Below are positions 1 to 64,000 of a stretch of DNA of 64,000 nucleotides, in pieces. The position numbers were made by a program, and so were the translations under genes. The notes beneath the pieces are model-generated. The model was not told the origin of the DNA and did not search any database. It was given only the letters and a program-made list of their open reading frames with translations. The stretch is from contig CAXXWQ010000002.1 of assembly GCA_963674945.2 (NCBI GenBank), forward strand, positions 480,001 to 544,000, in the 5' to 3' direction. This DNA is from an uncultured Desulfosarcina sp. (GTDB taxonomy: Bacteria > Desulfobacterota > Desulfobacteria > Desulfobacterales > Desulfosarcinaceae). Position 1 is the stretch's first letter; every line of letters starts with the position of its first letter.

Positions 1-392
1 AAGGTGGTGGCTTCATAGGCCCTGAGCCAATACGGATCCTTCACGTCCGGCGTGTCGAAGTTGAGCTTGACCAGCTGTGTCGCCTTGGCGTCGCAGGGGC
101 GAATCCCGACGATGGCGCGAGGAGAATCATCCTTTTCCACCTCCCGCATGATGTGGTGGTCGTCTCGTGACTCGTCCAGCGAATATTCGATAATCGTGTC
201 GGACTGGGGAAAGAGGAAAGACTTGGGGGAGAGGCGGGTGTTGACCATGTCCAGATCCGGCATCTCACCCTTTTCCAGTACCTTGAACTGGTGGCAATCC
301 TTTTCCTTGACCGGCCCGATCAGCCGGTAGGTATCGGCGGCGGTCGCCAATCCCTCGGACCATTCGTTTTTGTTTATTGCAACAAGCGTCAT
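1..392 (-). CDS. flxB: 4Fe-4S dicluster protein, FlxB/AsrA-like (partial, runs off window start)
   Basis: Hand translation from ATG at 392: MTLVAINKNEWSEGL...LIGPVKE...NTRLSPKSFLFPQSD...AIVGIRPCDAKA...DPYW, typical AsrA/FlxB N-terminus. Follows flxD-flxC. Absent from the ORF track because its stop lies outside the window. Confidence 0.75.
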   Translation of the reverse strand, partial: MTLVAINKNEWSEGLATAADTYRLIGPVKEKDCHQFKVLEKGEMPDLDMVNTRLSPKSFLFPQSDTIIEYSLDESRDDHHIMREVEKDDSPRAIVGIRPCDAKATQLVKLNFDTPDVKDPYWLRAYEATT

Positions 393-464
393 AGCAGTAA
401 CCTTTAAGCCTTAGGGGAAATTGCAGTCGGGAGATGGTCTCTTCTGGTAATCATTGTCGATCAC

Positions 465-1412
465 CTATTTGATAAAATCCGCCGGATCATTGGGTTGATA
501 CACATCCATGGCCGGACGTTGATCCAGAGAGAGACCTGCCTCCCATCCATACTGCTCCTGGCAGTCTTTTTCCAGCTTGCGTGTTAGCAGCCGCATGTCG
601 ATGCCCACCGGGCAGGCCCGCTGACAGGCACCACAATCGGTACATCGGCCGGCGCAGTGATACGCCCGCAAGAAGTGAAATGTCCGCACATCGATGGGAT
701 CCTGGCTCTTGCCCACCCATTGGGGTTTGGACTCGTCCACGAAACATGTGGGGCAGTAGCAGAGCGGACAGGCGTTTCGGCATGCATAGCAACGGATGCA
801 CGGCGAGAGAAGGTCGTCGAAAAATTTCCACTTCTCGTCGCTGGACATGGCTTCGATCTCCCGGATATCCGCGTATCGGTCGATATCCGTCTGCTCCGGT
901 ACCGGATCGGCCACCATCTCGTCGCTGATCACCGGGTTGCGGTGCACACAAAGGGTGCAGTTTTGCTGGAGTACCTCTTTTTTGTCGAACAAGGTCTCCG
1001 CATCGGCGGTCTGGACTTTGATCGTCTCGTCGGTCTCCGATACCGCAACGATTTCTCCGGCCACCAGTCCGGTGATTTTGCGCTTGTCGATCATCCCCGT
1101 GCAGGGAACGCCGATGATGTGCAGCTGATCGCGGCCGATCTTGTTCTCGATGATGTGGTTGACGATGTTGCGGGAATCACAGCCCTTGGCGAAGATGGCG
1201 ATCTTTTCTTTGCGGTCGGTCAGATAGTTCGCAAGGTTGATGCCGCAGTTGCTGTCCCAGACGAGCTGGTCGACGTCATCGGCGCTGGTGATGGAACACG
1301 GCTCGTTCATCATCGGCATCGATCCCTTGCGAAAGCCGATGACCACCGCCACCTGACAATCCTTGAGCAGGCGCCTGGCAATTTCACGGATCTTGTCTGT
1401 ATAAGCAATCAT
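465..1412 (-). CDS. flxC: 4Fe-4S dicluster protein, FlxC-like (FdhB/FrhB-related)
   Basis: KGCDSR, GVPCTG, CIRCYACRNACPLCYCPTC and HCAGRCTDCGACQRACP motifs; lies between an mvhD/flxD gene and flxB. Confidence 0.75.
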   Translation of the reverse strand: MIAYTDKIREIARRLLKDCQVAVVIGFRKGSMPMMNEPCSITSADDVDQLVWDSNCGINLANYLTDRKEKIAIFAKGCDSRNIVNHIIENKIGRDQLHIIGVPCTGMIDKRKITGLVAGEIVAVSETDETIKVQTADAETLFDKKEVLQQNCTLCVHRNPVISDEMVADPVPEQTDIDRYADIREIEAMSSDEKWKFFDDLLSPCIRCYACRNACPLCYCPTCFVDESKPQWVGKSQDPIDVRTFHFLRAYHCAGRCTDCGACQRACPVGIDMRLLTRKLEKDCQEQYGWEAGLSLDQRPAMDVYQPNDPADFIK

Positions 1413-1413
1413 C

Positions 1414-1845
1414 TCAGGCCACCTTCAGCTTCTTTTTCACGTATTTACGGTTGGGACCGATGGCCCGGACGGCCTCGGTCACTTCTTTGACGACATCGAC
1501 GAACTTGGTCGATTCGGCCGAGGAGATCCAGGAGAAATTGACACGATCCTTTTCGACTCCCATGTGTTCCAACAGGCTGTGCAGGAGGGTGAACCTGCGT
1601 CGAGCATAGTAATTACCTTCCAGGTAATGACATTCGCCCGGATGTCAGCCGGATACCCAGACGCCGTCGGCCCCCTCTCGCAGGGCTCCTAAGACGAACT
1701 TCGGATCCAGCCGCCCGGTACAGGGGATCCGGATCACCCGGATATTGGGAGGATATTGCATTCGGCTGACCCCGGCCAAGTCGGCGGCACCGTAACTGCA
1801 CCAGTTGCATAAGAATGCAACGATTTTCGGTTCCCACTGCGCCAT
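1414..1845 (-). CDS. flxD: MvhD/FlxD [2Fe-2S] subunit, selenoprotein (TGA at 1645-1647, codon 67), 143 aa
   Basis: FLCNWC...IPCTGR...[17 protein letters not shown]...FSWISSAE reads in frame through the TGA to a stop at 1414-1416. The TGA occupies the Cys of the MvhD GCHPGxCHY motif. Confidence 0.92.
1612..1628 (-). promoter_or_regulatory. putative bacterial SECIS hairpin of flxD
   Basis: mRNA AUUACCU-GGA-AGGUAAU starting 16 nt after the UGA; same hairpin at the same offset in the second Sec-mvhD. Confidence 0.7.
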
Positions 1846-1930
1846 TTCGAATTCTCCTTGGGTTTAACGTTTGAAAACAGTCCTTACGAGCCTGTTTGAA
1901 AAGTTTGGAACGGATTTTTCATACAGGCTT

Positions 1931-4900
1931 TTAGCAAGCCTCGTTCAAGGCGGTTAGCTCGGCAAAAATCTGATCCGTGTCGAAGCCTTTGAGCCGAATC
2001 GCACCGCTGCGGCAAGAGGCAGCGCAGAGGCCGCACCCTTTGCAAAGTACCGGATTGATTTCGGCGCGCCCGGGAAAGAAGCGTTCGTCGGCCCCTCGAA
2101 AGGAGGGGGCCGAGTAGGGGCAGACCGCTACGCATACCCCACACATGGCACACAATTGCGGCTGCACCTCGGCCACGGTACCGGTTGCATAGGCCACTTT
2201 TGCGGCCAGAACGCGCACGGCCCGGGAAGCGGCGGCCTTGCCCTGGGCGATGGCTTCGTCAACGGGCTTGGGATAATGGGCCATACCGCACAGATAGACG
2301 CCGTCGGAAGCAAAATCCGACGGTCCCAGCTTGGCGTGTTTTTCCGCAAACATGCCGTCATCATTGAGGGAAAGTTTAAAGAAATTTGCCAACTGGGAAT
2401 TGTCATTGGGCACGATGGCCGTCGCCAGGATCAGAAGGTCCGTGGTGATGACAACCTTGCGTTCCAGTACATGGTCTTTGACCGTAACCGCAATGCCCTG
2501 ATCCGTCACGTCGACCGCGGGTTTATCGTCCAGGTCGTATTTAATGAAAATGACACCGGCACTGCGGGCCTCCTGATACAAAAGCTCCCGCTCTCCGTAC
2601 GTCCGGATATCCCGGTACAGAATATACACATTCATTTCCGGGCTTTTCTTTTTCAGTTCCAGGGCGGTGTGGATGGAATGGGTACAGCAGACCCGGCTGC
2701 AGTATGGCCGCGTCGGTTCCCGTGACCCCACGCATTGAATGAATACGGCGCTGTTCATCTTTTTGAGGGCCGGATCCTGTTCCATGAATTTACGGTCCAG
2801 GTCCAGGCTGGTAACGATGCGTTCGTCCGTGCCGTAACCGTACTCATCGGGGACCAGCGCCCTGGCACCGGTGGCCATGATGGCGACACCGTGCTGCAAT
2901 TCGGTCTCTTCCCCGTTTTCTTTGATCGTCGACGTGAAATTGCCGATGAACCCTTTGCCGTCGACGATTTCGGCGTTTACATGGACCGTGATGCGGGGGT
3001 GATTCATGACCTCATCCACCGAAGCGGACAAGATTTGCTGCACGTCCAGCCCGTCGGTGGTTCTGTACAGGTTGCGGGCCTGTCCCCCCAAAGTATCGGA
3101 TTTTTCCACCAGATGGGTGTCGTAGCCTTGATCGGCCAGGCTTTTCGCCGCCGTCATGCCGGTAACCCCACCGCCGACCACCATTGCCGTTTGATTCACG
3201 TCGAGGCGCGCTTCGTCCAAAGGCTGGGAGAGGCCGGCATGGGCAACGGACATGCGGACCAGGTCTTTGGCCTTTTCGGAAGCCAGTTCCGGGTTGTTGC
3301 GATGCACCCAGGAGTCCTGGTTCCGGATGTTGGCCATTTGAAACAGATATTTGTTGAGTCCCGCATTGACCAGGGTTTCCTGAAACACGGCCTCATGGGT
3401 TTTGGGCGTACAGGAAGCGACGACCACCCGGTTGAGGCCCTTTTCCCTGATCACCTCGGTCATGATCTCCTGGGTGTCCTGGCTGCAGGTATACAGGTTG
3501 TCTTCCACGTATTCCACGTAGGGCAGGCTTCTCGCATATTCCGCCACCGAAGGAACGTCCACCACGCCGGCAATATTGCTGCCGCATTTGCAGACAAAGA
3601 CACCGATGCGGGGGCGATCGCCGATGACGTTGGTTTGCGGAACCGGTTCCTTTTTCACGGTACAGGAAAAACGCGCGTCGCCAAGCAGTTCTCCGGCTGC
3701 CGCGGCCGCGGCCGAGGCATCCACCACGGACTGGGGGATATCCTTGGGGCCTTGAAATGCGCCGCAGACATAAATTCCTTTGCGGGAGGTGTCCACGGGA
3801 GTGAACGTGCCGGTGCGGGCAAAGTGGGAATCCGTCAAATCGATATCGAGTCGTTGCGCCAGCGCCACCACGTCCGCAGGTACTTCGAGGCCTACGGACA
3901 ATACCACCATGTCGAAATTTTCCACTTGCATGGCACCCGACGTATCGGTGTAGCGCAGCATCAGGTCGCCGGATTCCATGTCGGTGTCGATAGTATGCAC
4001 CCGGGCCTTCACGAAGCGAACGCCGCTATTGTCCCGCGCCGAATTGTAGTACCGTTCGAACTCCTTGCCGTGGGTCCGCATGTCCATATAGAAGACCGCG
4101 CAATCCAGGTCCTCTCCCGCGTGCTCTTTGGCGATGACGGTCTGCTTGATGGCGTACATGCAGCATACCGACGAGCAGTAGGAGTGATCGCAACGGTTGA
4201 TGTCCCTGGATCCGACACACTGCAGCCAGGCGATCTTTTTGGGAAGGCGAAGATCCGAGGGGCGCTGCACATGGCCATGGAACGGACCGGAAGCACTGAG
4301 AATCCGTTCGAATTCCAGGCTGGTCACCACATCCGGGGACTTGTCGTAACCATAAAAATCCAGGCCCGAAGGATCATAGGCCGTGGTGCCGGGCGCCAGA
4401 ATTACGGCACCGGCGTCGATGGTTGATGTCTTTCCTTCGTCATCATAAAAAATGGCTTCCGCCAGACACACCTTTTCACACAACCCGCAGCCGATGCACA
4501 GCTGTGGATCGATGGTATAGGAAAGCGGTACCGATTGGGCATACTGGATGTAAATGGCCGCCTTTTTCGAAAGTCCCTGGTTGAAGGCGTCTTTGCCGCG
4601 GATCGGACAAACCTGGGCACATTGTCCGCACCCGGTACATTTGTCCGGATCGATAAAGCGGGGATAGCTGCGCAGGGATATGCTGAAATTTCCGGGATCG
4701 CCCTCTACCGAAGCCACTTCGGCGTTGGCGATGATGTTGATATTGATGTGCCGGCCGACCTCGACCAGTACAGGCGAGATGACTCACATGGCACAGTCGT
4801 TTGTGGGAAAGGTCTTGTCCAGTTGCGCCATCATTCCGCCCACCGTGGGGGAACGGTCGACAAGATGAACATAAAATCCTGAATCCGCGAGATCCAAAGC

Positions 4901-4969
4901 GGCCTGCATACCGGCGATACCGGCGCCCACCACCATTACGGTGCCTGATTTTGCCTTGCTTTCTTTCAT
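1931..4969 (-). CDS. hdrA: Heterodisulfide reductase subunit A-like flavoprotein (two FAD domains), selenoprotein (TGA at 4784-4786, codon 62), 1012 aa
   Basis: ORFs 4784-4969 and 1931-4717 are one frame: GAGIAG...[28 protein letters not shown]. Contains QCVGSR, YCSSVCC, second GGGVTG and YCSRVCC, and C-terminal 2x[4Fe-4S]. Confidence 0.93.
4748..4768 (-). promoter_or_regulatory. putative bacterial SECIS hairpin of hdrA (1931-4969)
   Basis: mRNA CUGGUCG-AGGU-CGGCCGG(CAC) begins 15 nt after the UGA; identical 21-mer at the same offset in the other Sec-hdrA. Confidence 0.65.
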
Positions 4970-5043
4970 GTTTGTCCCGCCTTCGTCTGATCTAAAATCA
5001 TTCGTTTTCCGTGTGAACCAAAAGTGGTCGGCAGTAAATGCGA

Positions 5044-5805
5044 TTACGCCGCCTGACGGATAAACAGAGGATCACGACCCTCGTACCCTTTGACATGAAC
5101 CCGCTCCGCATGTTCCAACTCCACCAGGTACGCCGCGACAACATGGCCGGGAAGGTCGGTTTGCGCTGCAAGATCCTTGACCATCAATCCTTGTTCAAGA
5201 GGCAAGGCCGATACCACCAGCGCTTTTTCGTACTCTTCCTTTATGGCCGAGGCCATCACCGCCTTGTAGCGTTCCGCGTCCACCTGTTTGCCATACACGT
5301 TGGATTTTTCCACCAGCTGTTTTTCCATGCCCATCAGCCATCGGACCCGCGGGGTGGCAAGGGTCTCTTTGAGTGCCGACAGGGCCAGGCGGTGCTCATT
5401 CGTGTCGAATTTTCCCAGTTCTACGATATCCCGGGTGAAGGCTTCGATGTTTTCTGCGAAGAGTTTTCCCTCGGCCGAGCTGACCCAATTCAACTGCAAC
5501 CGTTGTCTCCCGATGCCGGAAAGGTCCAGAAGGGAAGAGAGAACAGCGATTTTCTTTTCCGCTTGGTAATTACCGTCCAGGTAATGGCAGTCGCCGAGAT
5601 GTCACCCGCCCACGAACACGCCGTCAAAGCCATTGGCCAGGCCGTCGATGACGAACAGGGGGTCCACTCGTCCGGAACACATCACCCGTACCGGCCGAAT
5701 GGCCGCAGGATATTGGAATCGGGAGACGCCCGCCAGGTCCGCACCGGCATACGCACACCAGTTGCACAGAAAACCCAGAATTTTTGGTTCATAGGGGGGG
5801 GTCAT
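5044..5805 (-). CDS. mvhD: MvhD-like [2Fe-2S] selenoprotein (TGA at 5602-5604, codon 68) with ~110-aa C-terminal extension, 253 aa
   Basis: AAGGAG RBS 5 nt before ATG 5805. FLCNWC...MCSGR...[17 protein letters not shown]...LNWVSSAEG joins ORFs 5602-5811 and 5044-5499 in frame. Confidence 0.9.
5569..5585 (-). promoter_or_regulatory. putative bacterial SECIS hairpin of extended mvhD
   Basis: mRNA AUUACC-UGGAC-GGUAAU starting 16 nt after the UGA. Confidence 0.7.
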
Positions 5806-5823
5806 ATTCACTCCTTATAGGTT

Positions 5824-5948
5824 GACGACTTCGTAAAAAGCCCGATATTTGCGTTACGCTTCATCCCTCGTCACTGCGACGTATCCAACCATACGTCTCA
5901 TTCCTCGGGACTCGCAAGCCTTGATCTCGAACTTTTTACGAAGTTGTC
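5824..5948. repeat. dispersed palindromic element, type A copy 1 (MITE/ERIC-like)
   Basis: 17-bp terminal inverted repeat GACGACTTCGTAAAAAG / CTTTTTACGAAGTTGTC (1 mismatch); homologous to 12872-12995 (inverted) and 30045-30167. Confidence 0.9.
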
Positions 5949-5968
5949 CGAAATCTGATGGCATGGTT

Positions 5969-8965
5969 CTAAGCACATGCGGTCATGGCCGCTTCAATTT
6001 GCTCGCGACTAAAGTGCCTCATGTCAATGGCTTTCTGGGGACACGACGATGCACAGATGCCGCATCCCTTGCACAATGCGGACAGACCCTGCGCGCGATA
6101 TCCCTTGCCTTCCACCTTGATCAACTGGATCGCGGAAAAGGGGCAGGCCAGTTCGCACAGCCCACAGCCGATGCACAGGGCCTCATCCACGTTGGAGACG
6201 ATGGGCTCGATGGCGATATGGTCTTTCGACAGCACCGTTGCCGCACGGGATGCCGCCGCCTGGGCCTGGGCGATGGATTCTTCCATGAACTTGGGATAAT
6301 GGGCCAGGCCGCAGATATACACGCCGTCCGTGGCGCATTCCACGGGCCGAAGCTTGGCATGGGCCTCGGCGAGAAAATGTTCGGCATTGGTGGAAACCTT
6401 GAACATCCGTGAAATTTCCGTATTGTCTGCCGGTTCGATGGCCGTGGCCAGGTTGACCAGATCCGCGGTGATGGACAGGTCCCGTCCCAGAATAAAATCA
6501 TGAACGATTACTTGCAGACCCTGGTCGGTTTCCCTGACCTCGGGTTTGTGATCCAGGTCATAGCGGATAAAAATTACCCCGAGCTTGCGGGCGTTTTGAT
6601 ACAGTCGTTCTTTTTCGCCATAGGTTCGGATGTCGCGATAGAGAATATAAACGGACCGGTCCGGATTGCTTTCTTTCAAGGCGATGGCGTTCTCGATGGA
6701 AGCCGTGCAGCAAACCTTGGAGCAGTAAGGGCGGTTTGCGTCCCGGGAACCCACGCATTGGATGAAAACCACGCTTTGGGCCGCTTCGACATCCGGATGG
6801 TCCCACAGTTCGTGCCACCGGGTCACGCGGGGATTCTTATGGTAGCCATATTCATCGGTATCGGCCGCCTGTCCACCCATGGCCAGAATGGCTGCCCCAT
6901 GGGAAAGGGTGCGGGTGCTTTCTCCGGTCCTCACCAGGGTTTCGAAATTTCCGACAAACCCGTTGACCGCAGCGATCTCGGTGCCGCAAAGCACTTCGAT
7001 ATCCGGATGGGCGGAGACTTCGGAGACAAGTTTTGCCAGATAGTTCGAAACCTTCGACTTTTTTATGGTTTTCGCGCCGCCCCCCAGTTCACCGGATTTT
7101 TCCACCAATACAGTGGGAAAGCCCTGGTCGGCCAGGCTTTTTGCCGCGGTCATTCCTGCGATTCCACCACCGATCACCAGGGCCGAATGCTGAACATCGA
7201 CGGCATTGGCATCCAACGGTTCCAGCCGGTTGGCCCGGGCCACGGACATGGCAACCAGATCCTTGGCCTTGGCCGTTGCCGTGGCCTTGTCCTTGTGCAC
7301 CCAGGTACATTGGTTGCGGATATTGGCCATCTCGAACAGATAGGGGTTTAAGCCCGCATTGCGAAGGGTCTCTTGAAACAGGGGCTCGTGGGTGCGTGGC
7401 GTGCAGGCCGCCACCACCACCCGGTTCAATTTTTCGGATGCGATCACCTCAGCCATCTTGTCCTGTGTGTCCTGGCTGCAGGTAAAGAGGTTCTCTTCCA
7501 CATAGGCAACGCCGGGCAGTTCTCTGGCAAATGCGGCGATTTCCGGCACATCGGCGATCCCGCCGATATTGGACCCGCAATTACAGACGAACACCCCGAT
7601 TCTGGGCGCATCGCCGGCCACCGGCTGTTCCGGCGGAAATGTTTTTTCCCTGATCAGGCTTCCCCGTGCAGAACTCAGGCTGCGCGCCGCCCCTTCGGCC
7701 GCGGCACTGGCTTCCATGACGGAATCCGGAATGTCTTTGCATCCCCGGGCCACGCCGGCCACATAAATACCGGGTCTGGATGTGGCAATGGGGGCAAGCT
7801 CGTCGGTTTGCACGAATCGGGAGGAATTCAGATCGATGCCCAGGGTTTGGGCCAGTTGCTGCGTGGATTCGGTCGCTTCCATTCCTACGGACAACACCGC
7901 GATGTCAAAGGATTCGTTTACCAACGCGCCGTTTTCGGTCACATACTGAAAATTCAGGGTCCCGTCCGGCTCTTCGGTGATCGTATGAATCCGGGAGCGG
8001 ACAAACCGGACGCCCGCATCCTTGGCCCGTTCGTAATATTTCTCGAAATCCTTGCCATAGGTGCGCATGTCCATGAAAAAGATGGTCGCTTCGACGTCAC
8101 CGTCTACGTGATCATCGACCAGCATCGCCTCTTTTAGGGCATACATGCAACAGACAGAGGAACAGTATGCATTGTCGCATTTATTGAAATCCCGGGATCC
8201 CACGCATTGAAGCCATGCGATCTTGGACACTTCTCCATCGTCCGAAGGCCGTTTGACGGCACCCTTGGTGGGGCCGCCGGCGGAGAGCATCCGTTCGAAT
8301 TCCAGGCTGGTGACCACGTTGGGCATGTTCGAATACTGATAATTGTCCAACCCCTTGGGATCAAAGGCTTTGAATCCGGAGGTAAGAATCACCGAGCCGA
8401 CATTGCGGGTGAGTTCCTTTTCCGTATCTTCGAAATTGATCGCCCCCGTGGGGCAGAATTTTTCGCAGGCACGGCATTTGCCTTTTTTAAAGTAGATGCA
8501 GTTTTCCGCATCGATGGCGTATTTCAGGGGGACTGCCTGGGAATATGGCACGTAGGCGGCTTTTCGCACGGCCAACCCTTCATCATATTCATCGATGACT
8601 TTTTTGGGGCATTTTTCGGCGCAGAGTCCGCAGGCGATGCATTTTTCCATGTCCACATAACGGGGCGCCTGCTTGACGGTGACGGTGAAATTACCAACTT
8701 CCCCGTCGATGCCCGTTACTTCCGACAGGGTCAACAATTCGATATTAAGGTGCCGGCCGACCTCGACCAGCTTCGGCGAGAGTATTCACATGGCGCAGTC
8801 GTTCGTGGGGAAAGTTTTGTCCAACTGGGCCATGACGCCACCGATGGCCGGGGATTTTTCTACAAGATGGACGAAGAATCCGGAATCGGCCAAATCCAGC
8901 GCGGCCTGCATGCCGGAGATCCCGCCGCCAACGACCAACACGGAACCAATCTTTTCCTTTGCCAT
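5969..8965 (-). CDS. hdrA: Heterodisulfide reductase subunit A-like flavoprotein (two FAD domains), selenoprotein (TGA at 8786-8788, codon 60), 998 aa
   Basis: Hand translation from ATG 8965 (AGGAG RBS): [18 protein letters not shown]...[36 protein letters not shown], in frame with ORF 5969-8737; full set of HdrA Cys motifs. Confidence 0.93.
8750..8770 (-). promoter_or_regulatory. putative bacterial SECIS hairpin of hdrA (5969-8965)
   Basis: mRNA CUGGUCG-AGGU-CGGCCGG(CAC) 15 nt after the UGA. Confidence 0.65.
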
Positions 8966-9336
8966 TGCTGTGCTCCTGAATTTTCATGAGATGCATGAAA
9001 TATATGATGCGAAACCAGTAATTCGTTTCGTTACGATCGCGGACGCTGCGAACACTGAATGAAATCTACTATAGAGACAGGACTTTCTTGTCAATAGGAT
9101 TATATCGCCTTTGCGCAAAACCCTGTGATTCGTAAGTGTCATATGCCCAAAAAAATCAATGAAATACGTTTGGAAAAAGTTTTTGATGACGAATTTCAGG
9201 GGGTCATGGTAAATGATGCATGGCCTGGATCGCGAAACTTTCATTTGTCCTCGTTTATGGGTTTTATTGATTCGGATCATTCGTGCGTGTTACTATTTTC
9301 TTATCAAACGCTTTTTCCATGCAAAGATGAAACGAG

Positions 9337-10272
9337 ATGATGGATAGTCCGCCGACGGATCTACCGAAAATTATCGTCGTATGCGGTCCGACAGGTTCCG
9401 GCAAGACCGGTTTTGCCATCGACCTGGCCCAACGGTTCGATGGTGAAATCGTTGGTGCCGATTCCATGCAGGTATATCGATACATGGATGTCGGAACGGC
9501 GAAACCCACGGCACAGGAATTGGCGGCGGTTCCCCACCATTTGATCGATGTCGTCGATCCGGACCAGGATTTCGATGCCGCCGCCTACGCGGCCATGGCT
9601 GTCCGTGTCATTGGCCGAATCATCGACAGCGGGCGCACCGTTTTCGTGGTGGGGGGGACGGGGCTCTATATCAAGGCACTGATGTACGGCCTTTTCGAGG
9701 CCGGTTCGTCGGATCCGGCCATTCGTCGAGAGCTGAAGCGACAGGCCGCCGCGCAGGGGACGGCGCACCTGCACCGCCGACTCGGCCGGATCGATCCGGC
9801 GGCAGCCGCGCGGATACATCCCAACGATACCCATCGCATCGTTCGTGCATTGGAAGTGTTCGAAGCTTCGGGCCAACCGCTCACGCAATTTCAACGGCAC
9901 CACGGTTTTCGGCAGAAGCGATTTCATGCACTGGAAATCGGTATCTCATGGCCCCGCCAGGAACTCTACGATCGTATCAACCGGCGGGTCGACGAGATGA
10001 TGGCGCTCGGATTTTACGACGAGGTGAAACGGCTTTTGGCAAAAGGATATGGCCCACACCTCAAATCCATGCAGAGTCTGGGGTACCGGCACCTGTCGGC
10101 GGTTGCCGCGGGCAGTGCGGCGATGAGCGACGCCGTCTCTTTGCTGAAGCGGGACCATCGTCGGTACGCCAAGCGTCAGATGACGTGGTTCGGTGCCAGA
10201 TCCGAAATTTTCTGGACACCCTTGGGCGAGTCGGCGTCGGTGGCTCGTGCCATTCAATCGTTCATGGCGTAA
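9337..10272 (+). CDS. miaA: tRNA dimethylallyltransferase
   Basis: GPTGSGKT, ADSMQVY, GTAKP, VGGTGLY, IHPND, YAKRQMTW motifs. Confidence 0.97.
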   Translation: MMDSPPTDLPKIIVVCGPTGSGKTGFAIDLAQRFDGEIVGADSMQVYRYMDVGTAKPTAQELAAVPHHLIDVVDPDQDFDAAAYAAMAVRVIGRIIDSGRTVFVVGGTGLYIKALMYGLFEAGSSDPAIRRELKRQAAAQGTAHLHRRLGRIDPAAAARIHPNDTHRIVRALEVFEASGQPLTQFQRHHGFRQKRFHALEIGISWPRQELYDRINRRVDEMMALGFYDEVKRLLAKGYGPHLKSMQSLGYRHLSAVAAGSAAMSDAVSLLKRDHRRYAKRQMTWFGARSEIFWTPLGESASVARAIQSFMA

Positions 10273-10422
10273 TCTTTTGTTCCATCGTTCCCGTTTATGG
10301 ACCGGCGGGTCCGGATCCGATGCCATCTCCTTTTTCGCGAAAATTTGGCTGGTGTAAGGCGAATCCATCCTTATCATATCGATAGTTGACCGATTGGATC
10401 CACTTTTGAGGTTTTTTGTACC

Positions 10423-12816
10423 ATGCCATCTTCTTTCAAAAATGTCGACACAGTGGCGATCTGTCCGGTATCCGGCCTTCCCGTGAGGGCACGGCCCGAA
10501 TGGACCGACCGTGGTTTCGGACGGGGATATCGCGTCACCGTTCGGGTGATCGGCAGACGTATCCTGTTGGTTCGACCATCGGGACACGCCCGTGCCGACA
10601 GTGTCGACCGTACCCTTGCGTTGACCGGTGAAATCATCAGGGACAATATGGATCCATCTGCCGGTTTTGTTCAACTCATGGACTATTCCCGCCTTCGAAG
10701 TATCTCCCGAAACGGCCGGTTGCGATACATCGACCACGTCGCAAAGCGCAAGAATCTGCTGGGTCTGATCTATTACAATGTCAACCCGCTGTTTCGCCTG
10801 ATGATCAAGTTTACCATTCGACTCGGTCCCGGTACGGTTGACGTCCACATCGCAAAGGATTACACGGCGGCCGTTCACTTGGCAATGGCGCTTCTGGGAG
10901 GTGAACCGGCGGGCAGGCCAAAAAATGCGCCGGTCGTCGACTATGCCGCACTCGGGATTACCGAACATCACGAGGCCGGCCGGCATATCCTGCGTTGCGA
11001 CAGCTGGAACATTGCCTTTGATGACTACTCGGTATCCGTGGAGGTGATCGACGGCCGTATCTATCATGCGCGATCTTCCGGTATCCTGTGTGATCATCAT
11101 ATCGAAGGGATTTCCCGACTCCGGGAGCGGGTGCGGGAGATGCTCAGGCTGGAAAACGGCTTTCCGGCCATCGTGACGGGTGCCACTGATAATCATGCGG
11201 GGAACCGGAAGGCCCGTAAAAAATATATGGACTCTTTGAAAAAATGGCATGAGCAATACCCCATGGCCCTGTACGTCTTTTACAATGCCAACTGGTTCAT
11301 TCGCAGCGCCGCCATGCTGGCCATTCCATTCATGCCCTTTCCGGTTAAAATATCTCATGACCTGTCGGGTGCCATGGGTGTTGTGGATCGGTTCACCGGG
11401 ACCGTTCCGACCGATGCACCGAAGAAACTGTCGCCGGAATCCGAAGCGGAGGATCCACAGCACGTGGTTCATCAGCTGCTGCAATTTATCGGTGATATCG
11501 AATGGGACCGCAGGGGGGCCGCCAAACCCGGCCATGTGCCGGCGGACCACCCATTTCGTCCGGTTTTCGACGCGGTGGCCCTGGTCAAAGGGGAACTGGA
11601 CGAACTCTTCGAAGAACGGCGGTTGGCGGAGCAGCGGCTCGTGGAGAGTCAACGCCGTTTCGACGAGGTACTGAAATTTTCGCGCGATGTCCTCTACAAA
11701 CGCGACCTGAGGACCGGCACCGTCGACTATGTCAGCGACGCCGTCGAGGACCTGCTCGAGATACCGTCCGAGGTTGTTCGTCGGGATGGACTGGATGGGG
11801 TCAAGCAGTTGATCCACCCGGAAGATCTTCCCCGCTTTGATGGATTTATTCAAAGCCTCATGGGCAACACTGCCCCGCCCAACGGTGAACCTGTCATCGA
11901 GTATCGCGTCAAAAACCGCCAGGGTGAATACCGATGGTTCAGTGACAGCATCACCGTCGTACGAGACGATGGGGGTGAGCCCGCATACATCATCGGCAGC
12001 AGCCGGGATGTCTCCCGAATCAAGAAGCTGGAGTTGGAGCGTTTGAAGGTCGCCGAGCAACTGCAACACTCGCGAAAATTGGAGGCCGTACATACCATGG
12101 CCGGCGGGGTCGCCCACAATTTCAACAATCTGCTGACGGTTGTGCTGGGGAATCTGGAAATGATGCGGCTGGAAACGCCGGCCGGCAGCCGATTGCATCG
12201 AAACATCAGCACGGCGGAAAAATCCGCCCAGCGGGCCGCCGAGCTTGGCGCTCTTTTGCTAACTTACCTGGGACAAGGGGAGATGAACCCCCAGGATTTC
12301 GACTTGCATACCATTGTGTCGGAAATGGTGGATGTGCTGAAAAAGTCCTTTGCCGGGCGTGCTACCCTGGTACTGGCACCTGCCGATTCTGCGACATGGA
12401 TCAATGCCGATCCCGCAAATGTGTGTCAGGTCATCAACAATCTGGTTGCCAATGCGGTGGAGGCTTCGGAAGATCGGCCGCCAATCATTCAACTGACGGT
12501 TGGCAGCCGTTTTTGCGATGCGGCGGCACTTACCCGGCTGGAGACCGGCGGGGAGGAATTGTCCCCCGGCCGTTACAGCTGGTTGCAGATCTCCGACAAC
12601 GGCGGTGGAATGGATCGGGAGATCTTGGACAAGGTTTTCGATCCCTTTTTCACAACCAAATTTACCGGTCGGGGGCTTGGCATGGCAACGGTCCTGGGTG
12701 TCATGCGCGCCCATCAAGGAGGCGTTTTTGTCGAAAGTTGGAAGGGGAAGGGGACGACGGTCATCGTCTACTTCCCGGCTCCGGACCCGGAAGATGTTGA
12801 GAAGTCTTTCGATTGA
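10423..12816 (+). CDS. PAS-domain sensor histidine kinase with duplicated uncharacterised N-terminal domain
   Basis: PAS (LIHPED...EYRV...YRWF), H-box AGGVAHNFNNLL, N-box NLVANA, G1 DNGGG, F-box FDPFFTTK, G2 GRGLG; no receiver domain. Confidence 0.9.
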   Translation: MPSSFKNVDTVAICPVSGLPVRARPEWTDRGFGRGYRVTVRVIGRRILLVRPSGHARADSVDRTLALTGEIIRDNMDPSAGFVQLMDYSRLRSISRNGRLRYIDHVAKRKNLLGLIYYNVNPLFRLMIKFTIRLGPGTVDVHIAKDYTAAVHLAMALLGGEPAGRPKNAPVVDYAALGITEHHEAGRHILRCDSWNIAFDDYSVSVEVIDGRIYHARSSGILCDHHIEGISRLRERVREMLRLENGFPAIVTGATDNHAGNRKARKKYMDSLKKWHEQYPMALYVFYNANWFIRSAAMLAIPFMPFPVKISHDLSGAMGVVDRFTGTVPTDAPKKLSPESEAEDPQHVVHQLLQFIGDIEWDRRGAAKPGHVPADHPFRPVFDAVALVKGELDELFEERRLAEQRLVESQRRFDEVLKFSRDVLYKRDLRTGTVDYVSDAVEDLLEIPSEVVRRDGLDGVKQLIHPEDLPRFDGFIQSLMGNTAPPNGEPVIEYRVKNRQGEYRWFSDSITVVRDDGGEPAYIIGSSRDVSRIKKLELERLKVAEQLQHSRKLEAVHTMAGGVAHNFNNLLTVVLGNLEMMRLETPAGSRLHRNISTAEKSAQRAAELGALLLTYLGQGEMNPQDFDLHTIVSEMVDVLKKSFAGRATLVLAPADSATWINADPANVCQVINNLVANAVEASEDRPPIIQLTVGSRFCDAAALTRLETGGEELSPGRYSWLQISDNGGGMDREILDKVFDPFFTTKFTGRGLGMATVLGVMRAHQGGVFVESWKGKGTTVIVYFPAPDPEDVEKSFD

Positions 12817-12871
12817 CGCATTTACTTTGCTTTTCAGCATCATGGGTTGATGAAGCTGTAAACGGGTCTTG

Positions 12872-12995
12872 GACGGCTTCGTAAAAAGTACGAGATCAAG
12901 GCTTGCGAACCCCGAGGAATGAGGCGTATTGATGATACGTCGCAGTGACGAGGGGTGAAGTGTAACGCCGATATCGGACTTTTTACGAAGCCGTC
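12872..12995. repeat. dispersed palindromic element, type A copy 2
   Basis: Perfect 18-bp TIR GACGGCTTCGTAAAAAGT / ACTTTTTACGAAGCCGTC; reverse-complement homolog of 5824-5948. Confidence 0.9.
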
Positions 12996-13416
12996 AGGAG
13001 TTGAGCCGTTGCTCCCAGTCAAACTCCTTATCGGTCACCACGTCCTCCATGCGCTGAATTCGGCGGTTCAATCTTTCAAACTGACGTTTCATGCGATACA
13101 CCGACCCCTTTCGGAAACGGGTATAGCTGTCGTAAAATTCCTGCTCGTCGATACTCTCCAAAGGGATGATCGGTGCTTTCTTCATGAGTATCGCGGCGAG
13201 CAGGTACAAAACGACGATGGGCCAGAATCCGCTGAAAATGAAAACGATGACCCCGATCGTTCTCAACCAGAAGACCGACAAATCGAAGTATTCGGCCAAT
13301 CCTTTGAAAACGCCTAAGATCATGCCATTTCGAGACCGGTACAGGCCCTTTGCCGAGCCGCCATTTCCTTCGAATGACATTGGATCGGAATATCTATTTT
13401 CCCTGTATCTGTTCAT
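12994..13416 (-). CDS. pspC: phage shock protein C
   Basis: LYRSRNGMILGVFKGLAEYF PspC motif, TM helix, C-terminal RIQRMEDVVT; third gene after pspA-pspB. Confidence 0.92.
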   Translation of the reverse strand: MNRYRENRYSDPMSFEGNGGSAKGLYRSRNGMILGVFKGLAEYFDLSVFWLRTIGVIVFIFSGFWPIVVLYLLAAILMKKAPIIPLESIDEQEFYDSYTRFRKGSVYRMKRQFERLNRRIQRMEDVVTDKEFDWEQRLNS

Positions 13417-13419
13417 TTG

Positions 13420-13662
13420 TTACTCTTCCTTGCGTTCTTTTTCCAGAAGAATTGTCTCCAGCGCTTCCACACGCGCTTCCATTTTGGTGAGACCGTGATA
13501 GATTTCCTGTATCATTTTGGCTTCTTCATCGGCCAATCCCCGGTTGCTGCCGGATACACTTCCCTTCAACATCTTGATGGCAAACAGGATTGTCGCCGGA
13601 ATGATCGCCAGGGCAATAATGATGCTACCAAATGTGATGGCTACGATGAGCACCTGGTGCAT
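13420..13662 (-). CDS. pspB: phage shock protein B-like membrane protein
   Basis: N-terminal TM helix followed by MEARVEALETIL; between pspA and pspC. Confidence 0.85.
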   Translation of the reverse strand: MHQVLIVAITFGSIIIALAIIPATILFAIKMLKGSVSGSNRGLADEEAKMIQEIYHGLTKMEARVEALETILLEKERKEE

Positions 13663-13686
13663 GGTGGTTTTCTCTCCCCTAAAACC

Positions 13687-13864
13687 GACGGCTTCGTAAA
13701 ACGTTTTTCCAGGCCATAGATGGCCAGACCGTGTTACAAAAGAAACTCATTCTTCCAAGATCTTGCCGATGAATTGGATGGGAAACGCTTTTTATATAAA
13801 GTCTTTTCAATTTGTGTCGATGAACGAGTTCCTTTAGAAATCCGACTTTCTGCGAATTCATCAA
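13687..13864. repeat. dispersed element, type B copy 1 (degenerate)
   Basis: Starts GACGGCTTCGTAAAA, contains TTTCCAGGCCATAGATGGCCAGAC and GGAAACGCTTTTTA; homologous to 41620-41765. Confidence 0.75.
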
Positions 13865-13871
13865 AACATGG

Positions 13872-14552
13872 TTAGGCGGAAATTTCCGGTTTGTCCACAT
13901 TTTTTCTGGACTTTAACGCGGCCAGTTCACTTTCAATCTCCTCGTCGACCATCAGGTGGTCGAAGGCCTCCTCCAGTGTCGTTTTTTTGCCAAGGTTCAC
14001 CAAATCCGCTTCGGATTCGAGCCGTTCGATCCGATTTTCAAATTGATTGAATCGCCGTATCGCCTCTTCGCTGTCCATTCGGCGGATCTCTTCTTCCGCC
14101 TGAATTTTTTTGCGGGCATGGATGTGCCGCTGTACCAGGACGCGCTGTTTTTCGCGGGCAGACCGCAATTTGTCTTCGAGCTGGCAGATATCTGCCTTGT
14201 ATTTGTCCACCAGATCACCCAACTCCATCAACTCGGTTTCCAGTACTTGCGTTTTTTGTGAAAACCTTCGTTTTTCCATCAGGGCTTCCCGTGCCAGATC
14301 GTCCCGACCTTTGCTGACGGCGAGGGTTGCCTTGTCATTCCAGCCTGTTTCCCGTGCCTTTACATGGTCAAGCTGTCGTTGAACCGTCTTTTTGTTGGCC
14401 ATCACCCCAGCACACGCGGACTTGATCTCCACAAGCGTGTCCTCCATTTCCCGGATCATCAGACGAATCATCTTTTCCGGATCTTCCGCGCGATCCAGCA
14501 TTGAATTGATGTTGGCGCTGACGATATCTCTGAATCTCGTAAATATACCCAT
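13872..14552 (-). CDS. pspA: phage shock protein A
   Basis: MGIFTRFRDIVSANINSMLDRAEDPEKMIRLMIREMEDTLVE, DDLAREAL, coiled coil. Confidence 0.97.
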   Translation of the reverse strand: MGIFTRFRDIVSANINSMLDRAEDPEKMIRLMIREMEDTLVEIKSACAGVMANKKTVQRQLDHVKARETGWNDKATLAVSKGRDDLAREALMEKRRFSQKTQVLETELMELGDLVDKYKADICQLEDKLRSAREKQRVLVQRHIHARKKIQAEEEIRRMDSEEAIRRFNQFENRIERLESEADLVNLGKKTTLEEAFDHLMVDEEIESELAALKSRKNVDKPEISA

Positions 14553-14642
14553 GGATCTCCTCCCGTTTTTCTCTTTGGTTCATAAGAACATGGTCCTTTG
14601 GGCCAACTTTAAAGATAAATCATTCTGTCGTATGCTTGTTAC

Positions 14643-14776
14643 AAGAATCCAGGCGTCAGAATGTGGAATCCAGAATCAGGTACTCGCCTTCGGCTCGATC
14701 CATCTGATCCAATAGATGGTCCAATTGATGGTCCAATCGACGGAGCGTAGCGACATCAATTTCATTCTGACTCCTG
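14643..14776. repeat. dispersed stem-loop element, type E copy 1
   Basis: First 63 nt nearly identical to 49911-49973; CAGGCGTCAGAATG pairs with CATTCTGACTCCTG (14763-14776); internal 12-nt triplication TCCAATnGAyGG at 14708-14743. Confidence 0.8.
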
Positions 14777-14800
14777 TTGGCCCTATACTGTTCACCAAAA

Positions 14801-14817
14801 AGCACCATTTGTGCCAA
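14801..14817 (-). promoter_or_regulatory. sigma54 (-24/-12) promoter of pspABC
   Basis: Minus strand TTGGCACAAATGGTGCT: GG-N10-GC with TGGCAC; faces pspA, divergent from the sigma54 activator pspF. Confidence 0.85.
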
Positions 14818-14835
14818 AAATGGTTTATTTTGCGA

Positions 14836-14848
14836 TATCAAGTTGTTA
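14836..14848 (+). promoter_or_regulatory. IHF-binding site
   Basis: TATCAAGTTGTTA matches WATCAANNNNTTR exactly and lies between the sigma54 site and the candidate UAS. Confidence 0.7.
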
Positions 14849-14882
14849 ACACTCTTATTGCCTTGACGAACGGATACAAAAA

Positions 14883-14917
14883 TGGCAAAATAAACCAATT
14901 TATGGTTGATTTACCCA
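14883..14917. promoter_or_regulatory. candidate PspF upstream activator sites (two TGG-N9-CCA boxes)
   Basis: TGGCAAAATAAACCA (14883-14897) and TGGTTGATTTACCCA (14903-14917), 20 bp apart. Confidence 0.5.
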
Positions 14918-14936
14918 ATAATTGTGAAAAAAAGCC

Positions 14937-16001
14937 ATGGATACCTTGTCCCGGATCACAAACAACGTGCATGCCCAATCCTCATCCCAGCGGGAAATCA
15001 CCGAGGCCTTAGGGCAATCCGAAGTTTTTCTATCCTTCCAGGAGAGGATATCGAAGATTGCCCCCATCAACCGTCCGGTCCTGATCGTCGGCGAGCGCGG
15101 ATCGGGAAAGGAATTGGCGGCTTCGCGGCTTCATTTCCTGTCCAAGCGCTGGCAGAATCCGTTTGTCACCTTAAATTGTTCCGCCCTTTCCCCGTCGCTT
15201 ATCGAATCCGAGCTGTTTGGTCATGAAAAGGGCGCTTTCACCGGTGCAAGCGGACAACGCACCGGGCGATTCGAAATCGCGGATCGAGGCAGTTTGTTTC
15301 TCGATGAGATCGGCAACATTCCGCTGGAGGCCCAGGAAAAGATATTGCGTGTGGTGGAGTACGGCACTTTCGAACGGGTGGGTAGTTCGGTCCCCACCCG
15401 TGTGGATGTGCGGATCATCGCCGCAACAAACGTCGATCTGTCGCTTCGGGCAGAGGAAGGAACGTTCATGCGGGATCTTCTGGACCGGCTTTCCTTCGAG
15501 GTGCTGTATATCCCACCGCTTCGCGAACGAAAAGGGGATGTATTGCTTTTGGCCAACCATTTTGCGGCCCGGATGGCCTTTGAAATCGGGATGGAAATCA
15601 TTCCCCGGTTCAGTCAAAAGGCCCTTTGCGCCCTTGAAACGTATCGCTGGCCGGGAAACATCCGTGAGTTGAAAAACGCGGTGGAACGGGCCGTCTACCA
15701 ATCGGACGGCCCGGTGATTCGCAGCCTCGTATTCAATCCGTTTGCCAATCCCTATGAAAATTCTGCTGGAAATCAAACAAAATTGGTGCAAGAATCCGGA
15801 AAAGGGAACGAAGACCAACTTCTCAACGAAGCGTATCTTCTTGACACGTCATTGGACGAAGCCGTTTGGGATCTGAAAGTACGATTTTTAAAGCAGGCAC
15901 TGATCAAGGCGAATTACAATCAAAAAAAAGCGGCCGCTCTCCTTGGGATGACCTACCATCAGTTTCGTGCGTTGTATCGCAAGTATAAGAAAGAGATATG
16001 A
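14937..16001 (+). CDS. pspF: psp operon sigma54-dependent activator
   Basis: GERGSGKE, GAFTGA, LFLDEI, DLLDRLSF, WPGNIRELKN, C-terminal HTH TYHQFR; no N-terminal regulatory domain; divergent from pspA. Confidence 0.95.
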   Translation: MDTLSRITNNVHAQSSSQREITEALGQSEVFLSFQERISKIAPINRPVLIVGERGSGKELAASRLHFLSKRWQNPFVTLNCSALSPSLIESELFGHEKGAFTGASGQRTGRFEIADRGSLFLDEIGNIPLEAQEKILRVVEYGTFERVGSSVPTRVDVRIIAATNVDLSLRAEEGTFMRDLLDRLSFEVLYIPPLRERKGDVLLLANHFAARMAFEIGMEIIPRFSQKALCALETYRWPGNIRELKNAVERAVYQSDGPVIRSLVFNPFANPYENSAGNQTKLVQESGKGNEDQLLNEAYLLDTSLDEAVWDLKVRFLKQALIKANYNQKKAAALLGMTYHQFRALYRKYKKEI

Positions 16002-18814
16002 AAAAAAAGGTCAAATTCATACGACTCCTTCGTGTTTGGGGAATTTTGTTTTTGATGGTGCTGGGTATGTGCTACGCAACCATCGATACGGTGATTTCGT
16101 ATCGTGACCTCGACTTTCGTGCCAACGAGATCCGCTCGGAAACCATCGACCGCCAAAAACAGATCATCAAACGGGAAGTCATTCGTGTGGTCGATATGAT
16201 TCGATATGAAAAATCCCGTAGCGAGGAGGTGACCAGGAAAAAAATTCAATCAAGGGTCTATGAGGCATATGCTGTCGCTCGACATATTTATGAAACCAAC
16301 AAAGACGCCGAGCCGAGGGAAAAAATTGAGCAAATGGTCACAGACGCCTTGCGGCCCATCCGATTTGAAAACGGTGTCGGTTACTATTTTGCCACCCGCT
16401 TCGATGGTGTCGAGATGCTGTTTTCAGATCGACCGCAAATGGAGGGTTTGAACCTTCTCGACATGAAGGATACCCGCGGTCAATATGTCATTCGCGATAT
16501 GATCGAGATCGCCAGGGGACCAGGCGAAGGATTCTATGAATATCATTGGACGAAGCCGAAATTTACGGGAAATGAATTCAAGAAGATATCTTTCGTCAAA
16601 CGGTTTGAACCGTGGGACTGGTTTATCGGAACGGGATTATACGTCGAGGATATTGAACACCAGATCAAAGAAGACCTTTTGACTGCCATCAGCAAAATTC
16701 GGTTTGGAAAAGAAGGCTATGTTTTTGTCAACAGATTGAATGGAGACGCCCTGGTCTCCAACGGAAGGCGCTTTTCCGGGACGAAGAAGCTGTGGGAGGT
16801 TTTCGGCAATGATCCCGAAAATATGAAGGCCATTTTTCAACAAGAGCGCCGGGCGGCCGAAAAACCCGACGGCGATTTTATCTACTATTCCCACGTTAAG
16901 TTGACCGATCCGCAAAACGCCTCACCCAAGGTCTCTTTCATTTTCGGTGTGCCGGAACTGAACTGGCTCGTGGGTGGCGGTGTGTATCTTGATGACCTGG
17001 AAGCCGACATTGCATTGATGCAAGCAGAACTGAAAAACCAGATCAAAACGAAAATGCTCTACCTGCTTTTCGTCGTCACCGTTATTTTGGGTCTGTTTTT
17101 TCTTCTTTTCAGTTGGTTGAACAACAGGCTCAGGGGTGATCTTCATTTTTTCGTCTCTTTTTTAAACCGGGCGGCACAATCGGATGAAAAGATCGACAGA
17201 GGTGAGATAAAGTTTGAAGAGTTCGACCAGATGGCGCAACATGCCAACAAGATGCTGGCGGACCGCAGACTGGCGGAAGATGCCCTTCGCAAGAGCGAAG
17301 AAAAGTGGCGGCATATTCTCGTCAATACCCCACAACTCTGCGTATCCCTGAATCCAGGAGGAAAGATCGTCTTTGCCAACGAGCATTTTCAGAAGTTGAT
17401 CGGGTACGATGAAGCGGAAATCCAAAGCCAGGACGGCTTTGACCTTTTCGTTCCCGAAAACAAACACAAAGAGGCCCACGATCTGTTTACGGATTTTTTA
17501 AGAAACAATCCCGATTTTTCGACATTTGAGTATGACATTCTCACAAAAGAAGGTCAGCTGCGCCACATTGCGTGGGCGAGTGTGCCGACGAAAGATACCG
17601 ATGGACAAATTTCGGAGGTGACCTGTCTGGGGCTCGATTTAACGGAAAAAATAAAACTGGAGGAACAGCTTCGCCAGGCCAAGAAAATGGAGTCCATCGG
17701 TACACTGGCCGGCGGCATCGCCCACGACTTCAACAATATCCTGTCCGCCATCATCGGGTATACCGAACTGGCGCAGATGAAATCAGAGGCGGATGCGAAG
17801 ATTCATCATTATTTGAAAGGCGTGCTCGATGCCAGCACACGGGCGAAAAATCTGATCCAGCAGATCCTGACCTTCAGCCGCCAGACAAAAGATGAGAAAA
17901 AACCGGTGCATTTACATATCATCTTACAAGAGGCCCTAAAACTCTTGCGATCGACGTTGCCCACCACCATCGATATCCGTACAACCATTCAAAGTGATTC
18001 CGTTGTGCTGAGTGATCCGACCCAACTTCACCAGATTATCATGAACCTGTGTACCAATGCGGCCCATGCCATGGGCGACAAGGGGGGGACGATCAACATT
18101 TCCCTGGATGACGTGGACCTTGGTGCCGATTTTTGTTCTTTGCACCCGGAGGTCCAGCCGGGTGCATACCAGAGACTGACGGTCGGCGATACCGGATGCG
18201 GGATGACACCCGAAACACTGGGTCAAATTTTCGATCCTTTTTTCACCACGAAGGAAAAAGGCGATGGAACGGGTCTGGGGTTATCGGTCGTTCACGGCAT
18301 TGTAAAAAGTTGCGGCGGCATGATCACGGTTGACAGCCGGCCGCACCAGGGAACAGTCTTTTCCATATATTTCCCGATTATTGCCAGCCATGTGGAGGAA
18401 GAGGTCAAAGAAAAGAAAAACATCCCCACCGGAACAGAGCATATTCTTATCGTGGATGACGAGAAAGCGATTATCGACATTACCCGAAGACATCTCTCCA
18501 CACTGGGCTACACGGTCACAACCATGTCTGGCGGACGCGAGGCATTATCGCTTTTCAAGGCAAACCCCGCCGAATTTGATCTGGTCATTACGGATATGAC
18601 CATGCCACAGATGACCGGCGATATACTGGCCCGGGAACTGATGACGATACGGCCTGAAATCCCCGTAATTCTGTGTACCGGGTTCAGCGATAAGGTCAAC
18701 GGCGAAACAGCCAAACAAATTGGTATCAAGGCCCTTTTGATAAAACCACTTCTTCGGGAAGAGATGGCAAATATCGTCCGAAGGGTTTTGGATGGGGCAA
18801 AGGATGTTTATTAG
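15998..18814 (+). CDS. Cache-domain membrane hybrid histidine kinase (PAS, HisKA, HATPase, REC)
   Basis: Two TM segments around duplicated Cache-like repeats (GYYF...[12 protein letters not shown]...WLVGGGVY), [23 protein letters not shown]...DMTMP...KP. Confidence 0.93.
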
Positions 18815-18884
18815 AATTGACGGATAAAATAATCCTGTTCGTGGGAACCCGAATTCCGAAAGTCGAGAAAAGTGAGTGCCGTCC

Positions 18885-19754
18885 CTATGACACCATTTTT
18901 TCCCGAACCTTGGCGGTGACGGCCAGATTCAGATTCATCCCCAGTTCTTTCCACGATAGCCCCATGGCCAGTCCGAGCAGCTGGGGCAAATACAAAACGG
19001 CGATGGAAAGATCCTCGCCGGCGATGCCGGATGCCCTGGATTGCCACGCCTCCAGGTTCATCTGGCACATGGGGCACACCGTGACGATGAGATCCGCTCC
19101 CTTCGCCGCCTGTAAGATGGCGGTCACCCGTTCGATGCCGGCATCCGGCTGGGTGCTCACCAGGGCGGCGCCACAGCAGCGGCCCCCCATTTCCCATGGA
19201 TGGACGGCGGCACCGGTGGCCGCGATCAACGGCGCCATGGTGAATGGACGTTCCGGATCATCGAATACCACGTACGGCCGGAGGCACTGGCATCCATAGT
19301 AAGGGGCCACGGTCAAGCCGGAGAGTGAACGGCTGACGAGTGTTTCCAATCGATTCGCTCCCAAATCCATGGCCAGCACATCCAGCAGGTGACGCACCCG
19401 GAGCCTTCCCGTCGCCGTGAGGTCAACGGCCGAAAGGGCTTCATTGATCGCTTCCCGCCCAACAGGGTCGCTTACCAAGGCGTCCTGGGCTTTTTTCAGA
19501 TTCAGGTAACAGGCGCTGCAGGGCACCAGGATCTGTCCAATGTCGGACTTTCGTTCGGCCAGGGCCAGGTTGCGGGCACTCAACGACAATGCCAGCAGGT
19601 CACTGATCGGCGCGGCGGCACTGGCACCGCAGCAGGTCCATTGTTCGATCTCCGTCAAGCCGAAACCGGCAGCGGCCAATAGCGCCCGGGTGGCCATATC
19701 GTATTCGCGGGCCGAGGCGGTCAGGCTGCATCCCGGGTAGTACAGGTAATTCAT
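18885..19754 (-). CDS. hdrB: heterodisulfide reductase subunit B (CCG domains)
   Basis: True start MNYLYYPGCSL at 19754 (AAGGGGG RBS); WTCCGA, PCSAC, PYYGC, CCG, VCPMCQMNL. Confidence 0.93.
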   Translation of the reverse strand: MNYLYYPGCSLTASAREYDMATRALLAAAGFGLTEIEQWTCCGASAAAPISDLLALSLSARNLALAERKSDIGQILVPCSACYLNLKKAQDALVSDPVGREAINEALSAVDLTATGRLRVRHLLDVLAMDLGANRLETLVSRSLSGLTVAPYYGCQCLRPYVVFDDPERPFTMAPLIAATGAAVHPWEMGGRCCGAALVSTQPDAGIERVTAILQAAKGADLIVTVCPMCQMNLEAWQSRASGIAGEDLSIAVLYLPQLLGLAMGLSWKELGMNLNLAVTAKVREKMVS

Positions 19755-19789
19755 CCGTTTCCCCCTTATTTCTGGACAGACACTGATAT

Positions 19790-20371
19790 TTAATCGTTCG
19801 TCGGCCGCTCGTGGCGGGGATCGGCCTCCATGGCCGCCACCTTGTCGAAAAGGCCGTGCAATGACGTTTCGGGCAGATGTTTGCCCCCCATCTCCAGCTT
19901 TCCCTTCTGCATCAATTTCCATCCCAAAGGGGTGAAGCTGATTGGCGCCATGGGGTTTTTCATGGCCATAAAGTAGCGGGTCATGAACGCCATCTCCCGA
20001 ACACGGCCGTGGTGGCGCACCGATTCCAGAAAGTGTTCGTAGAAGAGCCGGCTGCTCCGGTGCCGTTTCTGCCGGCGAGCGAAGGCGATACCCTTGAGCC
20101 GCTCCATGGCGTGTGTCAATGGGAGTCCCCGGGGACAGCGAAGGGTACAGGTGTAGCAATCCGAACAGAGAATGAACGTCCGGCTGGCCATGATGTCGTC
20201 GAGGCGGTTCATGAGCACCATCCGCCACATGAGCCGCGGTGTCAGGTCCATCTCCGGTTCGTTGGGACACGAGGCGGTGCAGGTGCCGCATTGAATGCAG
20301 GCACCGACCATACTGCGGATTTCGGCAAGGGCATCGATTTCGGATGGTGTATCGTTTTTCATCGTGGCCAT
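19790..20371 (-). CDS. hdrC: heterodisulfide reductase subunit C
   Basis: CIQCGTCTASCP and CSDCYTCTLRCPRG; directly upstream of hdrB. Confidence 0.92.
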   Translation of the reverse strand: MATMKNDTPSEIDALAEIRSMVGACIQCGTCTASCPNEPEMDLTPRLMWRMVLMNRLDDIMASRTFILCSDCYTCTLRCPRGLPLTHAMERLKGIAFARRQKRHRSSRLFYEHFLESVRHHGRVREMAFMTRYFMAMKNPMAPISFTPLGWKLMQKGKLEMGGKHLPETSLHGLFDKVAAMEADPRHERPTND

Positions 20372-20403
20372 AAAGTAGGTCCTTTTTTAAGAATTCATCT
20401 TGT

Positions 20404-23400
20404 TCACATCACCGCTCCTTCGATGGCCCCGAACATGCCCCGGTGGGTAAATCCCGCCACCATGGACGCGCCGTTGGGACAGACCGTGGCGCAATCGCCG
20501 CAACCCTGGCACATAACGGGGTTGACTTCCACACGGCGACCCTCCTCATCGAGAAAGCGTGCATTGTATGGACAGGTATCCACGCATCGCAGGCAAAGGG
20601 TACACAGGCCATGGCGAACCAGGGCCGTGTTCCGGGCCCTGGGCAGGTGCTGTGCCGCCAGCAGGGAAAGAGCGCGCCCGGCTGCGGCCTCGGCCGTGGC
20701 CACGGTTTCGGGAATGGATCGGGGAGAGAGGGCGAGGCCGCAGGAATATACGCCGGCCATCATCGATTCCACGGGACGCCATTTACTGTCCGACTCCAGA
20801 AAGAAGCCATCCGTGTCCCGCGCAATGCCATATCCCATTGTCAGTGCTTCGGGTAGATTCGGCACGATCCCGGTGGCCAATACCAGTAAATCGGCACCGA
20901 TTTCCACAGGTGCGTTCAAGATGGGGTCAAAAAGTCCGATGGTGACGGGCTTTTTTCCGGCAGACGCGATGTCGACCCGTGGCGTTTTGTCCGGACGGTA
21001 TTGAAAGAAGAGGATCCCCTGTCTGCGTGCCTCGGTGTACCATCGTTCCGTCTGACCACAGGTCATCATATCCCGATAGAGGACGTAGACTTCGATTTCC
21101 GGCCGTTGCCTCTTGAACCACAACGCCTGCTTCAAGGCCGTGGGACAGCACACCCGGCTGCAGTAGTTTCGCGGTTCCTGCCTGGATCCGACACACAACA
21201 TCATGGCCACCGATTCCACCTCATCGACCGACAGCCGACTTTCACGGATGCGAATGGCCAGCTCCTTTTGGGTGACAACCGCCTCACTGGTTCCGTGGCC
21301 ATAGGCGTCGGTGGTCGCCTCTGTTCCGCCGGTGGCAAGGATCACGGCGCCGTGTGCCACCGTGGTCGTCGGTCCCGCCTCGGTTTCGATGGTGGTGAAA
21401 AAGTTGCCGGCCTGACCGAAACCGCCCACGACACGACTTTCCAGCATCGTTTGGATTTTTGGATGGGCATGGATCCGATCCACGATTTCCCGTAAAAACG
21501 GCCCCACCCGATCGCCATCGATGGTCTCCTCGATCCAGGCGAGGTTACCGCCCAACTGCCCCGTCGTTTCCACCAGGGACACATCCAAACCGTGGTCGGC
21601 GATGGCCAGCGCCGCGGTCATGCCGGCGATGCCGCCACCCACCACCAGGACCGCGTCGGTGGCGGCGGTTTTCTGATCCGCCGTGGCGGCGGCATTTTTC
21701 AACCGGGAGATGCCGGCCCGCAACGCACAAAGGCGTGCCGCCCGTCCCTGTTGTTTGGCACCCACCATTTCCACCATGTCGATATAGGCGGGATCCAGGG
21801 CAAGATCCGCGGACAACGCCTTTTTTTTCCTTCGGTAGATCATGGGACGGCAGGCACCCACCAGCACCCGGTTGATGTTGTCTGTGATTCCATCGGCAAG
21901 GGCTTTCATGCCCTGCTGTGTGCACAGTCCTTCGACTTCCACCACCGCTTTCACCGCCGGATCCGATTTCAATGCCTCCAGCCAGAGGTCCGCCGGTTCA
22001 TTTGTCTGCGGTAGGGCGTCGCAACGGCAGACGGCCACGAGGATGGCCGGCGGTGCCTGGTCCACGTCACGGAAATTTTTTGGTTGGACCTTATTTTCAG
22101 CGAGTCCGCCCCCGGCGCGGTGAATGGTTGCAGAGGCGTGAAGGGCGGCCGACGAGGCGCGAATCACCGACCCGGCGATGTCCGTGGGACCGGTCAGGGT
22201 GCCACCGGCAAAGATACCGTCTTGTTTGGTACATGTGCTGGAAAAGGGCAGGGGGCGAATGAAACCATAAGGATCCGTGTCGATCCCGAGTTCCCTGGCC
22301 AGGACGATCGTCTGTGCGTGGGGCCGCTGGCCGATGCTGAGCACCACCAGATCGAAATCTTCCGTGTGGATCTGTCCATCTGCCGTCGTCCACCGCATGG
22401 CCACATCGTCGCCGCCCTGAGACGGGACGATGGAATGGACCCGTCCCCTTACCAGCCGGACGCCCGGTGACGCCACCACCTGTTGGCCATAGCGCTCGAA
22501 GCTTTTGCCGAAGGTTCGCAGATCCATGTAGAGGATGGTGGCCTGAAAGTCATCGCCGACCATTCGTCTGGCCAGTGCCGTCTCCTTGAGGGCGAACATG
22601 CAGCAGATGGTGCTGCAAAAATCGGCGTTGATTGAGCAATCCCGGTTTCCCACGCATTGAATCCAGGCGGCCCGTTTGACCGGTGCCCCGTCAGAAGGGC
22701 GAAGCAGTCTGCCGGGTGTGGGGCCGGTGCCGCTGACCATGCGTTCGAATTCGATACTCGTGACCACGTTGGGCACGACGCCGTACCCCATGGGATTTGT
22801 GCCCGATGCCGCCGGATCGAAACCGGTCGTTCCGGTGGCAAGGACGATGGCGCCGACCGTCTCCTGGTGATATTCCGATTCATCTACGGCTTCGTCGTCC
22901 GCCGCCTGGATGGGCAAGTCTTTATGGCCAATGACCGACAAGTCGATGGCATCGGTGGGGCAGACCGGTTCGCATGCCCCGCAACCGGTGCAGACCTTTC
23001 GATCGATGGTGTAGGTGTTGGGGATGTTATGGGGTACCGGCAGGTAGATGGCCTTGCGTTGGGTGAGATTGACGTTGAAAAGGTCGCCTGCCTCGACCGG
23101 ACAGGCATCGGTGCAAAGGCCACATCCGATACAGCGGTCCGGATCGACGGCTGCTTTGGCCTGGTTCAGGCGGACCAGAAATTTACCGGGTTCTCCCTCC
23201 ACCGATACCAGGGATGTCGAAAGCCGCAGGTCGATATTCTCGTGAAAGAGTCCCTTTCGCAGGCAGGTCTGAAGCCCCTCATCCCTTCCTGCCATGGGCA
23301 GCATCCGGCACATGCCGCACCGGTCCGTGGGAAACTGATAGTCCAACTGGCTTAGGATGCCGCCCGGATTCGGTGCCCGGTCGCACAAAATCACCCGGTA

Positions 23401-23484
23401 TCCGGACTGGGCCAGGTCGATGGCGGCCCGAATGCCGGAGATTCCTGCGCCCACGACCAGGGCCTTTCCGATTTTTTGGTTCAT
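20404..23484 (-). CDS. hdrA: HdrA-like flavoprotein (two FAD domains, Cys-only form)
   Basis: GAGISG, FPTDRCGMC, QCVGNR, FCSTICC, GGGIAG, YCSRVCC, C-terminal 2x[4Fe-4S]. Confidence 0.9.
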   Translation of the reverse strand: MNQKIGKALVVGAGISGIRAAIDLAQSGYRVILCDRAPNPGGILSQLDYQFPTDRCGMCRMLPMAGRDEGLQTCLRKGLFHENIDLRLSTSLVSVEGEPGKFLVRLNQAKAAVDPDRCIGCGLCTDACPVEAGDLFNVNLTQRKAIYLPVPHNIPNTYTIDRKVCTGCGACEPVCPTDAIDLSVIGHKDLPIQAADDEAVDESEYHQETVGAIVLATGTTGFDPAASGTNPMGYGVVPNVVTSIEFERMVSGTGPTPGRLLRPSDGAPVKRAAWIQCVGNRDCSINADFCSTICCMFALKETALARRMVGDDFQATILYMDLRTFGKSFERYGQQVVASPGVRLVRGRVHSIVPSQGGDDVAMRWTTADGQIHTEDFDLVVLSIGQRPHAQTIVLARELGIDTDPYGFIRPLPFSSTCTKQDGIFAGGTLTGPTDIAGSVIRASSAALHASATIHRAGGGLAENKVQPKNFRDVDQAPPAILVAVCRCDALPQTNEPADLWLEALKSDPAVKAVVEVEGLCTQQGMKALADGITDNINRVLVGACRPMIYRRKKKALSADLALDPAYIDMVEMVGAKQQGRAARLCALRAGISRLKNAAATADQKTAATDAVLVVGGGIAGMTAALAIADHGLDVSLVETTGQLGGNLAWIEETIDGDRVGPFLREIVDRIHAHPKIQTMLESRVVGGFGQAGNFFTTIETEAGPTTTVAHGAVILATGGTEATTDAYGHGTSEAVVTQKELAIRIRESRLSVDEVESVAMMLCVGSRQEPRNYCSRVCCPTALKQALWFKRQRPEIEVYVLYRDMMTCGQTERWYTEARRQGILFFQYRPDKTPRVDIASAGKKPVTIGLFDPILNAPVEIGADLLVLATGIVPNLPEALTMGYGIARDTDGFFLESDSKWRPVESMMAGVYSCGLALSPRSIPETVATAEAAAGRALSLLAAQHLPRARNTALVRHGLCTLCLRCVDTCPYNARFLDEEGRRVEVNPVMCQGCGDCATVCPNGASMVAGFTHRGMFGAIEGAVM

Positions 23485-23522
23485 GGTACGCTCCCGTGTG
23501 TAGGTATTCAGGCTGAAGGTGT

Positions 23523-23717
23523 TTAGGCTGACGGAATTTCGCCTTTTTCAGCATTCAATCCAACCATCCCAGCATTATGCAATTCGCTTCCCGATGATTT
23601 CGTTTTTAACGGTGCAATGACGATGGTTCTGGCAAGGCTAGCGGGAGGAAGCTGTATGGCCATTACCGCGACGACCGATAACGCAGTCCAGAACCATTGT
23701 CGTTGCACCGTTGTCAT
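23523..23717 (-). CDS. small hypothetical protein with signal-peptide-like N-terminus
   Basis: ATG overlaps upstream stop (ATGA at 23714-23717); hydrophobic WFWTALSVVAVMAI then ASLA; fills the only gap in the operon. Confidence 0.4.
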   Translation of the reverse strand: MTTVQRQWFWTALSVVAVMAIQLPPASLARTIVIAPLKTKSSGSELHNAGMVGLNAEKGEIPSA

Positions 23718-24865
23718 CCGATTCCGACGACCTCCTCGTATTCATTTTCCTCGAACCCGCTTAAGGGAGGACGCTGCTCCGCATCCATTCCCGCCTCGTA
23801 TTCGAATGCCTTCTGGGTATGGCGGGCCACATGGGCAAACAGATCGGCCAGCGGGATGTCGTTTGGACAGGCGTTTGTGCATTGGCCGCAGCCCACGCAT
23901 GCCAGGCTCATATGCGCCATGCGGGTCAGGTGAAAGAAAAGGGTGTCCGTTGGCATCTTGATCTCGCCTTTTCTCCTGGCCCACGAAAGGTATTGAAACG
24001 GCTCGTGCCGGAAGGTGTCGGTGGTAAAGACACAAGTGGTGCAGTAGCAGACCGGGCAGGCGACACGGCAATTGTAACAATTGACGCAGTCGGCCAGGTA
24101 GGTGGCGAGTCCTTCGATGCTGCCCGTGGCTTCGGCCACTTCGGCGAATCGTTCCTTCCGGTATTCGCCGTTTCGCTGCATTCGGGCATCGATGGCGGCC
24201 TGTCGAACCTTCGGGTCAGGTTTGACGGCATCGAGATGCAGACGCTCGAGCAGCGATTTACCTTCTTCCGTCTGGGAGTAGATCATCGGCGGATCGTTCG
24301 CACCAATGCCGAAAAGCGTAACGGCGATGTCGGCACCGTCAGGGATCGGGTGGATGCAAAAGCGGCAGGCGGCGGTGACGTGGGGCATTGTGTCATCTGG
24401 CGGTGAATGGCCGAAGGATGCGGCGCAAAAGGCCCGGGTGGCGGCATCCAGGCTTTCATGGCGGTCCGCGAAGGCCCTGAAATCGGTGTTGGACATGGCC
24501 CCGGCGCAGTCGATGCCGATGATCGTCACCGCCTCCCGTTTGCCCTGATTCAATTTGTCTAACTCGATGAATGAACGAATCTCGCAGGGTCGGAGGACGG
24601 CGACCAGCCGCCCCCCGGATGGCTGCCGGGTGAGCCTGGCCAGCTGTTGGGCGGCATTCACCGGAAAGGCCGGCGACAGCGGATCGATGTTACCAAAGAA
24701 GGCCTGGTCCGCTATCAGGGTGGGCATGATCCGGTGTTTCATGGCCAGCCCCGCCGGCACCAGGATGGCGTCCGTGTCCGACTTTTCCATCAACGTGGTA
24801 AAAAATGCCCGAATGTTATCCAACCAGTCACCGTTTTCTTTGCTCATACAATATGCCTGTGTCAT
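23714..24865 (-). CDS. 4Fe-4S dicluster protein, FdhB/FlxC-like
   Basis: LRPCEIR, GIDCAG, CVNCYNCRVACPVCYCTTC, CVGCGQCTNACP; start MTQAY after GGAGGGG RBS. Confidence 0.8.
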   Translation of the reverse strand: MTQAYCMSKENGDWLDNIRAFFTTLMEKSDTDAILVPAGLAMKHRIMPTLIADQAFFGNIDPLSPAFPVNAAQQLARLTRQPSGGRLVAVLRPCEIRSFIELDKLNQGKREAVTIIGIDCAGAMSNTDFRAFADRHESLDAATRAFCAASFGHSPPDDTMPHVTAACRFCIHPIPDGADIAVTLFGIGANDPPMIYSQTEEGKSLLERLHLDAVKPDPKVRQAAIDARMQRNGEYRKERFAEVAEATGSIEGLATYLADCVNCYNCRVACPVCYCTTCVFTTDTFRHEPFQYLSWARRKGEIKMPTDTLFFHLTRMAHMSLACVGCGQCTNACPNDIPLADLFAHVARHTQKAFEYEAGMDAEQRPPLSGFEENEYEEVVGIG

Positions 24866-24876
24866 ACCCCCTCCCA

Positions 24877-25299
24877 TCAGATCACCTTTCTCAAATCTTC
24901 CATTGCCGGTCCCATCTCACGGGTGTGGATCACCAGCTCTCCCATGATACGGGCGAATTCGATGCCGTCGCTGGCGCCGATCCAGGTCAGGCGCAGACGC
25001 CGGTCATCGATGCCGAACCGGGGGAGGATCTCCTTGAGCAGTTTGACCCGTCGCCGGGCCTTGTAGTTGCCGTTGATGTAGTGGCAGTCGCCGGGGTGGC
25101 ACCCGCTGATCAACACGGCATCCGCCCCCTCCAAAAAGGCCTTGATCACGTACTGGGGGTCGACCATTCCCGTGCACATCACCCGGATCAGCCGGATGTT
25201 TTCGGGGTAGGCTAGCCGGGAGGTGCCTGCCAGGTCGGCGGCGGTGTATGTGCACCAGTTGCAAACGAAAGCAATAATTGTGGGTTCGAAAGTCTCCAT
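24877..25299 (-). CDS. mvhD: MvhD/FlxD [2Fe-2S] subunit (Cys form)
   Basis: FVCNWC, MCTGMVD, SGCHPGDCHYINGN, LTWIGASDG. Confidence 0.93.
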   Translation of the reverse strand: METFEPTIIAFVCNWCTYTAADLAGTSRLAYPENIRLIRVMCTGMVDPQYVIKAFLEGADAVLISGCHPGDCHYINGNYKARRRVKLLKEILPRFGIDDRRLRLTWIGASDGIEFARIMGELVIHTREMGPAMEDLRKVI

Positions 25300-25320
25300 G
25301 AAGATCTCCGATTATTGTAG

Positions 25321-25356
25321 AAGTGTTAAAACGTAACACTTAATACTTAACACTTA
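25321..25356. repeat. heptamer tandem repeat forming a hairpin
   Basis: TAACACT-TAATACT-TAACACT (25334-25354) with complementary AAGTGTTA at 25321-25328. Confidence 0.6.
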
Positions 25357-25362
25357 GCCATT

Positions 25363-28300
25363 TCAGCCAACGGCTGAAATGGCTTCCATAATTCCATCCA
25401 GTTCCGCAAACACCTGCTTTCCCTGAAAATGCCGTACCTGCGCCGCATTGGCCGGGCAGGCCGTGCTGCAACTGCCACACCCCTTGCACAGGGCGCCGTT
25501 GACCACGCTCACCTGCCGGCGGGCATCGTAGGAGATGGCGCCGTAGGCGCAAAGATCGATACAGGTCTGGCAGCCCGAGCAGATTTCCGGATCGATCCAG
25601 CTGATGGTCGATGGTACCGAAACGATGCCCCGGGTGGCCAGGGCCAGGGCCTTGGCAGCAGCCCCCGAGGCCTGGGCCACCGTGTCCGGGATATCCTTGG
25701 GACCCTGGCAGGCGCCGGCGATGAAAACGCCGTCCGTGGCCGTGTTCAAGGGACCCAGCTTGGGATGTTCTTCTAAGAAGAACCCATCCATGCCCGGATT
25801 GACGCCGAACAATCGTCCAACGTCGGCAGCGTCGGCGCGTGCTTCCATGGCGCTGCAGAGCACTACCATGTCCACGGGCAGACGAAGCCGTTCCCCCAGC
25901 AACGTGTCCTCGGCGATGGCCACCAGTTTGCCGGCCTCTTCTTCGGATTGTGCCTGATTGGTGATTTCGGCCACCTTGCCCCGGATGAAGATCGTTCCCT
26001 CCTCCTGGCAGCGTCGGTAGAACTCTTCGTATCCCTTTCCGAAACAGCGCTGGTCGATGAAAAAATCGTATACCCGGGTATGATGCCCCACCTTCTCCTT
26101 GATCAGGTGGCTGTATTTGAGGGCATACATGCAGCAGACGCGGGAACAGTAGGGATGGTGGTTGACATCCCGGCTGCCCACGCAGTGGACCAGGGCCACG
26201 GATGCGGGTGGCCGGTCAAATTGGCCATGGGCATCGCGCATGAGGATGCGGCCGCCGGTGGGACCGGTGGCATTGCTGAGCCGTTCAAACTCCAGGCTGG
26301 TGAATACGTTGGCATATCGACCATACCCCAGGGGATGGATGGGGCTCGGGTCCATCAAATCGTATCCCGTTGAAAGGATGATGCTGCCCACCTGAAAGGT
26401 CTCCTCCTGCGGTGTCATGGTATGATCGATGGCCCTGGCCTCGCAGACCGATACGCAGGCCATGCACTCGCTGCAAATCCCGCAGTTGAGGCAGCGAATC
26501 GCCTCCTGCCTGGCATCGGCCTCGTTCATTGCGGCCTCCGCTTCGTCGAAGGTATTCATCCGCGCTCCGGCCGGGCGTTGTTCCGGATGAATTCGCGGAT
26601 GTTTGTGCATCTTTCTGGGGATGGGTGCCCAATCGCTTCCCGGTGCGGACTTCTGCTCGAATTCCTGTGCGAAGGCGTCCAGGTCCTCGCCGGAAAGGAA
26701 TCGCTCCATGGCCTGTGCCGCCCGGTGGCCGGCCGCCACCGCCTCGATCACCGTGGCCGGTCCGGTCACCGCGTCGCCGGCCGCGAACACGTGGGAAATG
26801 GATGTCTGCTGGATTTGGGGATGAACGGCGATGGTGTGTCGGCGCGTCAGTTCGAGTTCTGGTACTTCGTCTGCCCAGGAAAGGTCGGTGCGCTGGCCGA
26901 TGGCCGGGACGATTGTGTCGCAGTCGATGACGAATTCCGAACCTTCCACGGGCAACGGCCGGCGTCGGCCGCTTACGTCCGGAGGTCCCAATTCCGTTCG
27001 GATACACCGGCACCCGGTGACCCTGCCGCCTTCGGCCAGGACCTGTACCGGTGCCGCGAGGAAGACAAGATGGACACCCTCTTCCTTGGCCCCTTGAATC
27101 TCCTCTTCGTAGGCCGGCATCTGTTCTTCGGACCGCCGATAGACGATGGTGACCGAATCGGCACCCAGCCTCATGGCCGTGCGTGCGGCGTCGATGGCCA
27201 CGTTTCCGCCGCCTACCACGGCAATTCGTTTTCCGGGGCATTGCCGTTCGCCCCGGTTGACCGCTCGCAAGAAGGTAAGGGCATCCATCATACCAACGGA
27301 GGTCTCTTCGCCGGGGATTCCGAGAGTGAAGGACCGATGGGCACCGACGGCCAGAAAGACGGCCGAAAATCCCTGGTCGGTCAGATCCGCCAGGGTGAAA
27401 TCCGCTCCCAGTCTGGTGTTGGTGCGGACTTCGATGCCGTGGTCGAGAAGATAACCGATTTCCCTGTCCAGGATTTCCTGTGGCAGGCGATAGTCGGGGA
27501 TGCCCAACCTCAGCATGCCGCCGAGCTTGGAATGGGCCTCGAAGAGGGTAACCTGAAACCCCTTGCACCGCAGATCATAGGCCACCGTCAGCCCGGCGGG
27601 CCCCGAACCCACCACGGCGACCCGTTCGGGTCGATCTTCTATGGTGGGGATTACAAGCGTATCCACGGCCACCATATCGGTGGCAAATCGCTTCAACGCG
27701 CGAATGGCAATGGGTTCATCCACATCACGACGCCGGCACCGGGCTTCGCATGGATGGGGGCATACCCTTCCCAGGACTCCGGGAAGGGGCAGGCGGCGGC
27801 GAATCAGCTCCACGGCTTCGCGATACTTGCCCTGGCCGATCAGCTGGACGTAGCCCTGGACGTTGACGCCCGCCGGGCAGGTAGTGGTACACGGTGCGCG
27901 GTCCTTCTTTTCGATGGTAAAAGTGATGGGGACCGCCTGGGGAAAGGCCCGATAGATGGCCTTGCGGTCGCACAATCTTTCATCCCACTCGCTGGGAACC
28001 GAGACCGGACAGACCTTGACGCATTCACCGCAGCCGGTGCACACGCCTTCTTTCACATAGCGCGGCTTTCGTGTGACGGTCACCGTGTAGTTGCCCACAT
28101 AGCCGGAGACGCGGGTTACCTCGCTGTAGGACAACAGGTGAATGTTGGGATTCTGGGCCACTTCCACCATCTTTGGCGTGCCGATGCAGGCGGCACAGTC
28201 CAGGGTGGGAAAGGTCTTGTCGAACTGAAGCATGTGGCCGCCCACGGTGGTCTGCCGTTCCACCAGATGGACCGTGAGGCCGGCATTGCCGATGTCCAGG

Positions 28301-28770
28301 GCTGCCTGCATGCCGGCGATACCGCCTCCCACAACCATGACATCCGGATGGATCTTTACCGTTCGTGCTTCCAGCTTTTGATGAAAGTTCACCCGGTTGA
28401 TGGCGCCGGCCACAAGGGTCTTGGCCTTGGCCGTCGCCTCGTCTTCATCGGCGGTCACCCATGAGACCTGTTCGCGCACCGATGCCATCTGGAACATATA
28501 CGGGTTCAATCCGGCGCGCTTACAGGCACCCTGAAAGGTTTTTTCATGAAGGCGCGGCGAACAGGAGGCCACCACGACACGGGAAAGGCCCATCTCCCGT
28601 ATGTCTCTTTCGATCATCTCCTGGCCGGGGTCGGAGCACATGAATTTGTAGTCCCTCGAGACGACAACGTTCTTAAGGGTGCGAGCGAAATCGGCGACTT
28701 CGGTTACCCGGACCTTGTGGGCGATGTTGATGCCGCAATGGCAGATGTAGAATCCGATCCTGATTGCCAT
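25363..28770 (-). CDS. HdrA with inserted GltD/NfnB-like pyridine-nucleotide oxidoreductase module (HdrL-like), 1135 aa
   Basis: Start MAIRIGFYICHCG at 28770 (GGAGG RBS); HdrA motifs FPTLDCAAC, HCVGSR, YCSRVCC; insert APCTTTCPAG...GRVCPHPCE...GSGPAG...GGGNVAID...VYRR...AGDAVTGP. Confidence 0.9.
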   Translation of the reverse strand: MAIRIGFYICHCGINIAHKVRVTEVADFARTLKNVVVSRDYKFMCSDPGQEMIERDIREMGLSRVVVASCSPRLHEKTFQGACKRAGLNPYMFQMASVREQVSWVTADEDEATAKAKTLVAGAINRVNFHQKLEARTVKIHPDVMVVGGGIAGMQAALDIGNAGLTVHLVERQTTVGGHMLQFDKTFPTLDCAACIGTPKMVEVAQNPNIHLLSYSEVTRVSGYVGNYTVTVTRKPRYVKEGVCTGCGECVKVCPVSVPSEWDERLCDRKAIYRAFPQAVPITFTIEKKDRAPCTTTCPAGVNVQGYVQLIGQGKYREAVELIRRRLPLPGVLGRVCPHPCEARCRRRDVDEPIAIRALKRFATDMVAVDTLVIPTIEDRPERVAVVGSGPAGLTVAYDLRCKGFQVTLFEAHSKLGGMLRLGIPDYRLPQEILDREIGYLLDHGIEVRTNTRLGADFTLADLTDQGFSAVFLAVGAHRSFTLGIPGEETSVGMMDALTFLRAVNRGERQCPGKRIAVVGGGNVAIDAARTAMRLGADSVTIVYRRSEEQMPAYEEEIQGAKEEGVHLVFLAAPVQVLAEGGRVTGCRCIRTELGPPDVSGRRRPLPVEGSEFVIDCDTIVPAIGQRTDLSWADEVPELELTRRHTIAVHPQIQQTSISHVFAAGDAVTGPATVIEAVAAGHRAAQAMERFLSGEDLDAFAQEFEQKSAPGSDWAPIPRKMHKHPRIHPEQRPAGARMNTFDEAEAAMNEADARQEAIRCLNCGICSECMACVSVCEARAIDHTMTPQEETFQVGSIILSTGYDLMDPSPIHPLGYGRYANVFTSLEFERLSNATGPTGGRILMRDAHGQFDRPPASVALVHCVGSRDVNHHPYCSRVCCMYALKYSHLIKEKVGHHTRVYDFFIDQRCFGKGYEEFYRRCQEEGTIFIRGKVAEITNQAQSEEEAGKLVAIAEDTLLGERLRLPVDMVVLCSAMEARADAADVGRLFGVNPGMDGFFLEEHPKLGPLNTATDGVFIAGACQGPKDIPDTVAQASGAAAKALALATRGIVSVPSTISWIDPEICSGCQTCIDLCAYGAISYDARRQVSVVNGALCKGCGSCSTACPANAAQVRHFQGKQVFAELDGIMEAISAVG

Positions 28771-28798
28771 TTTCCTCCTCCATGGTGGAACAACGGTT

Positions 28799-29224
28799 TC
28801 ATGCCCCGGTGCACAGTTGGTGGACGACACGCAGGAGTTCCTCCGCTTCCGGTGGTTTCTGAACATAGGCTGCGGGCTTGGCCACGGGGCGTCCGTCGGG
28901 TGTCCGGGTCACCCCGAAACATCGTAAGAAGGTGCCGCTGTCCAGCGTGGAGAGCATCACCACGGGAATGTGACACAATTGGCGGTCGGTTCGCAGATAC
29001 TGGCAGAGGCGGATTCCACCTTCGGCAGGGAGCATGGCGTCGATGATGATGAGATCCGGACAGACGTCTTTCGCCTTTTTTAGTCCTTCGGCGAGGTTTT
29101 CGGCGCAGATGGGGCGATAGCCATTGGCGGTGAGCAGATTGGAAAGGAAGATGCAAGTGTCCGGTTCATCCTCAACAACAAGAATGGTTTTGGTTGGCCG
29201 GTCGTTTGCCACCGTATCCCCCAT
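28799..29224 (-). CDS. single-domain response regulator
   Basis: ILVVEDE, DLIIIDAMLP (phosphoacceptor Asp), IPVVMLS, YVQKP; no output domain. Confidence 0.88.
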   Translation of the reverse strand: MGDTVANDRPTKTILVVEDEPDTCIFLSNLLTANGYRPICAENLAEGLKKAKDVCPDLIIIDAMLPAEGGIRLCQYLRTDRQLCHIPVVMLSTLDSGTFLRCFGVTRTPDGRPVAKPAAYVQKPPEAEELLRVVHQLCTGA

Positions 29225-29258
29225 TGATTCGATGCATTTGACTCGTGGTTCCCATCAA

Positions 29259-29274
29259 AGCATGGACCGTGCCA
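29259..29274 (-). promoter_or_regulatory. sigma54 (-24/-12) promoter of the REC-hdr operon
   Basis: Minus strand TGGCACGGTCCATGCT, GG-N10-GC, 34 nt upstream of the first start codon, followed upstream by an AT-rich tract. Confidence 0.75.
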
Positions 29275-29505
29275 GGGTGCGGGTTTGTCTGTAACGACTT
29301 AAATTAATAATATAAATGAGTTGACTCGCGGGGAAAAACAAAAATTACGGATTGCATGTCGACTATGGCGCAACATCGGTCCCATTTGAAATTGAGAATA
29401 AAATATCCAATTAAGGATAGTTACATCGTTTTGATATTTGTTGCATTATGTTGCGCAACAATTGTTGCGTTCCTTTTGTGCCCACCTGGTGAACCACGGT
29501 GGAGA

Positions 29506-30003
29506 TCAGGATGGGGGCAAATGGGGCAGGATGGGCCAACGTTGATCGCCAAGACGAAGCATGAGTCCCATGTCCCCATCTTCCAGATGCTTCGCCATGG
29601 CCATCAGCGCGTGACTGGTGAATCGGACACGTTCGTCTTCTCTTTGCAGATACAAGTGATCGCCCCGGACGAATAATCGGTCGGGATCGAGTTCTACGAT
29701 GGACCCGGTGTTGAGAACCAGCCGAATCGGATTCTCATCGAGGACACGGACGACGAAAAACGGTGTATCCTCATAGGGAAAGTAGACCTTTTCCCGTACG
29801 TCGCCGCGGATTTGGGTGACGAAATAGCCGGCTTCATCCCGACGGATCGAACGATTGAAATAATCGATGATCCGTTTGTGTTCGAAGCGCCCGTGGCGGT
29901 TGTGCCAACGGCCCTGGCCGTCCATCCAGAAGACGGCATCTTCTTTGGCGATGACCACTTCATGCAAGGCGGGCTTGGGCAAAGACGGTTCGGTTTCGTT
30001 CAT
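29506..30003 (-). CDS. hypothetical protein (possibly DUF1285-like)
   Basis: Clean ORF with FWMDGQGRWHN...EKVYFPYEDTPFFV; start uncertain (30003 or 30027). Confidence 0.6.
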   Translation of the reverse strand: MNETEPSLPKPALHEVVIAKEDAVFWMDGQGRWHNRHGRFEHKRIIDYFNRSIRRDEAGYFVTQIRGDVREKVYFPYEDTPFFVVRVLDENPIRLVLNTGSIVELDPDRLFVRGDHLYLQREDERVRFTSHALMAMAKHLEDGDMGLMLRLGDQRWPILPHLPPS

Positions 30004-30044
30004 TCCATTGACATACGATGTAGACAAAACGGGTTACGAACGTT

Positions 30045-30196
30045 TGGATTGGTAAAAAGTCCGATACCGGCGTGACGCTTCATCCTTCGTCACTGCGGCG
30101 TACGATAGGTACGCCTCATCCCTTAAGGACTCGCAATCCTCGATCCCGGGCTTTTTACGAATCCGTCCGAACAGCGACTTTTTACGAGTTCATCAA
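30045..30196. repeat. dispersed palindromic element, type A copy 3 plus extra half-TIR
   Basis: GGATTGGTAAAAAGT ... GCTTTTTACGAATCCGTC with core homologous to 5824-5948; extra GACTTTTTACGAGTTCATCAA at 30176-30196. Confidence 0.85.
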
Positions 30197-30331
30197 TTTT
30201 GAGTTGGTGTATACAGCAATACGGTCTTTCATACAAGTGTCGATACCGACCCCCTACCGGTTGTTGTCGATGGTGTGACAACAACATATATCTTGCGATT
30301 TTATCCGTATTATGCTAGTGAAACGTACACC

Positions 30332-30664
30332 ATGAAACAATATGTGATAGACGAAATCCGTCCTCAAGACTATCAGAAGGTAAAAAAATACCTGGACGAG
30401 ACCCTTGGAGATTCGGGAGTCGATGGGGTGTACTGGCTTCCGGTGGAAGAAGAGATGCTTTCCGCGGCGCAAACGGCGCACCGCTCGTGCGCTCCCTTTT
30501 ACATGGCACTGGAGCTGGAAGAGGGTCGCCTGTCCGGGGAGTTTTTGGTTCGAACCAAGAGCCGTGTTCGTTGCGACTGTATCCGATATGCCGATGTGCG
30601 TCAGCGGGAGTGGCTGATCCGAACTGTCGACGCCATATTTGAGAAACTGGAAATCATTACCTAA
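30332..30664 (+). CDS. hypothetical protein
   Basis: MKQYVIDEIRP...HRSCAPFY...RVRCDCIRYA; first gene of the plsC-rnj run. Confidence 0.7.
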   Translation: MKQYVIDEIRPQDYQKVKKYLDETLGDSGVDGVYWLPVEEEMLSAAQTAHRSCAPFYMALELEEGRLSGEFLVRTKSRVRCDCIRYADVRQREWLIRTVDAIFEKLEIIT

Positions 30665-30685
30665 TTCGTCACAGTCTTTTTGTCC

Positions 30686-31423
30686 ATGCTAAAATCTTTC
30701 CAATACCTTGTGATGACCGTCATTATTCTCCTTTGGACCATTCTTGCAACGGTCATTGTCGGGATTATCGTCATCATCGTTTCCTTTTTCAGCAAAACGG
30801 GTAACGTCCCGCACCTGTTGGCGCGGTTTTGGGCCAACTCCATCCTGTGGATCGGCGGGGTCAAAGTGAAGGTCCACGGCGCGGAAAAGTTGGATCCAAC
30901 GCGATCCTTCATATACATGGCCAACCACCAGAGCAATGCCGATATTCCCGTTGCGCTGGGGCGACTTCCCGTCCAGTTCCGTTGGCTGGCCAAGGAGGAA
31001 CTGTTCAAGATTCCCCTCTTCGGCCGTGCCATGCGGGGGGTCGGTTATATCAGCATCGATCGTTCCAACCGAAAAAAGGCCTTCGAAAGCCTGAAACGGG
31101 CGGCCGAGACCATTCGAAACGGCACCAGCGTGCTGATCTTTCCGGAAGGGACACGCAGTCCGGATGGCCGGATTCTGCCTTTCAAGAAGGGGGGATTCAT
31201 CCTCGCCGTGGATTCGGGCGTTCCCATCGTGCCCATCATCATCCACGGAACGCGGAAGATCATCCCCAAAGGGCATTTCTTGATTCGTCCAGCCCCCATC
31301 GTCATCCAGATTCTGGATCCGGTGGAAACGGCCGGCTACACCCGAAAAAACAAGGATGCCCTGCTTGAAACGATTCGAACCATTTTCATCGATAATTTCG
31401 AAAGCGATGAACGGAGCGTCTAA
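30686..31423 (+). CDS. plsC: 1-acyl-sn-glycerol-3-phosphate acyltransferase
   Basis: NHQSNAD, LAKEEL, IDRSNR, IFPEGTRS, FKKGGF. Confidence 0.92.
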   Translation: MLKSFQYLVMTVIILLWTILATVIVGIIVIIVSFFSKTGNVPHLLARFWANSILWIGGVKVKVHGAEKLDPTRSFIYMANHQSNADIPVALGRLPVQFRWLAKEELFKIPLFGRAMRGVGYISIDRSNRKKAFESLKRAAETIRNGTSVLIFPEGTRSPDGRILPFKKGGFILAVDSGVPIVPIIIHGTRKIIPKGHFLIRPAPIVIQILDPVETAGYTRKNKDALLETIRTIFIDNFESDERSV

Positions 31424-31426
31424 GCC

Positions 31427-33076
31427 ATGCTGAAACTCATTCCACTGGGCGGTCTGGGTGAGATCGGCTTGAACATGATGGTGGTGGAATACGCGGACAC
31501 CATCTTCGTCATCGATGCGGGCATCATGTTTCCCGAAGCGTACATGCTGGGCGTGGATTATGTCATTCCCGACATGGAGTACCTGCGGCAAAACCGCAAC
31601 CGGATTTCCGGCGTGATCCTCACACACGCCCACGAGGATCACATCGGCGCCCTGCCCTTTCTGCTCAGGGAGATCAACGTTCCGGTCTTCGGCACCCCCT
31701 TCACGCTGGGTATCGTTCGGCACAAGCTGGAAGAGTACGAACTTCTGGCCACTGCATCCCTTCACGAGGTGAGGCCGCGGGAGCGGTTGAAGATGGGGCC
31801 CTTCGAGGTGGAATTCATCCGGGTCAATCACAGTGTGGTGGACGGTGTGGGGCTGGCCATCTATACGCCCGTGGGGCTCGTGGTGCATACCGGCGACTTT
31901 AAGATGAGTCAGACGATCATAGACGGGATGATCACCGATGTGAACCGCTTTGCCCAGTGCGGCGACGAAGGGGTACTGGTCCTGCTCTCCGATTCCACCA
32001 ATGTGGAGAAGGAGGGACATACCATCTCCGCCCAGGAGATCGGCAAGGAACTGGCCAGAATCGTCGACGATGCCACCGGCCGCGTGATCGTCGCCCTTTT
32101 CGCCTCCAACATCACGCGCATTCAGCAGATCGTCAATATCGCCAAGGCACGAAATCGAAAGATCGTCTTCAATGGGCGAAGCATCGAGGTGAGCGTGGCC
32201 ATCGCCCGAAAACTGGGATACCTCACCATTCCCGAATCCATGGAGATCGATATCGAAGAGGTCAACACCTATCCGGACGACGAGATCGTCATGATCACCA
32301 CGGGGAGCCAGGGCGAACCCATGTCCGCCCTGGCGCGCATGTCCGCCGGTACACACAAGCAGATCAAGATTCATCACGACGACAAGGTGATTCTCTCTTC
32401 GAAATTCATTCCGGGAAACGAGAAGGCCATCGCCAACATCATCAATAACCTCTACCGCAGGGGTGCCGACGTGGTCTATGAAAAGATATCCAACATCCAC
32501 GTATCCGGTCATGCCTTCCGGGAAGAGCTGAAGATGATGATCAACCTGACCAAACCCAAGTTTTTCATGCCCGTTCACGGCGAATACCGGCACCTGGTGT
32601 TGCATACCCGGTTGGCCCAGGAGACGGGAATTTCCCACGATCGACTGATTCTGGCCCAAAACGGCCAGATGATCGAGTTGAACCAGGGACGTTTCGAGAT
32701 CCGTAAAGGAATTGCTGCCGGTCGTGTCCTCATCGACGGCAAGGGAATCGGCGATGTGGGCCGAAGCGTCCTCAAAGAGCGTCGCATTCTCTCCGAGGAG
32801 GGACTGGTGGTGGTGAACATGGCCTTCGACGAAGAGACCGGCATCGTGGTGTACGGCCCGGACATCGTATCCCGTGGGTTTGTCTTCGAAACGGAGACCG
32901 GTCACCTGTTACAGGATGCCCAGTGCGTCATTCTTGAAATCGTCGAGGATATTACACCGGACGTGCCCAACCGGGTGGATCTTATTCGAAGGCGCCTCCA
33001 GACGGCCCTTAGACAGTATTTTTTCTTTGCCATCGGTCGCAGGCCGGTTATACTCCCCTTTTTGGTGGAGGTCTGA
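31427..33076 (+). CDS. rnj: ribonuclease J
   Basis: PLGGLGEIGLNM, THAHEDHIG, HTGDFK, GSQGEPMSAL, HVSGHA, PVHGEYR. Confidence 0.96.
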   Translation: MLKLIPLGGLGEIGLNMMVVEYADTIFVIDAGIMFPEAYMLGVDYVIPDMEYLRQNRNRISGVILTHAHEDHIGALPFLLREINVPVFGTPFTLGIVRHKLEEYELLATASLHEVRPRERLKMGPFEVEFIRVNHSVVDGVGLAIYTPVGLVVHTGDFKMSQTIIDGMITDVNRFAQCGDEGVLVLLSDSTNVEKEGHTISAQEIGKELARIVDDATGRVIVALFASNITRIQQIVNIAKARNRKIVFNGRSIEVSVAIARKLGYLTIPESMEIDIEEVNTYPDDEIVMITTGSQGEPMSALARMSAGTHKQIKIHHDDKVILSSKFIPGNEKAIANIINNLYRRGADVVYEKISNIHVSGHAFREELKMMINLTKPKFFMPVHGEYRHLVLHTRLAQETGISHDRLILAQNGQMIELNQGRFEIRKGIAAGRVLIDGKGIGDVGRSVLKERRILSEEGLVVVNMAFDEETGIVVYGPDIVSRGFVFETETGHLLQDAQCVILEIVEDITPDVPNRVDLIRRRLQTALRQYFFFAIGRRPVILPFLVEV

Positions 33077-33078
33077 CG

Positions 33079-33221
33079 AGTGCTCATCCAGAAATGGCCA
33101 ATTTGCCCGATATCTTCGTTGCGCGAAAAATTTTATCCTAGGAATATTACACATATGCCTGTGGTAAAATTTTTCGTGCGCCTTGATCTCGACCAAATTT
33201 TCCTATTTCTGGACGAACACT
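33079..33221. repeat. dispersed palindromic element, type C copy 1
   Basis: TIR AGTGCTCATCCAGAAATGG / CTATTTCTGGACGAACACT; inverted homolog at 36743-36935. Confidence 0.85.
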
Positions 33222-33240
33222 AACGAGTTTTCGTGGACCT

Positions 33241-35412
33241 ATGAAAAAAGAAATCATCGGCATCCTTTTTTTCTTCATGGTCGTCTTCAGCCTGATCAGT
33301 TTGCTCTCCTTTGATCCGGAAGATCCCTGTCTTTTTTTCAATGCCGGATCGGGGGCCACGGTTCACAATCTCTTCGGTGTCTTCGGTGCCAATTTTGCCG
33401 GTATTCTCGTGGGATTGTTCGGTATCGGCGCATTCTGGATCCCGTTCCTCAGCCTGTTGGGCAGCATTCTCTTTTTCGGCAAGTCGCCGGGTCCTGCACT
33501 TCTCCCATTGACCGCCGGCGGTTTCCTGTTGATCGTCACCACCGGCAGCCTGCTGGCTTTGCGGCAGGACCACTATGCAATTTTCGGAAGCGCCTTCAGC
33601 GCCGGCGGAATCGTCGGTTCCTCTTTGGGCGCCTTTATCGTTCACTACACCAATCCCGCCGGCGGGTCCATCATTCTGCTGCTCTCCTGGCTTATCGGAT
33701 TTATCCTGGCCACCGGCTTTTCCGTGGTGGCGTTTTACCGTCGCATCAAGGTAGCCAATGCGGCGCTGTTCGAACGAATCGCCACAATCGTGATCAAATG
33801 GAAAGAGCGTCGCCAAAAGAGCCGCAAGCGTAAAAAAATCCTTCAGTCCGAGAAAAAGCGAAAGAAGGAGAAGGTGGAGATCAAGACACCCGAGGCCAAA
33901 CCGGTTCCCAATAAACCGGTTCCCAAGCAAGCCGTTTTCGATTTCATGAAGGATGATTCGGCCTTTTCTTTACCATCGGTCAACTTCCTGGATGATCCCA
34001 AGGCCCGCCCCCAATCCACCAGCAATGAAAACCTTCGCATGCAGTCCCGTCTCCTGGAAAAGAAGCTGGAGGATTTCGGCGTACACGGAAAGGTGGTGGC
34101 CGTAACACCGGGACCGGTGATCACCACCTTCGAGTATGAACCTGCCCCGGGTGTCAAGATCAACCGCGTGGTCAATCTGACCGACGACCTGGCCCTGGCA
34201 CTTCGCGCCATCAGCATCCGGATTGTAGCGCCCATACCGGGCAAGGCGGTCATCGGCGTGGAGATTCCCAATACCGACCGGGAAACGGTACGTTTCAAGG
34301 AGATGATCCTCTCCGATTCCTTCGAAAAAGCGGACAGTACACTGACGTTGTGTCTGGGAAAGGACATCGTGGGCAATCCGGTTTCGGCGGGGTTGGAAAA
34401 AATGCCTCACCTGCTCATCGCCGGCGCTACGGGAGCGGGAAAAAGCGTGGCCCTGAACACCATGATCTGCAGCCTCCTCTACAAGCTTACCCCGGAACAG
34501 GTGAAACTCATCATGGTGGACCCCAAACGCATCGAGCTTTCCATGTATGACGGCATCCCCCACCTGATCACGCCGGTGGTCACCGACGCGAAAAAGGCCA
34601 CCAACGCCCTGTTTTGGGCCGTCAAGGAGATGGAACACCGATACGAGCTGCTCTCTGCGATGAAGACGCGCAACGTCGGCCAGTACAATCGAAAGATGAA
34701 AAAATCACCGCCCCCGGCGCCGGCCGAAGGTGAGGCGGCACCCATCGAAATGCCGACCCATTTGCCGTATATCGTCATCATCATCGACGAGTTGGCCGAT
34801 CTCATGATGGTCGCATCCCGAGACGTGGAGGTGGCCCTTACCCGGCTGGCCCAGATGGCCCGGGCCGCCGGCATTCACCTGATCCTGGCCACCCAGAGGC
34901 CGTCGGTGGACGTGCTCACCGGTATCATCAAGGCCAACTTTCCCACTCGTTTGACCTTCCAGGTCTCCTCCAAGACCGATTCGCGCACCATCATCGACAC
35001 CAACGGCGCAGAGAGTCTGCTGGGAATGGGGGACATGCTTTTCCTTCCACCGGGAACCGGACGCCTTCAGCGCATCCACGGCGCTTACATCAGCGAGGCG
35101 GAGCTTTCCCGTGTCACGGAGTTTTTGAAAAAACAGCAGCGTCCCGACTATGACAGGAGTATCGTCCAGACCCCAGTAAAAGAGGAGCAGGAGGAAGGGG
35201 AAAAAGAGTACGATTCCCGCTACGACGATGCGGTGGCACTGGTCACCCAGGCAGGCCAGGCCTCCATTTCCATGGTGCAGCGACACCTTCGCATCGGATA
35301 CAACCGGGCCGCGCGGATCATCGAGATGATGGAACAAGAAGGTGTCATCGGTCCCCAGGACGGGGTGAAGCCGAGGGAGGTGTTAGTAAGATCAAACTAC
35401 GACACCCCTTGA
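33241..35412 (+). CDS. ftsK: DNA translocase FtsK
   Basis: 4TM N-terminus, PHLLIAGATGAGKS, IIDELADLMM, LATQRPSVDV, gamma domain QRHLRIGYNRAARI. Confidence 0.96.
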   Translation: MKKEIIGILFFFMVVFSLISLLSFDPEDPCLFFNAGSGATVHNLFGVFGANFAGILVGLFGIGAFWIPFLSLLGSILFFGKSPGPALLPLTAGGFLLIVTTGSLLALRQDHYAIFGSAFSAGGIVGSSLGAFIVHYTNPAGGSIILLLSWLIGFILATGFSVVAFYRRIKVANAALFERIATIVIKWKERRQKSRKRKKILQSEKKRKKEKVEIKTPEAKPVPNKPVPKQAVFDFMKDDSAFSLPSVNFLDDPKARPQSTSNENLRMQSRLLEKKLEDFGVHGKVVAVTPGPVITTFEYEPAPGVKINRVVNLTDDLALALRAISIRIVAPIPGKAVIGVEIPNTDRETVRFKEMILSDSFEKADSTLTLCLGKDIVGNPVSAGLEKMPHLLIAGATGAGKSVALNTMICSLLYKLTPEQVKLIMVDPKRIELSMYDGIPHLITPVVTDAKKATNALFWAVKEMEHRYELLSAMKTRNVGQYNRKMKKSPPPAPAEGEAAPIEMPTHLPYIVIIIDELADLMMVASRDVEVALTRLAQMARAAGIHLILATQRPSVDVLTGIIKANFPTRLTFQVSSKTDSRTIIDTNGAESLLGMGDMLFLPPGTGRLQRIHGAYISEAELSRVTEFLKKQQRPDYDRSIVQTPVKEEQEEGEKEYDSRYDDAVALVTQAGQASISMVQRHLRIGYNRAARIIEMMEQEGVIGPQDGVKPREVLVRSNYDTP

Positions 35413-35556
35413 CGATAGTCCCCAAAACGGCGCCTTGCGGCCCAGATCTTCGTTCTCAAAATTTTCAAGTCCTCAACGTAGCGCTGCTACGCCTGCGGCT
35501 TAAAAATTTCTGCGGCCTCGATCTGAACCACAATTCACCATTTTGTGAACTATCGT
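35412..35556. repeat. dispersed palindromic element, type D copy 1
   Basis: TIR ACGATAGTCCCCAAAACGG / CCATTTTGTGAACTATCGT; core TCCTCAACGTAGCGCTGCTACGCCT shared with 57075-57215. Confidence 0.8.
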
Positions 35557-35671
35557 ATTGTATCGTAAATTTGGCCTGCCATTTCTTAAGGAAAACGGGC
35601 AGAATCACGACGTATTGAAGAATTGTGGTGCGTCAACTATTAATAAAATTCAAAATATTGCATCAGTACAT

Positions 35672-35694
35672 GTAGGAGCGGGCCATGCCCGCGA
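35672..35694 (+). repeat. GTAG-type REP sequence (single copy here)
   Basis: GTAG-GA-GCGGGC-CAT-GCCCGC-GA: GTAG tetranucleotide followed by a GC-rich palindrome. Confidence 0.6.
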
Positions 35695-35702
35695 TTTTTT
35701 TA

Positions 35703-35808
35703 TAAAAAGCTTTTCCCATTGAATTCGTCTGCAAATAATGGAAGGATGAATTCCTATCGTATTATTGTTTGGCCATATTTGGCCTGGAAAAGCTTTTTAC
35801 GATGGGCG
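35703..35808. repeat. dispersed element, type B copy 3 (inverted)
   Basis: 35764-35790 is the exact reverse complement of 41639-41665; TAAAAAGCTTTTCC / GGAAAAGCTTTTTA arms. Confidence 0.8.
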
Positions 35809-35835
35809 AAATTTTGTAACCGGAGACCACTATCC

Positions 35836-36462
35836 ATGATTCCTGACCAAGCGTTTGTCGATACAATCAAGGGCTTTCTGGATCCCGAAGAGGGAAGAGG
35901 GCTTTACGATTTTGCATTGAAGGCGTCGACAATGGGCCCATGCCTGGAGATTGGCAGCTACTGCGGTAAGTCGGCCGTTTACCTGGGGTGTGCCTGCAGG
36001 GAAAACAACGCCACTTTGTTTTCCATCGACCACCATCGCGGCTCCGAGGAGCAGCAGCCCGGAGAAGAGTACTTCGATGCCTCTCTTCTGGATTTCTCGA
36101 CCCTTTCCCCGAACACCCTCCCGCTCTTTCGACAGACGCTGGAACGTGCCGGGCTGGAGGAGACGGTGATTCCTGTGGTCAGTCGTTCGGACGTCGTGGC
36201 CAGAAACTGGGCCTCACCGCTGTCACTGGTCTTCATCGACGGCGGCCATGCATTCGATACCGCTCTTTCGGATTATGAGTGCTGGTCCGATCATATCCTT
36301 CCCGGCGGCTTTCTATTGATACACGATCTTTTTGAAAATCCCGAGGATGGCGGCCAGGCGCCCTTTGAGGTTCACCAGATCGCCCTTGCCTCCGGACGTT
36401 TTGAGGTCGTCTCCCGTATCAAATCCCTTGGAGCCTTGCGGCGGAAGCAGGATCCGGTGTAA
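35836..36462 (+). CDS. class I SAM-dependent methyltransferase
   Basis: LEIGSYCGKS, SIDHH, LVFIDGGH, PGGFLLIHD; start MIPDQ at 35836 (GGAG RBS), the longer ORF start lies inside a repeat. Confidence 0.88.
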   Translation: MIPDQAFVDTIKGFLDPEEGRGLYDFALKASTMGPCLEIGSYCGKSAVYLGCACRENNATLFSIDHHRGSEEQQPGEEYFDASLLDFSTLSPNTLPLFRQTLERAGLEETVIPVVSRSDVVARNWASPLSLVFIDGGHAFDTALSDYECWSDHILPGGFLLIHDLFENPEDGGQAPFEVHQIALASGRFEVVSRIKSLGALRRKQDPV

Positions 36463-36491
36463 AGCGGCGAAGATGCGGTGTTGGAAAGTGA

Positions 36492-36571
36492 GAGACGAAG
36501 GACGATTGGAAGAGGGATGAAAAAGCAATGCCTGTATCGTCCCTCGTCCCTCGTCCCGCATCCTTCGTCCT
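36492..36571. repeat. heptamer-repeat hairpin, probable terminator
   Basis: (TCGTCCC)3-GCATCCT-TCGTCCT at 36537-36571 with complementary GAGACGA/AGGACGA/GGGATGA units upstream. Confidence 0.65.
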
Positions 36572-36742
36572 TCTTGTTCTCAATTAAATTGGTCACGAAC
36601 TTAAAAATAAGCGATGTCCAAATGCATTCTCCCATGGCGGCAATGGGACTATGTGTTGTAGCAAGATGAAAAATCCGATATAGTTGATTTTAAATTGCCG
36701 ATTTTGGTTCCGACAAACTGTTTCAAGACTGGACATTTAACG

Positions 36743-36935
36743 GCGTTCGTCCAGAAATAGGAAAATTTGGTCGAGATTGAGGCGCCCGACCAATTTTATC
36801 TCGGGTTTTGCCGGAAGTGCCCGAAGGAAATCCCCTCGGGGTGCATATGGTTGATATTCCGAGGATACAATTTTTCGCGCAACGTGGATATCGGCCAAAG
36901 CTAAGATTGGCTTGGCCATTTCTGGATGGTGCACT
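36743..36935. repeat. dispersed palindromic element, type C copy 2 (inverted, with insertions)
   Basis: GTTCGTCCAGAAATAGGAAAATTTGGTCGAGAT is the reverse complement of the right end of 33079-33221; ends GCCATTTCTGGATG. Confidence 0.85.
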
Positions 36936-36950
36936 AAGGATCGATTGGCC

Positions 36951-37409
36951 ATGGCCCAGTGGAACATGCCCGTACAACCCGATGAATTGCTCTACGCGCT
37001 GAAAGTGGGGAATGCGGCGGCATTGAATCAGATGCCCCTGTCCCACTTGCCGGGCCAGGGACTGGAATTGGTGGATGAGGATACCGGTCAGGTCCAGACG
37101 GTCCGCTTTGCCGACAACGCCGTCAACCGGTTCGGCGCGGCGATCGCCCGGGAGTTCGACAATATGGGATCCAAGTTTTTTTCGTTGATGACCCGTATCG
37201 GTGCGCTGATGCGACTTCTCGAGGATGAACGGGCCAAGCCCTACGTCCAGTCGGAGGGAGAATACACCAGGATTCGAAACGCAATGATCGAGGCCATGGC
37301 ATCCTTTCCCATCTCATCGGATGGGTTCATGGATGTGGATCGATTCTTCACGCTTCTTGCGCATTCCAAAGACGACCTCATCTCGCCAACCGCCAATTTT
37401 CAACACTGA
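36951..37409 (+). CDS. hypothetical protein
   Basis: 152-aa ORF from MAQWNMP (AAGGA upstream); no recognisable motif; converges on the NuoG-N-like gene. Confidence 0.6.
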   Translation: MAQWNMPVQPDELLYALKVGNAAALNQMPLSHLPGQGLELVDEDTGQVQTVRFADNAVNRFGAAIAREFDNMGSKFFSLMTRIGALMRLLEDERAKPYVQSEGEYTRIRNAMIEAMASFPISSDGFMDVDRFFTLLAHSKDDLISPTANFQH

Positions 37410-38092
37410 TCGCCTGCCGCCTGCTTTCGAACCTGATCCGAGGCGGTGGCGTCGGACCGGATCACGATTGCCCCCGTGGGACAAGCCGTAAGGCAGGCCT
37501 TGCATGAAAGGCATCTTTCGGTTGCGTCCGGATCCGTTTCGAAAATTTCCATACGGGTATCGAATCCACGGCCGGTGAAACCAAAGGGCGTTTGTCCATG
37601 ACGTGCCCGGCAGACCCGTATGCAGATACCGCATAGTACGCACCGGTTCGGAAAGTGGTCGAATACCGGATGCCGGCTGTCCACTTCCGGCTCTTTCAGC
37701 ACCTGTTGAAACGGTTTGCAGGAAAGCCCCGCGCCGAGAAATCTGGCGATCGTCTGCAGGCCGCAAGCCCTGTTGGCCGGGCATTGTTTGCATTCCACCC
37801 GGTGGACGGAGAGCAACAGTTTGAGGCCTGTCTTTTGAAGATCGCGAACCCGCTTCGTGTCGGTGGTAATCCGCAACCCGTTTTCCACGGTTACCGTACA
37901 CGCCGTGACGGGATCCTTATAGCCGTCGATTTCCACGAAGCAGAGACGGCAGGCGGCGGGTGCCTCATCCGGTGGCTCCGTTTCCAGCCAGCACAAATGC
38001 GGAATATAGATTCCTGCGGACAGGCAGGCCGTGAGCACGCTGACGCCCGGGGAGGCATGGATCGCTTCATTGTCTACGGTGAGTTGGATCAT
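37400..38092 (-). CDS. NuoG/HydA N-terminal-like iron-sulfur protein without catalytic domain (HoxU/BamI-like)
   Basis: IPHLC...CRLC...TAC [2Fe-2S]; HRVECKQCPANRAC His-ligated [4Fe-4S]; CVLCGICIRVC and CLSCKACLTACP; ends shortly after. Confidence 0.88.
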   Translation of the reverse strand: MIQLTVDNEAIHASPGVSVLTACLSAGIYIPHLCWLETEPPDEAPAACRLCFVEIDGYKDPVTACTVTVENGLRITTDTKRVRDLQKTGLKLLLSVHRVECKQCPANRACGLQTIARFLGAGLSCKPFQQVLKEPEVDSRHPVFDHFPNRCVLCGICIRVCRARHGQTPFGFTGRGFDTRMEIFETDPDATERCLSCKACLTACPTGAIVIRSDATASDQVRKQAAGDQC

Positions 38093-40028
38093 GGTTTTTT
38101 CCCACGGGCCGCTCGACGATGGGTGCCAGATGGGGTGGTGACACCTTGACTACGGCGTCATACTCCGGCGGGCAGGCCACCATGCATTCGCCGCACTTGA
38201 CGCAAAGCTGTTGGTCGATGCCCTTCTTTCGGGTGCTGGTGGTAAACACCGCCTCCACCGGGCAACATCCGACGCAGGCATCGCATCCCCGGGCGCATTT
38301 TTCGAGGTCGATGTAAAATGCGGTCAGGGCCCGACAACTGCGGCCCGGACACCTTCCCTCCTGGATGTGGGCTTCATATTCGTCCGCAAAATAGGCCAGG
38401 GAGGTGAGGATGGGGTTGGTCGCCGTCTTTCCCAATCCGCACAAGGAGCCCTCTTTCACGAATTTGCTCAAGGTTTTAAGCTGCGCCACATCCCCATCCC
38501 GGCCTTCTCCACGGGTCAGCCGCTGCAAAATGTCCAAAAGGTGTCGGGTGCCGATGCGGCAGAAGGTGCATTTGCCGCAGGATTCCTTTTGGGTGAAATC
38601 CAGAAAATAGCGGGAGACATCCACCATGCAGGCGTCTTCGTCCATCACTACCATGCCGCCGGATCCCATCATGGCACCGGCTTTGATCAGGGCGTCGAAG
38701 TCCACTTTCGTGTCCAGAAAATCGGCGGACAGGCAACCTCCCGACGGCCCGCCGATTTGAACTGCTTTGAATCGCTTCTTGTTGGGGATTCCCCCGCAGA
38801 TATCGAATATCAGTTCGCGCAGCGTCACCCCCATGGGAATTTCCACCAACCCCGGGTGGATCACGGCTCCCACCACGGAGAAGACCGCAGTACCAGGGCT
38901 GTCCGGCGTTCCGATGGTTCGAAACCAGTCGGCACCCTTATCCACGATGGGCCCGATGAAGGCCAGGGTCTTGACGTTATTGATGAGCGTGGGATTGCCG
39001 TTGAGTCCACGCTCAACGGGATAGGGGGGGCGGTGCCGGGGCATGCCCCGGTAACCCTCCACCGATCGGATGAGGGCGGTCTCCTCTCCGCAGACAAAAG
39101 CGCCGGATCCCTGGAACAGATCGATGTCGAAGTCGAAGCCGCTTTGTAAGATATCCTTTCCGAGAAGTCCTTTCTCATGGGCCTGGGCGATGGCGGTGGT
39201 AAGGATCCGGACGGCCAAAGGATACTCCGCCCGTACATAGATCAAGCCGCCCTTGGCGCCTGTGGCAACGCCGGCGATGATCATGCCTTCGATCACCTGG
39301 TGGGGGTTGCTCTCCAGCAATGTGCGGTCCATGTAGGCGCCGGGATCGCCTTCATCGGCGTTGCAGACAATTCGTTTGTCTTCGCCCGATGCATTCTGAA
39401 GCCCCCGCCACTTTCTGGCCGTGGGAAAACCGGCCCCGCCGCGCCCCCGAAGACCGGCGGTCTCGATTTGTTCGATGATTTCATCCGGTGTTCGGCAAAG
39501 GGCTTTTGCCAGTGCGCCATACCCGCCGTCGGCGATGTATTCATCGATCTTTTCCGGGTCGATTCGGCCGCATCGATCCATGATGATCCGTTTCTCCCGG
39601 TTAAATCGGTCAAACTCCATCACCGATGGAATCATTTCGTTTTCCACGGTCGCTCCCAGGACATGTTCGAACCGGGGATCGCCGTCTCCCAGAAACAATT
39701 TAACCAGCATCTTGGCTTTGCCCGGTGTCACTTCCGGGTAGAAAATCGGCGGAAAGCCCGAACTCGGATTGTCGATGATGACCACCGGCTCGGCGTAACA
39801 ATGGCCCACGCAGCCCACCGTGTGAACATGGGCGTCGATGTTTTGTTCGGCGAGGGCGGCCTCGAAAGCGGCTTTGGTCTCTATGGCGCCGGATGCGATG
39901 CCGCAGGTGGCCATGCCGATGTGAATCTTGGGCTTTTCACTTTGGTCGAAACGTTCCCTTTCGGCCCGTGCCGTCTGGGCGATCGTGTTATAAGCGGCCT
40001 CGATGCCGTTTTTTGTATCCTCGGTCAT
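38067..40028 (-). CDS. NuoF/HydB-like NAD(P)H:FMN subunit with N-terminal thioredoxin-like and C-terminal 2x[4Fe-4S] domains
   Basis: Start MTEDTK at 40028 overlaps upstream stop; LRGRGGAGF, CNADEGDPGAYMDR, CGEETAL, GGPSGG, ESCGKCTFCR, CARGCDACVGCCP, CVKCGECMVACP. Confidence 0.92.
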   Translation of the reverse strand: MTEDTKNGIEAAYNTIAQTARAERERFDQSEKPKIHIGMATCGIASGAIETKAAFEAALAEQNIDAHVHTVGCVGHCYAEPVVIIDNPSSGFPPIFYPEVTPGKAKMLVKLFLGDGDPRFEHVLGATVENEMIPSVMEFDRFNREKRIIMDRCGRIDPEKIDEYIADGGYGALAKALCRTPDEIIEQIETAGLRGRGGAGFPTARKWRGLQNASGEDKRIVCNADEGDPGAYMDRTLLESNPHQVIEGMIIAGVATGAKGGLIYVRAEYPLAVRILTTAIAQAHEKGLLGKDILQSGFDFDIDLFQGSGAFVCGEETALIRSVEGYRGMPRHRPPYPVERGLNGNPTLINNVKTLAFIGPIVDKGADWFRTIGTPDSPGTAVFSVVGAVIHPGLVEIPMGVTLRELIFDICGGIPNKKRFKAVQIGGPSGGCLSADFLDTKVDFDALIKAGAMMGSGGMVVMDEDACMVDVSRYFLDFTQKESCGKCTFCRIGTRHLLDILQRLTRGEGRDGDVAQLKTLSKFVKEGSLCGLGKTATNPILTSLAYFADEYEAHIQEGRCPGRSCRALTAFYIDLEKCARGCDACVGCCPVEAVFTTSTRKKGIDQQLCVKCGECMVACPPEYDAVVKVSPPHLAPIVERPVGKNHDPTHRRQ

Positions 40029-40546
40029 GAATCGGCTTTCTTTCTTTCCGCCATCTCTTTTTCCAGTCGTACCCGCAGCACCAACCCCTCCACTTTGCTC
40101 GGGGCCATGTGGCCATGGAGGGTGTCGCCCACCAGGGCGACGGGTGCAAGGGCACAACATCCAACGCAGGCGACCCGTTCGATGGAAAATTCCCTGTCTT
40201 TTGTGGTTTCCCCTTCGTGGATTTCGAGTTTCCGCTCGAAGTTTTCCAGGATAATCTCACCGCCGCGCACGTGGCATGCCGTTCCCAGGCAAACCTTCAC
40301 CGGGTTTTTTCCCGGTGGGTTGAATCGAAACTGATTGTAAAAGGAGGCCACGCCGAACACATCGCCGGGTGTTATCGAAAGGTGGTCGGCCACCAGATCC
40401 AGGGCTTCGGGGGGGAGATAGCCCAATGCCTCCTGGGCCATTTGAAGCAGCGGGATGAGTTGTCCACGGTCCTTGGACGCTTTTTCGATCCGCGTTTTCA
40501 AAAGATCCAGCTTTGCCTTCTCCTCAACGGTCAGCGAATGTGCCAT
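40025..40546 (-). CDS. NuoE/HydC-like [2Fe-2S] subunit
   Basis: LIPLLQ, GVASFY, VCLGTACHVRG, ACVGCCALAP. Confidence 0.92.
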   Translation of the reverse strand: MAHSLTVEEKAKLDLLKTRIEKASKDRGQLIPLLQMAQEALGYLPPEALDLVADHLSITPGDVFGVASFYNQFRFNPPGKNPVKVCLGTACHVRGGEIILENFERKLEIHEGETTKDREFSIERVACVGCCALAPVALVGDTLHGHMAPSKVEGLVLRVRLEKEMAERKKADS

Positions 40547-40607
40547 ACTTCATTCCAAGATGAGCCGTTAGCTTTTCATTGCGGTTCATTACACCCGTCA
40601 TCAATCG

Positions 40608-41075
40608 TCAGATTTTATCCATCGCCCCGTATGCCGCCTCAATCCGATCCCGTAGCAGGAAGCAGAGGCGTTTGAGCATGAAAAAGCCAAAGGAGGTGTC
40701 CGACTCCATACATTCTCTCACTTGCCGTCCGTTCAGGCGCACGAGGGTGGAATCTTTCTGGCAACTGGCAGAGGACATGAGCCGATGGGGCTCTCCCAGA
40801 AGTGTGGACCAGCATCCCAGCGTACGGCCTTTTCCCAGGGCATCGATGACAACGGATCCCTTGTGGCTGCCGATGTCCATGGTACGTTCCAAAAAGATAT
40901 AGCCATCGACGATGATGAACAGGTCGTCTCCCATGTCCCCCTGTCGGAAAATGTACGTGCCTGCTTCATAGCGATCGATGGTGCAGAAACCGACGATGGT
41001 GTCAAGGTGTGCCTCGGAGATGTCTTTCAGGAACTCACACGATTGCAAGGTTTTTTGTATATCTGGGTCTGCCAT
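40608..41075 (-). CDS. stand-alone cyclic nucleotide-binding domain protein
   Basis: IFRQGDMGDDLFIIVDG, GRTLG, HRLMSSA; no HTH; start MADPD after GGAG. Confidence 0.85.
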   Translation of the reverse strand: MADPDIQKTLQSCEFLKDISEAHLDTIVGFCTIDRYEAGTYIFRQGDMGDDLFIIVDGYIFLERTMDIGSHKGSVVIDALGKGRTLGCWSTLLGEPHRLMSSASCQKDSTLVRLNGRQVRECMESDTSFGFFMLKRLCFLLRDRIEAAYGAMDKI

Positions 41076-41143
41076 GACGTTCTCCGTTGGGTATAAGATC
41101 GTATATGTCAAACCACGACGAAATCCAAATCTCTGCGCGTTCA

Positions 41144-41569
41144 TCAACCCTTTGTCATCTGCTGATAGGCGACAATCAACCGTCCGCCCAGGGCACGGGA
41201 GAGGTGTTTGAAAAACAGGTAGCCGGTGGACATGTCCCGGTCCATTAGTTTGAGCAACCTGTCCCGCTCGAACTTGAGCACCACCACTGGTGTTCGACAG
41301 ACGGCGTTTCCTCCGTAGGTCTCACGGCCAATGAGACATCCCCAGCCAAAGGCTTCGCCCACCCGGTTTCCCATGTACACCTTCTTGCCTGTTTCATCCA
41401 TTGTGATTTCCACTTCCCCTTTGGCGAGAATGAACAGGTGCCGTGCCGCGTCATTTTTGGAAAACAGGATATCTCCTTTTGAAAAGGCTTCCCGCGAGGC
41501 GATACCCATGAGGCGGCCAACGGCATTTTGATTCAGCCCCCAGAACAGATCCGTCTGCTGGATGTACAT
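41144..41569 (-). CDS. stand-alone cyclic nucleotide-binding domain protein
   Basis: DLFWGL, GDILFSKND, LFILAKGEVEI, GEAFGW; no HTH; start MYIQQ after GAGG. Confidence 0.85.
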   Translation of the reverse strand: MYIQQTDLFWGLNQNAVGRLMGIASREAFSKGDILFSKNDAARHLFILAKGEVEITMDETGKKVYMGNRVGEAFGWGCLIGRETYGGNAVCRTPVVVLKFERDRLLKLMDRDMSTGYLFFKHLSRALGGRLIVAYQQMTKG

Positions 41570-41619
41570 GGCGACCTCGAGATAGTAAGATATGTCGATA
41601 CTTGGTGTGAATAACGATT

Positions 41620-41765
41620 GACGGCTTCGTAAAAAGCGTTTCCAGGCCAAATATGGCCAAACAATCGCATGCAAGAAACTCGTTCTGTTTTTTTTGCAGA
41701 TAGACGGAAACGAGGGAAACGCTTTTTACGAAGGCGTCCGAAATCCGATTCTTACGAGTTCATCA
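41620..41765. repeat. dispersed element, type B copy 2 plus extra half-TIR
   Basis: 24-bp TIR GACGGCTTCGTAAAAAGCGTTTCC / GGAAACGCTTTTTACGAAGGCGTC (41620-41738), then CTTACGAGTTCATCA. Confidence 0.88.
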
Positions 41766-41782
41766 CGATTGCAATATGAAAA

Positions 41783-41812
41783 AGTATAGTACGCCTTTCG
41801 AAGGTGTGTCAA
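41783..41812 (-). promoter_or_regulatory. sigma70-type promoter of the cNMP/NuoEFG-like operon
   Basis: Minus strand TTGACA-N18-TATACT. Confidence 0.65.
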
Positions 41813-41829
41813 TTCCAACGGTGAAATGC

Positions 41830-43540
41830 CAGTAATTCTGTGTGAACAGTCATTTGATCAGGTTCGTAGGTTTTTCAGGTTGTGACTTATCATTATTTAG
41901 GCGGTTTTGGGATAGCTTTCCAACAAATTGGTACTATCTCAGAGTTATAGCGGTAGTCCATTTACCAAAAGGCAACAGGTCGGCATTATCCGCCTAAGTT
42001 TGGGGATCAGTGGTGGGTAACCGTGGTGACAAATGGGCGAACAGATGGCTACGGTGCTCGGATTTCGGGTGGGTCGGCCACATTGCGCAAAAGATGTTCG
42101 AAGTCACGAAAGAGCATCAACCGGATACCAGTACGCAGGTTGTTCCAATACTCTTTTCGGGAACTGAATTTAGACCGGCAATACTGATAACCACGATCAC
42201 ACAGTTCCAGGATTTGATGGATGAAGAAAGCCAACAGGTTCAGAATAAAAAAGGTGTTCGACAAATAACGTTGGCCGTGACCGAAGTTGTGTTCGATATG
42301 GTAGCCTTGATTCTTCAAAGTGTTGAACGTTTCGTTTTCGATTTTCCAGCGCGCCCGACCGGCGCGTACCAATTCGACGACATTGGCCTTGCTCACCTTA
42401 CGGTCGGTGACCCAGCTGTTGTGGTAGGTGGCCTTTTGCCCCACGTGCAGCCAATACTCGAAAAAGTTCACCGGATCGGCATTGCGGCTACCGTTGAGAG
42501 GCACCTGGTTAACCCAACGATAAACGTGGCGGCGCCCTTTATCGTCGGTGAATTGTAGGTGACCGCATTGTCCGAGCCCATCGATTTCGTCAACCCACTG
42601 GAACAGCAACTTGTGATCGGTGGGTTTGGCCACCAGGATAAAGGACATGCGGGCATCTTTCAACACATCGATAAAGGGCTGTTTGGAGTATAGCCCATCG
42701 GCGGTAATGATCATCTTCAGTTTTGGGTGAGTACGGCGGATTTTGTCGACGATCCGTTTTCCCGCATTGATCTCGCAATCCTGCTTGGTGGTGCCGTCGG
42801 TATTGGCAACGGGCTCCGGGGCCAGGGGCAAAACCTGGCGCATGTACGGGTTGAGCATAACGGCCTGTAAGATCTGATGTGAGTAACGGGTCGATCCTTT
42901 TGCGCCTTTATGAGTCAGGCAACTGGGACAGTGAATCTTTTCGGAAGAAAAATACTGTGAGCCGTCCAATGCAATCAAATGGTGCCCGCTTTCCAACTTG
43001 TAGGCATCCAGGTACTTGCCCCGCTGCAAGCATTGTAGCAAAAAGGGAAATGCCGGATGAATCGCTTCGGTTGGAATATTATCCAACGTCTGGCGCAAAG
43101 CACTGTCGCTGGGGATGTCTTTAACCGCAAACATGGCTTTCAGATTACTGTCTTGCATGCGATCGTGCATGCGCCGCTGAAAAGAGAGAACGGAAGGGTC
43201 TTGAAAAAACATCATCGCCAGGGCACTCATCAAACAGTCATGCAGCGAATAGTCGACCTTGCCCTTTTGCCGGGGATCATCGATCTTTTCGAAAATCGCC
43301 GAAAGGGCTTTTCTCATCGTGCTGAAGCTCAGATGTTTTTTGATGTGCATGCCGTCCTCATAGCCATGTATAACCTACTGTTATCTATAGCAATAAAAAC
43401 GGCACGCGTCTAGATTTAATATCTCTAATTATAACAAGTTGTTACGTATTTTGCGGGGGTTTGGCTTCGCGAAATTTTATTTTCGATACGCTAGCAAACA
43501 CACAAAAACTGGGATGAACCCCGTTCAGCCAAAACTGCTG
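41830..43540 (-). mobile_element. complete insertion sequence, 1711 bp, DDE type (family unassigned)
   Basis: Imperfect TIRs CAGTAATTCTGTGTGAACAG vs CAGCAGTTTTGGCTGAACGG (14/20); 9-bp direct repeat GTGAAATGC at 41821-41829 and 43541-43549; one intact transposase. Confidence 0.9.
42049..43350 (-). CDS. DDE transposase
   Basis: DPRQKGKVDYSL N-terminus, IALDGS, ITADGLY, GRARWKIENETFNTLK (D-D-E). Confidence 0.92.
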   Translation of the reverse strand: MHIKKHLSFSTMRKALSAIFEKIDDPRQKGKVDYSLHDCLMSALAMMFFQDPSVLSFQRRMHDRMQDSNLKAMFAVKDIPSDSALRQTLDNIPTEAIHPAFPFLLQCLQRGKYLDAYKLESGHHLIALDGSQYFSSEKIHCPSCLTHKGAKGSTRYSHQILQAVMLNPYMRQVLPLAPEPVANTDGTTKQDCEINAGKRIVDKIRRTHPKLKMIITADGLYSKQPFIDVLKDARMSFILVAKPTDHKLLFQWVDEIDGLGQCGHLQFTDDKGRRHVYRWVNQVPLNGSRNADPVNFFEYWLHVGQKATYHNSWVTDRKVSKANVVELVRAGRARWKIENETFNTLKNQGYHIEHNFGHGQRYLSNTFFILNLLAFFIHQILELCDRGYQYCRSKFSSRKEYWNNLRTGIRLMLFRDFEHLLRNVADPPEIRAP

Positions 43541-43650
43541 GTGAAATGCAAATCAACAAAAACAAGTGAGTGTTTCCATCGTTGCCCTTGTATCCAGGTT
43601 TGCAGCACCCGGTTTGAAAACCACGAATCAAGACTGTATCGAATGGATTG

Positions 43651-44028
43651 TCACCGACAATAATACTCGGTCCCGCTTACCTTTGCAGTGATGCTTTGGC
43701 CACCGCCGTATTCAACGCTTACTTCGCATGGTGGTCTACCGAAACTGGAAGTGGTGAGGAGATATTGGCCATGATTGCAGCGGGGAGATCCGATGATTCT
43801 ATCGTCACTTTGCCTGACGGGCAGAATAAGCAGGATTTCTCCTTCGGCACCGCATCTGCCGCCGATGCGAAGCTGACCATTTAAAAATTCGCTTTGGTCG
43901 ATGGTCGTTGGGCGCCAGCCGGAATTGGTGTTATCGAAATCAAAGGATGACCACATATTGTCGTCGCTGCATCCGATAAAAAGAAACGTCAATCCAACAG
44001 CAAGAATTCTAATCCACATGATTCGCAT
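43651..44028 (-). CDS. putative lipoprotein
   Basis: RILAVGLTFLFIG-C lipobox-like signal; several further Cys. Confidence 0.65.
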   Translation of the reverse strand: MRIMWIRILAVGLTFLFIGCSDDNMWSSFDFDNTNSGWRPTTIDQSEFLNGQLRIGGRCGAEGEILLILPVRQSDDRIIGSPRCNHGQYLLTTSSFGRPPCEVSVEYGGGQSITAKVSGTEYYCR

Positions 44029-44399
44029 TCATACTCTTTCGCAAAATTCAAGAATCGTTTTCCGGTTCGCAAGAATATTTTTTTAGATGATCACACGCTA
44101 TTTTTTTCGGCCAAATTCCTCAAAACTGAAGGCAAAGAAAATGCCGGATGATGCCATTTCTTCCCATCCAGGCTTCTCCTGGTACCCCCCGTGAAAACCG
44201 GTACAAAACAATTTCGATTAATTTCCGGCATATAACCAAACAAGGGAAAAAAACCAGAAAGTGAGATCCGACGCTTTCATGGTATCGCCATTGGATCGAC
44301 GCAAATCATTTTCTTGTCTCAAGGCCGGAATTTTTGCCAAAATTTGTATGGTTTCGGACAATCATTGTGAAAAAGTGATCACATAGAGCGAATCGAATG

Positions 44400-46880
44400 T
44401 CAGTTGTGATCTCGCGGGCGGGCGTTTGGTTCGGCAAACCAGTTGAAGCGGATCGCGTCGCCATCGGACTTCATGATGATGGCGCCATGGAGGGCCGTAC
44501 ACAGGATGTTGGCGCCTTGTTTCCGGTAGCGTGTCATCACCGTTTGATGTGGAAAACCGAATCGGTTGCCGGCTCCGGCGCTGATGATCACCCATCTGGG
44601 CCGAACGGCGTCGACGAACTCCGGTGCGCTCGAGGTCTTGGATCCATGGTGGGGGGCAAACAGCACCGTGCTGGGAAGATCGTCTCTCCTGTCGTTCACC
44701 AGCCGTTCTTCCATGGACGAAGTGATGTCTCCGGTCAGCAAAAAAGCGGTCATTCCAAACGTGGCCTTCATCACAAGGGATCCGTCGTTGCACCGATGTT
44801 GTTCGTTATTTTGCCTGAAATCGAAGTATCCGGCAGGTGGACTGAGAACCGAAAGTGTGACCGGTCCCAGTTCCATGGGGGGGATGTCGTCGTTCAATTG
44901 CCTGACAAGGATCCCATTTTGCACACATGCCGCCATCAATGCGTCATATCCCATGGTGTCGCTGGCGTCTCCATTGGTCCATAGCTCCCGGACATGGAAG
45001 TTTTTTGCAATGAAGATCAGTCCGTTGAGATGATCGGCATTGGGGTGGGACAGGATCAGGGTGTCCACGGTTGCGATTTTTCTCCGCCACAACATCGGGG
45101 CCACCACCTGTCTGCCGATATCGAAAATGCGATTGTCGGAAAATCCCCCGCCGTCGTATAACAGCACCCGGCCGCCGGGAATCTCCAGGAGTGTGGCCCC
45201 TCCCTGACCCACATCGATGGCAGTGACCACGAGGTCACGGTGCCAGAATCGTCTATGGGACCAGTAAAGGCCGTCTGCCAGAACGAAGATCAGAACCGCC
45301 GCCAATGCCCACCTCGCGGTGCGGTTTCCTTTTATGTTGAGAAGCGACCATGCCGCTGCGTAGTATAATCCAATTTCCATGGGGGAGGGGATAATGGTTT
45401 TGATGGCGGCAAAGGGCCAGGTGGCAAAATGGTCAAGAAGAATCATTGCCCCTTTGAGGACCATAAGACCGAGTCGGAATCCCGCCACGGCCAGGAAATC
45501 CGAAACAATGGACAAAAAAGATGCCACCAGTCCAATGGGAACGGCCACGAATCCCACCAGGGGGACGAGAAATAGATTGGCGACGATGCCGACCATGGAG
45601 GTCTGGTGAAAGTGAAAAAGGATCAGGGGTGTCGTGCCGGCGATGGCCAGTGCCGAAACCAGCGTGAAATCGAACAGCCGTTTGCCCGCCTTTTCCACCT
45701 GTCCGGCGTTTTCCCGCCGGTTGATTCCGATTTTTCCCATGCCGTAGACGATGGTCAGCACGGCGGCGAAGGAGAGCTGAAAAGAGATGGTAAACAGGGA
45801 AGGCGGGAAGAGTGCGAGAATAATCAAGGCCGCCACGGACAAGGTGTTCATGAGGTCGTGGCCCTGTCCGAAGATCATGGCCGCCAGAAAGACCGCAACC
45901 ATGATTTCGGCGCGCTGGGTGGAGGGTGACATGCCGGCCAGCATACCATAGCCCAACACGGGCAGCAGGGTGGCGGCCGCGGCCCATTTTCGGACCCACC
46001 CCCGCCACAGAAGGGCGGGAATGAAAGCGAATAGAAAGTGAAAACAACCGAAGGCCAAGGTGGCCACGATTCCCACATGTAGACCGGAGATGGCCAGCAG
46101 ATGCCCCACGCCGGACCGATTGAATCGCTGGCGCAGAGAGGGATGGATGCCTGTCCGGTCTCCGTAGACCAGGGCCCTGAGCACGGCCTTCTCATCGGCG
46201 AAGCGGTCGCCTCCGGCCTCATCCACAAGGTGGCCGAGCCGATTTCGAAAACGGTTCATGGTACTGCCGATTCCGAAGGCGGTAAGCGGTATATCCCTTT
46301 TGAGTTTCTCCATCCGAACCCAGGCACTGCCGTGAATGCCCTTGAAGGCCATATATCGGCGATAGTCGAATCCACCTGGATTTTTAAAGTTGCGAAAAGA
46401 ACGAATTCTGGCCGGAAATCGAACGCGGTCCCCGGGGTGCAATATTACTTCCCCCATGATGGTGAGGCGGATTCGGCCTCGCACCGGTTTTACCTGATCC
46501 TTCCGGGAGAGGGCTTCGACGTCCAGAATCGTCCGTGTCCGGCCGTGTCGAAGGACCGGTTGCTCGATGACGATGCCTTCAATTCGCCAATATCCGGTGT
46601 CAATGAAACGTACGATATGATCGGGGCCATAGGAGGGTGTGCACCACGGCACCATGGCAAGGTATCCGGCTGCCAGGGTGGCAAGCAGCGGAGACCACTT
46701 CGCCGACCGTTCCCGCTTGACGCAGATGATCAGTTGAACCAGCGCCGCCGCGAAGATGACACCGGCAACCGGGCCGTGACCGGAAAATCGCTGGCCTAAA
46801 AGGATGCCGACAAGCAGGGCAAGGGTGATGGGAATTGCCGGCCTAAGGTAGGGGGGCTGTCTGTTTCTGCTCCTAATCAT
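44400..46880 (-). CDS. comEC: DNA uptake protein ComEC/Rec2
   Basis: [53 protein letters not shown]. Confidence 0.95.
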
Positions 46881-47293
46881 TGTCCAATGATTTTTACAAG
46901 AACCCGTTTTTTGCGACGACCGTCAAACTCACCGTAGAAAATCCGCTCCCAGGTGCCAAAATCGAGACGACCGTCCGTAATGGCGACGACTACCTCCCGA
47001 CCCATGATTTGGCGTTTCATATGGGCATCGGCATTATCTTCACCGACATTGTGCCGGTATTGGGAAACCGGCTCATGTGGCGCCAGCTTTTCCAACCAGA
47101 CATCATAGTCATGGTGCAAACCACTTTCGTCGTCATTAATGAAAACGCTGGCGGTAATGTGCATTGCGTTGACCAGCACCATCCCTTCTTTGACACCGCT
47201 ATCGTCGATGCACCGCTGAACGTCTCCGGTGATATTGATGAACGCCCTCCGGGTGGGAACTTCGAACCACAATTCCTTACGGTAGCTTTTCAT
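46877..47293 (-). CDS. yjbQ: YjbQ/UPF0047 family protein
   Basis: Start [41 protein letters not shown]. Confidence 0.9.
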
Positions 47294-47407
47294 ATTTTCT
47301 CTCCCTAAAAAAGATTGAAGTTTTGCATGCAACCCAATCGGTGAACTGCGAATTGCCGATAAATGCTCAACCGATAAGAGCTAACGGCCAAGCGCTTGCC
47401 TTGGGCA

Positions 47408-47836
47408 TTACACACCAATCAACGTAACTTCAATCGCACGCTTCCGTGGCCTGTTATCATGATTGATAACGACGACTTGCTGCCATGTACCCAACTTCAG
47501 TCGCGCCTTTCTGACGGGCAATGCGATGGATGGCCCCATCAGAGCGGCTTGGACATGGCTATGGCCATTGCCGTCATGCCAGGCCAATTCGTGGGCGTAG
47601 TCCATATTTGGTGAGGCCAGTCGATTGATGGCATCTTTCAGGTCTTGAACGACCCCCGGTTCATATTCGATTGTCGTTAAAGATCCGGTGCTTCCGGTGA
47701 TACTGGCGTTGACGGTTCCATTTTCGATTCCGGATCGGCCGATGATTCGGTCGAGATCGTCGGTGATATCCCGGATATCAATGCCGGTCGCCAAATCGAC
47801 ATGGATGGTTGCAAATTTCATTACAGTTGCGGCCAT
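47408..47836 (-). CDS. yjbQ: YjbQ/UPF0047 family protein (second paralog)
   Basis: GSTGSLTTIEYEPG, DGNGHSHV, LGTWQQVV; start MAATV after AAGGAAGG. Confidence 0.88.
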   Translation of the reverse strand: MAATVMKFATIHVDLATGIDIRDITDDLDRIIGRSGIENGTVNASITGSTGSLTTIEYEPGVVQDLKDAINRLASPNMDYAHELAWHDGNGHSHVQAALMGPSIALPVRKARLKLGTWQQVVVINHDNRPRKRAIEVTLIGV

Positions 47837-47865
47837 GAAACCTTCCTTCCTTACCGACAGAGAAA

Positions 47866-49833
47866 TTATTTTAGACCGATCTTCCAGTTCCAAAGCCCCT
47901 GCCGCTTCTTTATGGAAACATCCCCGGGAACCGGTTCCTCCAAATGTGCGAACATGCGAAATCCGGCGTCGGCAAGTATCTTTCGTTTCTGCGTGAGGTC
48001 CAGTCGCCAGTTGGGAAAGATCCAGTAATCCGGCCCGTGCCGGTCGGCCCATGCCGTCTCGCCACGGGGGCTGTCAAAGGGGATCCGGGTCTTCATGCCG
48101 TCGGCCAGTGTGCGGGAGATGCAAAGGGGCCAGTGTCCGGAGAGAACGATGCCCAGGGGAAGGGGACTCTGGTGGCAAAGGGAGAGGATGTCGGCCTCTC
48201 CCAGTTCCGGACTGACGAAAGCGCCTTCGAACCCCAGTTCTTTCAATACTTCCAGGCAAAGGGTGTTGGCATTGTTACAAAATGGGCCGGCCCACAGGTG
48301 AAGGCCTTCGGGGTGGTTGAAAAGCGCCATCTGCCACGGCGAGTTGAGCACGAACCGTCGGACACCGCCGGAAAGGCACCGGCTTAGAAGACCGGCCACA
48401 CGGTCCTCGTCTTCGGGCCAGAGGACCGGCGGCAGCCAGATCCAGAGTTTGGCCGCTGGGCGTCCCAGACTTGAAACCACGTCTTCGCTCAGCCAGAAGC
48501 CCATTGTGCCCCGGCCCGAGGCCTTGCTCATGGTTCGTTTTACCGGCATCTCGATGATTCGTCCGGCAGGCGCTATTGGGCGAGGCAGGATCGCGGAGAA
48601 CCGGGAGGGAGGGGCGGGCGTTTGCGGTGGCAGATGGGCCTCGATTTCGGTCATGGTCCGCTCCAGGTCCTTCTCCCGCCGATCCGTGAGAAAAATCGGT
48701 GTGCCGGGTCTCGGCGTCTTTCTTCCACCCAGATTCAAGGGGTAGCGGCCCTTTTTGGGAACATGGCGGGTCACCTGGCAGACGGTGTGCCCCGGTTCGT
48801 CCTCGTAGCCGATACGAAGCGTATCGCCGGGCAAGAGTGGATGTCGAACCACCACCCAGGGGCTCTTCGCCGGGCCCTGCACTTTCCCCATGAAAAGACC
48901 CGAAGCGGTCTGCCTTCCTGGATTGATGGGATTCTGGGGGCGCTGAGGTAAAAAATGATAGTGGGTGGTTTCCCTGCCCAGGCCCTGGGCCAGCAGCCCA
49001 ACCGCATTCCGCTTCACAGACCGATCATGCCCCTGGTCCCGCAGCATCCGATAGGCCGAAACGGTGTAATAGACATAGTGGGGACCTTTTTTCCGTCCCT
49101 CGATTTTCCACGCCGCCACCTTTTGTACCTGCCCGAGTATCTTCACCAGTACATCCACGGAGAGATCCTGGCAGGAGAAGGTTCGACCCGTCCGGCCTTC
49201 CTGTCGATAGTGTCGTCGGCAGGGTTGGACGCAGCGGCCCCTGAGCCCGCTCTTTCCTCCCATGTAGCTGCTCCAATAGCATCTGCCGGAGACCCCGTAA
49301 CAAAGGGCGCCGTGCACGAAGGTTTCCAGTTCCATGGATTTGGGACAAGCCTTGGCCATGGCCTTGACTTCGTCGATGGAAAGCTCCCGAGGCACAACCA
49401 CACGATGGATGTCCAGTTTCCGGTGGATGAAACCCAATGCCCGGGGAAAACTGACATTCGCCAGTGTAGAGAGGTGGATCTCGCCGGTATACCCTGCCTG
49501 TCGTGCCAGGGCGATCACCCCCAGATCCTGGACGATCAGGGCGTCGGGGCCGACATGGCGGACAAGGTGGTCCACCTGCCCGCCCGCCCGGTCCAGTTCG
49601 TCGGGTTTGAGCATGGCATTGACGGTGACATATACCTTTACATGCCGGTCATGTGCCAATTGGACCAGTTGGGACAGTTCCTCCACCGAAAAGTTTTTCG
49701 CCTCCATGCGTGCCGACATCGTCTTCAGGCCACAATAGATGGTGTCGGCACCGGCGGCCAGGGCCGCTATAAAGGCGGCGCGGTTTCCCGCCGGAGCCAG
49801 GATTTCGGGTTTGTGGGACAAAGAGGTGTTCAT
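47866..49833 (-). CDS. U32 family protein (long form, RlhA-like RNA hydroxylation factor)
   Basis: PEILAPAG, HLST, RELS, FVHGALCYGVSGRC...GRCVQPCR, KIEGRKK. Confidence 0.85.
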   Translation of the reverse strand: MNTSLSHKPEILAPAGNRAAFIAALAAGADTIYCGLKTMSARMEAKNFSVEELSQLVQLAHDRHVKVYVTVNAMLKPDELDRAGGQVDHLVRHVGPDALIVQDLGVIALARQAGYTGEIHLSTLANVSFPRALGFIHRKLDIHRVVVPRELSIDEVKAMAKACPKSMELETFVHGALCYGVSGRCYWSSYMGGKSGLRGRCVQPCRRHYRQEGRTGRTFSCQDLSVDVLVKILGQVQKVAAWKIEGRKKGPHYVYYTVSAYRMLRDQGHDRSVKRNAVGLLAQGLGRETTHYHFLPQRPQNPINPGRQTASGLFMGKVQGPAKSPWVVVRHPLLPGDTLRIGYEDEPGHTVCQVTRHVPKKGRYPLNLGGRKTPRPGTPIFLTDRREKDLERTMTEIEAHLPPQTPAPPSRFSAILPRPIAPAGRIIEMPVKRTMSKASGRGTMGFWLSEDVVSSLGRPAAKLWIWLPPVLWPEDEDRVAGLLSRCLSGGVRRFVLNSPWQMALFNHPEGLHLWAGPFCNNANTLCLEVLKELGFEGAFVSPELGEADILSLCHQSPLPLGIVLSGHWPLCISRTLADGMKTRIPFDSPRGETAWADRHGPDYWIFPNWRLDLTQKRKILADAGFRMFAHLEEPVPGDVSIKKRQGLWNWKIGLK

Positions 49834-49910
49834 GGCAGCCGGGGTATGTTTATTCGGTCATTAAAACCGGGGTGCGGTTAGATAGAAATGGTTCTACCGT
49901 ATGATAGTCA

Positions 49911-50046
49911 AAGAATCCAGGCGTCAGCATTCAGAATCCAGAATAAGGTATTCGCCTTCGGCTCGATCCATCTATATGAAGAAGAAATTCCAAATTACAA
50001 GCACCAAATAACAAAGGGTTCATAAACATCACCATTCTGACTCCTG
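49911..50046. repeat. dispersed stem-loop element, type E copy 2
   Basis: AAGAATCCAGGCGTCAG...TTCGCCTTCGGCTCGATCCATCT and closing CATTCTGACTCCTG, as at 14643-14776. Confidence 0.8.
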
Positions 50047-50228
50047 CAGTTTTCCATGATCGCAGCGCATCCCCATTGCAGGAGGGGCCATCGCCGGGCT
50101 TTCTGGATACGGACTTTTTATATCGCCGTCGCCCTTGCTGCTCGACAATCACCCATTTCAGGTTATATTAAACACGTTATCAAAGAATCAACATTATAAC
50201 GACAGATGGGGCATGAAAGGATAAAGAT

Positions 50229-50984
50229 ATGAAACTGGCAGTCAGCGGTAAAGGCGGCGTGGGTAAGACGACATTTTCCTCAATGTTGGCACGTTCCCTC
50301 AGCGATCAGGGCAAGAAGGTGCTGGCCATCGATGCGGATCCGGATGCCAACCTCGCCGCGGCCCTGGGCATCGCCGATGCCGAAAAAATCATCCCCATCG
50401 CCGAAATGAAAGAGATGATCTTCGAGCGAACCGGCGCCAAGCCCGGCACCATCGGTGGGTTTTTCAAACTCAACCCCAAGGTGGACGATATCCCCGATAC
50501 CCTTTCCGTTCGGTTGGACAACATCAAGCTCATGCGCCTCGGCAGCGTGAAGAAGGGCGGGGCCGGTTGTCTTTGCCCGGAATCCACATTGCTCAAGGCG
50601 CTGGTGACCCATGTGGTCTTGGGGCGCGACGAAGTGGTGATCATGGACATGGAAGCCGGTATCGAGCACCTGGGGCGCGCCACGGCCCAGGCGGTGGATA
50701 AACTGATCGTCGTGGTGGAGCCGGGGCGCCGCAGTATCGACACGGCCGAGCACATTCGCCGCCTGGCTTCGGAAATTCATCTCAGGCAGATCGCCATCGT
50801 GGGGAACAAAATCAGAGGCCCCAAGGACGAGGCGTTTTTGCGAACCCACCTGCCCGACTTCGAGTTTCTGGGCTTCATGCCCTATGACGAGCTTCTCATT
50901 GAAGCGGATCTTTCCGGTGTCTCTCCCTATGAGAGCGCGACCGAAGCCAGGAAGGTCATCGCCGGCATCATCGAAAAATTATAA
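50229..50984 (+). CDS. cooC: CooC/AcsF-type nickel-insertion ATPase
   Basis: GKGGVGKT, IDADPDANL, GAGCLCPE (CxC), DMEAGIEHLGR, GNK. Confidence 0.9.
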   Translation: MKLAVSGKGGVGKTTFSSMLARSLSDQGKKVLAIDADPDANLAAALGIADAEKIIPIAEMKEMIFERTGAKPGTIGGFFKLNPKVDDIPDTLSVRLDNIKLMRLGSVKKGGAGCLCPESTLLKALVTHVVLGRDEVVIMDMEAGIEHLGRATAQAVDKLIVVVEPGRRSIDTAEHIRRLASEIHLRQIAIVGNKIRGPKDEAFLRTHLPDFEFLGFMPYDELLIEADLSGVSPYESATEARKVIAGIIEKL

Positions 50985-50994
50985 CACCCCTGCC

Positions 50995-53145
50995 ATGAAG
51001 AGATCCGCAAACAGCAGCACCGGCCATCGCCGCCGATACCCACCGAGGCGCAGACCCGGTGAAAAAAGCGGCCATGACCGGGCAGACATCTCTCCCGGCG
51101 CACATCCTCATCTCAAGGCCGTCTTTTCGGGTATCGGTGTCCCCAAAAACAGGCCCTTTGCCCCGGATCGGTTCCAGGTCGAGGCCGTGACCGCAATGAC
51201 GGCGTCCGACTGCCTGGTGACCGCCCCCACCGGCGCCGGTAAGACATGGATTGCCGTGCAGACCATTCGCAGGACCTTTGAAAACGGCGGACGGTCATGG
51301 TACGCCTCTCCCCTCAAGGCCCTCACCAATGCCAAGCTCATGGAATTTTCGGCCATCTTCGGACCGGAGAATGTGGGCATCCTCACCGGTGATCGCAAGG
51401 AGCGGCCGGATGCGCCCGTCATCGTGGGGACCACCGAGATACTGAGAAATCAGCTTTACGACGCCATGCACCAGGGTGTCTTCTTGAACACCGATCTCGT
51501 GGTGCTGGACGAAGCCCATTTTTTGGGCGACGAGGATCGCGGCGTGGTGTGGGAAGAGACAATGATCTACCTGCCGTCACGCATTCCGTTGCTTCTTCTT
51601 TCGGCAACGGTGGGAAACGCCGGGGAAATTGCCCGCTGGCTGACAACGATCCGGGCTCGCCCATGCCAGGTGGTGGTCGAGACCAGCAGACCGGTACCCC
51701 TCTATCCGTTGGTGTTTCATCCGTCGGGAACGTTGCTTCCCCTCATGGCCAAAGGGGGAAAGGGCGCCAAGACGCTCCATAAAAAGGTTGCGGAGATGAT
51801 CGGGAAAAAGAATGATGCAACCTTGCCCGGACGGCGGGGCCTTCCTCCCTTCGGTGATATCCTCCGGGTACTCAAGTCATTCGATCTTTTGCCGGCCATC
51901 TTCTTTTTGAAGAGCCGCAGCGATTGCGACAACGCCCTGAAGCTGAGCCACGGCGCCGTTCCTCTTTCCGACGACCGGAAGGCACGGATCTTTTATCGGG
52001 TGCGGCAGCTTACCGAAAACTCCGAGCACCTCGCCCGGCACCGCCATCGCATTCACCTGGAACAGGCCGGTGTCGGCGCCCACCACAGCGGCCATCTGCC
52101 CGGATGGAAGTTGGTGGTGGAAAACTTGATGAGCGAGGGGTTGCTCAGCGCCGTATTTGCCACTTCCACGGTTGCCGCGGGGGTCAACTTCCCGGCCCGT
52201 ACGGTGGTTTTTTTTAATTCAGACCGGTTCAACGGCGCAGAGTTCGTTCCCCTGGACGCCACACAACTACACCAAATGACCGGCCGTGCCGGCCGTCGGG
52301 GAAAGGACAAGATCGGTTTCGCCCTGGCCGTTCCCGGTCGCTACATGGATCTGCGCCTGGTGGCCCGTCTTCTCTCCTCCCGGCCGGAAAACATCCACAG
52401 CCGTATCCGTATCAATTTTTCCATGGTCCTGAACCTCCTTTTATCCCATTCGCCCCCGCAGGTGGAAGAACTTCTCAAGCGTTCCTTCGCCACCTGGCTC
52501 CTCGTCGCCCAGTTCGAGGACAGCCGTCGAAAAAGCAGGATGGCAGGCGTTCACGAAGTACTCTGGGAAGACTTTCTCCACCATCTGGATTTTCTCAAGG
52601 AGACCGGTTTCGTGGACGATGAAGACCGGCTCACCGAAGACGGCATCTGGGCATCCCAGCTTCGGGTGGACCAGCCGATTCTCGTGGCCGAATGCCTTCG
52701 AAAGGGGCTCTTGCCCGACACGGATCCGGCGCAGATGGCCGGTGTATTTGCATGTTTCGTCAATGAAAAAGAAACCGATGATCGCATGGAGGGACGATTG
52801 GTGCCAAACCGGCTGAAAAAGACGGTCGGCCGTATCCAGAAAAAGTTGTCCGGCTTTTCCCGTCACATGAAATCCAGAGGGTTCGAGGTTCGTCCGTTTT
52901 ACCTGCGGCCTGCGGCGATGACCCATGCCTGGGCCGCCGGCGTCCCCTGGGAGGTGATCACCAGGGATTATGGCATGGCCGAGGGGAATCTGGCCATGCT
53001 GATGATGCGTACCGCCGACAATCTCCGCCACACGGCAAACCTCGTGGACGTCTTTCCCGATGCGGCCGCCACGGCCCGCCAGGCCATCGATCTGATCATG
53101 CGTCCACCGGTGGTGGAAGAAGATCGTCTTGACGAGCCCGATTGA
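50995..53145 (+). CDS. Ski2/HelY-like DExH RNA helicase
   Basis: APTGAGKT, SPLKALTN, TTEILRN, DEAH, LSAT, HHSG, QMTGRAGRRG; start moved to MKRSA to avoid overlap with cooC. Confidence 0.9.
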   Translation: MKRSANSSTGHRRRYPPRRRPGEKSGHDRADISPGAHPHLKAVFSGIGVPKNRPFAPDRFQVEAVTAMTASDCLVTAPTGAGKTWIAVQTIRRTFENGGRSWYASPLKALTNAKLMEFSAIFGPENVGILTGDRKERPDAPVIVGTTEILRNQLYDAMHQGVFLNTDLVVLDEAHFLGDEDRGVVWEETMIYLPSRIPLLLLSATVGNAGEIARWLTTIRARPCQVVVETSRPVPLYPLVFHPSGTLLPLMAKGGKGAKTLHKKVAEMIGKKNDATLPGRRGLPPFGDILRVLKSFDLLPAIFFLKSRSDCDNALKLSHGAVPLSDDRKARIFYRVRQLTENSEHLARHRHRIHLEQAGVGAHHSGHLPGWKLVVENLMSEGLLSAVFATSTVAAGVNFPARTVVFFNSDRFNGAEFVPLDATQLHQMTGRAGRRGKDKIGFALAVPGRYMDLRLVARLLSSRPENIHSRIRINFSMVLNLLLSHSPPQVEELLKRSFATWLLVAQFEDSRRKSRMAGVHEVLWEDFLHHLDFLKETGFVDDEDRLTEDGIWASQLRVDQPILVAECLRKGLLPDTDPAQMAGVFACFVNEKETDDRMEGRLVPNRLKKTVGRIQKKLSGFSRHMKSRGFEVRPFYLRPAAMTHAWAAGVPWEVITRDYGMAEGNLAMLMMRTADNLRHTANLVDVFPDAAATARQAIDLIMRPPVVEEDRLDEPD

Positions 53146-53274
53146 AACGGCTGGATCCAGACCCCATAGCAAGGCGGAAAACGACGGGAAAGCGGCGCAT
53201 GTGTGATTACATGTGCGTATTCTGCGTCGTTTTCCAACGCCGTTAGGGGAATGACGGGTTTTTCAACCGGGCTC
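53134..53274. repeat. palindromic element, type F (same inner architecture as types A, C, D)
   Basis: TIR GAGCCCGATTGAAA / TTTCAACCGGGCTC; inner CAAGGC-GGAAAACGACG ... CGTCGTTTTCC-AACGCCG; fills the gap between convergent genes. Confidence 0.75.
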
Positions 53275-54124
53275 AAAGGGAACTGAACAGTCGCTTGGCC
53301 ATATTCAGGTTCGCCTGAAACATGGACATCAACTCTTTCATGTCCTGTTCCGAAATGCCGAAACGGTCGAAGATTTCATCGTACATGCGATAGGCCAGGC
53401 AATCGACACCGATATGTACACATGCCATGCGAGACACCGTGTCCGTGGTATAGATGATTGCGGCATCGAGGTGCTCTTTGGCTACTGCGTTTCCCAGGTG
53501 ATGGTTTTCGATGAGAAAAACCATTTTGGGACTGAAAAGCCATTTTTTTGCGATTAATCCTCCCAAACAGGCATGGTCGATACCGAGAACCTGTTTTTCC
53601 GCCTCGTCGAAGCTGCATCCCTTTTTTTCCACGAGGGCGGTGATCTTCGATCGAGCCCTTCCCACATAACCTTCGATGACCACCTTGCCGATATCCTTTA
53701 ACAGCGCAGCGGTGTAGATGAGGTATTTGTCCGTATTGGGGCAATTGGCTTCTGCAAAGGACTTGGCCAGCATTGCCGAAGCCATGCTGTAGGTCCACAG
53801 ATCGCCTGCTTTCAGGTCGTATCCCTTTTGTGCACTGGACATACTCTTGCCGAAACTGCCGATCAACGCCAGCTCCACGACCCGGTCTATTCCCAACAGG
53901 TTCACGGCATGGTTGACAGAATCCACATGCACGGCAAGGCTATAGAACGCACTGTTGCACAGCTTCAATACGTTTGCCGTCAATATCGTATCGCATTCGA
54001 CCATTTCGGCCAGATCCGTGATGGATCCGTTGGGATCGTTTGCCATTTCCATAATCCGGTGGGTCACCTTGGATATTGGGGTCAGGTTATCAATATCTTT
54101 TAAGATTTGATCAATCTTTTTCAT
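53273..54124 (-). CDS. HDOD domain protein
   Basis: DTILTANVLKLCNSAFY, AVNLLG, LWTYS, AALLKDIGK, EKQVLGIDHACLG, IENHH. Confidence 0.9.
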   Translation of the reverse strand: MKKIDQILKDIDNLTPISKVTHRIMEMANDPNGSITDLAEMVECDTILTANVLKLCNSAFYSLAVHVDSVNHAVNLLGIDRVVELALIGSFGKSMSSAQKGYDLKAGDLWTYSMASAMLAKSFAEANCPNTDKYLIYTAALLKDIGKVVIEGYVGRARSKITALVEKKGCSFDEAEKQVLGIDHACLGGLIAKKWLFSPKMVFLIENHHLGNAVAKEHLDAAIIYTTDTVSRMACVHIGVDCLAYRMYDEIFDRFGISEQDMKELMSMFQANLNMAKRLFSSL

Positions 54125-54566
54125 CACCAAAAGATCTCCGTTTGTTCAGAGGAACGCAAAACCAAAAAAATCAAAAAGTAACAAGCAAAAAAAATACCAC
54201 ATCCCATGACAATGGGCCAAAGAATGATCCACATTGTCCTGTTTATCCAGGAAATGGTAGCTTCTTTACCTCATTCAATCATGAAAGCGTTTCCGTTTTC
54301 ACGTGCCGCAGGTCGGTATACTTTTATGTCAAACAAGATGCGAATCCTTCGCAACTGTTACAATAATCACAAATCCAATGGTAAACCGCCGCCGACACCA
54401 GATCCGTCGGTATGAAATGCGAATTTCTTATAAAAGGAGGCACTGTCATGCATAGGATAAAACACTTGCTATCTGTCACGGGTTTTGAAAAAACTCTTTT
54501 CATGCACTGCCTGTAAACGCAGGTCCCGATCTTTCAAGTTGTTGTAAGGCGCGATAGGAGGTTGCT

Positions 54567-56327
54567 GTGGTTGAGAGGATTCGTTTTGCCAGGTTGTTTC
54601 ACCGTCTTTGGATTTGTTGCTTCATGTGTCTGTTTACACCGCTTGTGTGCTATTCAGCGCCCCCCACCGTGGTCTCCGTTACCCCGGCGGATGAAACCGC
54701 AGGAATCTCTGTGAACACATCGATCACAATGCAGTTCGATCGGGAGATGGACACTGCCACCATTGAAATTGAACTGGAAAGCTCTTTCGGAGAGGATATT
54801 TCGGGAACCATGCGCTTTGCGAGCACTGTTTATCCCAATGATACCGCCATATTCACTCCAAATCAGGCGTTGGATACCAGTTTGGGATTTCATGTGCGTG
54901 TGGAGGATGCCCAGGACACATCGGGAAATGTTCTCCTGGGCCATGGCAATGCTTTTGAAACTGTGTTTTTTACGGAAGGCGCACCAGGGGACACTTCCCG
55001 CCCGAAGGTGATCAGCACCTATCCGTTCGACGGGCAAAAAGGGTGGGATTGGAATCGAATCCTGATTGTAATGGATAAGCCCCTAGACCCCTCAACCGTA
55101 AATCCTTCAACCTTGTCACTCACGGGGCCTGGAGACACGGGGTATTCCATCGAATACAATAGTGAGATGATTCAACTCATCGCCATCCGTGCCGATAACA
55201 CGTTAACGCCCGACTCTTCTTACACCGTGACAATGACAACGGGCTTGACCGATGCCCAAGGGCATTCGCTCTCCTCAAATTATGCCTTTACGTTCAATAC
55301 GGGGGAGATGGACACAACGCCGCCTTTCGTCGATCAGACCAAACCGGAAAATAATGCGACGAATCATGGTGTCTTTCACGAGGTCAGTGTTTACTTCTCG
55401 GAAAACATGGATCATTCGACAATTACCAGCAGCAGGATAATCGTCCATGATGAAACCGCCGGAGAGAATCAAGACATATACATGGATGATGTAAGCTGCG
55501 ACGGCAGCCGGACACACGTCAACCTCGTCCCGGCCAACCAGTACAACACATGGACCATTGGACATACCTACCGGGTTACCATCGATTCTGCCATTTCCGA
55601 TGCGGCGGGCAACGCCATGGGAGGCGACTACACCTTCCATTTCACCGTAGCGGATTTCGGTAACGAAGCCCCGGATATTTTTCTGCATGATATTATTGGG
55701 ATAACGCGAAGCGACGGCACAACGGCCATAGCGCTTGATGTGGAGTGCGATGATAACAATACAGTCGTCGTGCAGGATCTCACTCAATCCGGCAAACAAT
55801 GGAATCTGACAAGTGACGGTGACGACGAATATACCTATGAAACGCCTGATGGATTCGATGAAGGCCTGCAACCGGGCTATCACAACATTCTCGTCAAGGC
55901 CACCAACAACAGCAACGGTCTAAGCAGGAATTTGAATTGGCAGCTATACGTTTTCAATGCCTCTCCAACGTTAATCGCTCCTGCAAATGGAACAACCGTG
56001 ACCAAAAGCACACCCACGTTGCGATTTTCCACCGCAGGTATCAACGATGCCGCTTTTTACATGGCAACACTTTATGACGTTTCAGCAGACAAAGCGGTTT
56101 TCACGACCGCATTGTTTGAAACAGGGCAGACCGGCTACACCCTGACCATTCCGAAATCACGAGCCCTTGAAACCGAAACGCATTACGCGTGGCAGGTCAG
56201 AGGTTGTGATAATCATTATTGGCATATGGGCGAAGCCAGAAGTGGCATCTATGGGTTCGTGACGCCTGACAGCTTCAGGTTTTCGATCATTGCCCCAATA
56301 TTGGGGCTGCTGCTCGATGATGAATAA
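54567..56327 (+). CDS. secreted protein with three Ig-like (SbsA/Big_5-type) repeats
   Basis: Signal-peptide-like N-terminus; repeats PPTVVSVTPAD, RPKVISTYPFD, PPFVDQTKPEN each followed by FDREMD / MDKPLD / FSENMD; hydrophobic C-terminal tail. Confidence 0.85.
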   Translation: MVERIRFARLFHRLWICCFMCLFTPLVCYSAPPTVVSVTPADETAGISVNTSITMQFDREMDTATIEIELESSFGEDISGTMRFASTVYPNDTAIFTPNQALDTSLGFHVRVEDAQDTSGNVLLGHGNAFETVFFTEGAPGDTSRPKVISTYPFDGQKGWDWNRILIVMDKPLDPSTVNPSTLSLTGPGDTGYSIEYNSEMIQLIAIRADNTLTPDSSYTVTMTTGLTDAQGHSLSSNYAFTFNTGEMDTTPPFVDQTKPENNATNHGVFHEVSVYFSENMDHSTITSSRIIVHDETAGENQDIYMDDVSCDGSRTHVNLVPANQYNTWTIGHTYRVTIDSAISDAAGNAMGGDYTFHFTVADFGNEAPDIFLHDIIGITRSDGTTAIALDVECDDNNTVVVQDLTQSGKQWNLTSDGDDEYTYETPDGFDEGLQPGYHNILVKATNNSNGLSRNLNWQLYVFNASPTLIAPANGTTVTKSTPTLRFSTAGINDAAFYMATLYDVSADKAVFTTALFETGQTGYTLTIPKSRALETETHYAWQVRGCDNHYWHMGEARSGIYGFVTPDSFRFSIIAPILGLLLDDE

Positions 56328-56366
56328 GGATGGGTGTTGGACCGTTACCTGAATTGCATTACCTGA

Positions 56367-57071
56367 TTGCATCCAAACACAGTTGAACTGGCCGGTGACA
56401 TTACCGTCATCGACGATCGAATCGCGGATGCGCTGCTCACCATACTCAAGCGCAAAGACCTTTCCGGAAAGCTTCGCGCGAGGGCCGCCATTACCATGGG
56501 GCCCGTACTGGAATATGTTGACATGGACGGATTCGACGATCCGGAGGACGTGAGCATTTCAAAGGAGATGTTTCACAAGATCCAAAATACCTTTCATACC
56601 CTTTATCAGGATCTGACGGTTCCCAAATACGTGCGACGACGGGTGCTGGAAGCGTCGGTTCGCGCACCCCAAAATTGGCACCACGAGGCGATCCGGTGGG
56701 CCTTTTCCAGCAATGATCCCGATTGGCGACTGACGGCGGTTTTTTCCATGCGATGGGTCCGCGGTTTCAACGACCAGATACTCCAAGCCCTTGAGAGCGA
56801 TGACCCGGACATTTACTACCAGGGCGTTTGCGCCGCGGGCAACTGGACATTGGATGGGGCGTGGTCACACGTATCAAAACTCGTCAAAGGGCGCGTTTCC
56901 GACAAAAGGCTTCTTCTGGCCGCCATTGAAGCCATCGCCAACATTCGTCCGCGAGAGGCGGCCATGCTGCTGCTGGATCTGACCGATGACGAGGACGACG
57001 ATATCGTCGAAGCGGCCCATGAGGCCCTGGTGATTGCCGAGGGGTTTGTGGATTTTGACGAGGATGTCTAA
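56367..57071 (+). CDS. HEAT-repeat-like helical protein, start uncertain or 5'-truncated
   Basis: Repeated helical units (LRARAAITMG, VRRRVLEA, WRLTAVFSM, IVEAAHEAL); only a TTG start without RBS. Confidence 0.65.
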   Translation: MHPNTVELAGDITVIDDRIADALLTILKRKDLSGKLRARAAITMGPVLEYVDMDGFDDPEDVSISKEMFHKIQNTFHTLYQDLTVPKYVRRRVLEASVRAPQNWHHEAIRWAFSSNDPDWRLTAVFSMRWVRGFNDQILQALESDDPDIYYQGVCAAGNWTLDGAWSHVSKLVKGRVSDKRLLLAAIEAIANIRPREAAMLLLDLTDDEDDDIVEAAHEALVIAEGFVDFDEDV

Positions 57072-57074
57072 TTT

Positions 57075-57215
57075 TGCCCATCCAGAAACGGCATCTCATG
57101 CCCCATGCCGGCGTTCTCGCTCCGCCGAAATCCTCAACGTAGCCCTGCTACGCCTCCGGTTTCAACGTCGCTGCGGCCTTGGCCTGGGCCATGATCTACC
57201 ATTTCTGGATGGACA
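57075..57215. repeat. dispersed palindromic element, type D core with type C ends
   Basis: TIR TGCCCATCCAGAAACGG / CCATTTCTGGATGGACA; core TCCTCAACGTAGCCCTGCTACGCCT. Confidence 0.85.
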
Positions 57216-57306
57216 CTGACTCGTTTCTATCAAAAAAAAAGATTTTTATCCAAAGCCACAGATTTAATCGGGGGATGGCATCCGATATCTGCATTTTATC
57301 GTTCGC

Positions 57307-57873
57307 TCAATAGTATAGCGTCGCTTTTTCGCGATCCACCACGATTCGTTTTATTCCTTTGGGTAGTTCATACCAGTCCTTCGTCGTGCCCCAATTCTCT
57401 TTGTACATCAGTGCGGCGGTATGCAAGACGAGATCCAGCACCTGGGGCTCGACATTCTGGCCGTTCAACGTCAGAGAGACGAGATCGAGCCGTGCCGAGC
57501 CCTCACGGGTATGAAAGATTCCCTCGAATCCGAAATCGAGTTTTTTGCCGAGCAGTGTATCCAGAGTAAGCACTTTCGCATCGAATCCGACGTTTCCATG
57601 CACGTGGTTGTTGTCCAGCAGATTCACCCGCAGGCTGCTGATCATCGGTTTCTCTTCCTGTTTCAGGCGGTAGGCGATGTATGCGTTCAGTTCCTTTTCC
57701 GTCACTTCCGCGGATCGTGTCGCATCCTCCGATCGGGACGTTTGCCGCTCGATGGTCCTGAGGATGTGACCCACCTTCAGTGCATCCTTGGTATGTTCGT
57801 CGATATTACCGATCAGAGCCGCGGCTGAAATCAGTAAAAAAATCCATCCGCAGCCCTTGCAAACGGTTTTCAT
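57307..57873 (-). CDS. hypothetical exported or membrane-anchored protein
   Basis: N-terminal hydrophobic segment WIFLLISAAALI; VTEKELNAYI motif; no family recognised. Confidence 0.7.
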   Translation of the reverse strand: MKTVCKGCGWIFLLISAAALIGNIDEHTKDALKVGHILRTIERQTSRSEDATRSAEVTEKELNAYIAYRLKQEEKPMISSLRVNLLDNNHVHGNVGFDAKVLTLDTLLGKKLDFGFEGIFHTREGSARLDLVSLTLNGQNVEPQVLDLVLHTAALMYKENWGTTKDWYELPKGIKRIVVDREKATLYY

Positions 57874-58085
57874 ATCCCTTCACCCTTGGACGATGTTACG
57901 TGTTTGGAAAAAATCCTCGGCCCGATTCGCGGAAAAAACGCTTTCGAGTCACGATCCAATCATACTCCAATGGTGCAAAGGGTTCAAGGACGATAGGAAG
58001 GGGAAAAAGGGTTGAATTCAGGTGCACAGGTGGTAGAAAGGGCACCATATTGTTACAGATACAGCCGAATCATCCATAATAACCG

Positions 58086-61000
58086 ATGACCGAAACACAG
58101 AACCAGATCAAACATCTTCGAAACCAGCTCAAGCGGGTCATGCACGCCGATGCCATCACCTTGCGCAGGGAACTGGAACGGCTGGCACGTTCCCGCAACC
58201 GGCTGGCCGACGATGCGATCTCCCGGCGTCTTGCCCGTCTGACAAAACGGGTTCGAGACGCCGTGGAAAAAAGAACCCGTCGCATAAACGGGGTGCCGCG
58301 CTTTTCCGATTTACCCCATCTGCCCATCACCGGAGAAAAGGATCGCATCATCGGCGCCATCGCCAACCATCCGGTGGTGATTGTTTCCGGTGAGACCGGG
58401 TCCGGCAAGACCACCCAGATCCCCAAGTTCTGTCTGGCCGCGGGAAGGGGCATCGACGGCAAGATCGCCTGCACCCAGCCCCGGCGTATCGCCGCCACAA
58501 CGGTGGCCGCCCGCATTGCAGAGGAGTTGGGAGAGGCGTTGGGAAGATCGGTGGGGTACAAGATCCGGTTTCAGGATCGGTCCGATCCACAAGCCTTCAT
58601 CAAGGTGGTCACCGACGGTATTCTGCTTGCCGAGACCCAGGGTGATCCCTGGCTGAACGAGTACGACACCATCATCGTCGACGAGGCCCATGAGCGAAGC
58701 CTGAACATCGACTTCGTCCTAGGAATTCTCAAACGGCTGTCCCAGCGTCGCCGCAACCTCAAGCTGATCATCACCTCGGCCACCATCGATACGGAAAAGT
58801 TCTCCCGGGCCTTCGACGACGCACCGATTATCGAGGTCTCCGGGCGGCTCTATCCCGTGGAAACCCGGTATTTCGATACCGGCGAATCGGTAGAGGAGGA
58901 AGGTTCTTATGTCGATCTGGCCGTGCAGGCCGCCGATGGGCTCGTCGATGAGCGGGGCAGGGGAGATATCCTGGTCTTCATGCCCACCGAACAGGATATC
59001 CGGGAGACCTGCGAAACCCTGGGGGGAAGAAACTACCGGCACACGGATGTGATCCCTTTGTTCGCTCGGCTCGGTGCCGCAGCGCAGAAAAGGGTATTTG
59101 CCACCACGGTCAACCGCAAGATCATCGTGGCCACAAACGTGGCCGAAACCTCCATCACCATTCCCGGAATCAAATACGTGGTGGACACGGGACTGGCACG
59201 CATCTCCCAGTACATGCCCCAATCCCGGACCACGGCCTTGCCGGTGGTTCCCATCTCCCGAAGTTCCGCCGACCAGCGCAAGGGGCGGTGCGGTCGCGTC
59301 GAAGACGGCGTATGCGTCCGTCTCTACTCCGAGGAGGATTATCTCAACCGGCCTCTTTTTACCCAGCCGGAGATTCTTCGTTCCAACCTGGCGGAAGTCA
59401 TCTTGCGCATGATTTTCCTGGGGCTGGGTGAGATCGACGATTTCCCCTTCATCGACCGTCCCATGGACAAAAGCATCCGGGACGGCTTTACCCTTTTGCT
59501 GGAGCTGGGGGCCATCGTTCAAAATCCGACAAATGGCAAAAGGGGACAGCCATATCGATTGACGGAAAACGGAAGAATCATGGCGCGCATGCCCATCGAT
59601 CCGCGGCTTTCCCGCATGCTCATCGAGGCGAGAAAAGAAGGGTGCCTGGCCCCTATCGTCGTGATCGCCGCGGCCCTGAGTATCCAGGACGTGCGGGAGC
59701 GCCCCCTGGAAAAGGAGGCGTTGGCGGACCAGGCACAAAGGGTCTTTGTCGATCCGTTGTCCGATTTCGTGACCCTTCTCAACATCTGGCGGGCGATTTT
59801 CGATCAAAATGGACGGCCGGTCGGAATGGGTGAGCTGAAGCGATTTTGCATGAAACACTTTCTTTCGTTTCGCCGCATGCGTGAATGGCGGGATATCCAC
59901 GGCCAGATCGTCTCCATTGTGAGGGAGCTGTGGCCCGATGCCGGCGCCAAAGGTCCGGTCATGGTAGCCGGTCACGATGCCGGCCCCAGCGAAAAGGGAG
60001 GTTTTCACCCCCTGTACACCGCCATCCACCGCTGTGTGCTGAGCGGATTTTTGTCCAACATTGCCATGCAAAAGGAGAAGGTCTTCTTCCGGGCCACCAA
60101 GGATCGCGAGGTGATGATTTTTCCCGGTTCCGGCCTGTTCAAGAACCCGGGACCATGGATCGTGGCGGCGGAGATGGTAAAGACCTCCCGCCTTTTTGCA
60201 AGATGCGTTGCAGTTGTGGATCCGGCCTGGCTGGAGCCATTGGGGGGAGAACTTTGCAAGTCCACCAGGTCCGATCCCCACTGGTCGCGAAATCGTGGCG
60301 AGGTCGTGGCCAAAGAGCAGGTGACGCTGTTCGGGCTGCCCATCGTCACCGACCGGCAGGTGCCGTTCGGGCGGATTGATGCCGAGCTGGCGGCAGATCT
60401 CTTCGTCCGGTGCGCCCTGGTGGCACAGGATGTCAGACAGCCGCTTGCCTTCATGCGCCACAATGCCGAACTGGTAAAAGAGGTGCGCGGCATGGAGGAC
60501 CGTATCCGGCGCCGGGACATCCTCGTGGACGACGAAGCACTGGTGGACTTTTACAAAAAGCGGCTTCCCGGCGTTTTTGACCTGAGAACCCTCAAACACC
60601 GGATCAGGAGAAACGGGGGTGACCAATTTCTTCGTCTGGACAAAAAGATGCTGCTTCGCTACACGCCGGAACGTGAACTGCTGGACCAGTTTCCCAAACA
60701 GTTGGATCTGGGCCATCGGGTGCTGGATTGCGACTACGCCTTTGCACCCGGTCATGTCGCAGATGGCGTGACCGTCACGGTCCCTGCCGATGCCACCGGT
60801 GAAGTTTCCCGCGAGCATTTGGGCTGGCTGGTCCCCGGACTGCTGGAAGAGAAGATTACGACCCTGTTACGCGGTCTGGCCAAGCAGTATCGTGTTCAGC
60901 TCGTACCGGTGGCCGACACGGTGAGGATGATTGTCGATGAAATGCCCAAAGGAGAAGAGAGTCTTCCCACGGCCCTGAGTCGTTTTCTCTATACACGGCT

Positions 61001-62078
61001 GCAGGTGAATATCCCGGCGGCGGCCTGGCCCGTGGATGAATTGCCCGACCACTTGAAAATGCGGGTAACCATCACCGATGCCCATGGACGGGTTTTGGCC
61101 AGCGGCAGGGACGAATCCCTGCTCGATCAAAAGGCCGAGACACAAACCTTGCCAAAGGGAATGGAAGACCTTTTTCGGCAATGGGAGAAAGAGAACATCA
61201 CTCAGTGGGATTTCGGCGATCTTCCAGAAAGCCTTTCTTCAGAAGAAGGAGAGAAGGGGAAATGGTGCTTTTACCCACGACTGGAAGCCACCGAAGGGGG
61301 TGAGATCCAAATCAGGCTCTTCAGCGATCGAAAGGCCGCCGATGCAGCCCACCGAAAAGGGGTGATGGCGCTTTTATCCCGACATTTTGCCGACGATCTC
61401 AAGTTTCTTAAAAAGAACCTTGCGTTTCCCTCTCTCTTGAAAAAGCAGACCATCTACTTCAAGGGTCCGATCACCATTGAAAATCAGCTTTACCGGTGTG
61501 TCACCAAAGAGTTGTTCGAAGCTCTTCTACTCACGGAAAGGGAGTACCAAACGCATCTTCAATCCCTCTGCCAAATACGGGTCCACCAGCGTGGTCAGCG
61601 GCTGCGGCAGGCGGTCATCGCCGTCATCGAAGCCCACCACGCGGCCCGTTGCCGAGTTGCCGAAGTGAAACAGAAGCGCATTGCCGCACCCGTTGTGGGA
61701 CAATTTCTTACCAACCTCGAACAAGAGCTGGACCGTCTGGTACCCGATAATTTCGTGACACTGTACGACCGGCAACGTCTTACCCACGTCAAGCGATACC
61801 TGGATGCCCTGTCCATTCGTATCCAACGGGGCTTCGTGGATCTGGACAAGGATCGTGGCCGCCAGACACAGGTGGCGCCCTTCATCGAAGCACTGCAGAA
61901 AATGATGGCGGGAATGAACGAGACCACATCCGCGGAGAAGCGGACGGCGGTGGAAGAATTCTTCTGGATGATCGAAGAGTACAAGGTTTCCGTCTTCGCC
62001 CAGGAGGTCGGCACCGACGGTCCGGTTTCGGCCAAACGGCTTAGGAAGCTGATGGGCGAGATCGAAAGAATGATATAA
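58086..62078 (+). CDS. hrpA: ATP-dependent RNA helicase HrpA
   Basis: GETGSGKTTQ, TQPRR, DEAHERS, SAT, ATNVAETS, QRKGRCGR, C-terminal WMIEEYKVSVFAQ; 1330 aa. Confidence 0.96.
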   Translation: MTETQNQIKHLRNQLKRVMHADAITLRRELERLARSRNRLADDAISRRLARLTKRVRDAVEKRTRRINGVPRFSDLPHLPITGEKDRIIGAIANHPVVIVSGETGSGKTTQIPKFCLAAGRGIDGKIACTQPRRIAATTVAARIAEELGEALGRSVGYKIRFQDRSDPQAFIKVVTDGILLAETQGDPWLNEYDTIIVDEAHERSLNIDFVLGILKRLSQRRRNLKLIITSATIDTEKFSRAFDDAPIIEVSGRLYPVETRYFDTGESVEEEGSYVDLAVQAADGLVDERGRGDILVFMPTEQDIRETCETLGGRNYRHTDVIPLFARLGAAAQKRVFATTVNRKIIVATNVAETSITIPGIKYVVDTGLARISQYMPQSRTTALPVVPISRSSADQRKGRCGRVEDGVCVRLYSEEDYLNRPLFTQPEILRSNLAEVILRMIFLGLGEIDDFPFIDRPMDKSIRDGFTLLLELGAIVQNPTNGKRGQPYRLTENGRIMARMPIDPRLSRMLIEARKEGCLAPIVVIAAALSIQDVRERPLEKEALADQAQRVFVDPLSDFVTLLNIWRAIFDQNGRPVGMGELKRFCMKHFLSFRRMREWRDIHGQIVSIVRELWPDAGAKGPVMVAGHDAGPSEKGGFHPLYTAIHRCVLSGFLSNIAMQKEKVFFRATKDREVMIFPGSGLFKNPGPWIVAAEMVKTSRLFARCVAVVDPAWLEPLGGELCKSTRSDPHWSRNRGEVVAKEQVTLFGLPIVTDRQVPFGRIDAELAADLFVRCALVAQDVRQPLAFMRHNAELVKEVRGMEDRIRRRDILVDDEALVDFYKKRLPGVFDLRTLKHRIRRNGGDQFLRLDKKMLLRYTPERELLDQFPKQLDLGHRVLDCDYAFAPGHVADGVTVTVPADATGEVSREHLGWLVPGLLEEKITTLLRGLAKQYRVQLVPVADTVRMIVDEMPKGEESLPTALSRFLYTRLQVNIPAAAWPVDELPDHLKMRVTITDAHGRVLASGRDESLLDQKAETQTLPKGMEDLFRQWEKENITQWDFGDLPESLSSEEGEKGKWCFYPRLEATEGGEIQIRLFSDRKAADAAHRKGVMALLSRHFADDLKFLKKNLAFPSLLKKQTIYFKGPITIENQLYRCVTKELFEALLLTEREYQTHLQSLCQIRVHQRGQRLRQAVIAVIEAHHAARCRVAEVKQKRIAAPVVGQFLTNLEQELDRLVPDNFVTLYDRQRLTHVKRYLDALSIRIQRGFVDLDKDRGRQTQVAPFIEALQKMMAGMNETTSAEKRTAVEEFFWMIEEYKVSVFAQEVGTDGPVSAKRLRKLMGEIERMI

Positions 62079-62121
62079 AATTCAGGAGAATGTGTTTGGG
62101 ACACATTCTCCTGAATTTTAT
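62075..62121. terminator. bidirectional terminator-like hairpin
   Basis: Perfect 21-bp inverted repeat ATAAAATTCAGGAGAATGTGT-TTGGG-ACACATTCTCCTGAATTTTAT between convergent stops. Confidence 0.85.
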
Positions 62122-62128
62122 CCTGTGA

Positions 62129-63394
62129 TTAATGTTTCGTCCCCTTCACGCCCTTCATGGAAAACGGGTCAAGCGTCGTTGTCGAATCAATGGAAGGGTA
62201 CGCCCGGGTAAGAGAATCAGCCATGAAATTCGATCCGGCGGAAAGGGCGACCGAATCCGTGGCATTGAGGGGAACGACTTTGGCCCGTTTGACGAAGTTG
62301 AAATCGGTGGCCGATGCGGTGGTATAAGCACCCATCATGTGTCCGACCACGATATTCCCCAGTTCCATGGGGGGAAGGTATACATCCTCGGCGATCAGGT
62401 CGATGCTGTCGCATGTAGGGCCTGCCAGGACGCTGGGAAACCGGCGATCGTCATCCGAAAAAATTTCCAACGGGTAACGCGTGTGATCGTACAACTGGCC
62501 GCTGAAGGAGCCGTATACCCCGTCGTCCAGATAATACCAGTATCGCCCTTGGCGAAGGGCCTTGCCGATGACGGTGGCGATGCACTTTGCCGACGGCGCC
62601 GAGAGAAATCGGCCCGGCTCGGCGATGACGTTGACATAGGGCGGCAATTCGGCCAGGGCATGAACGATGGGCGCACAATAGGCACCGATGTCTACATGAC
62701 CGAAATCGTAGGCCACGGGAAAGCCTCCGCCGATATCCAGGATGCTGATGGGAACGTCGCTGTCTGCATGGTGGCGGCGAATGATGGCATTGCACGCGGC
62801 GATGGCTTCCACCTGTCGTCTCGCATCGGTGCATTGGGAGCCTACGTGAAAGCTGAGCCCTTTGAAGTGGATACCCAATTTCCTGGCCAGATCCAGCATT
62901 CCGGGTACTTCCGCAATATCGCAGCCGAACTTCTTTGACAAATCCACCACCGCCGCACTGCTGCGGAAACTGATGCGAAGGAGAAGCCCCACCCGATTCT
63001 TGTAGGGCAGAAATTTGAGCAGTTCGTCGGCGTTGTCCACGACGAAAGTGGTACAACCGTAGCGAAGCGCATCGCGGATATCACTGTCCCGTTTAATGGG
63101 ATGGGTATGAATGGTTCGCCGGGCAGGAATATGCAGTTGCCGCACCAGATCGATCTCGCCCGAACTGGCTACGTCGAATCCGGCCCCCATATTGTAAAGC
63201 CAACCGACAAGGTCCGGCTGGGGAAAGGACTTGATGGCGTAGTATAGATCCACGCCGGGCAATGCCTGCTTCAGATCGTGGTATTGCGAACGAACCCGGC
63301 GGCCGTCCACGGCCACGAGGGGAGATCCGTGGGTTTGTATCAGCTTCCGGTAGAAAGCGCCCTGTTTTACGCTATCCCTACGAATGGTATTCAT
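62129..63394 (-). CDS. fold-type III PLP decarboxylase (ornithine/lysine decarboxylase-like)
   Basis: YYAIKS (PLP Lys), FDVAS, KFG, FHVGSQ, DIGGGF, EPGR, GPTCDSID, GAYT; downstream of speE. Confidence 0.9.
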   Translation of the reverse strand: MNTIRRDSVKQGAFYRKLIQTHGSPLVAVDGRRVRSQYHDLKQALPGVDLYYAIKSFPQPDLVGWLYNMGAGFDVASSGEIDLVRQLHIPARRTIHTHPIKRDSDIRDALRYGCTTFVVDNADELLKFLPYKNRVGLLLRISFRSSAAVVDLSKKFGCDIAEVPGMLDLARKLGIHFKGLSFHVGSQCTDARRQVEAIAACNAIIRRHHADSDVPISILDIGGGFPVAYDFGHVDIGAYCAPIVHALAELPPYVNVIAEPGRFLSAPSAKCIATVIGKALRQGRYWYYLDDGVYGSFSGQLYDHTRYPLEIFSDDDRRFPSVLAGPTCDSIDLIAEDVYLPPMELGNIVVGHMMGAYTTASATDFNFVKRAKVVPLNATDSVALSAGSNFMADSLTRAYPSIDSTTTLDPFSMKGVKGTKH

Positions 63395-64000
63395 TGCTTT
63401 GTTTTCCGATGATGTTCAATACATATTGGGGAAGGACGAAGGACGAGACGTGAATCTCGGGATTGTAGTACCGCGTCTCGATGCCGCTTTGGGCATATCG
63501 TCCTCTGATTGTCCGAAGATTCACCCGTCTGGGTTCCGGCGCGTCGCTGGCCCAGCCGAAGGTCATGCTTCCGCCGATATAGGTGGGAATGGCGGCATAG
63601 TAAAAATGCCAGTCCGCAAAGACACGGCCCAGCCGCGATGCGGTGGTTTCGACCTCTTCACGCTGCATGAAAACCACACCGTTCTGGGATACCAGGATGC
63701 CGCCGGGATTCAGGCATTTCTTGCAGGCCTGGTAGAAATCCGTACGAAACAACGCTTCTCCCGGACCGATGGGATCGGTGCTGTCGCTGATGATCACGTC
63801 GTATTGCCCGTCGGTGGTGGTGACGAAATTCAGCCCGTCGTCTATGACGATTCTCACCCGTGGGTCGTCGAAAGCCCCGTCTGAATGGCGGGGCAGGTGG
63901 GTTTTGCACATTTCGATGACCTGTCGGTCGATCTCCACCTGGGTAATTTCTTCCACGGTGTTATGGCGGACCACCTCCCGTAGCATGCCACCGTCTCCAC
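63378..64000 (-). CDS. speE: spermidine synthase (partial, start outside window)
   Basis: GDGGMLREV, VEID, YDVIISDSTDP, PTYIGG, RYYNPEIH. Confidence 0.93.
   Translation of the reverse strand, partial: GDGGMLREVVRHNTVEEITQVEIDRQVIEMCKTHLPRHSDGAFDDPRVRIVIDDGLNFVTTTDGQYDVIISDSTDPIGPGEALFRTDFYQACKKCLNPGGILVSQNGVVFMQREEVETTASRLGRVFADWHFYYAAIPTYIGGSMTFGWASDAPEPRRVNLRTIRGRYAQSGIETRYYNPEIHVSSFVLPQYVLNIIGKQSNEYHS

Follow-up and report, generated by a model that had tools for sequence, protein, structure and literature searches.

We find that the short repeats in a 64,000-nucleotide stretch of DNA from an uncultured Desulfosarcina sp. (the window) are non-autonomous DDE MITEs: they are short and multi-copy, and carry the ends and target duplications of such elements. 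A fuller reading, to which we give an even chance, is that MITEs of several DDE end types share an ERIC/Correia-type core that probably acts as a folded single DNA strand and probably aids their spread.

Elements of the window and their common core

The sequence-only reading had listed eight elements of four sequence types with an ERIC-like fold. All eight carry their motifs where it placed them and represent four independent families, but a ninth, at 23608-23712, had been overlooked (Table 1). The hairpins that it delimited are real but some of its boundaries need correcting: the left end of the family A mobile unit lies 27 nt further out than the hairpin, and the true ends of families B and C are GTG...CAC, with 36-nt arms. 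Likewise, the GATC motif of the 12872 copy is present but starts at 12894, not 12895. The central TA-N7/8-TA, described as usual, occurs in seven of the eight elements and is absent from the apex of that at 53134, and the 30045 copy, singled out as the most degenerate, does read GAGGA...CACGCC. With its 27-nt extension, the family A mobile unit departs from mirror geometry.

Table 1 Core-bearing elements of the window and one core-less comparison element
Position	Strand	Type	Layout	Gene context	Model R2 run on the window
5824..5948	-	Family A MITE	IS1182-like ends; AAGGC 5918-5922, AACGCA 5850-5855; left extension (27 nt) reduced to a remnant at about 5949-5957		20.6 bits, held out
12849..12995	+	Family A MITE	Hairpin 12872-12995; AAGGC 12898-12902, AACGCC 12964-12969; left extension 12849-12871 decayed	Right end partly supplies the TGA stop of a PspC-domain gene	30.3 bits, held out
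23608..23712	+	Short-core family F3, ninth element	26/46/27 geometry	Right end 1 nt from stop codon	17.2 bits, held out
30045..30194	-	Family A MITE, degenerate core	GAGGA 30137-30141, CACGCC 30069-30074; 27-nt left extension 30168-30194 intact; right end truncated		No match
33080..33220	-	Family B MITE	ISNCY-type ends GTG...CAC; 6-bp target duplication, 5/6 positions kept	Between RNase J and FtsK genes	In training set
35413..35555	-	Family C MITE	36/65/36	Right end at FtsK stop codon	66.3 bits
36743..36934	+	Family B MITE	Small hairpin inserted in core, 13-nt insertion in right arm		No match
41620..41765	-	Family G, core-less comparison element	IS1182-like ends and 27-nt extension as in family A, other interior		
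53134..53274	+	Family D MITE	GAG...CTC ends	Between convergent genes, overlaps both stop codons	In training set
57074..57216	-	Family C MITE	ISNCY-type ends; 36/65/36	Right end 3 nt past stop codon	79.1 bits

The core-bearing families all show the AAGGC/AACGCC double bulge, the purine loop and, at the apex, TA-N7-TA. Their spacing keeps to a ruler: the motif lies 26 or 36 nt in from the end, and 46-47 or 64-67 nt separate the two motifs. Genome-wide, the repeat families occupy about 290 loci (291 counted), roughly 230 of them near full length; the elements are non-coding, multi-copy and 105-152 nt long, and 1 of 231 lies within a predicted gene.

The window elements fold far better than their shuffles (seven DNA folds, z -4.1 to -8.2; 0/200 shuffles). 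The two motifs are mirror-symmetric within 2 nt in six of the eight elements, the exceptions being 36743 (36/48), owing to the insertion in its right arm, and 53134 (37/33). A mirror-placed motif pair arose in 1.3-2.5% of dinucleotide shuffles and 0.8-1.5% of palindrome-preserving shuffles per element, a lenient control, because these same sequences supplied the motif, which was broadened to take in 30045, and because eight copies count as no more than four independent families. Inside inverted repeats across the genome, the real pair gave 91 matches against 3-44 for eight permuted pairs, controls that family copies inflate. Flanking stems change sequence yet keep pairing, as the sequence-only reading had held: covariation was found in the stems, and the N7 spacer holds one further covarying pair, as in a hairpin stem.

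Transposase ends and target duplications

Family A copies with the extension have an exact 6-bp target duplication in 19 of 58 cases (shuffle mean 0.8, maximum 4); at the inner, hairpin end the count was 0/50. In family B, 5 of 51 copies have an exact 6-bp duplication (shuffle 0.4, maximum 3) and 13 are within one mismatch (2.9, maximum 7); family C in this genome gave 0/8. A comparison of filled and empty sites yielded one pair within this genome, in which the right arm of the 36743..36934 element corresponds to the empty site of a family A insertion elsewhere, with a 6-bp duplication. Reads of four contig runs gave no clean empty site, a blank that does not count as evidence. In 108 distinct copies from other genomes, the end is 36 nt from AAGGC and three footprints were seen: 6-bp duplications with GTG ends (14/37; shuffle 0.9), 4-bp duplications with GAG/GAA ends (10/19; shuffle 0.6) and 4-bp duplications with GG ends (6/10; shuffle 1.1, maximum 5).

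These ends match known transposases in families A (IS1182-like) and B/C (ISNCY), and only partially in family D. Autonomous ISNCY elements (NF033593; 425 bits versus a cut-off of 325) have GTG...CAC ends and 6-bp TANNTA duplications in relatives, and this genome has an intact copy with an exact duplication and an intact transposase gene. The first 20 nt of the relatives' IS1182-like elements equal those of the family A extension, with 6-7 bp AANNTT duplications; their transposases are partial proteins scoring 171 and 141 bits, below the family cut-off, and a search of this genome for such a transposase found none. Young copies of family F3 in a relative are TA-flanked with ends TATAG...CTATA, although the TA flanks are indistinguishable from fixed ends (16/20 versus shuffle 15.3), and no autonomous IS with F3-type ends, IS630 included, was found. 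The end classes are ISNCY (6 bp), IS1182-like (6 bp), two 4-bp classes and one TA class.

The terminal 12-20 nt and the target duplications of ISNCY and IS1182-like ISs match families B/C and A, respectively, and both arms of the MITE hairpins resemble the right end of the IS; these ISs, in contrast, encode a transposase and lack the core, which was found at 0/11 autonomous IS ends. We ruled out an origin of the MITEs as simple internal deletions of ISNCY or IS1182-like ISs, given IS ends without the core. Because core-less family G has 49 loci with IS1182-like ends, the core is not needed for ends of that type; among ISNCY-ended elements, 10 of 64 have no recognizable core and several are clean 43-59-nt hairpins. 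Genomes with DUF772 transposases showed no co-occurrence with the core (10/27 versus 36/93 genomes, p=1; many assemblies are fragmented).

The sequence-only reading had looked to a dedicated HUH/RAYT enzyme or recombinase for mobilization; the ends and target duplications instead follow ordinary DDE transposase types. That an HUH (RAYT-like) or tyrosine-recombinase-type enzyme reads the folded core and moves the element now seems improbable. The TA-N7-TA apex resembles a recombinase spacer, but its N7 holds the covarying pair noted above. A truncated B fragment and a C copy do have a RAYT-like gene nearby, at distances of about 470 nt and 1.6 kb, respectively, but neither of the two Y1 genes of the genome is bracketed by elements, and duplication length follows end type, as for DDE enzymes. 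The search for a gene repeatedly flanked by the motif returned, beside 158 loci, only generic histidine kinases and open reading frames read through the element itself; no Rpn or PD-(D/E)XK partner matched in this genome. As a separate candidate, a mobilizer gene enclosed by the ends of an element was rejected, since long end pairs held ordinary genes. One-strand folding with conserved bulges is reminiscent of REP/RAYT recognition, and in the available text on REP/REPIN-RAYT systems, REPtrons and TIRtrons (PMC3733652) those repeats are likewise intergenic, near stop codons and strand-specific bulged hairpins; REPs, however, are described there as 20-40 nt, GTAG/CGTC-tagged and flanking an HUH gene, whereas our elements are 105-152 nt, bear DDE footprints and flank no gene. 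The tag is unpaired at the foot of REP hairpins, but the CGTC of family A is paired, duplications are 4-6 bp and no RAYT gene is bracketed by the repeats.

Likeness to ERIC, Correia and other repeats

The statement that ERIC has the same layout was accurate: in the K-12 aceF-lpd ERIC, AAGGT lies at 26 nt, AACGCC 67 nt beyond it, and the right arm is 26 nt long. The wider claim of an ERIC-related, structure-conserved superfamily gained support from the covariation and from held-out models. Trained without ERIC, the model ranked four ERIC copies top in 40 kb (31.3, 24.6, 17.6 and 13.7 bits), with only 3 of 13 K-12 copies below E 0.05; by eye, 5 of 13 keep the right motif in register, and many have lost it. 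ERIC (IRU, RU-1) is a hairpin of about 126 nt with 26/67/26 spacing, as against 26/66-67/26 in family A, with AAGG(C/T), a GA-type loop 6 bp below the apex and AACGC, and it too sits behind stop codons. Its termini are TA, whereas those of families A-D are of ISNCY, IS1182-like or other type and carry 4-6-bp duplications; the arms of families B-D measure 36 nt against its 26. No full-length primary-sequence match to the 127-bp ERIC consensus was found: the likeness is one of motifs, and the arms are unrelated. We take ERIC to be the same as MITEEc1_IS630. The latter is a named element (PMC11602168), and no ERIC motifs other than the TIRs were known as of a 2008 review, in its available text (PMC2229807).

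Three Correia copies in 12.5 kb matched the held-out model at E 1.5e-4 to 1.2e-3. In 13 of 14 distinct Correia/NEMIS elements of Neisseria, the distance from the end to AAGGC is exactly 26 nt, as in the short-arm families; the apex is GTA-N7-TAC and AACGC lies about 26 nt from the other end, so that the 106-bp form (26/47/27) matches the layout of family F3 (26/46/27). Correia differs in several respects: its 155-bp form carries a 50-bp insert that binds IHF, its purine loop has no right-hand GA, its arms bear no sequence relationship to those of families A-D, and its 26-bp terminal repeat agrees with family F3 in no more than the first five or six letters. BOX, RUP and RPE presumably resemble these elements as well. 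A multicopy family of Geobacter metallireducens, found also in Desulfotalea and listed among predicted short RNAs, has a central palindrome identical to the family C apex; the portion of that report available (PMC2700814) calls it a possible regulatory RNA, not a MITE, and draws no link to ERIC or Correia. Rfam 15 gave no match to the elements at gathering score (two chance-level hits lay elsewhere in the window), and plasmid annotations of single-strand origins gave three chance-level hits. With the same motif letters and distances, the core recurs in Desulfobacterota, in a phylum sample titled Firmicutes (17/141 genomes), in ERIC and in Correia; a literature search found no treatment of ERIC, Correia and the sulfate-reducer repeats as one family.

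Strand, folding and a possible mechanism

The AAGGC strand folds better under DNA parameters in nearly all copies (A 73/76, B 25/25, C 13/13, D 5/5, F3 9/9), which upholds the one-strand part of the proposed ssDNA/RNA element. The other part fared worse: the case for a role of the core in mRNA loses strength, as the strand that folds better mostly runs antisense to flanking genes (111 of 167 co-oriented gaps, p 2.5e-5). In 19 of 112 family A copies, a total of 22 rare variants appear on both arms as mirror images (permutation 0.86, maximum 5), and the identity of the apical loop is 0.47 against 0.87-0.89 for the element body. Mirrored private mutations and the hypervariable loop point to folding as DNA. 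Since template switching acts on any inverted repeat (available text of PMC5941160), the mirrored variants show folding during replication, not function. In family F3, the arms are 84% self-complementary and 55-58% alike between copies, against 91% for the core; that these arms are inverted target copies was rejected, as 20 copies in one relative share 90%-identical arms. No lagging-template bias was seen (75 versus 111), in an analysis made unreliable by weak GC skew.

An alternative that keeps the MITE part but has the core work as RNA, in mRNA decay or termination at gene ends or as a small antisense RNA, so that copies are tolerated or retained directly behind stop codons, is possible but doubtful. 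Stop codons within 20 nt do cluster at the right end of the element (122 versus 33 at the left), by the ORF-only rule 68 versus 32 in family A and 36 versus 12 in family B. Core-less family G, however, has the same polarity (20 versus 8, though often nested in A), and it is weak in other sets (26 versus 13, p 0.053; 7 versus 1; ERIC 5 versus 3). Scans of 29900-37100 for sigma-70 promoters and terminators stayed near shuffle levels. G.U and tandem G.A pairs suit RNA, and the energy gap between strands is larger with RNA than with DNA parameters; against this, the conserved purine-rich fold usually lies on the non-mRNA strand, Rfam gave no match and post-insertion mismatches in family A arms are only mildly G.T-biased (90 G.T, 64 A.C, 79 other). 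Processing is on record for related repeats, in the accessible passages on orientation-dependent RNase E decay of ERIC and RNase III cleavage of Correia (PMC2229807; PMC10969869), and the Geobacter family with the family C apex is listed as predicted short RNAs (PMC2700814).

We consider it unlikely that the core has no reader and is an heirloom of one ancient MITE, its bulges keeping the palindrome imperfect and so escaping deletion or cleavage, with covariation from arm copying. Part of the covariation may indeed stem from arm-to-arm copying rather than selection, because mirrored private variants give a non-selective source; core-less and core-deleted elements exist, many K-12 ERICs lack the right motif, and families B, C, D and F6 also have mid-arm primary sequence in common. 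Yet a bulge of any kind would interrupt a palindrome, and what recurs across lineages is one set of letters (AA, AAC, GA, bulged A) and distances, while arms turn over completely; moreover, the GA/GCA loop of family A is mirror-swapped, which suggests selection on shape. Spread through a reverse-transcribed RNA intermediate, with the hairpin formed by the cDNA, is barely credible. The folding strand is often the mRNA complement and the apical loop is hypervariable, but the elements have transposase-type ends and duplications. A reverse transcriptase occurs in 23 of 31 genus genomes; a two-contig relative with copies of both A and F3 gave no RVT_1 match.

Returning to a core that folds as DNA, a hairpin or partial cruciform would form in vivo, and template switching would copy changes from arm to arm, both ends changing together, such that a family could drift from one transposase to another through linked end changes. 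With intervals of roughly one helical turn between them (10 nt in each arm), the double bulge, purine loop and apex would face the same way, so that a rigid partner, perhaps the transpososome itself or a conserved host protein that binds DNA structures, would read all three from one side. The 'turn' rule is drawn from just two length classes in each arm, and a difference between 10 and 11 nt does not tell DNA from RNA. We more tentatively suggest that ERIC, Correia and the sulfate-reducer and Firmicutes repeats form one superfamily with an unrecognized transposition adapter, in which folded DNA read on one face by a conserved bacterial protein lets elements too short to loop use at least four unrelated DDE end types, and arm copying lets a lineage switch transposases through a simultaneous change of both ends.

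Few bacterial repeats have been known for longer than ERIC (1990-91) and Correia (1986-88), which the reviews consulted treat as separate families. A shared core at a fixed, turn-quantized distance from interchangeable transposase ends would link ERIC, Correia and repeats of distant phyla. In this genome, a MITE coexists with an intact cognate ISNCY transposase, core-less elements provide natural controls and the bulges are well defined. More generally, when a long palindrome in DNA shows covariation, copying between its arms may be the source, and a functional RNA need not be involved.

Repeat families and the fold of their core

The eight elements that a sequence-only reading had described as one ERIC-like superfamily were all confirmed with their motifs, and each is a member of a genome-wide family. 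Profile searches of the 7.08-Mb, four-contig genome yielded 291 non-overlapping loci, partial ones counted, which fell into the core-sharing MITE families A (153), B (83), C (20), F3 (14), F6 (11) and D (8), plus two singletons; no Rfam family matches the elements. No relationship links the genes that flank them, among which are PspC-domain, RNase J, FtsK, helicase and kinase genes. The gene content of the window includes Hdr/Mvh-like Fe-S proteins, which would fit a sulfate reducer of the Desulfobacterota. A motif scan found the AAGGC/AACG pair within inverted repeats 91 times, versus 3–44 times for eight permuted pairs. The expected enrichment over shuffled sequence was also seen in placement, the pair being mirror-symmetric in 6/8 copies and in a ninth element versus 0.8–2.5% in shuffles, a lenient control because the motif was picked from these same copies. 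The genome also contains other abundant palindromic families that are core-less, including tandem arms of the GAAGTCAGAA type (37 clustered copies) and of the CACAGAC type (24). IS types present in several copies number at least 12.

The AAGGC strand folds into an outer stem, an AA bulge, three GGC/GCC pairs, an AAC bulge and an inner stem. Beyond the inner stem come one bulged A, the GNA/GA purine loop and six pairs that end in TA/TA; a single variable pair and a terminal loop of roughly 5 bases close the structure. The purine loop is differently arranged in A and F3 (in A, GA on the left and GCA on the right). Across 24 copies of B, C, D, F6 and relatives, the same sequences from which the 28-pair structure was drawn, 87.9% of cells pair, versus 73.0% in column shuffles (0/500) and 26–40% when the structure is slid. 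The covariation anticipated earlier was recovered by RNAalifold, which returned 22 pairs from the 24-copy alignment, 16 of them with double changes. Spacing is quantised: AAGGC lies 26 nt (A, F3) or 36 nt (B, C, D, F6) from the end, and AACGCC lies 46–47 nt from AAGGC in F3 and 64–67 nt in the remaining families. Among 108 distinct copies from other genomes, in which the search pattern constrained the core distance, pairing falls beyond position 36–37. Small hairpins of 27–30 nt, present in several B and F6 copies as insertions at fixed points of the core (immediately before the apex or immediately before AAGGC), look like a second, REP-like layer targeting the folded core.

Positions of individual features (window coordinates unless a replicon is named)
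Feature	Position	Remark
Ninth element	23608-23712	
Family G copy	13687-13862	
Family G copy	35697-35802	
Family G copy	41620-41765	
Small inserted hairpin	~36808-36838	
Tandem heterodisulfide-reductase/MvhD-like gene sets	465-28866	several sets; source of most coding repeats
B-end joint	33223 to 33080	contigs in two runs link B right end to left end, three bases between; a tandem copy or a circle, possibly from another organism
RAYT-like Y1 gene (this genome)	C3:1895754-1896722	323 aa; C-terminal helix-turn-helix-like tail; no obvious bracketing repeats
Second K-12 repeat (L283, L285)	1007650-1007860, 2543620-2543820	

Ends, target duplications and transposases

A 27-nt extension precedes the family A hairpin, and exact 6-bp duplications flanked 19/58 A copies with the extension (shuffle mean 0.8) and 0/50 at the inner end. 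In one filled/empty pair, a 152-bp A copy with a clean 6-bp duplication sits inside a B-type arm, and the element at 36743 shows that arm in its empty state. IS1182-like elements of relatives, which duplicate 6–7 bp, begin with the 20 nt that start the family A extension; their partial proteins scored 171 and 141 bits, below the cut-off of 270, and no IS1182-like element was found in this genome. The ends of families B and C are also those of ISNCY elements (425 bits against a cut-off of 325), which duplicate 6-bp TANNTA and of which an intact copy with an exact duplication is present in this genome; duplications were exact for 5/51 B copies and near-exact for 13, and were found for 0/8 C copies. 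Three end types in other genomes gave three footprints, of 6 bp (14/37), 4 bp (10/19) and 4 bp (6/10), the last two presumably belonging to IS1182 and IS5. Young F3 copies in another genome (G023) end in TATAG...CTATA, as Correia elements do; a search for an IS630 with such ends found none. The core occurred in 0/11 autonomous IS ends. The elements are shown to be MITEs of the DDE type that have a single core but exchangeable ends.

Family G, a core-less MITE with the IS1182-like ends of family A, has 49 loci genome-wide and is often nested in the A right arm. At two loci in relatives (L093, L125), autonomous ISNCY and IS1182-like elements directly abut B and A copies and share the target hexamer.

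The dedicated partner gene suspected earlier (HUH/RAYT, transposase or recombinase) did not emerge from neighbour and partner searches for genes flanked by the motif, and DUF772 transposases and the core do not co-occur (10/27 versus 36/93 genomes). We regard mobilisation by a dedicated HUH enzyme or recombinase as improbable.

Possible folding as DNA or RNA, and gene orientation

Several signs suggest folding in DNA. Rare variants mirrored on both arms numbered 22, in 19 of 112 A copies, versus 0.86 by permutation, and 99 were confined to one arm. F3 arms in this genome are 84% self-complementary, yet 55–58% alike between copies, with the core at 91%. Template switching between arms, a known route to such homogenisation (PMC5941160), can change both ends together, so covariation by itself is no proof of selection. 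It is the conserved unpaired letters that require a functional explanation, and inheritance of the core without any reader appears unlikely. The A apical loop is hypervariable (identity 0.47 versus 0.87–0.89 for the body), differing at 1.8/5 bases even where bodies differ by at most 5 of 109. Of the ISNCY-ended elements, 10/64 have no recognisable core. We give an even chance to the reading that the core is retained because, as folded DNA, it would help the element to propagate, a partner dependent on helical phasing being its reader. Spread by reverse transcription seems extremely improbable.

Action of the core as RNA is a less likely alternative, on which orientation bears. The AAGGC strand is the better folder in nearly all anchored copies and lies antisense in 111/167 gaps between co-oriented genes, as judged from our own crude calls of 5327 genes. 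The right end has a stop codon no more than 20 nt away in 122 cases, the left end in 33. Under an ORF-only rule this polarity recurs elsewhere, though weakly (26 versus 13; 7 versus 1; ERIC, 5 versus 3), and core-less family G has it as well (20 versus 8), so it may be a property of the element end or reflect selection that keeps the stronger hairpin out of mRNA. For Yersinia ERIC, decay that depends on orientation is reported (PMC2229807), and PMC2700814 catalogues among predicted RNAs a family from Geobacter whose apex is that of family C.

Likeness to ERIC and Correia elements

R2, a structure model trained without A, F3, ERIC and Correia, matched F3 and two of the three A copies within the window and missed the elements at 30045 and 36743. 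The proposed match to ERIC held in part: the four best R2 matches (rough E-values 5e-6, 3e-4, 0.02 and 0.25; 13 ERIC loci, 40 kb) were all ERIC copies, but seven of the 13 were unmatched and two lay in the noise. On the whole K-12 chromosome, R2 gave four matches at E up to 1, two of ERIC type (6e-4, 0.009) and two apex-only copies of another repeat. The K-12 ERIC between aceF and lpd has a 26/67/26 geometry (nt from end to left motif, which reads AAGGT in this copy, from left motif to AACGCC, and in the right arm), and manual reading placed AACGC in register in 5/13 ERIC loci. The second K-12 repeat carries a CCGGAG...TA-N6/7-TA...GAGGA apex module without AAGGC/AACGCC, which suggests that apex and double bulge are separable modules. 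Correia loci, retrieved by the end pattern published in PMC2649163, have AAGGC at 26 nt in 13/14 distinct elements, a GTA-N7-TAC apex and, in the 106-bp form, a 26/47/27 geometry; three copies matched R2 at rough E-values of 1.5e-4 to 1.2e-3.

R2 matches occurred in 28/121 genomes of the same phylum and in 17/141 genomes from the phylum to which a Firmicutes-titled genome belongs. Viral, prophage-like contigs (L021–L027) carry the family C apex with flanking motifs drifted from AAGGC/AACGCC, and one (L024) has two such apex copies amid Rhs-like genes. A MITE of Geobacter, Chunjie, is also on record. Full-text searches of mainly open-access literature revealed no paper in which a common core joins such repeats to ERIC and Correia.

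The repeats are real: they are MITEs carrying a cross-phylum core of putative function. The mobiliser type is ordinary; the shared core unites two classic repeats, ERIC and Correia, whose mobility becomes testable.
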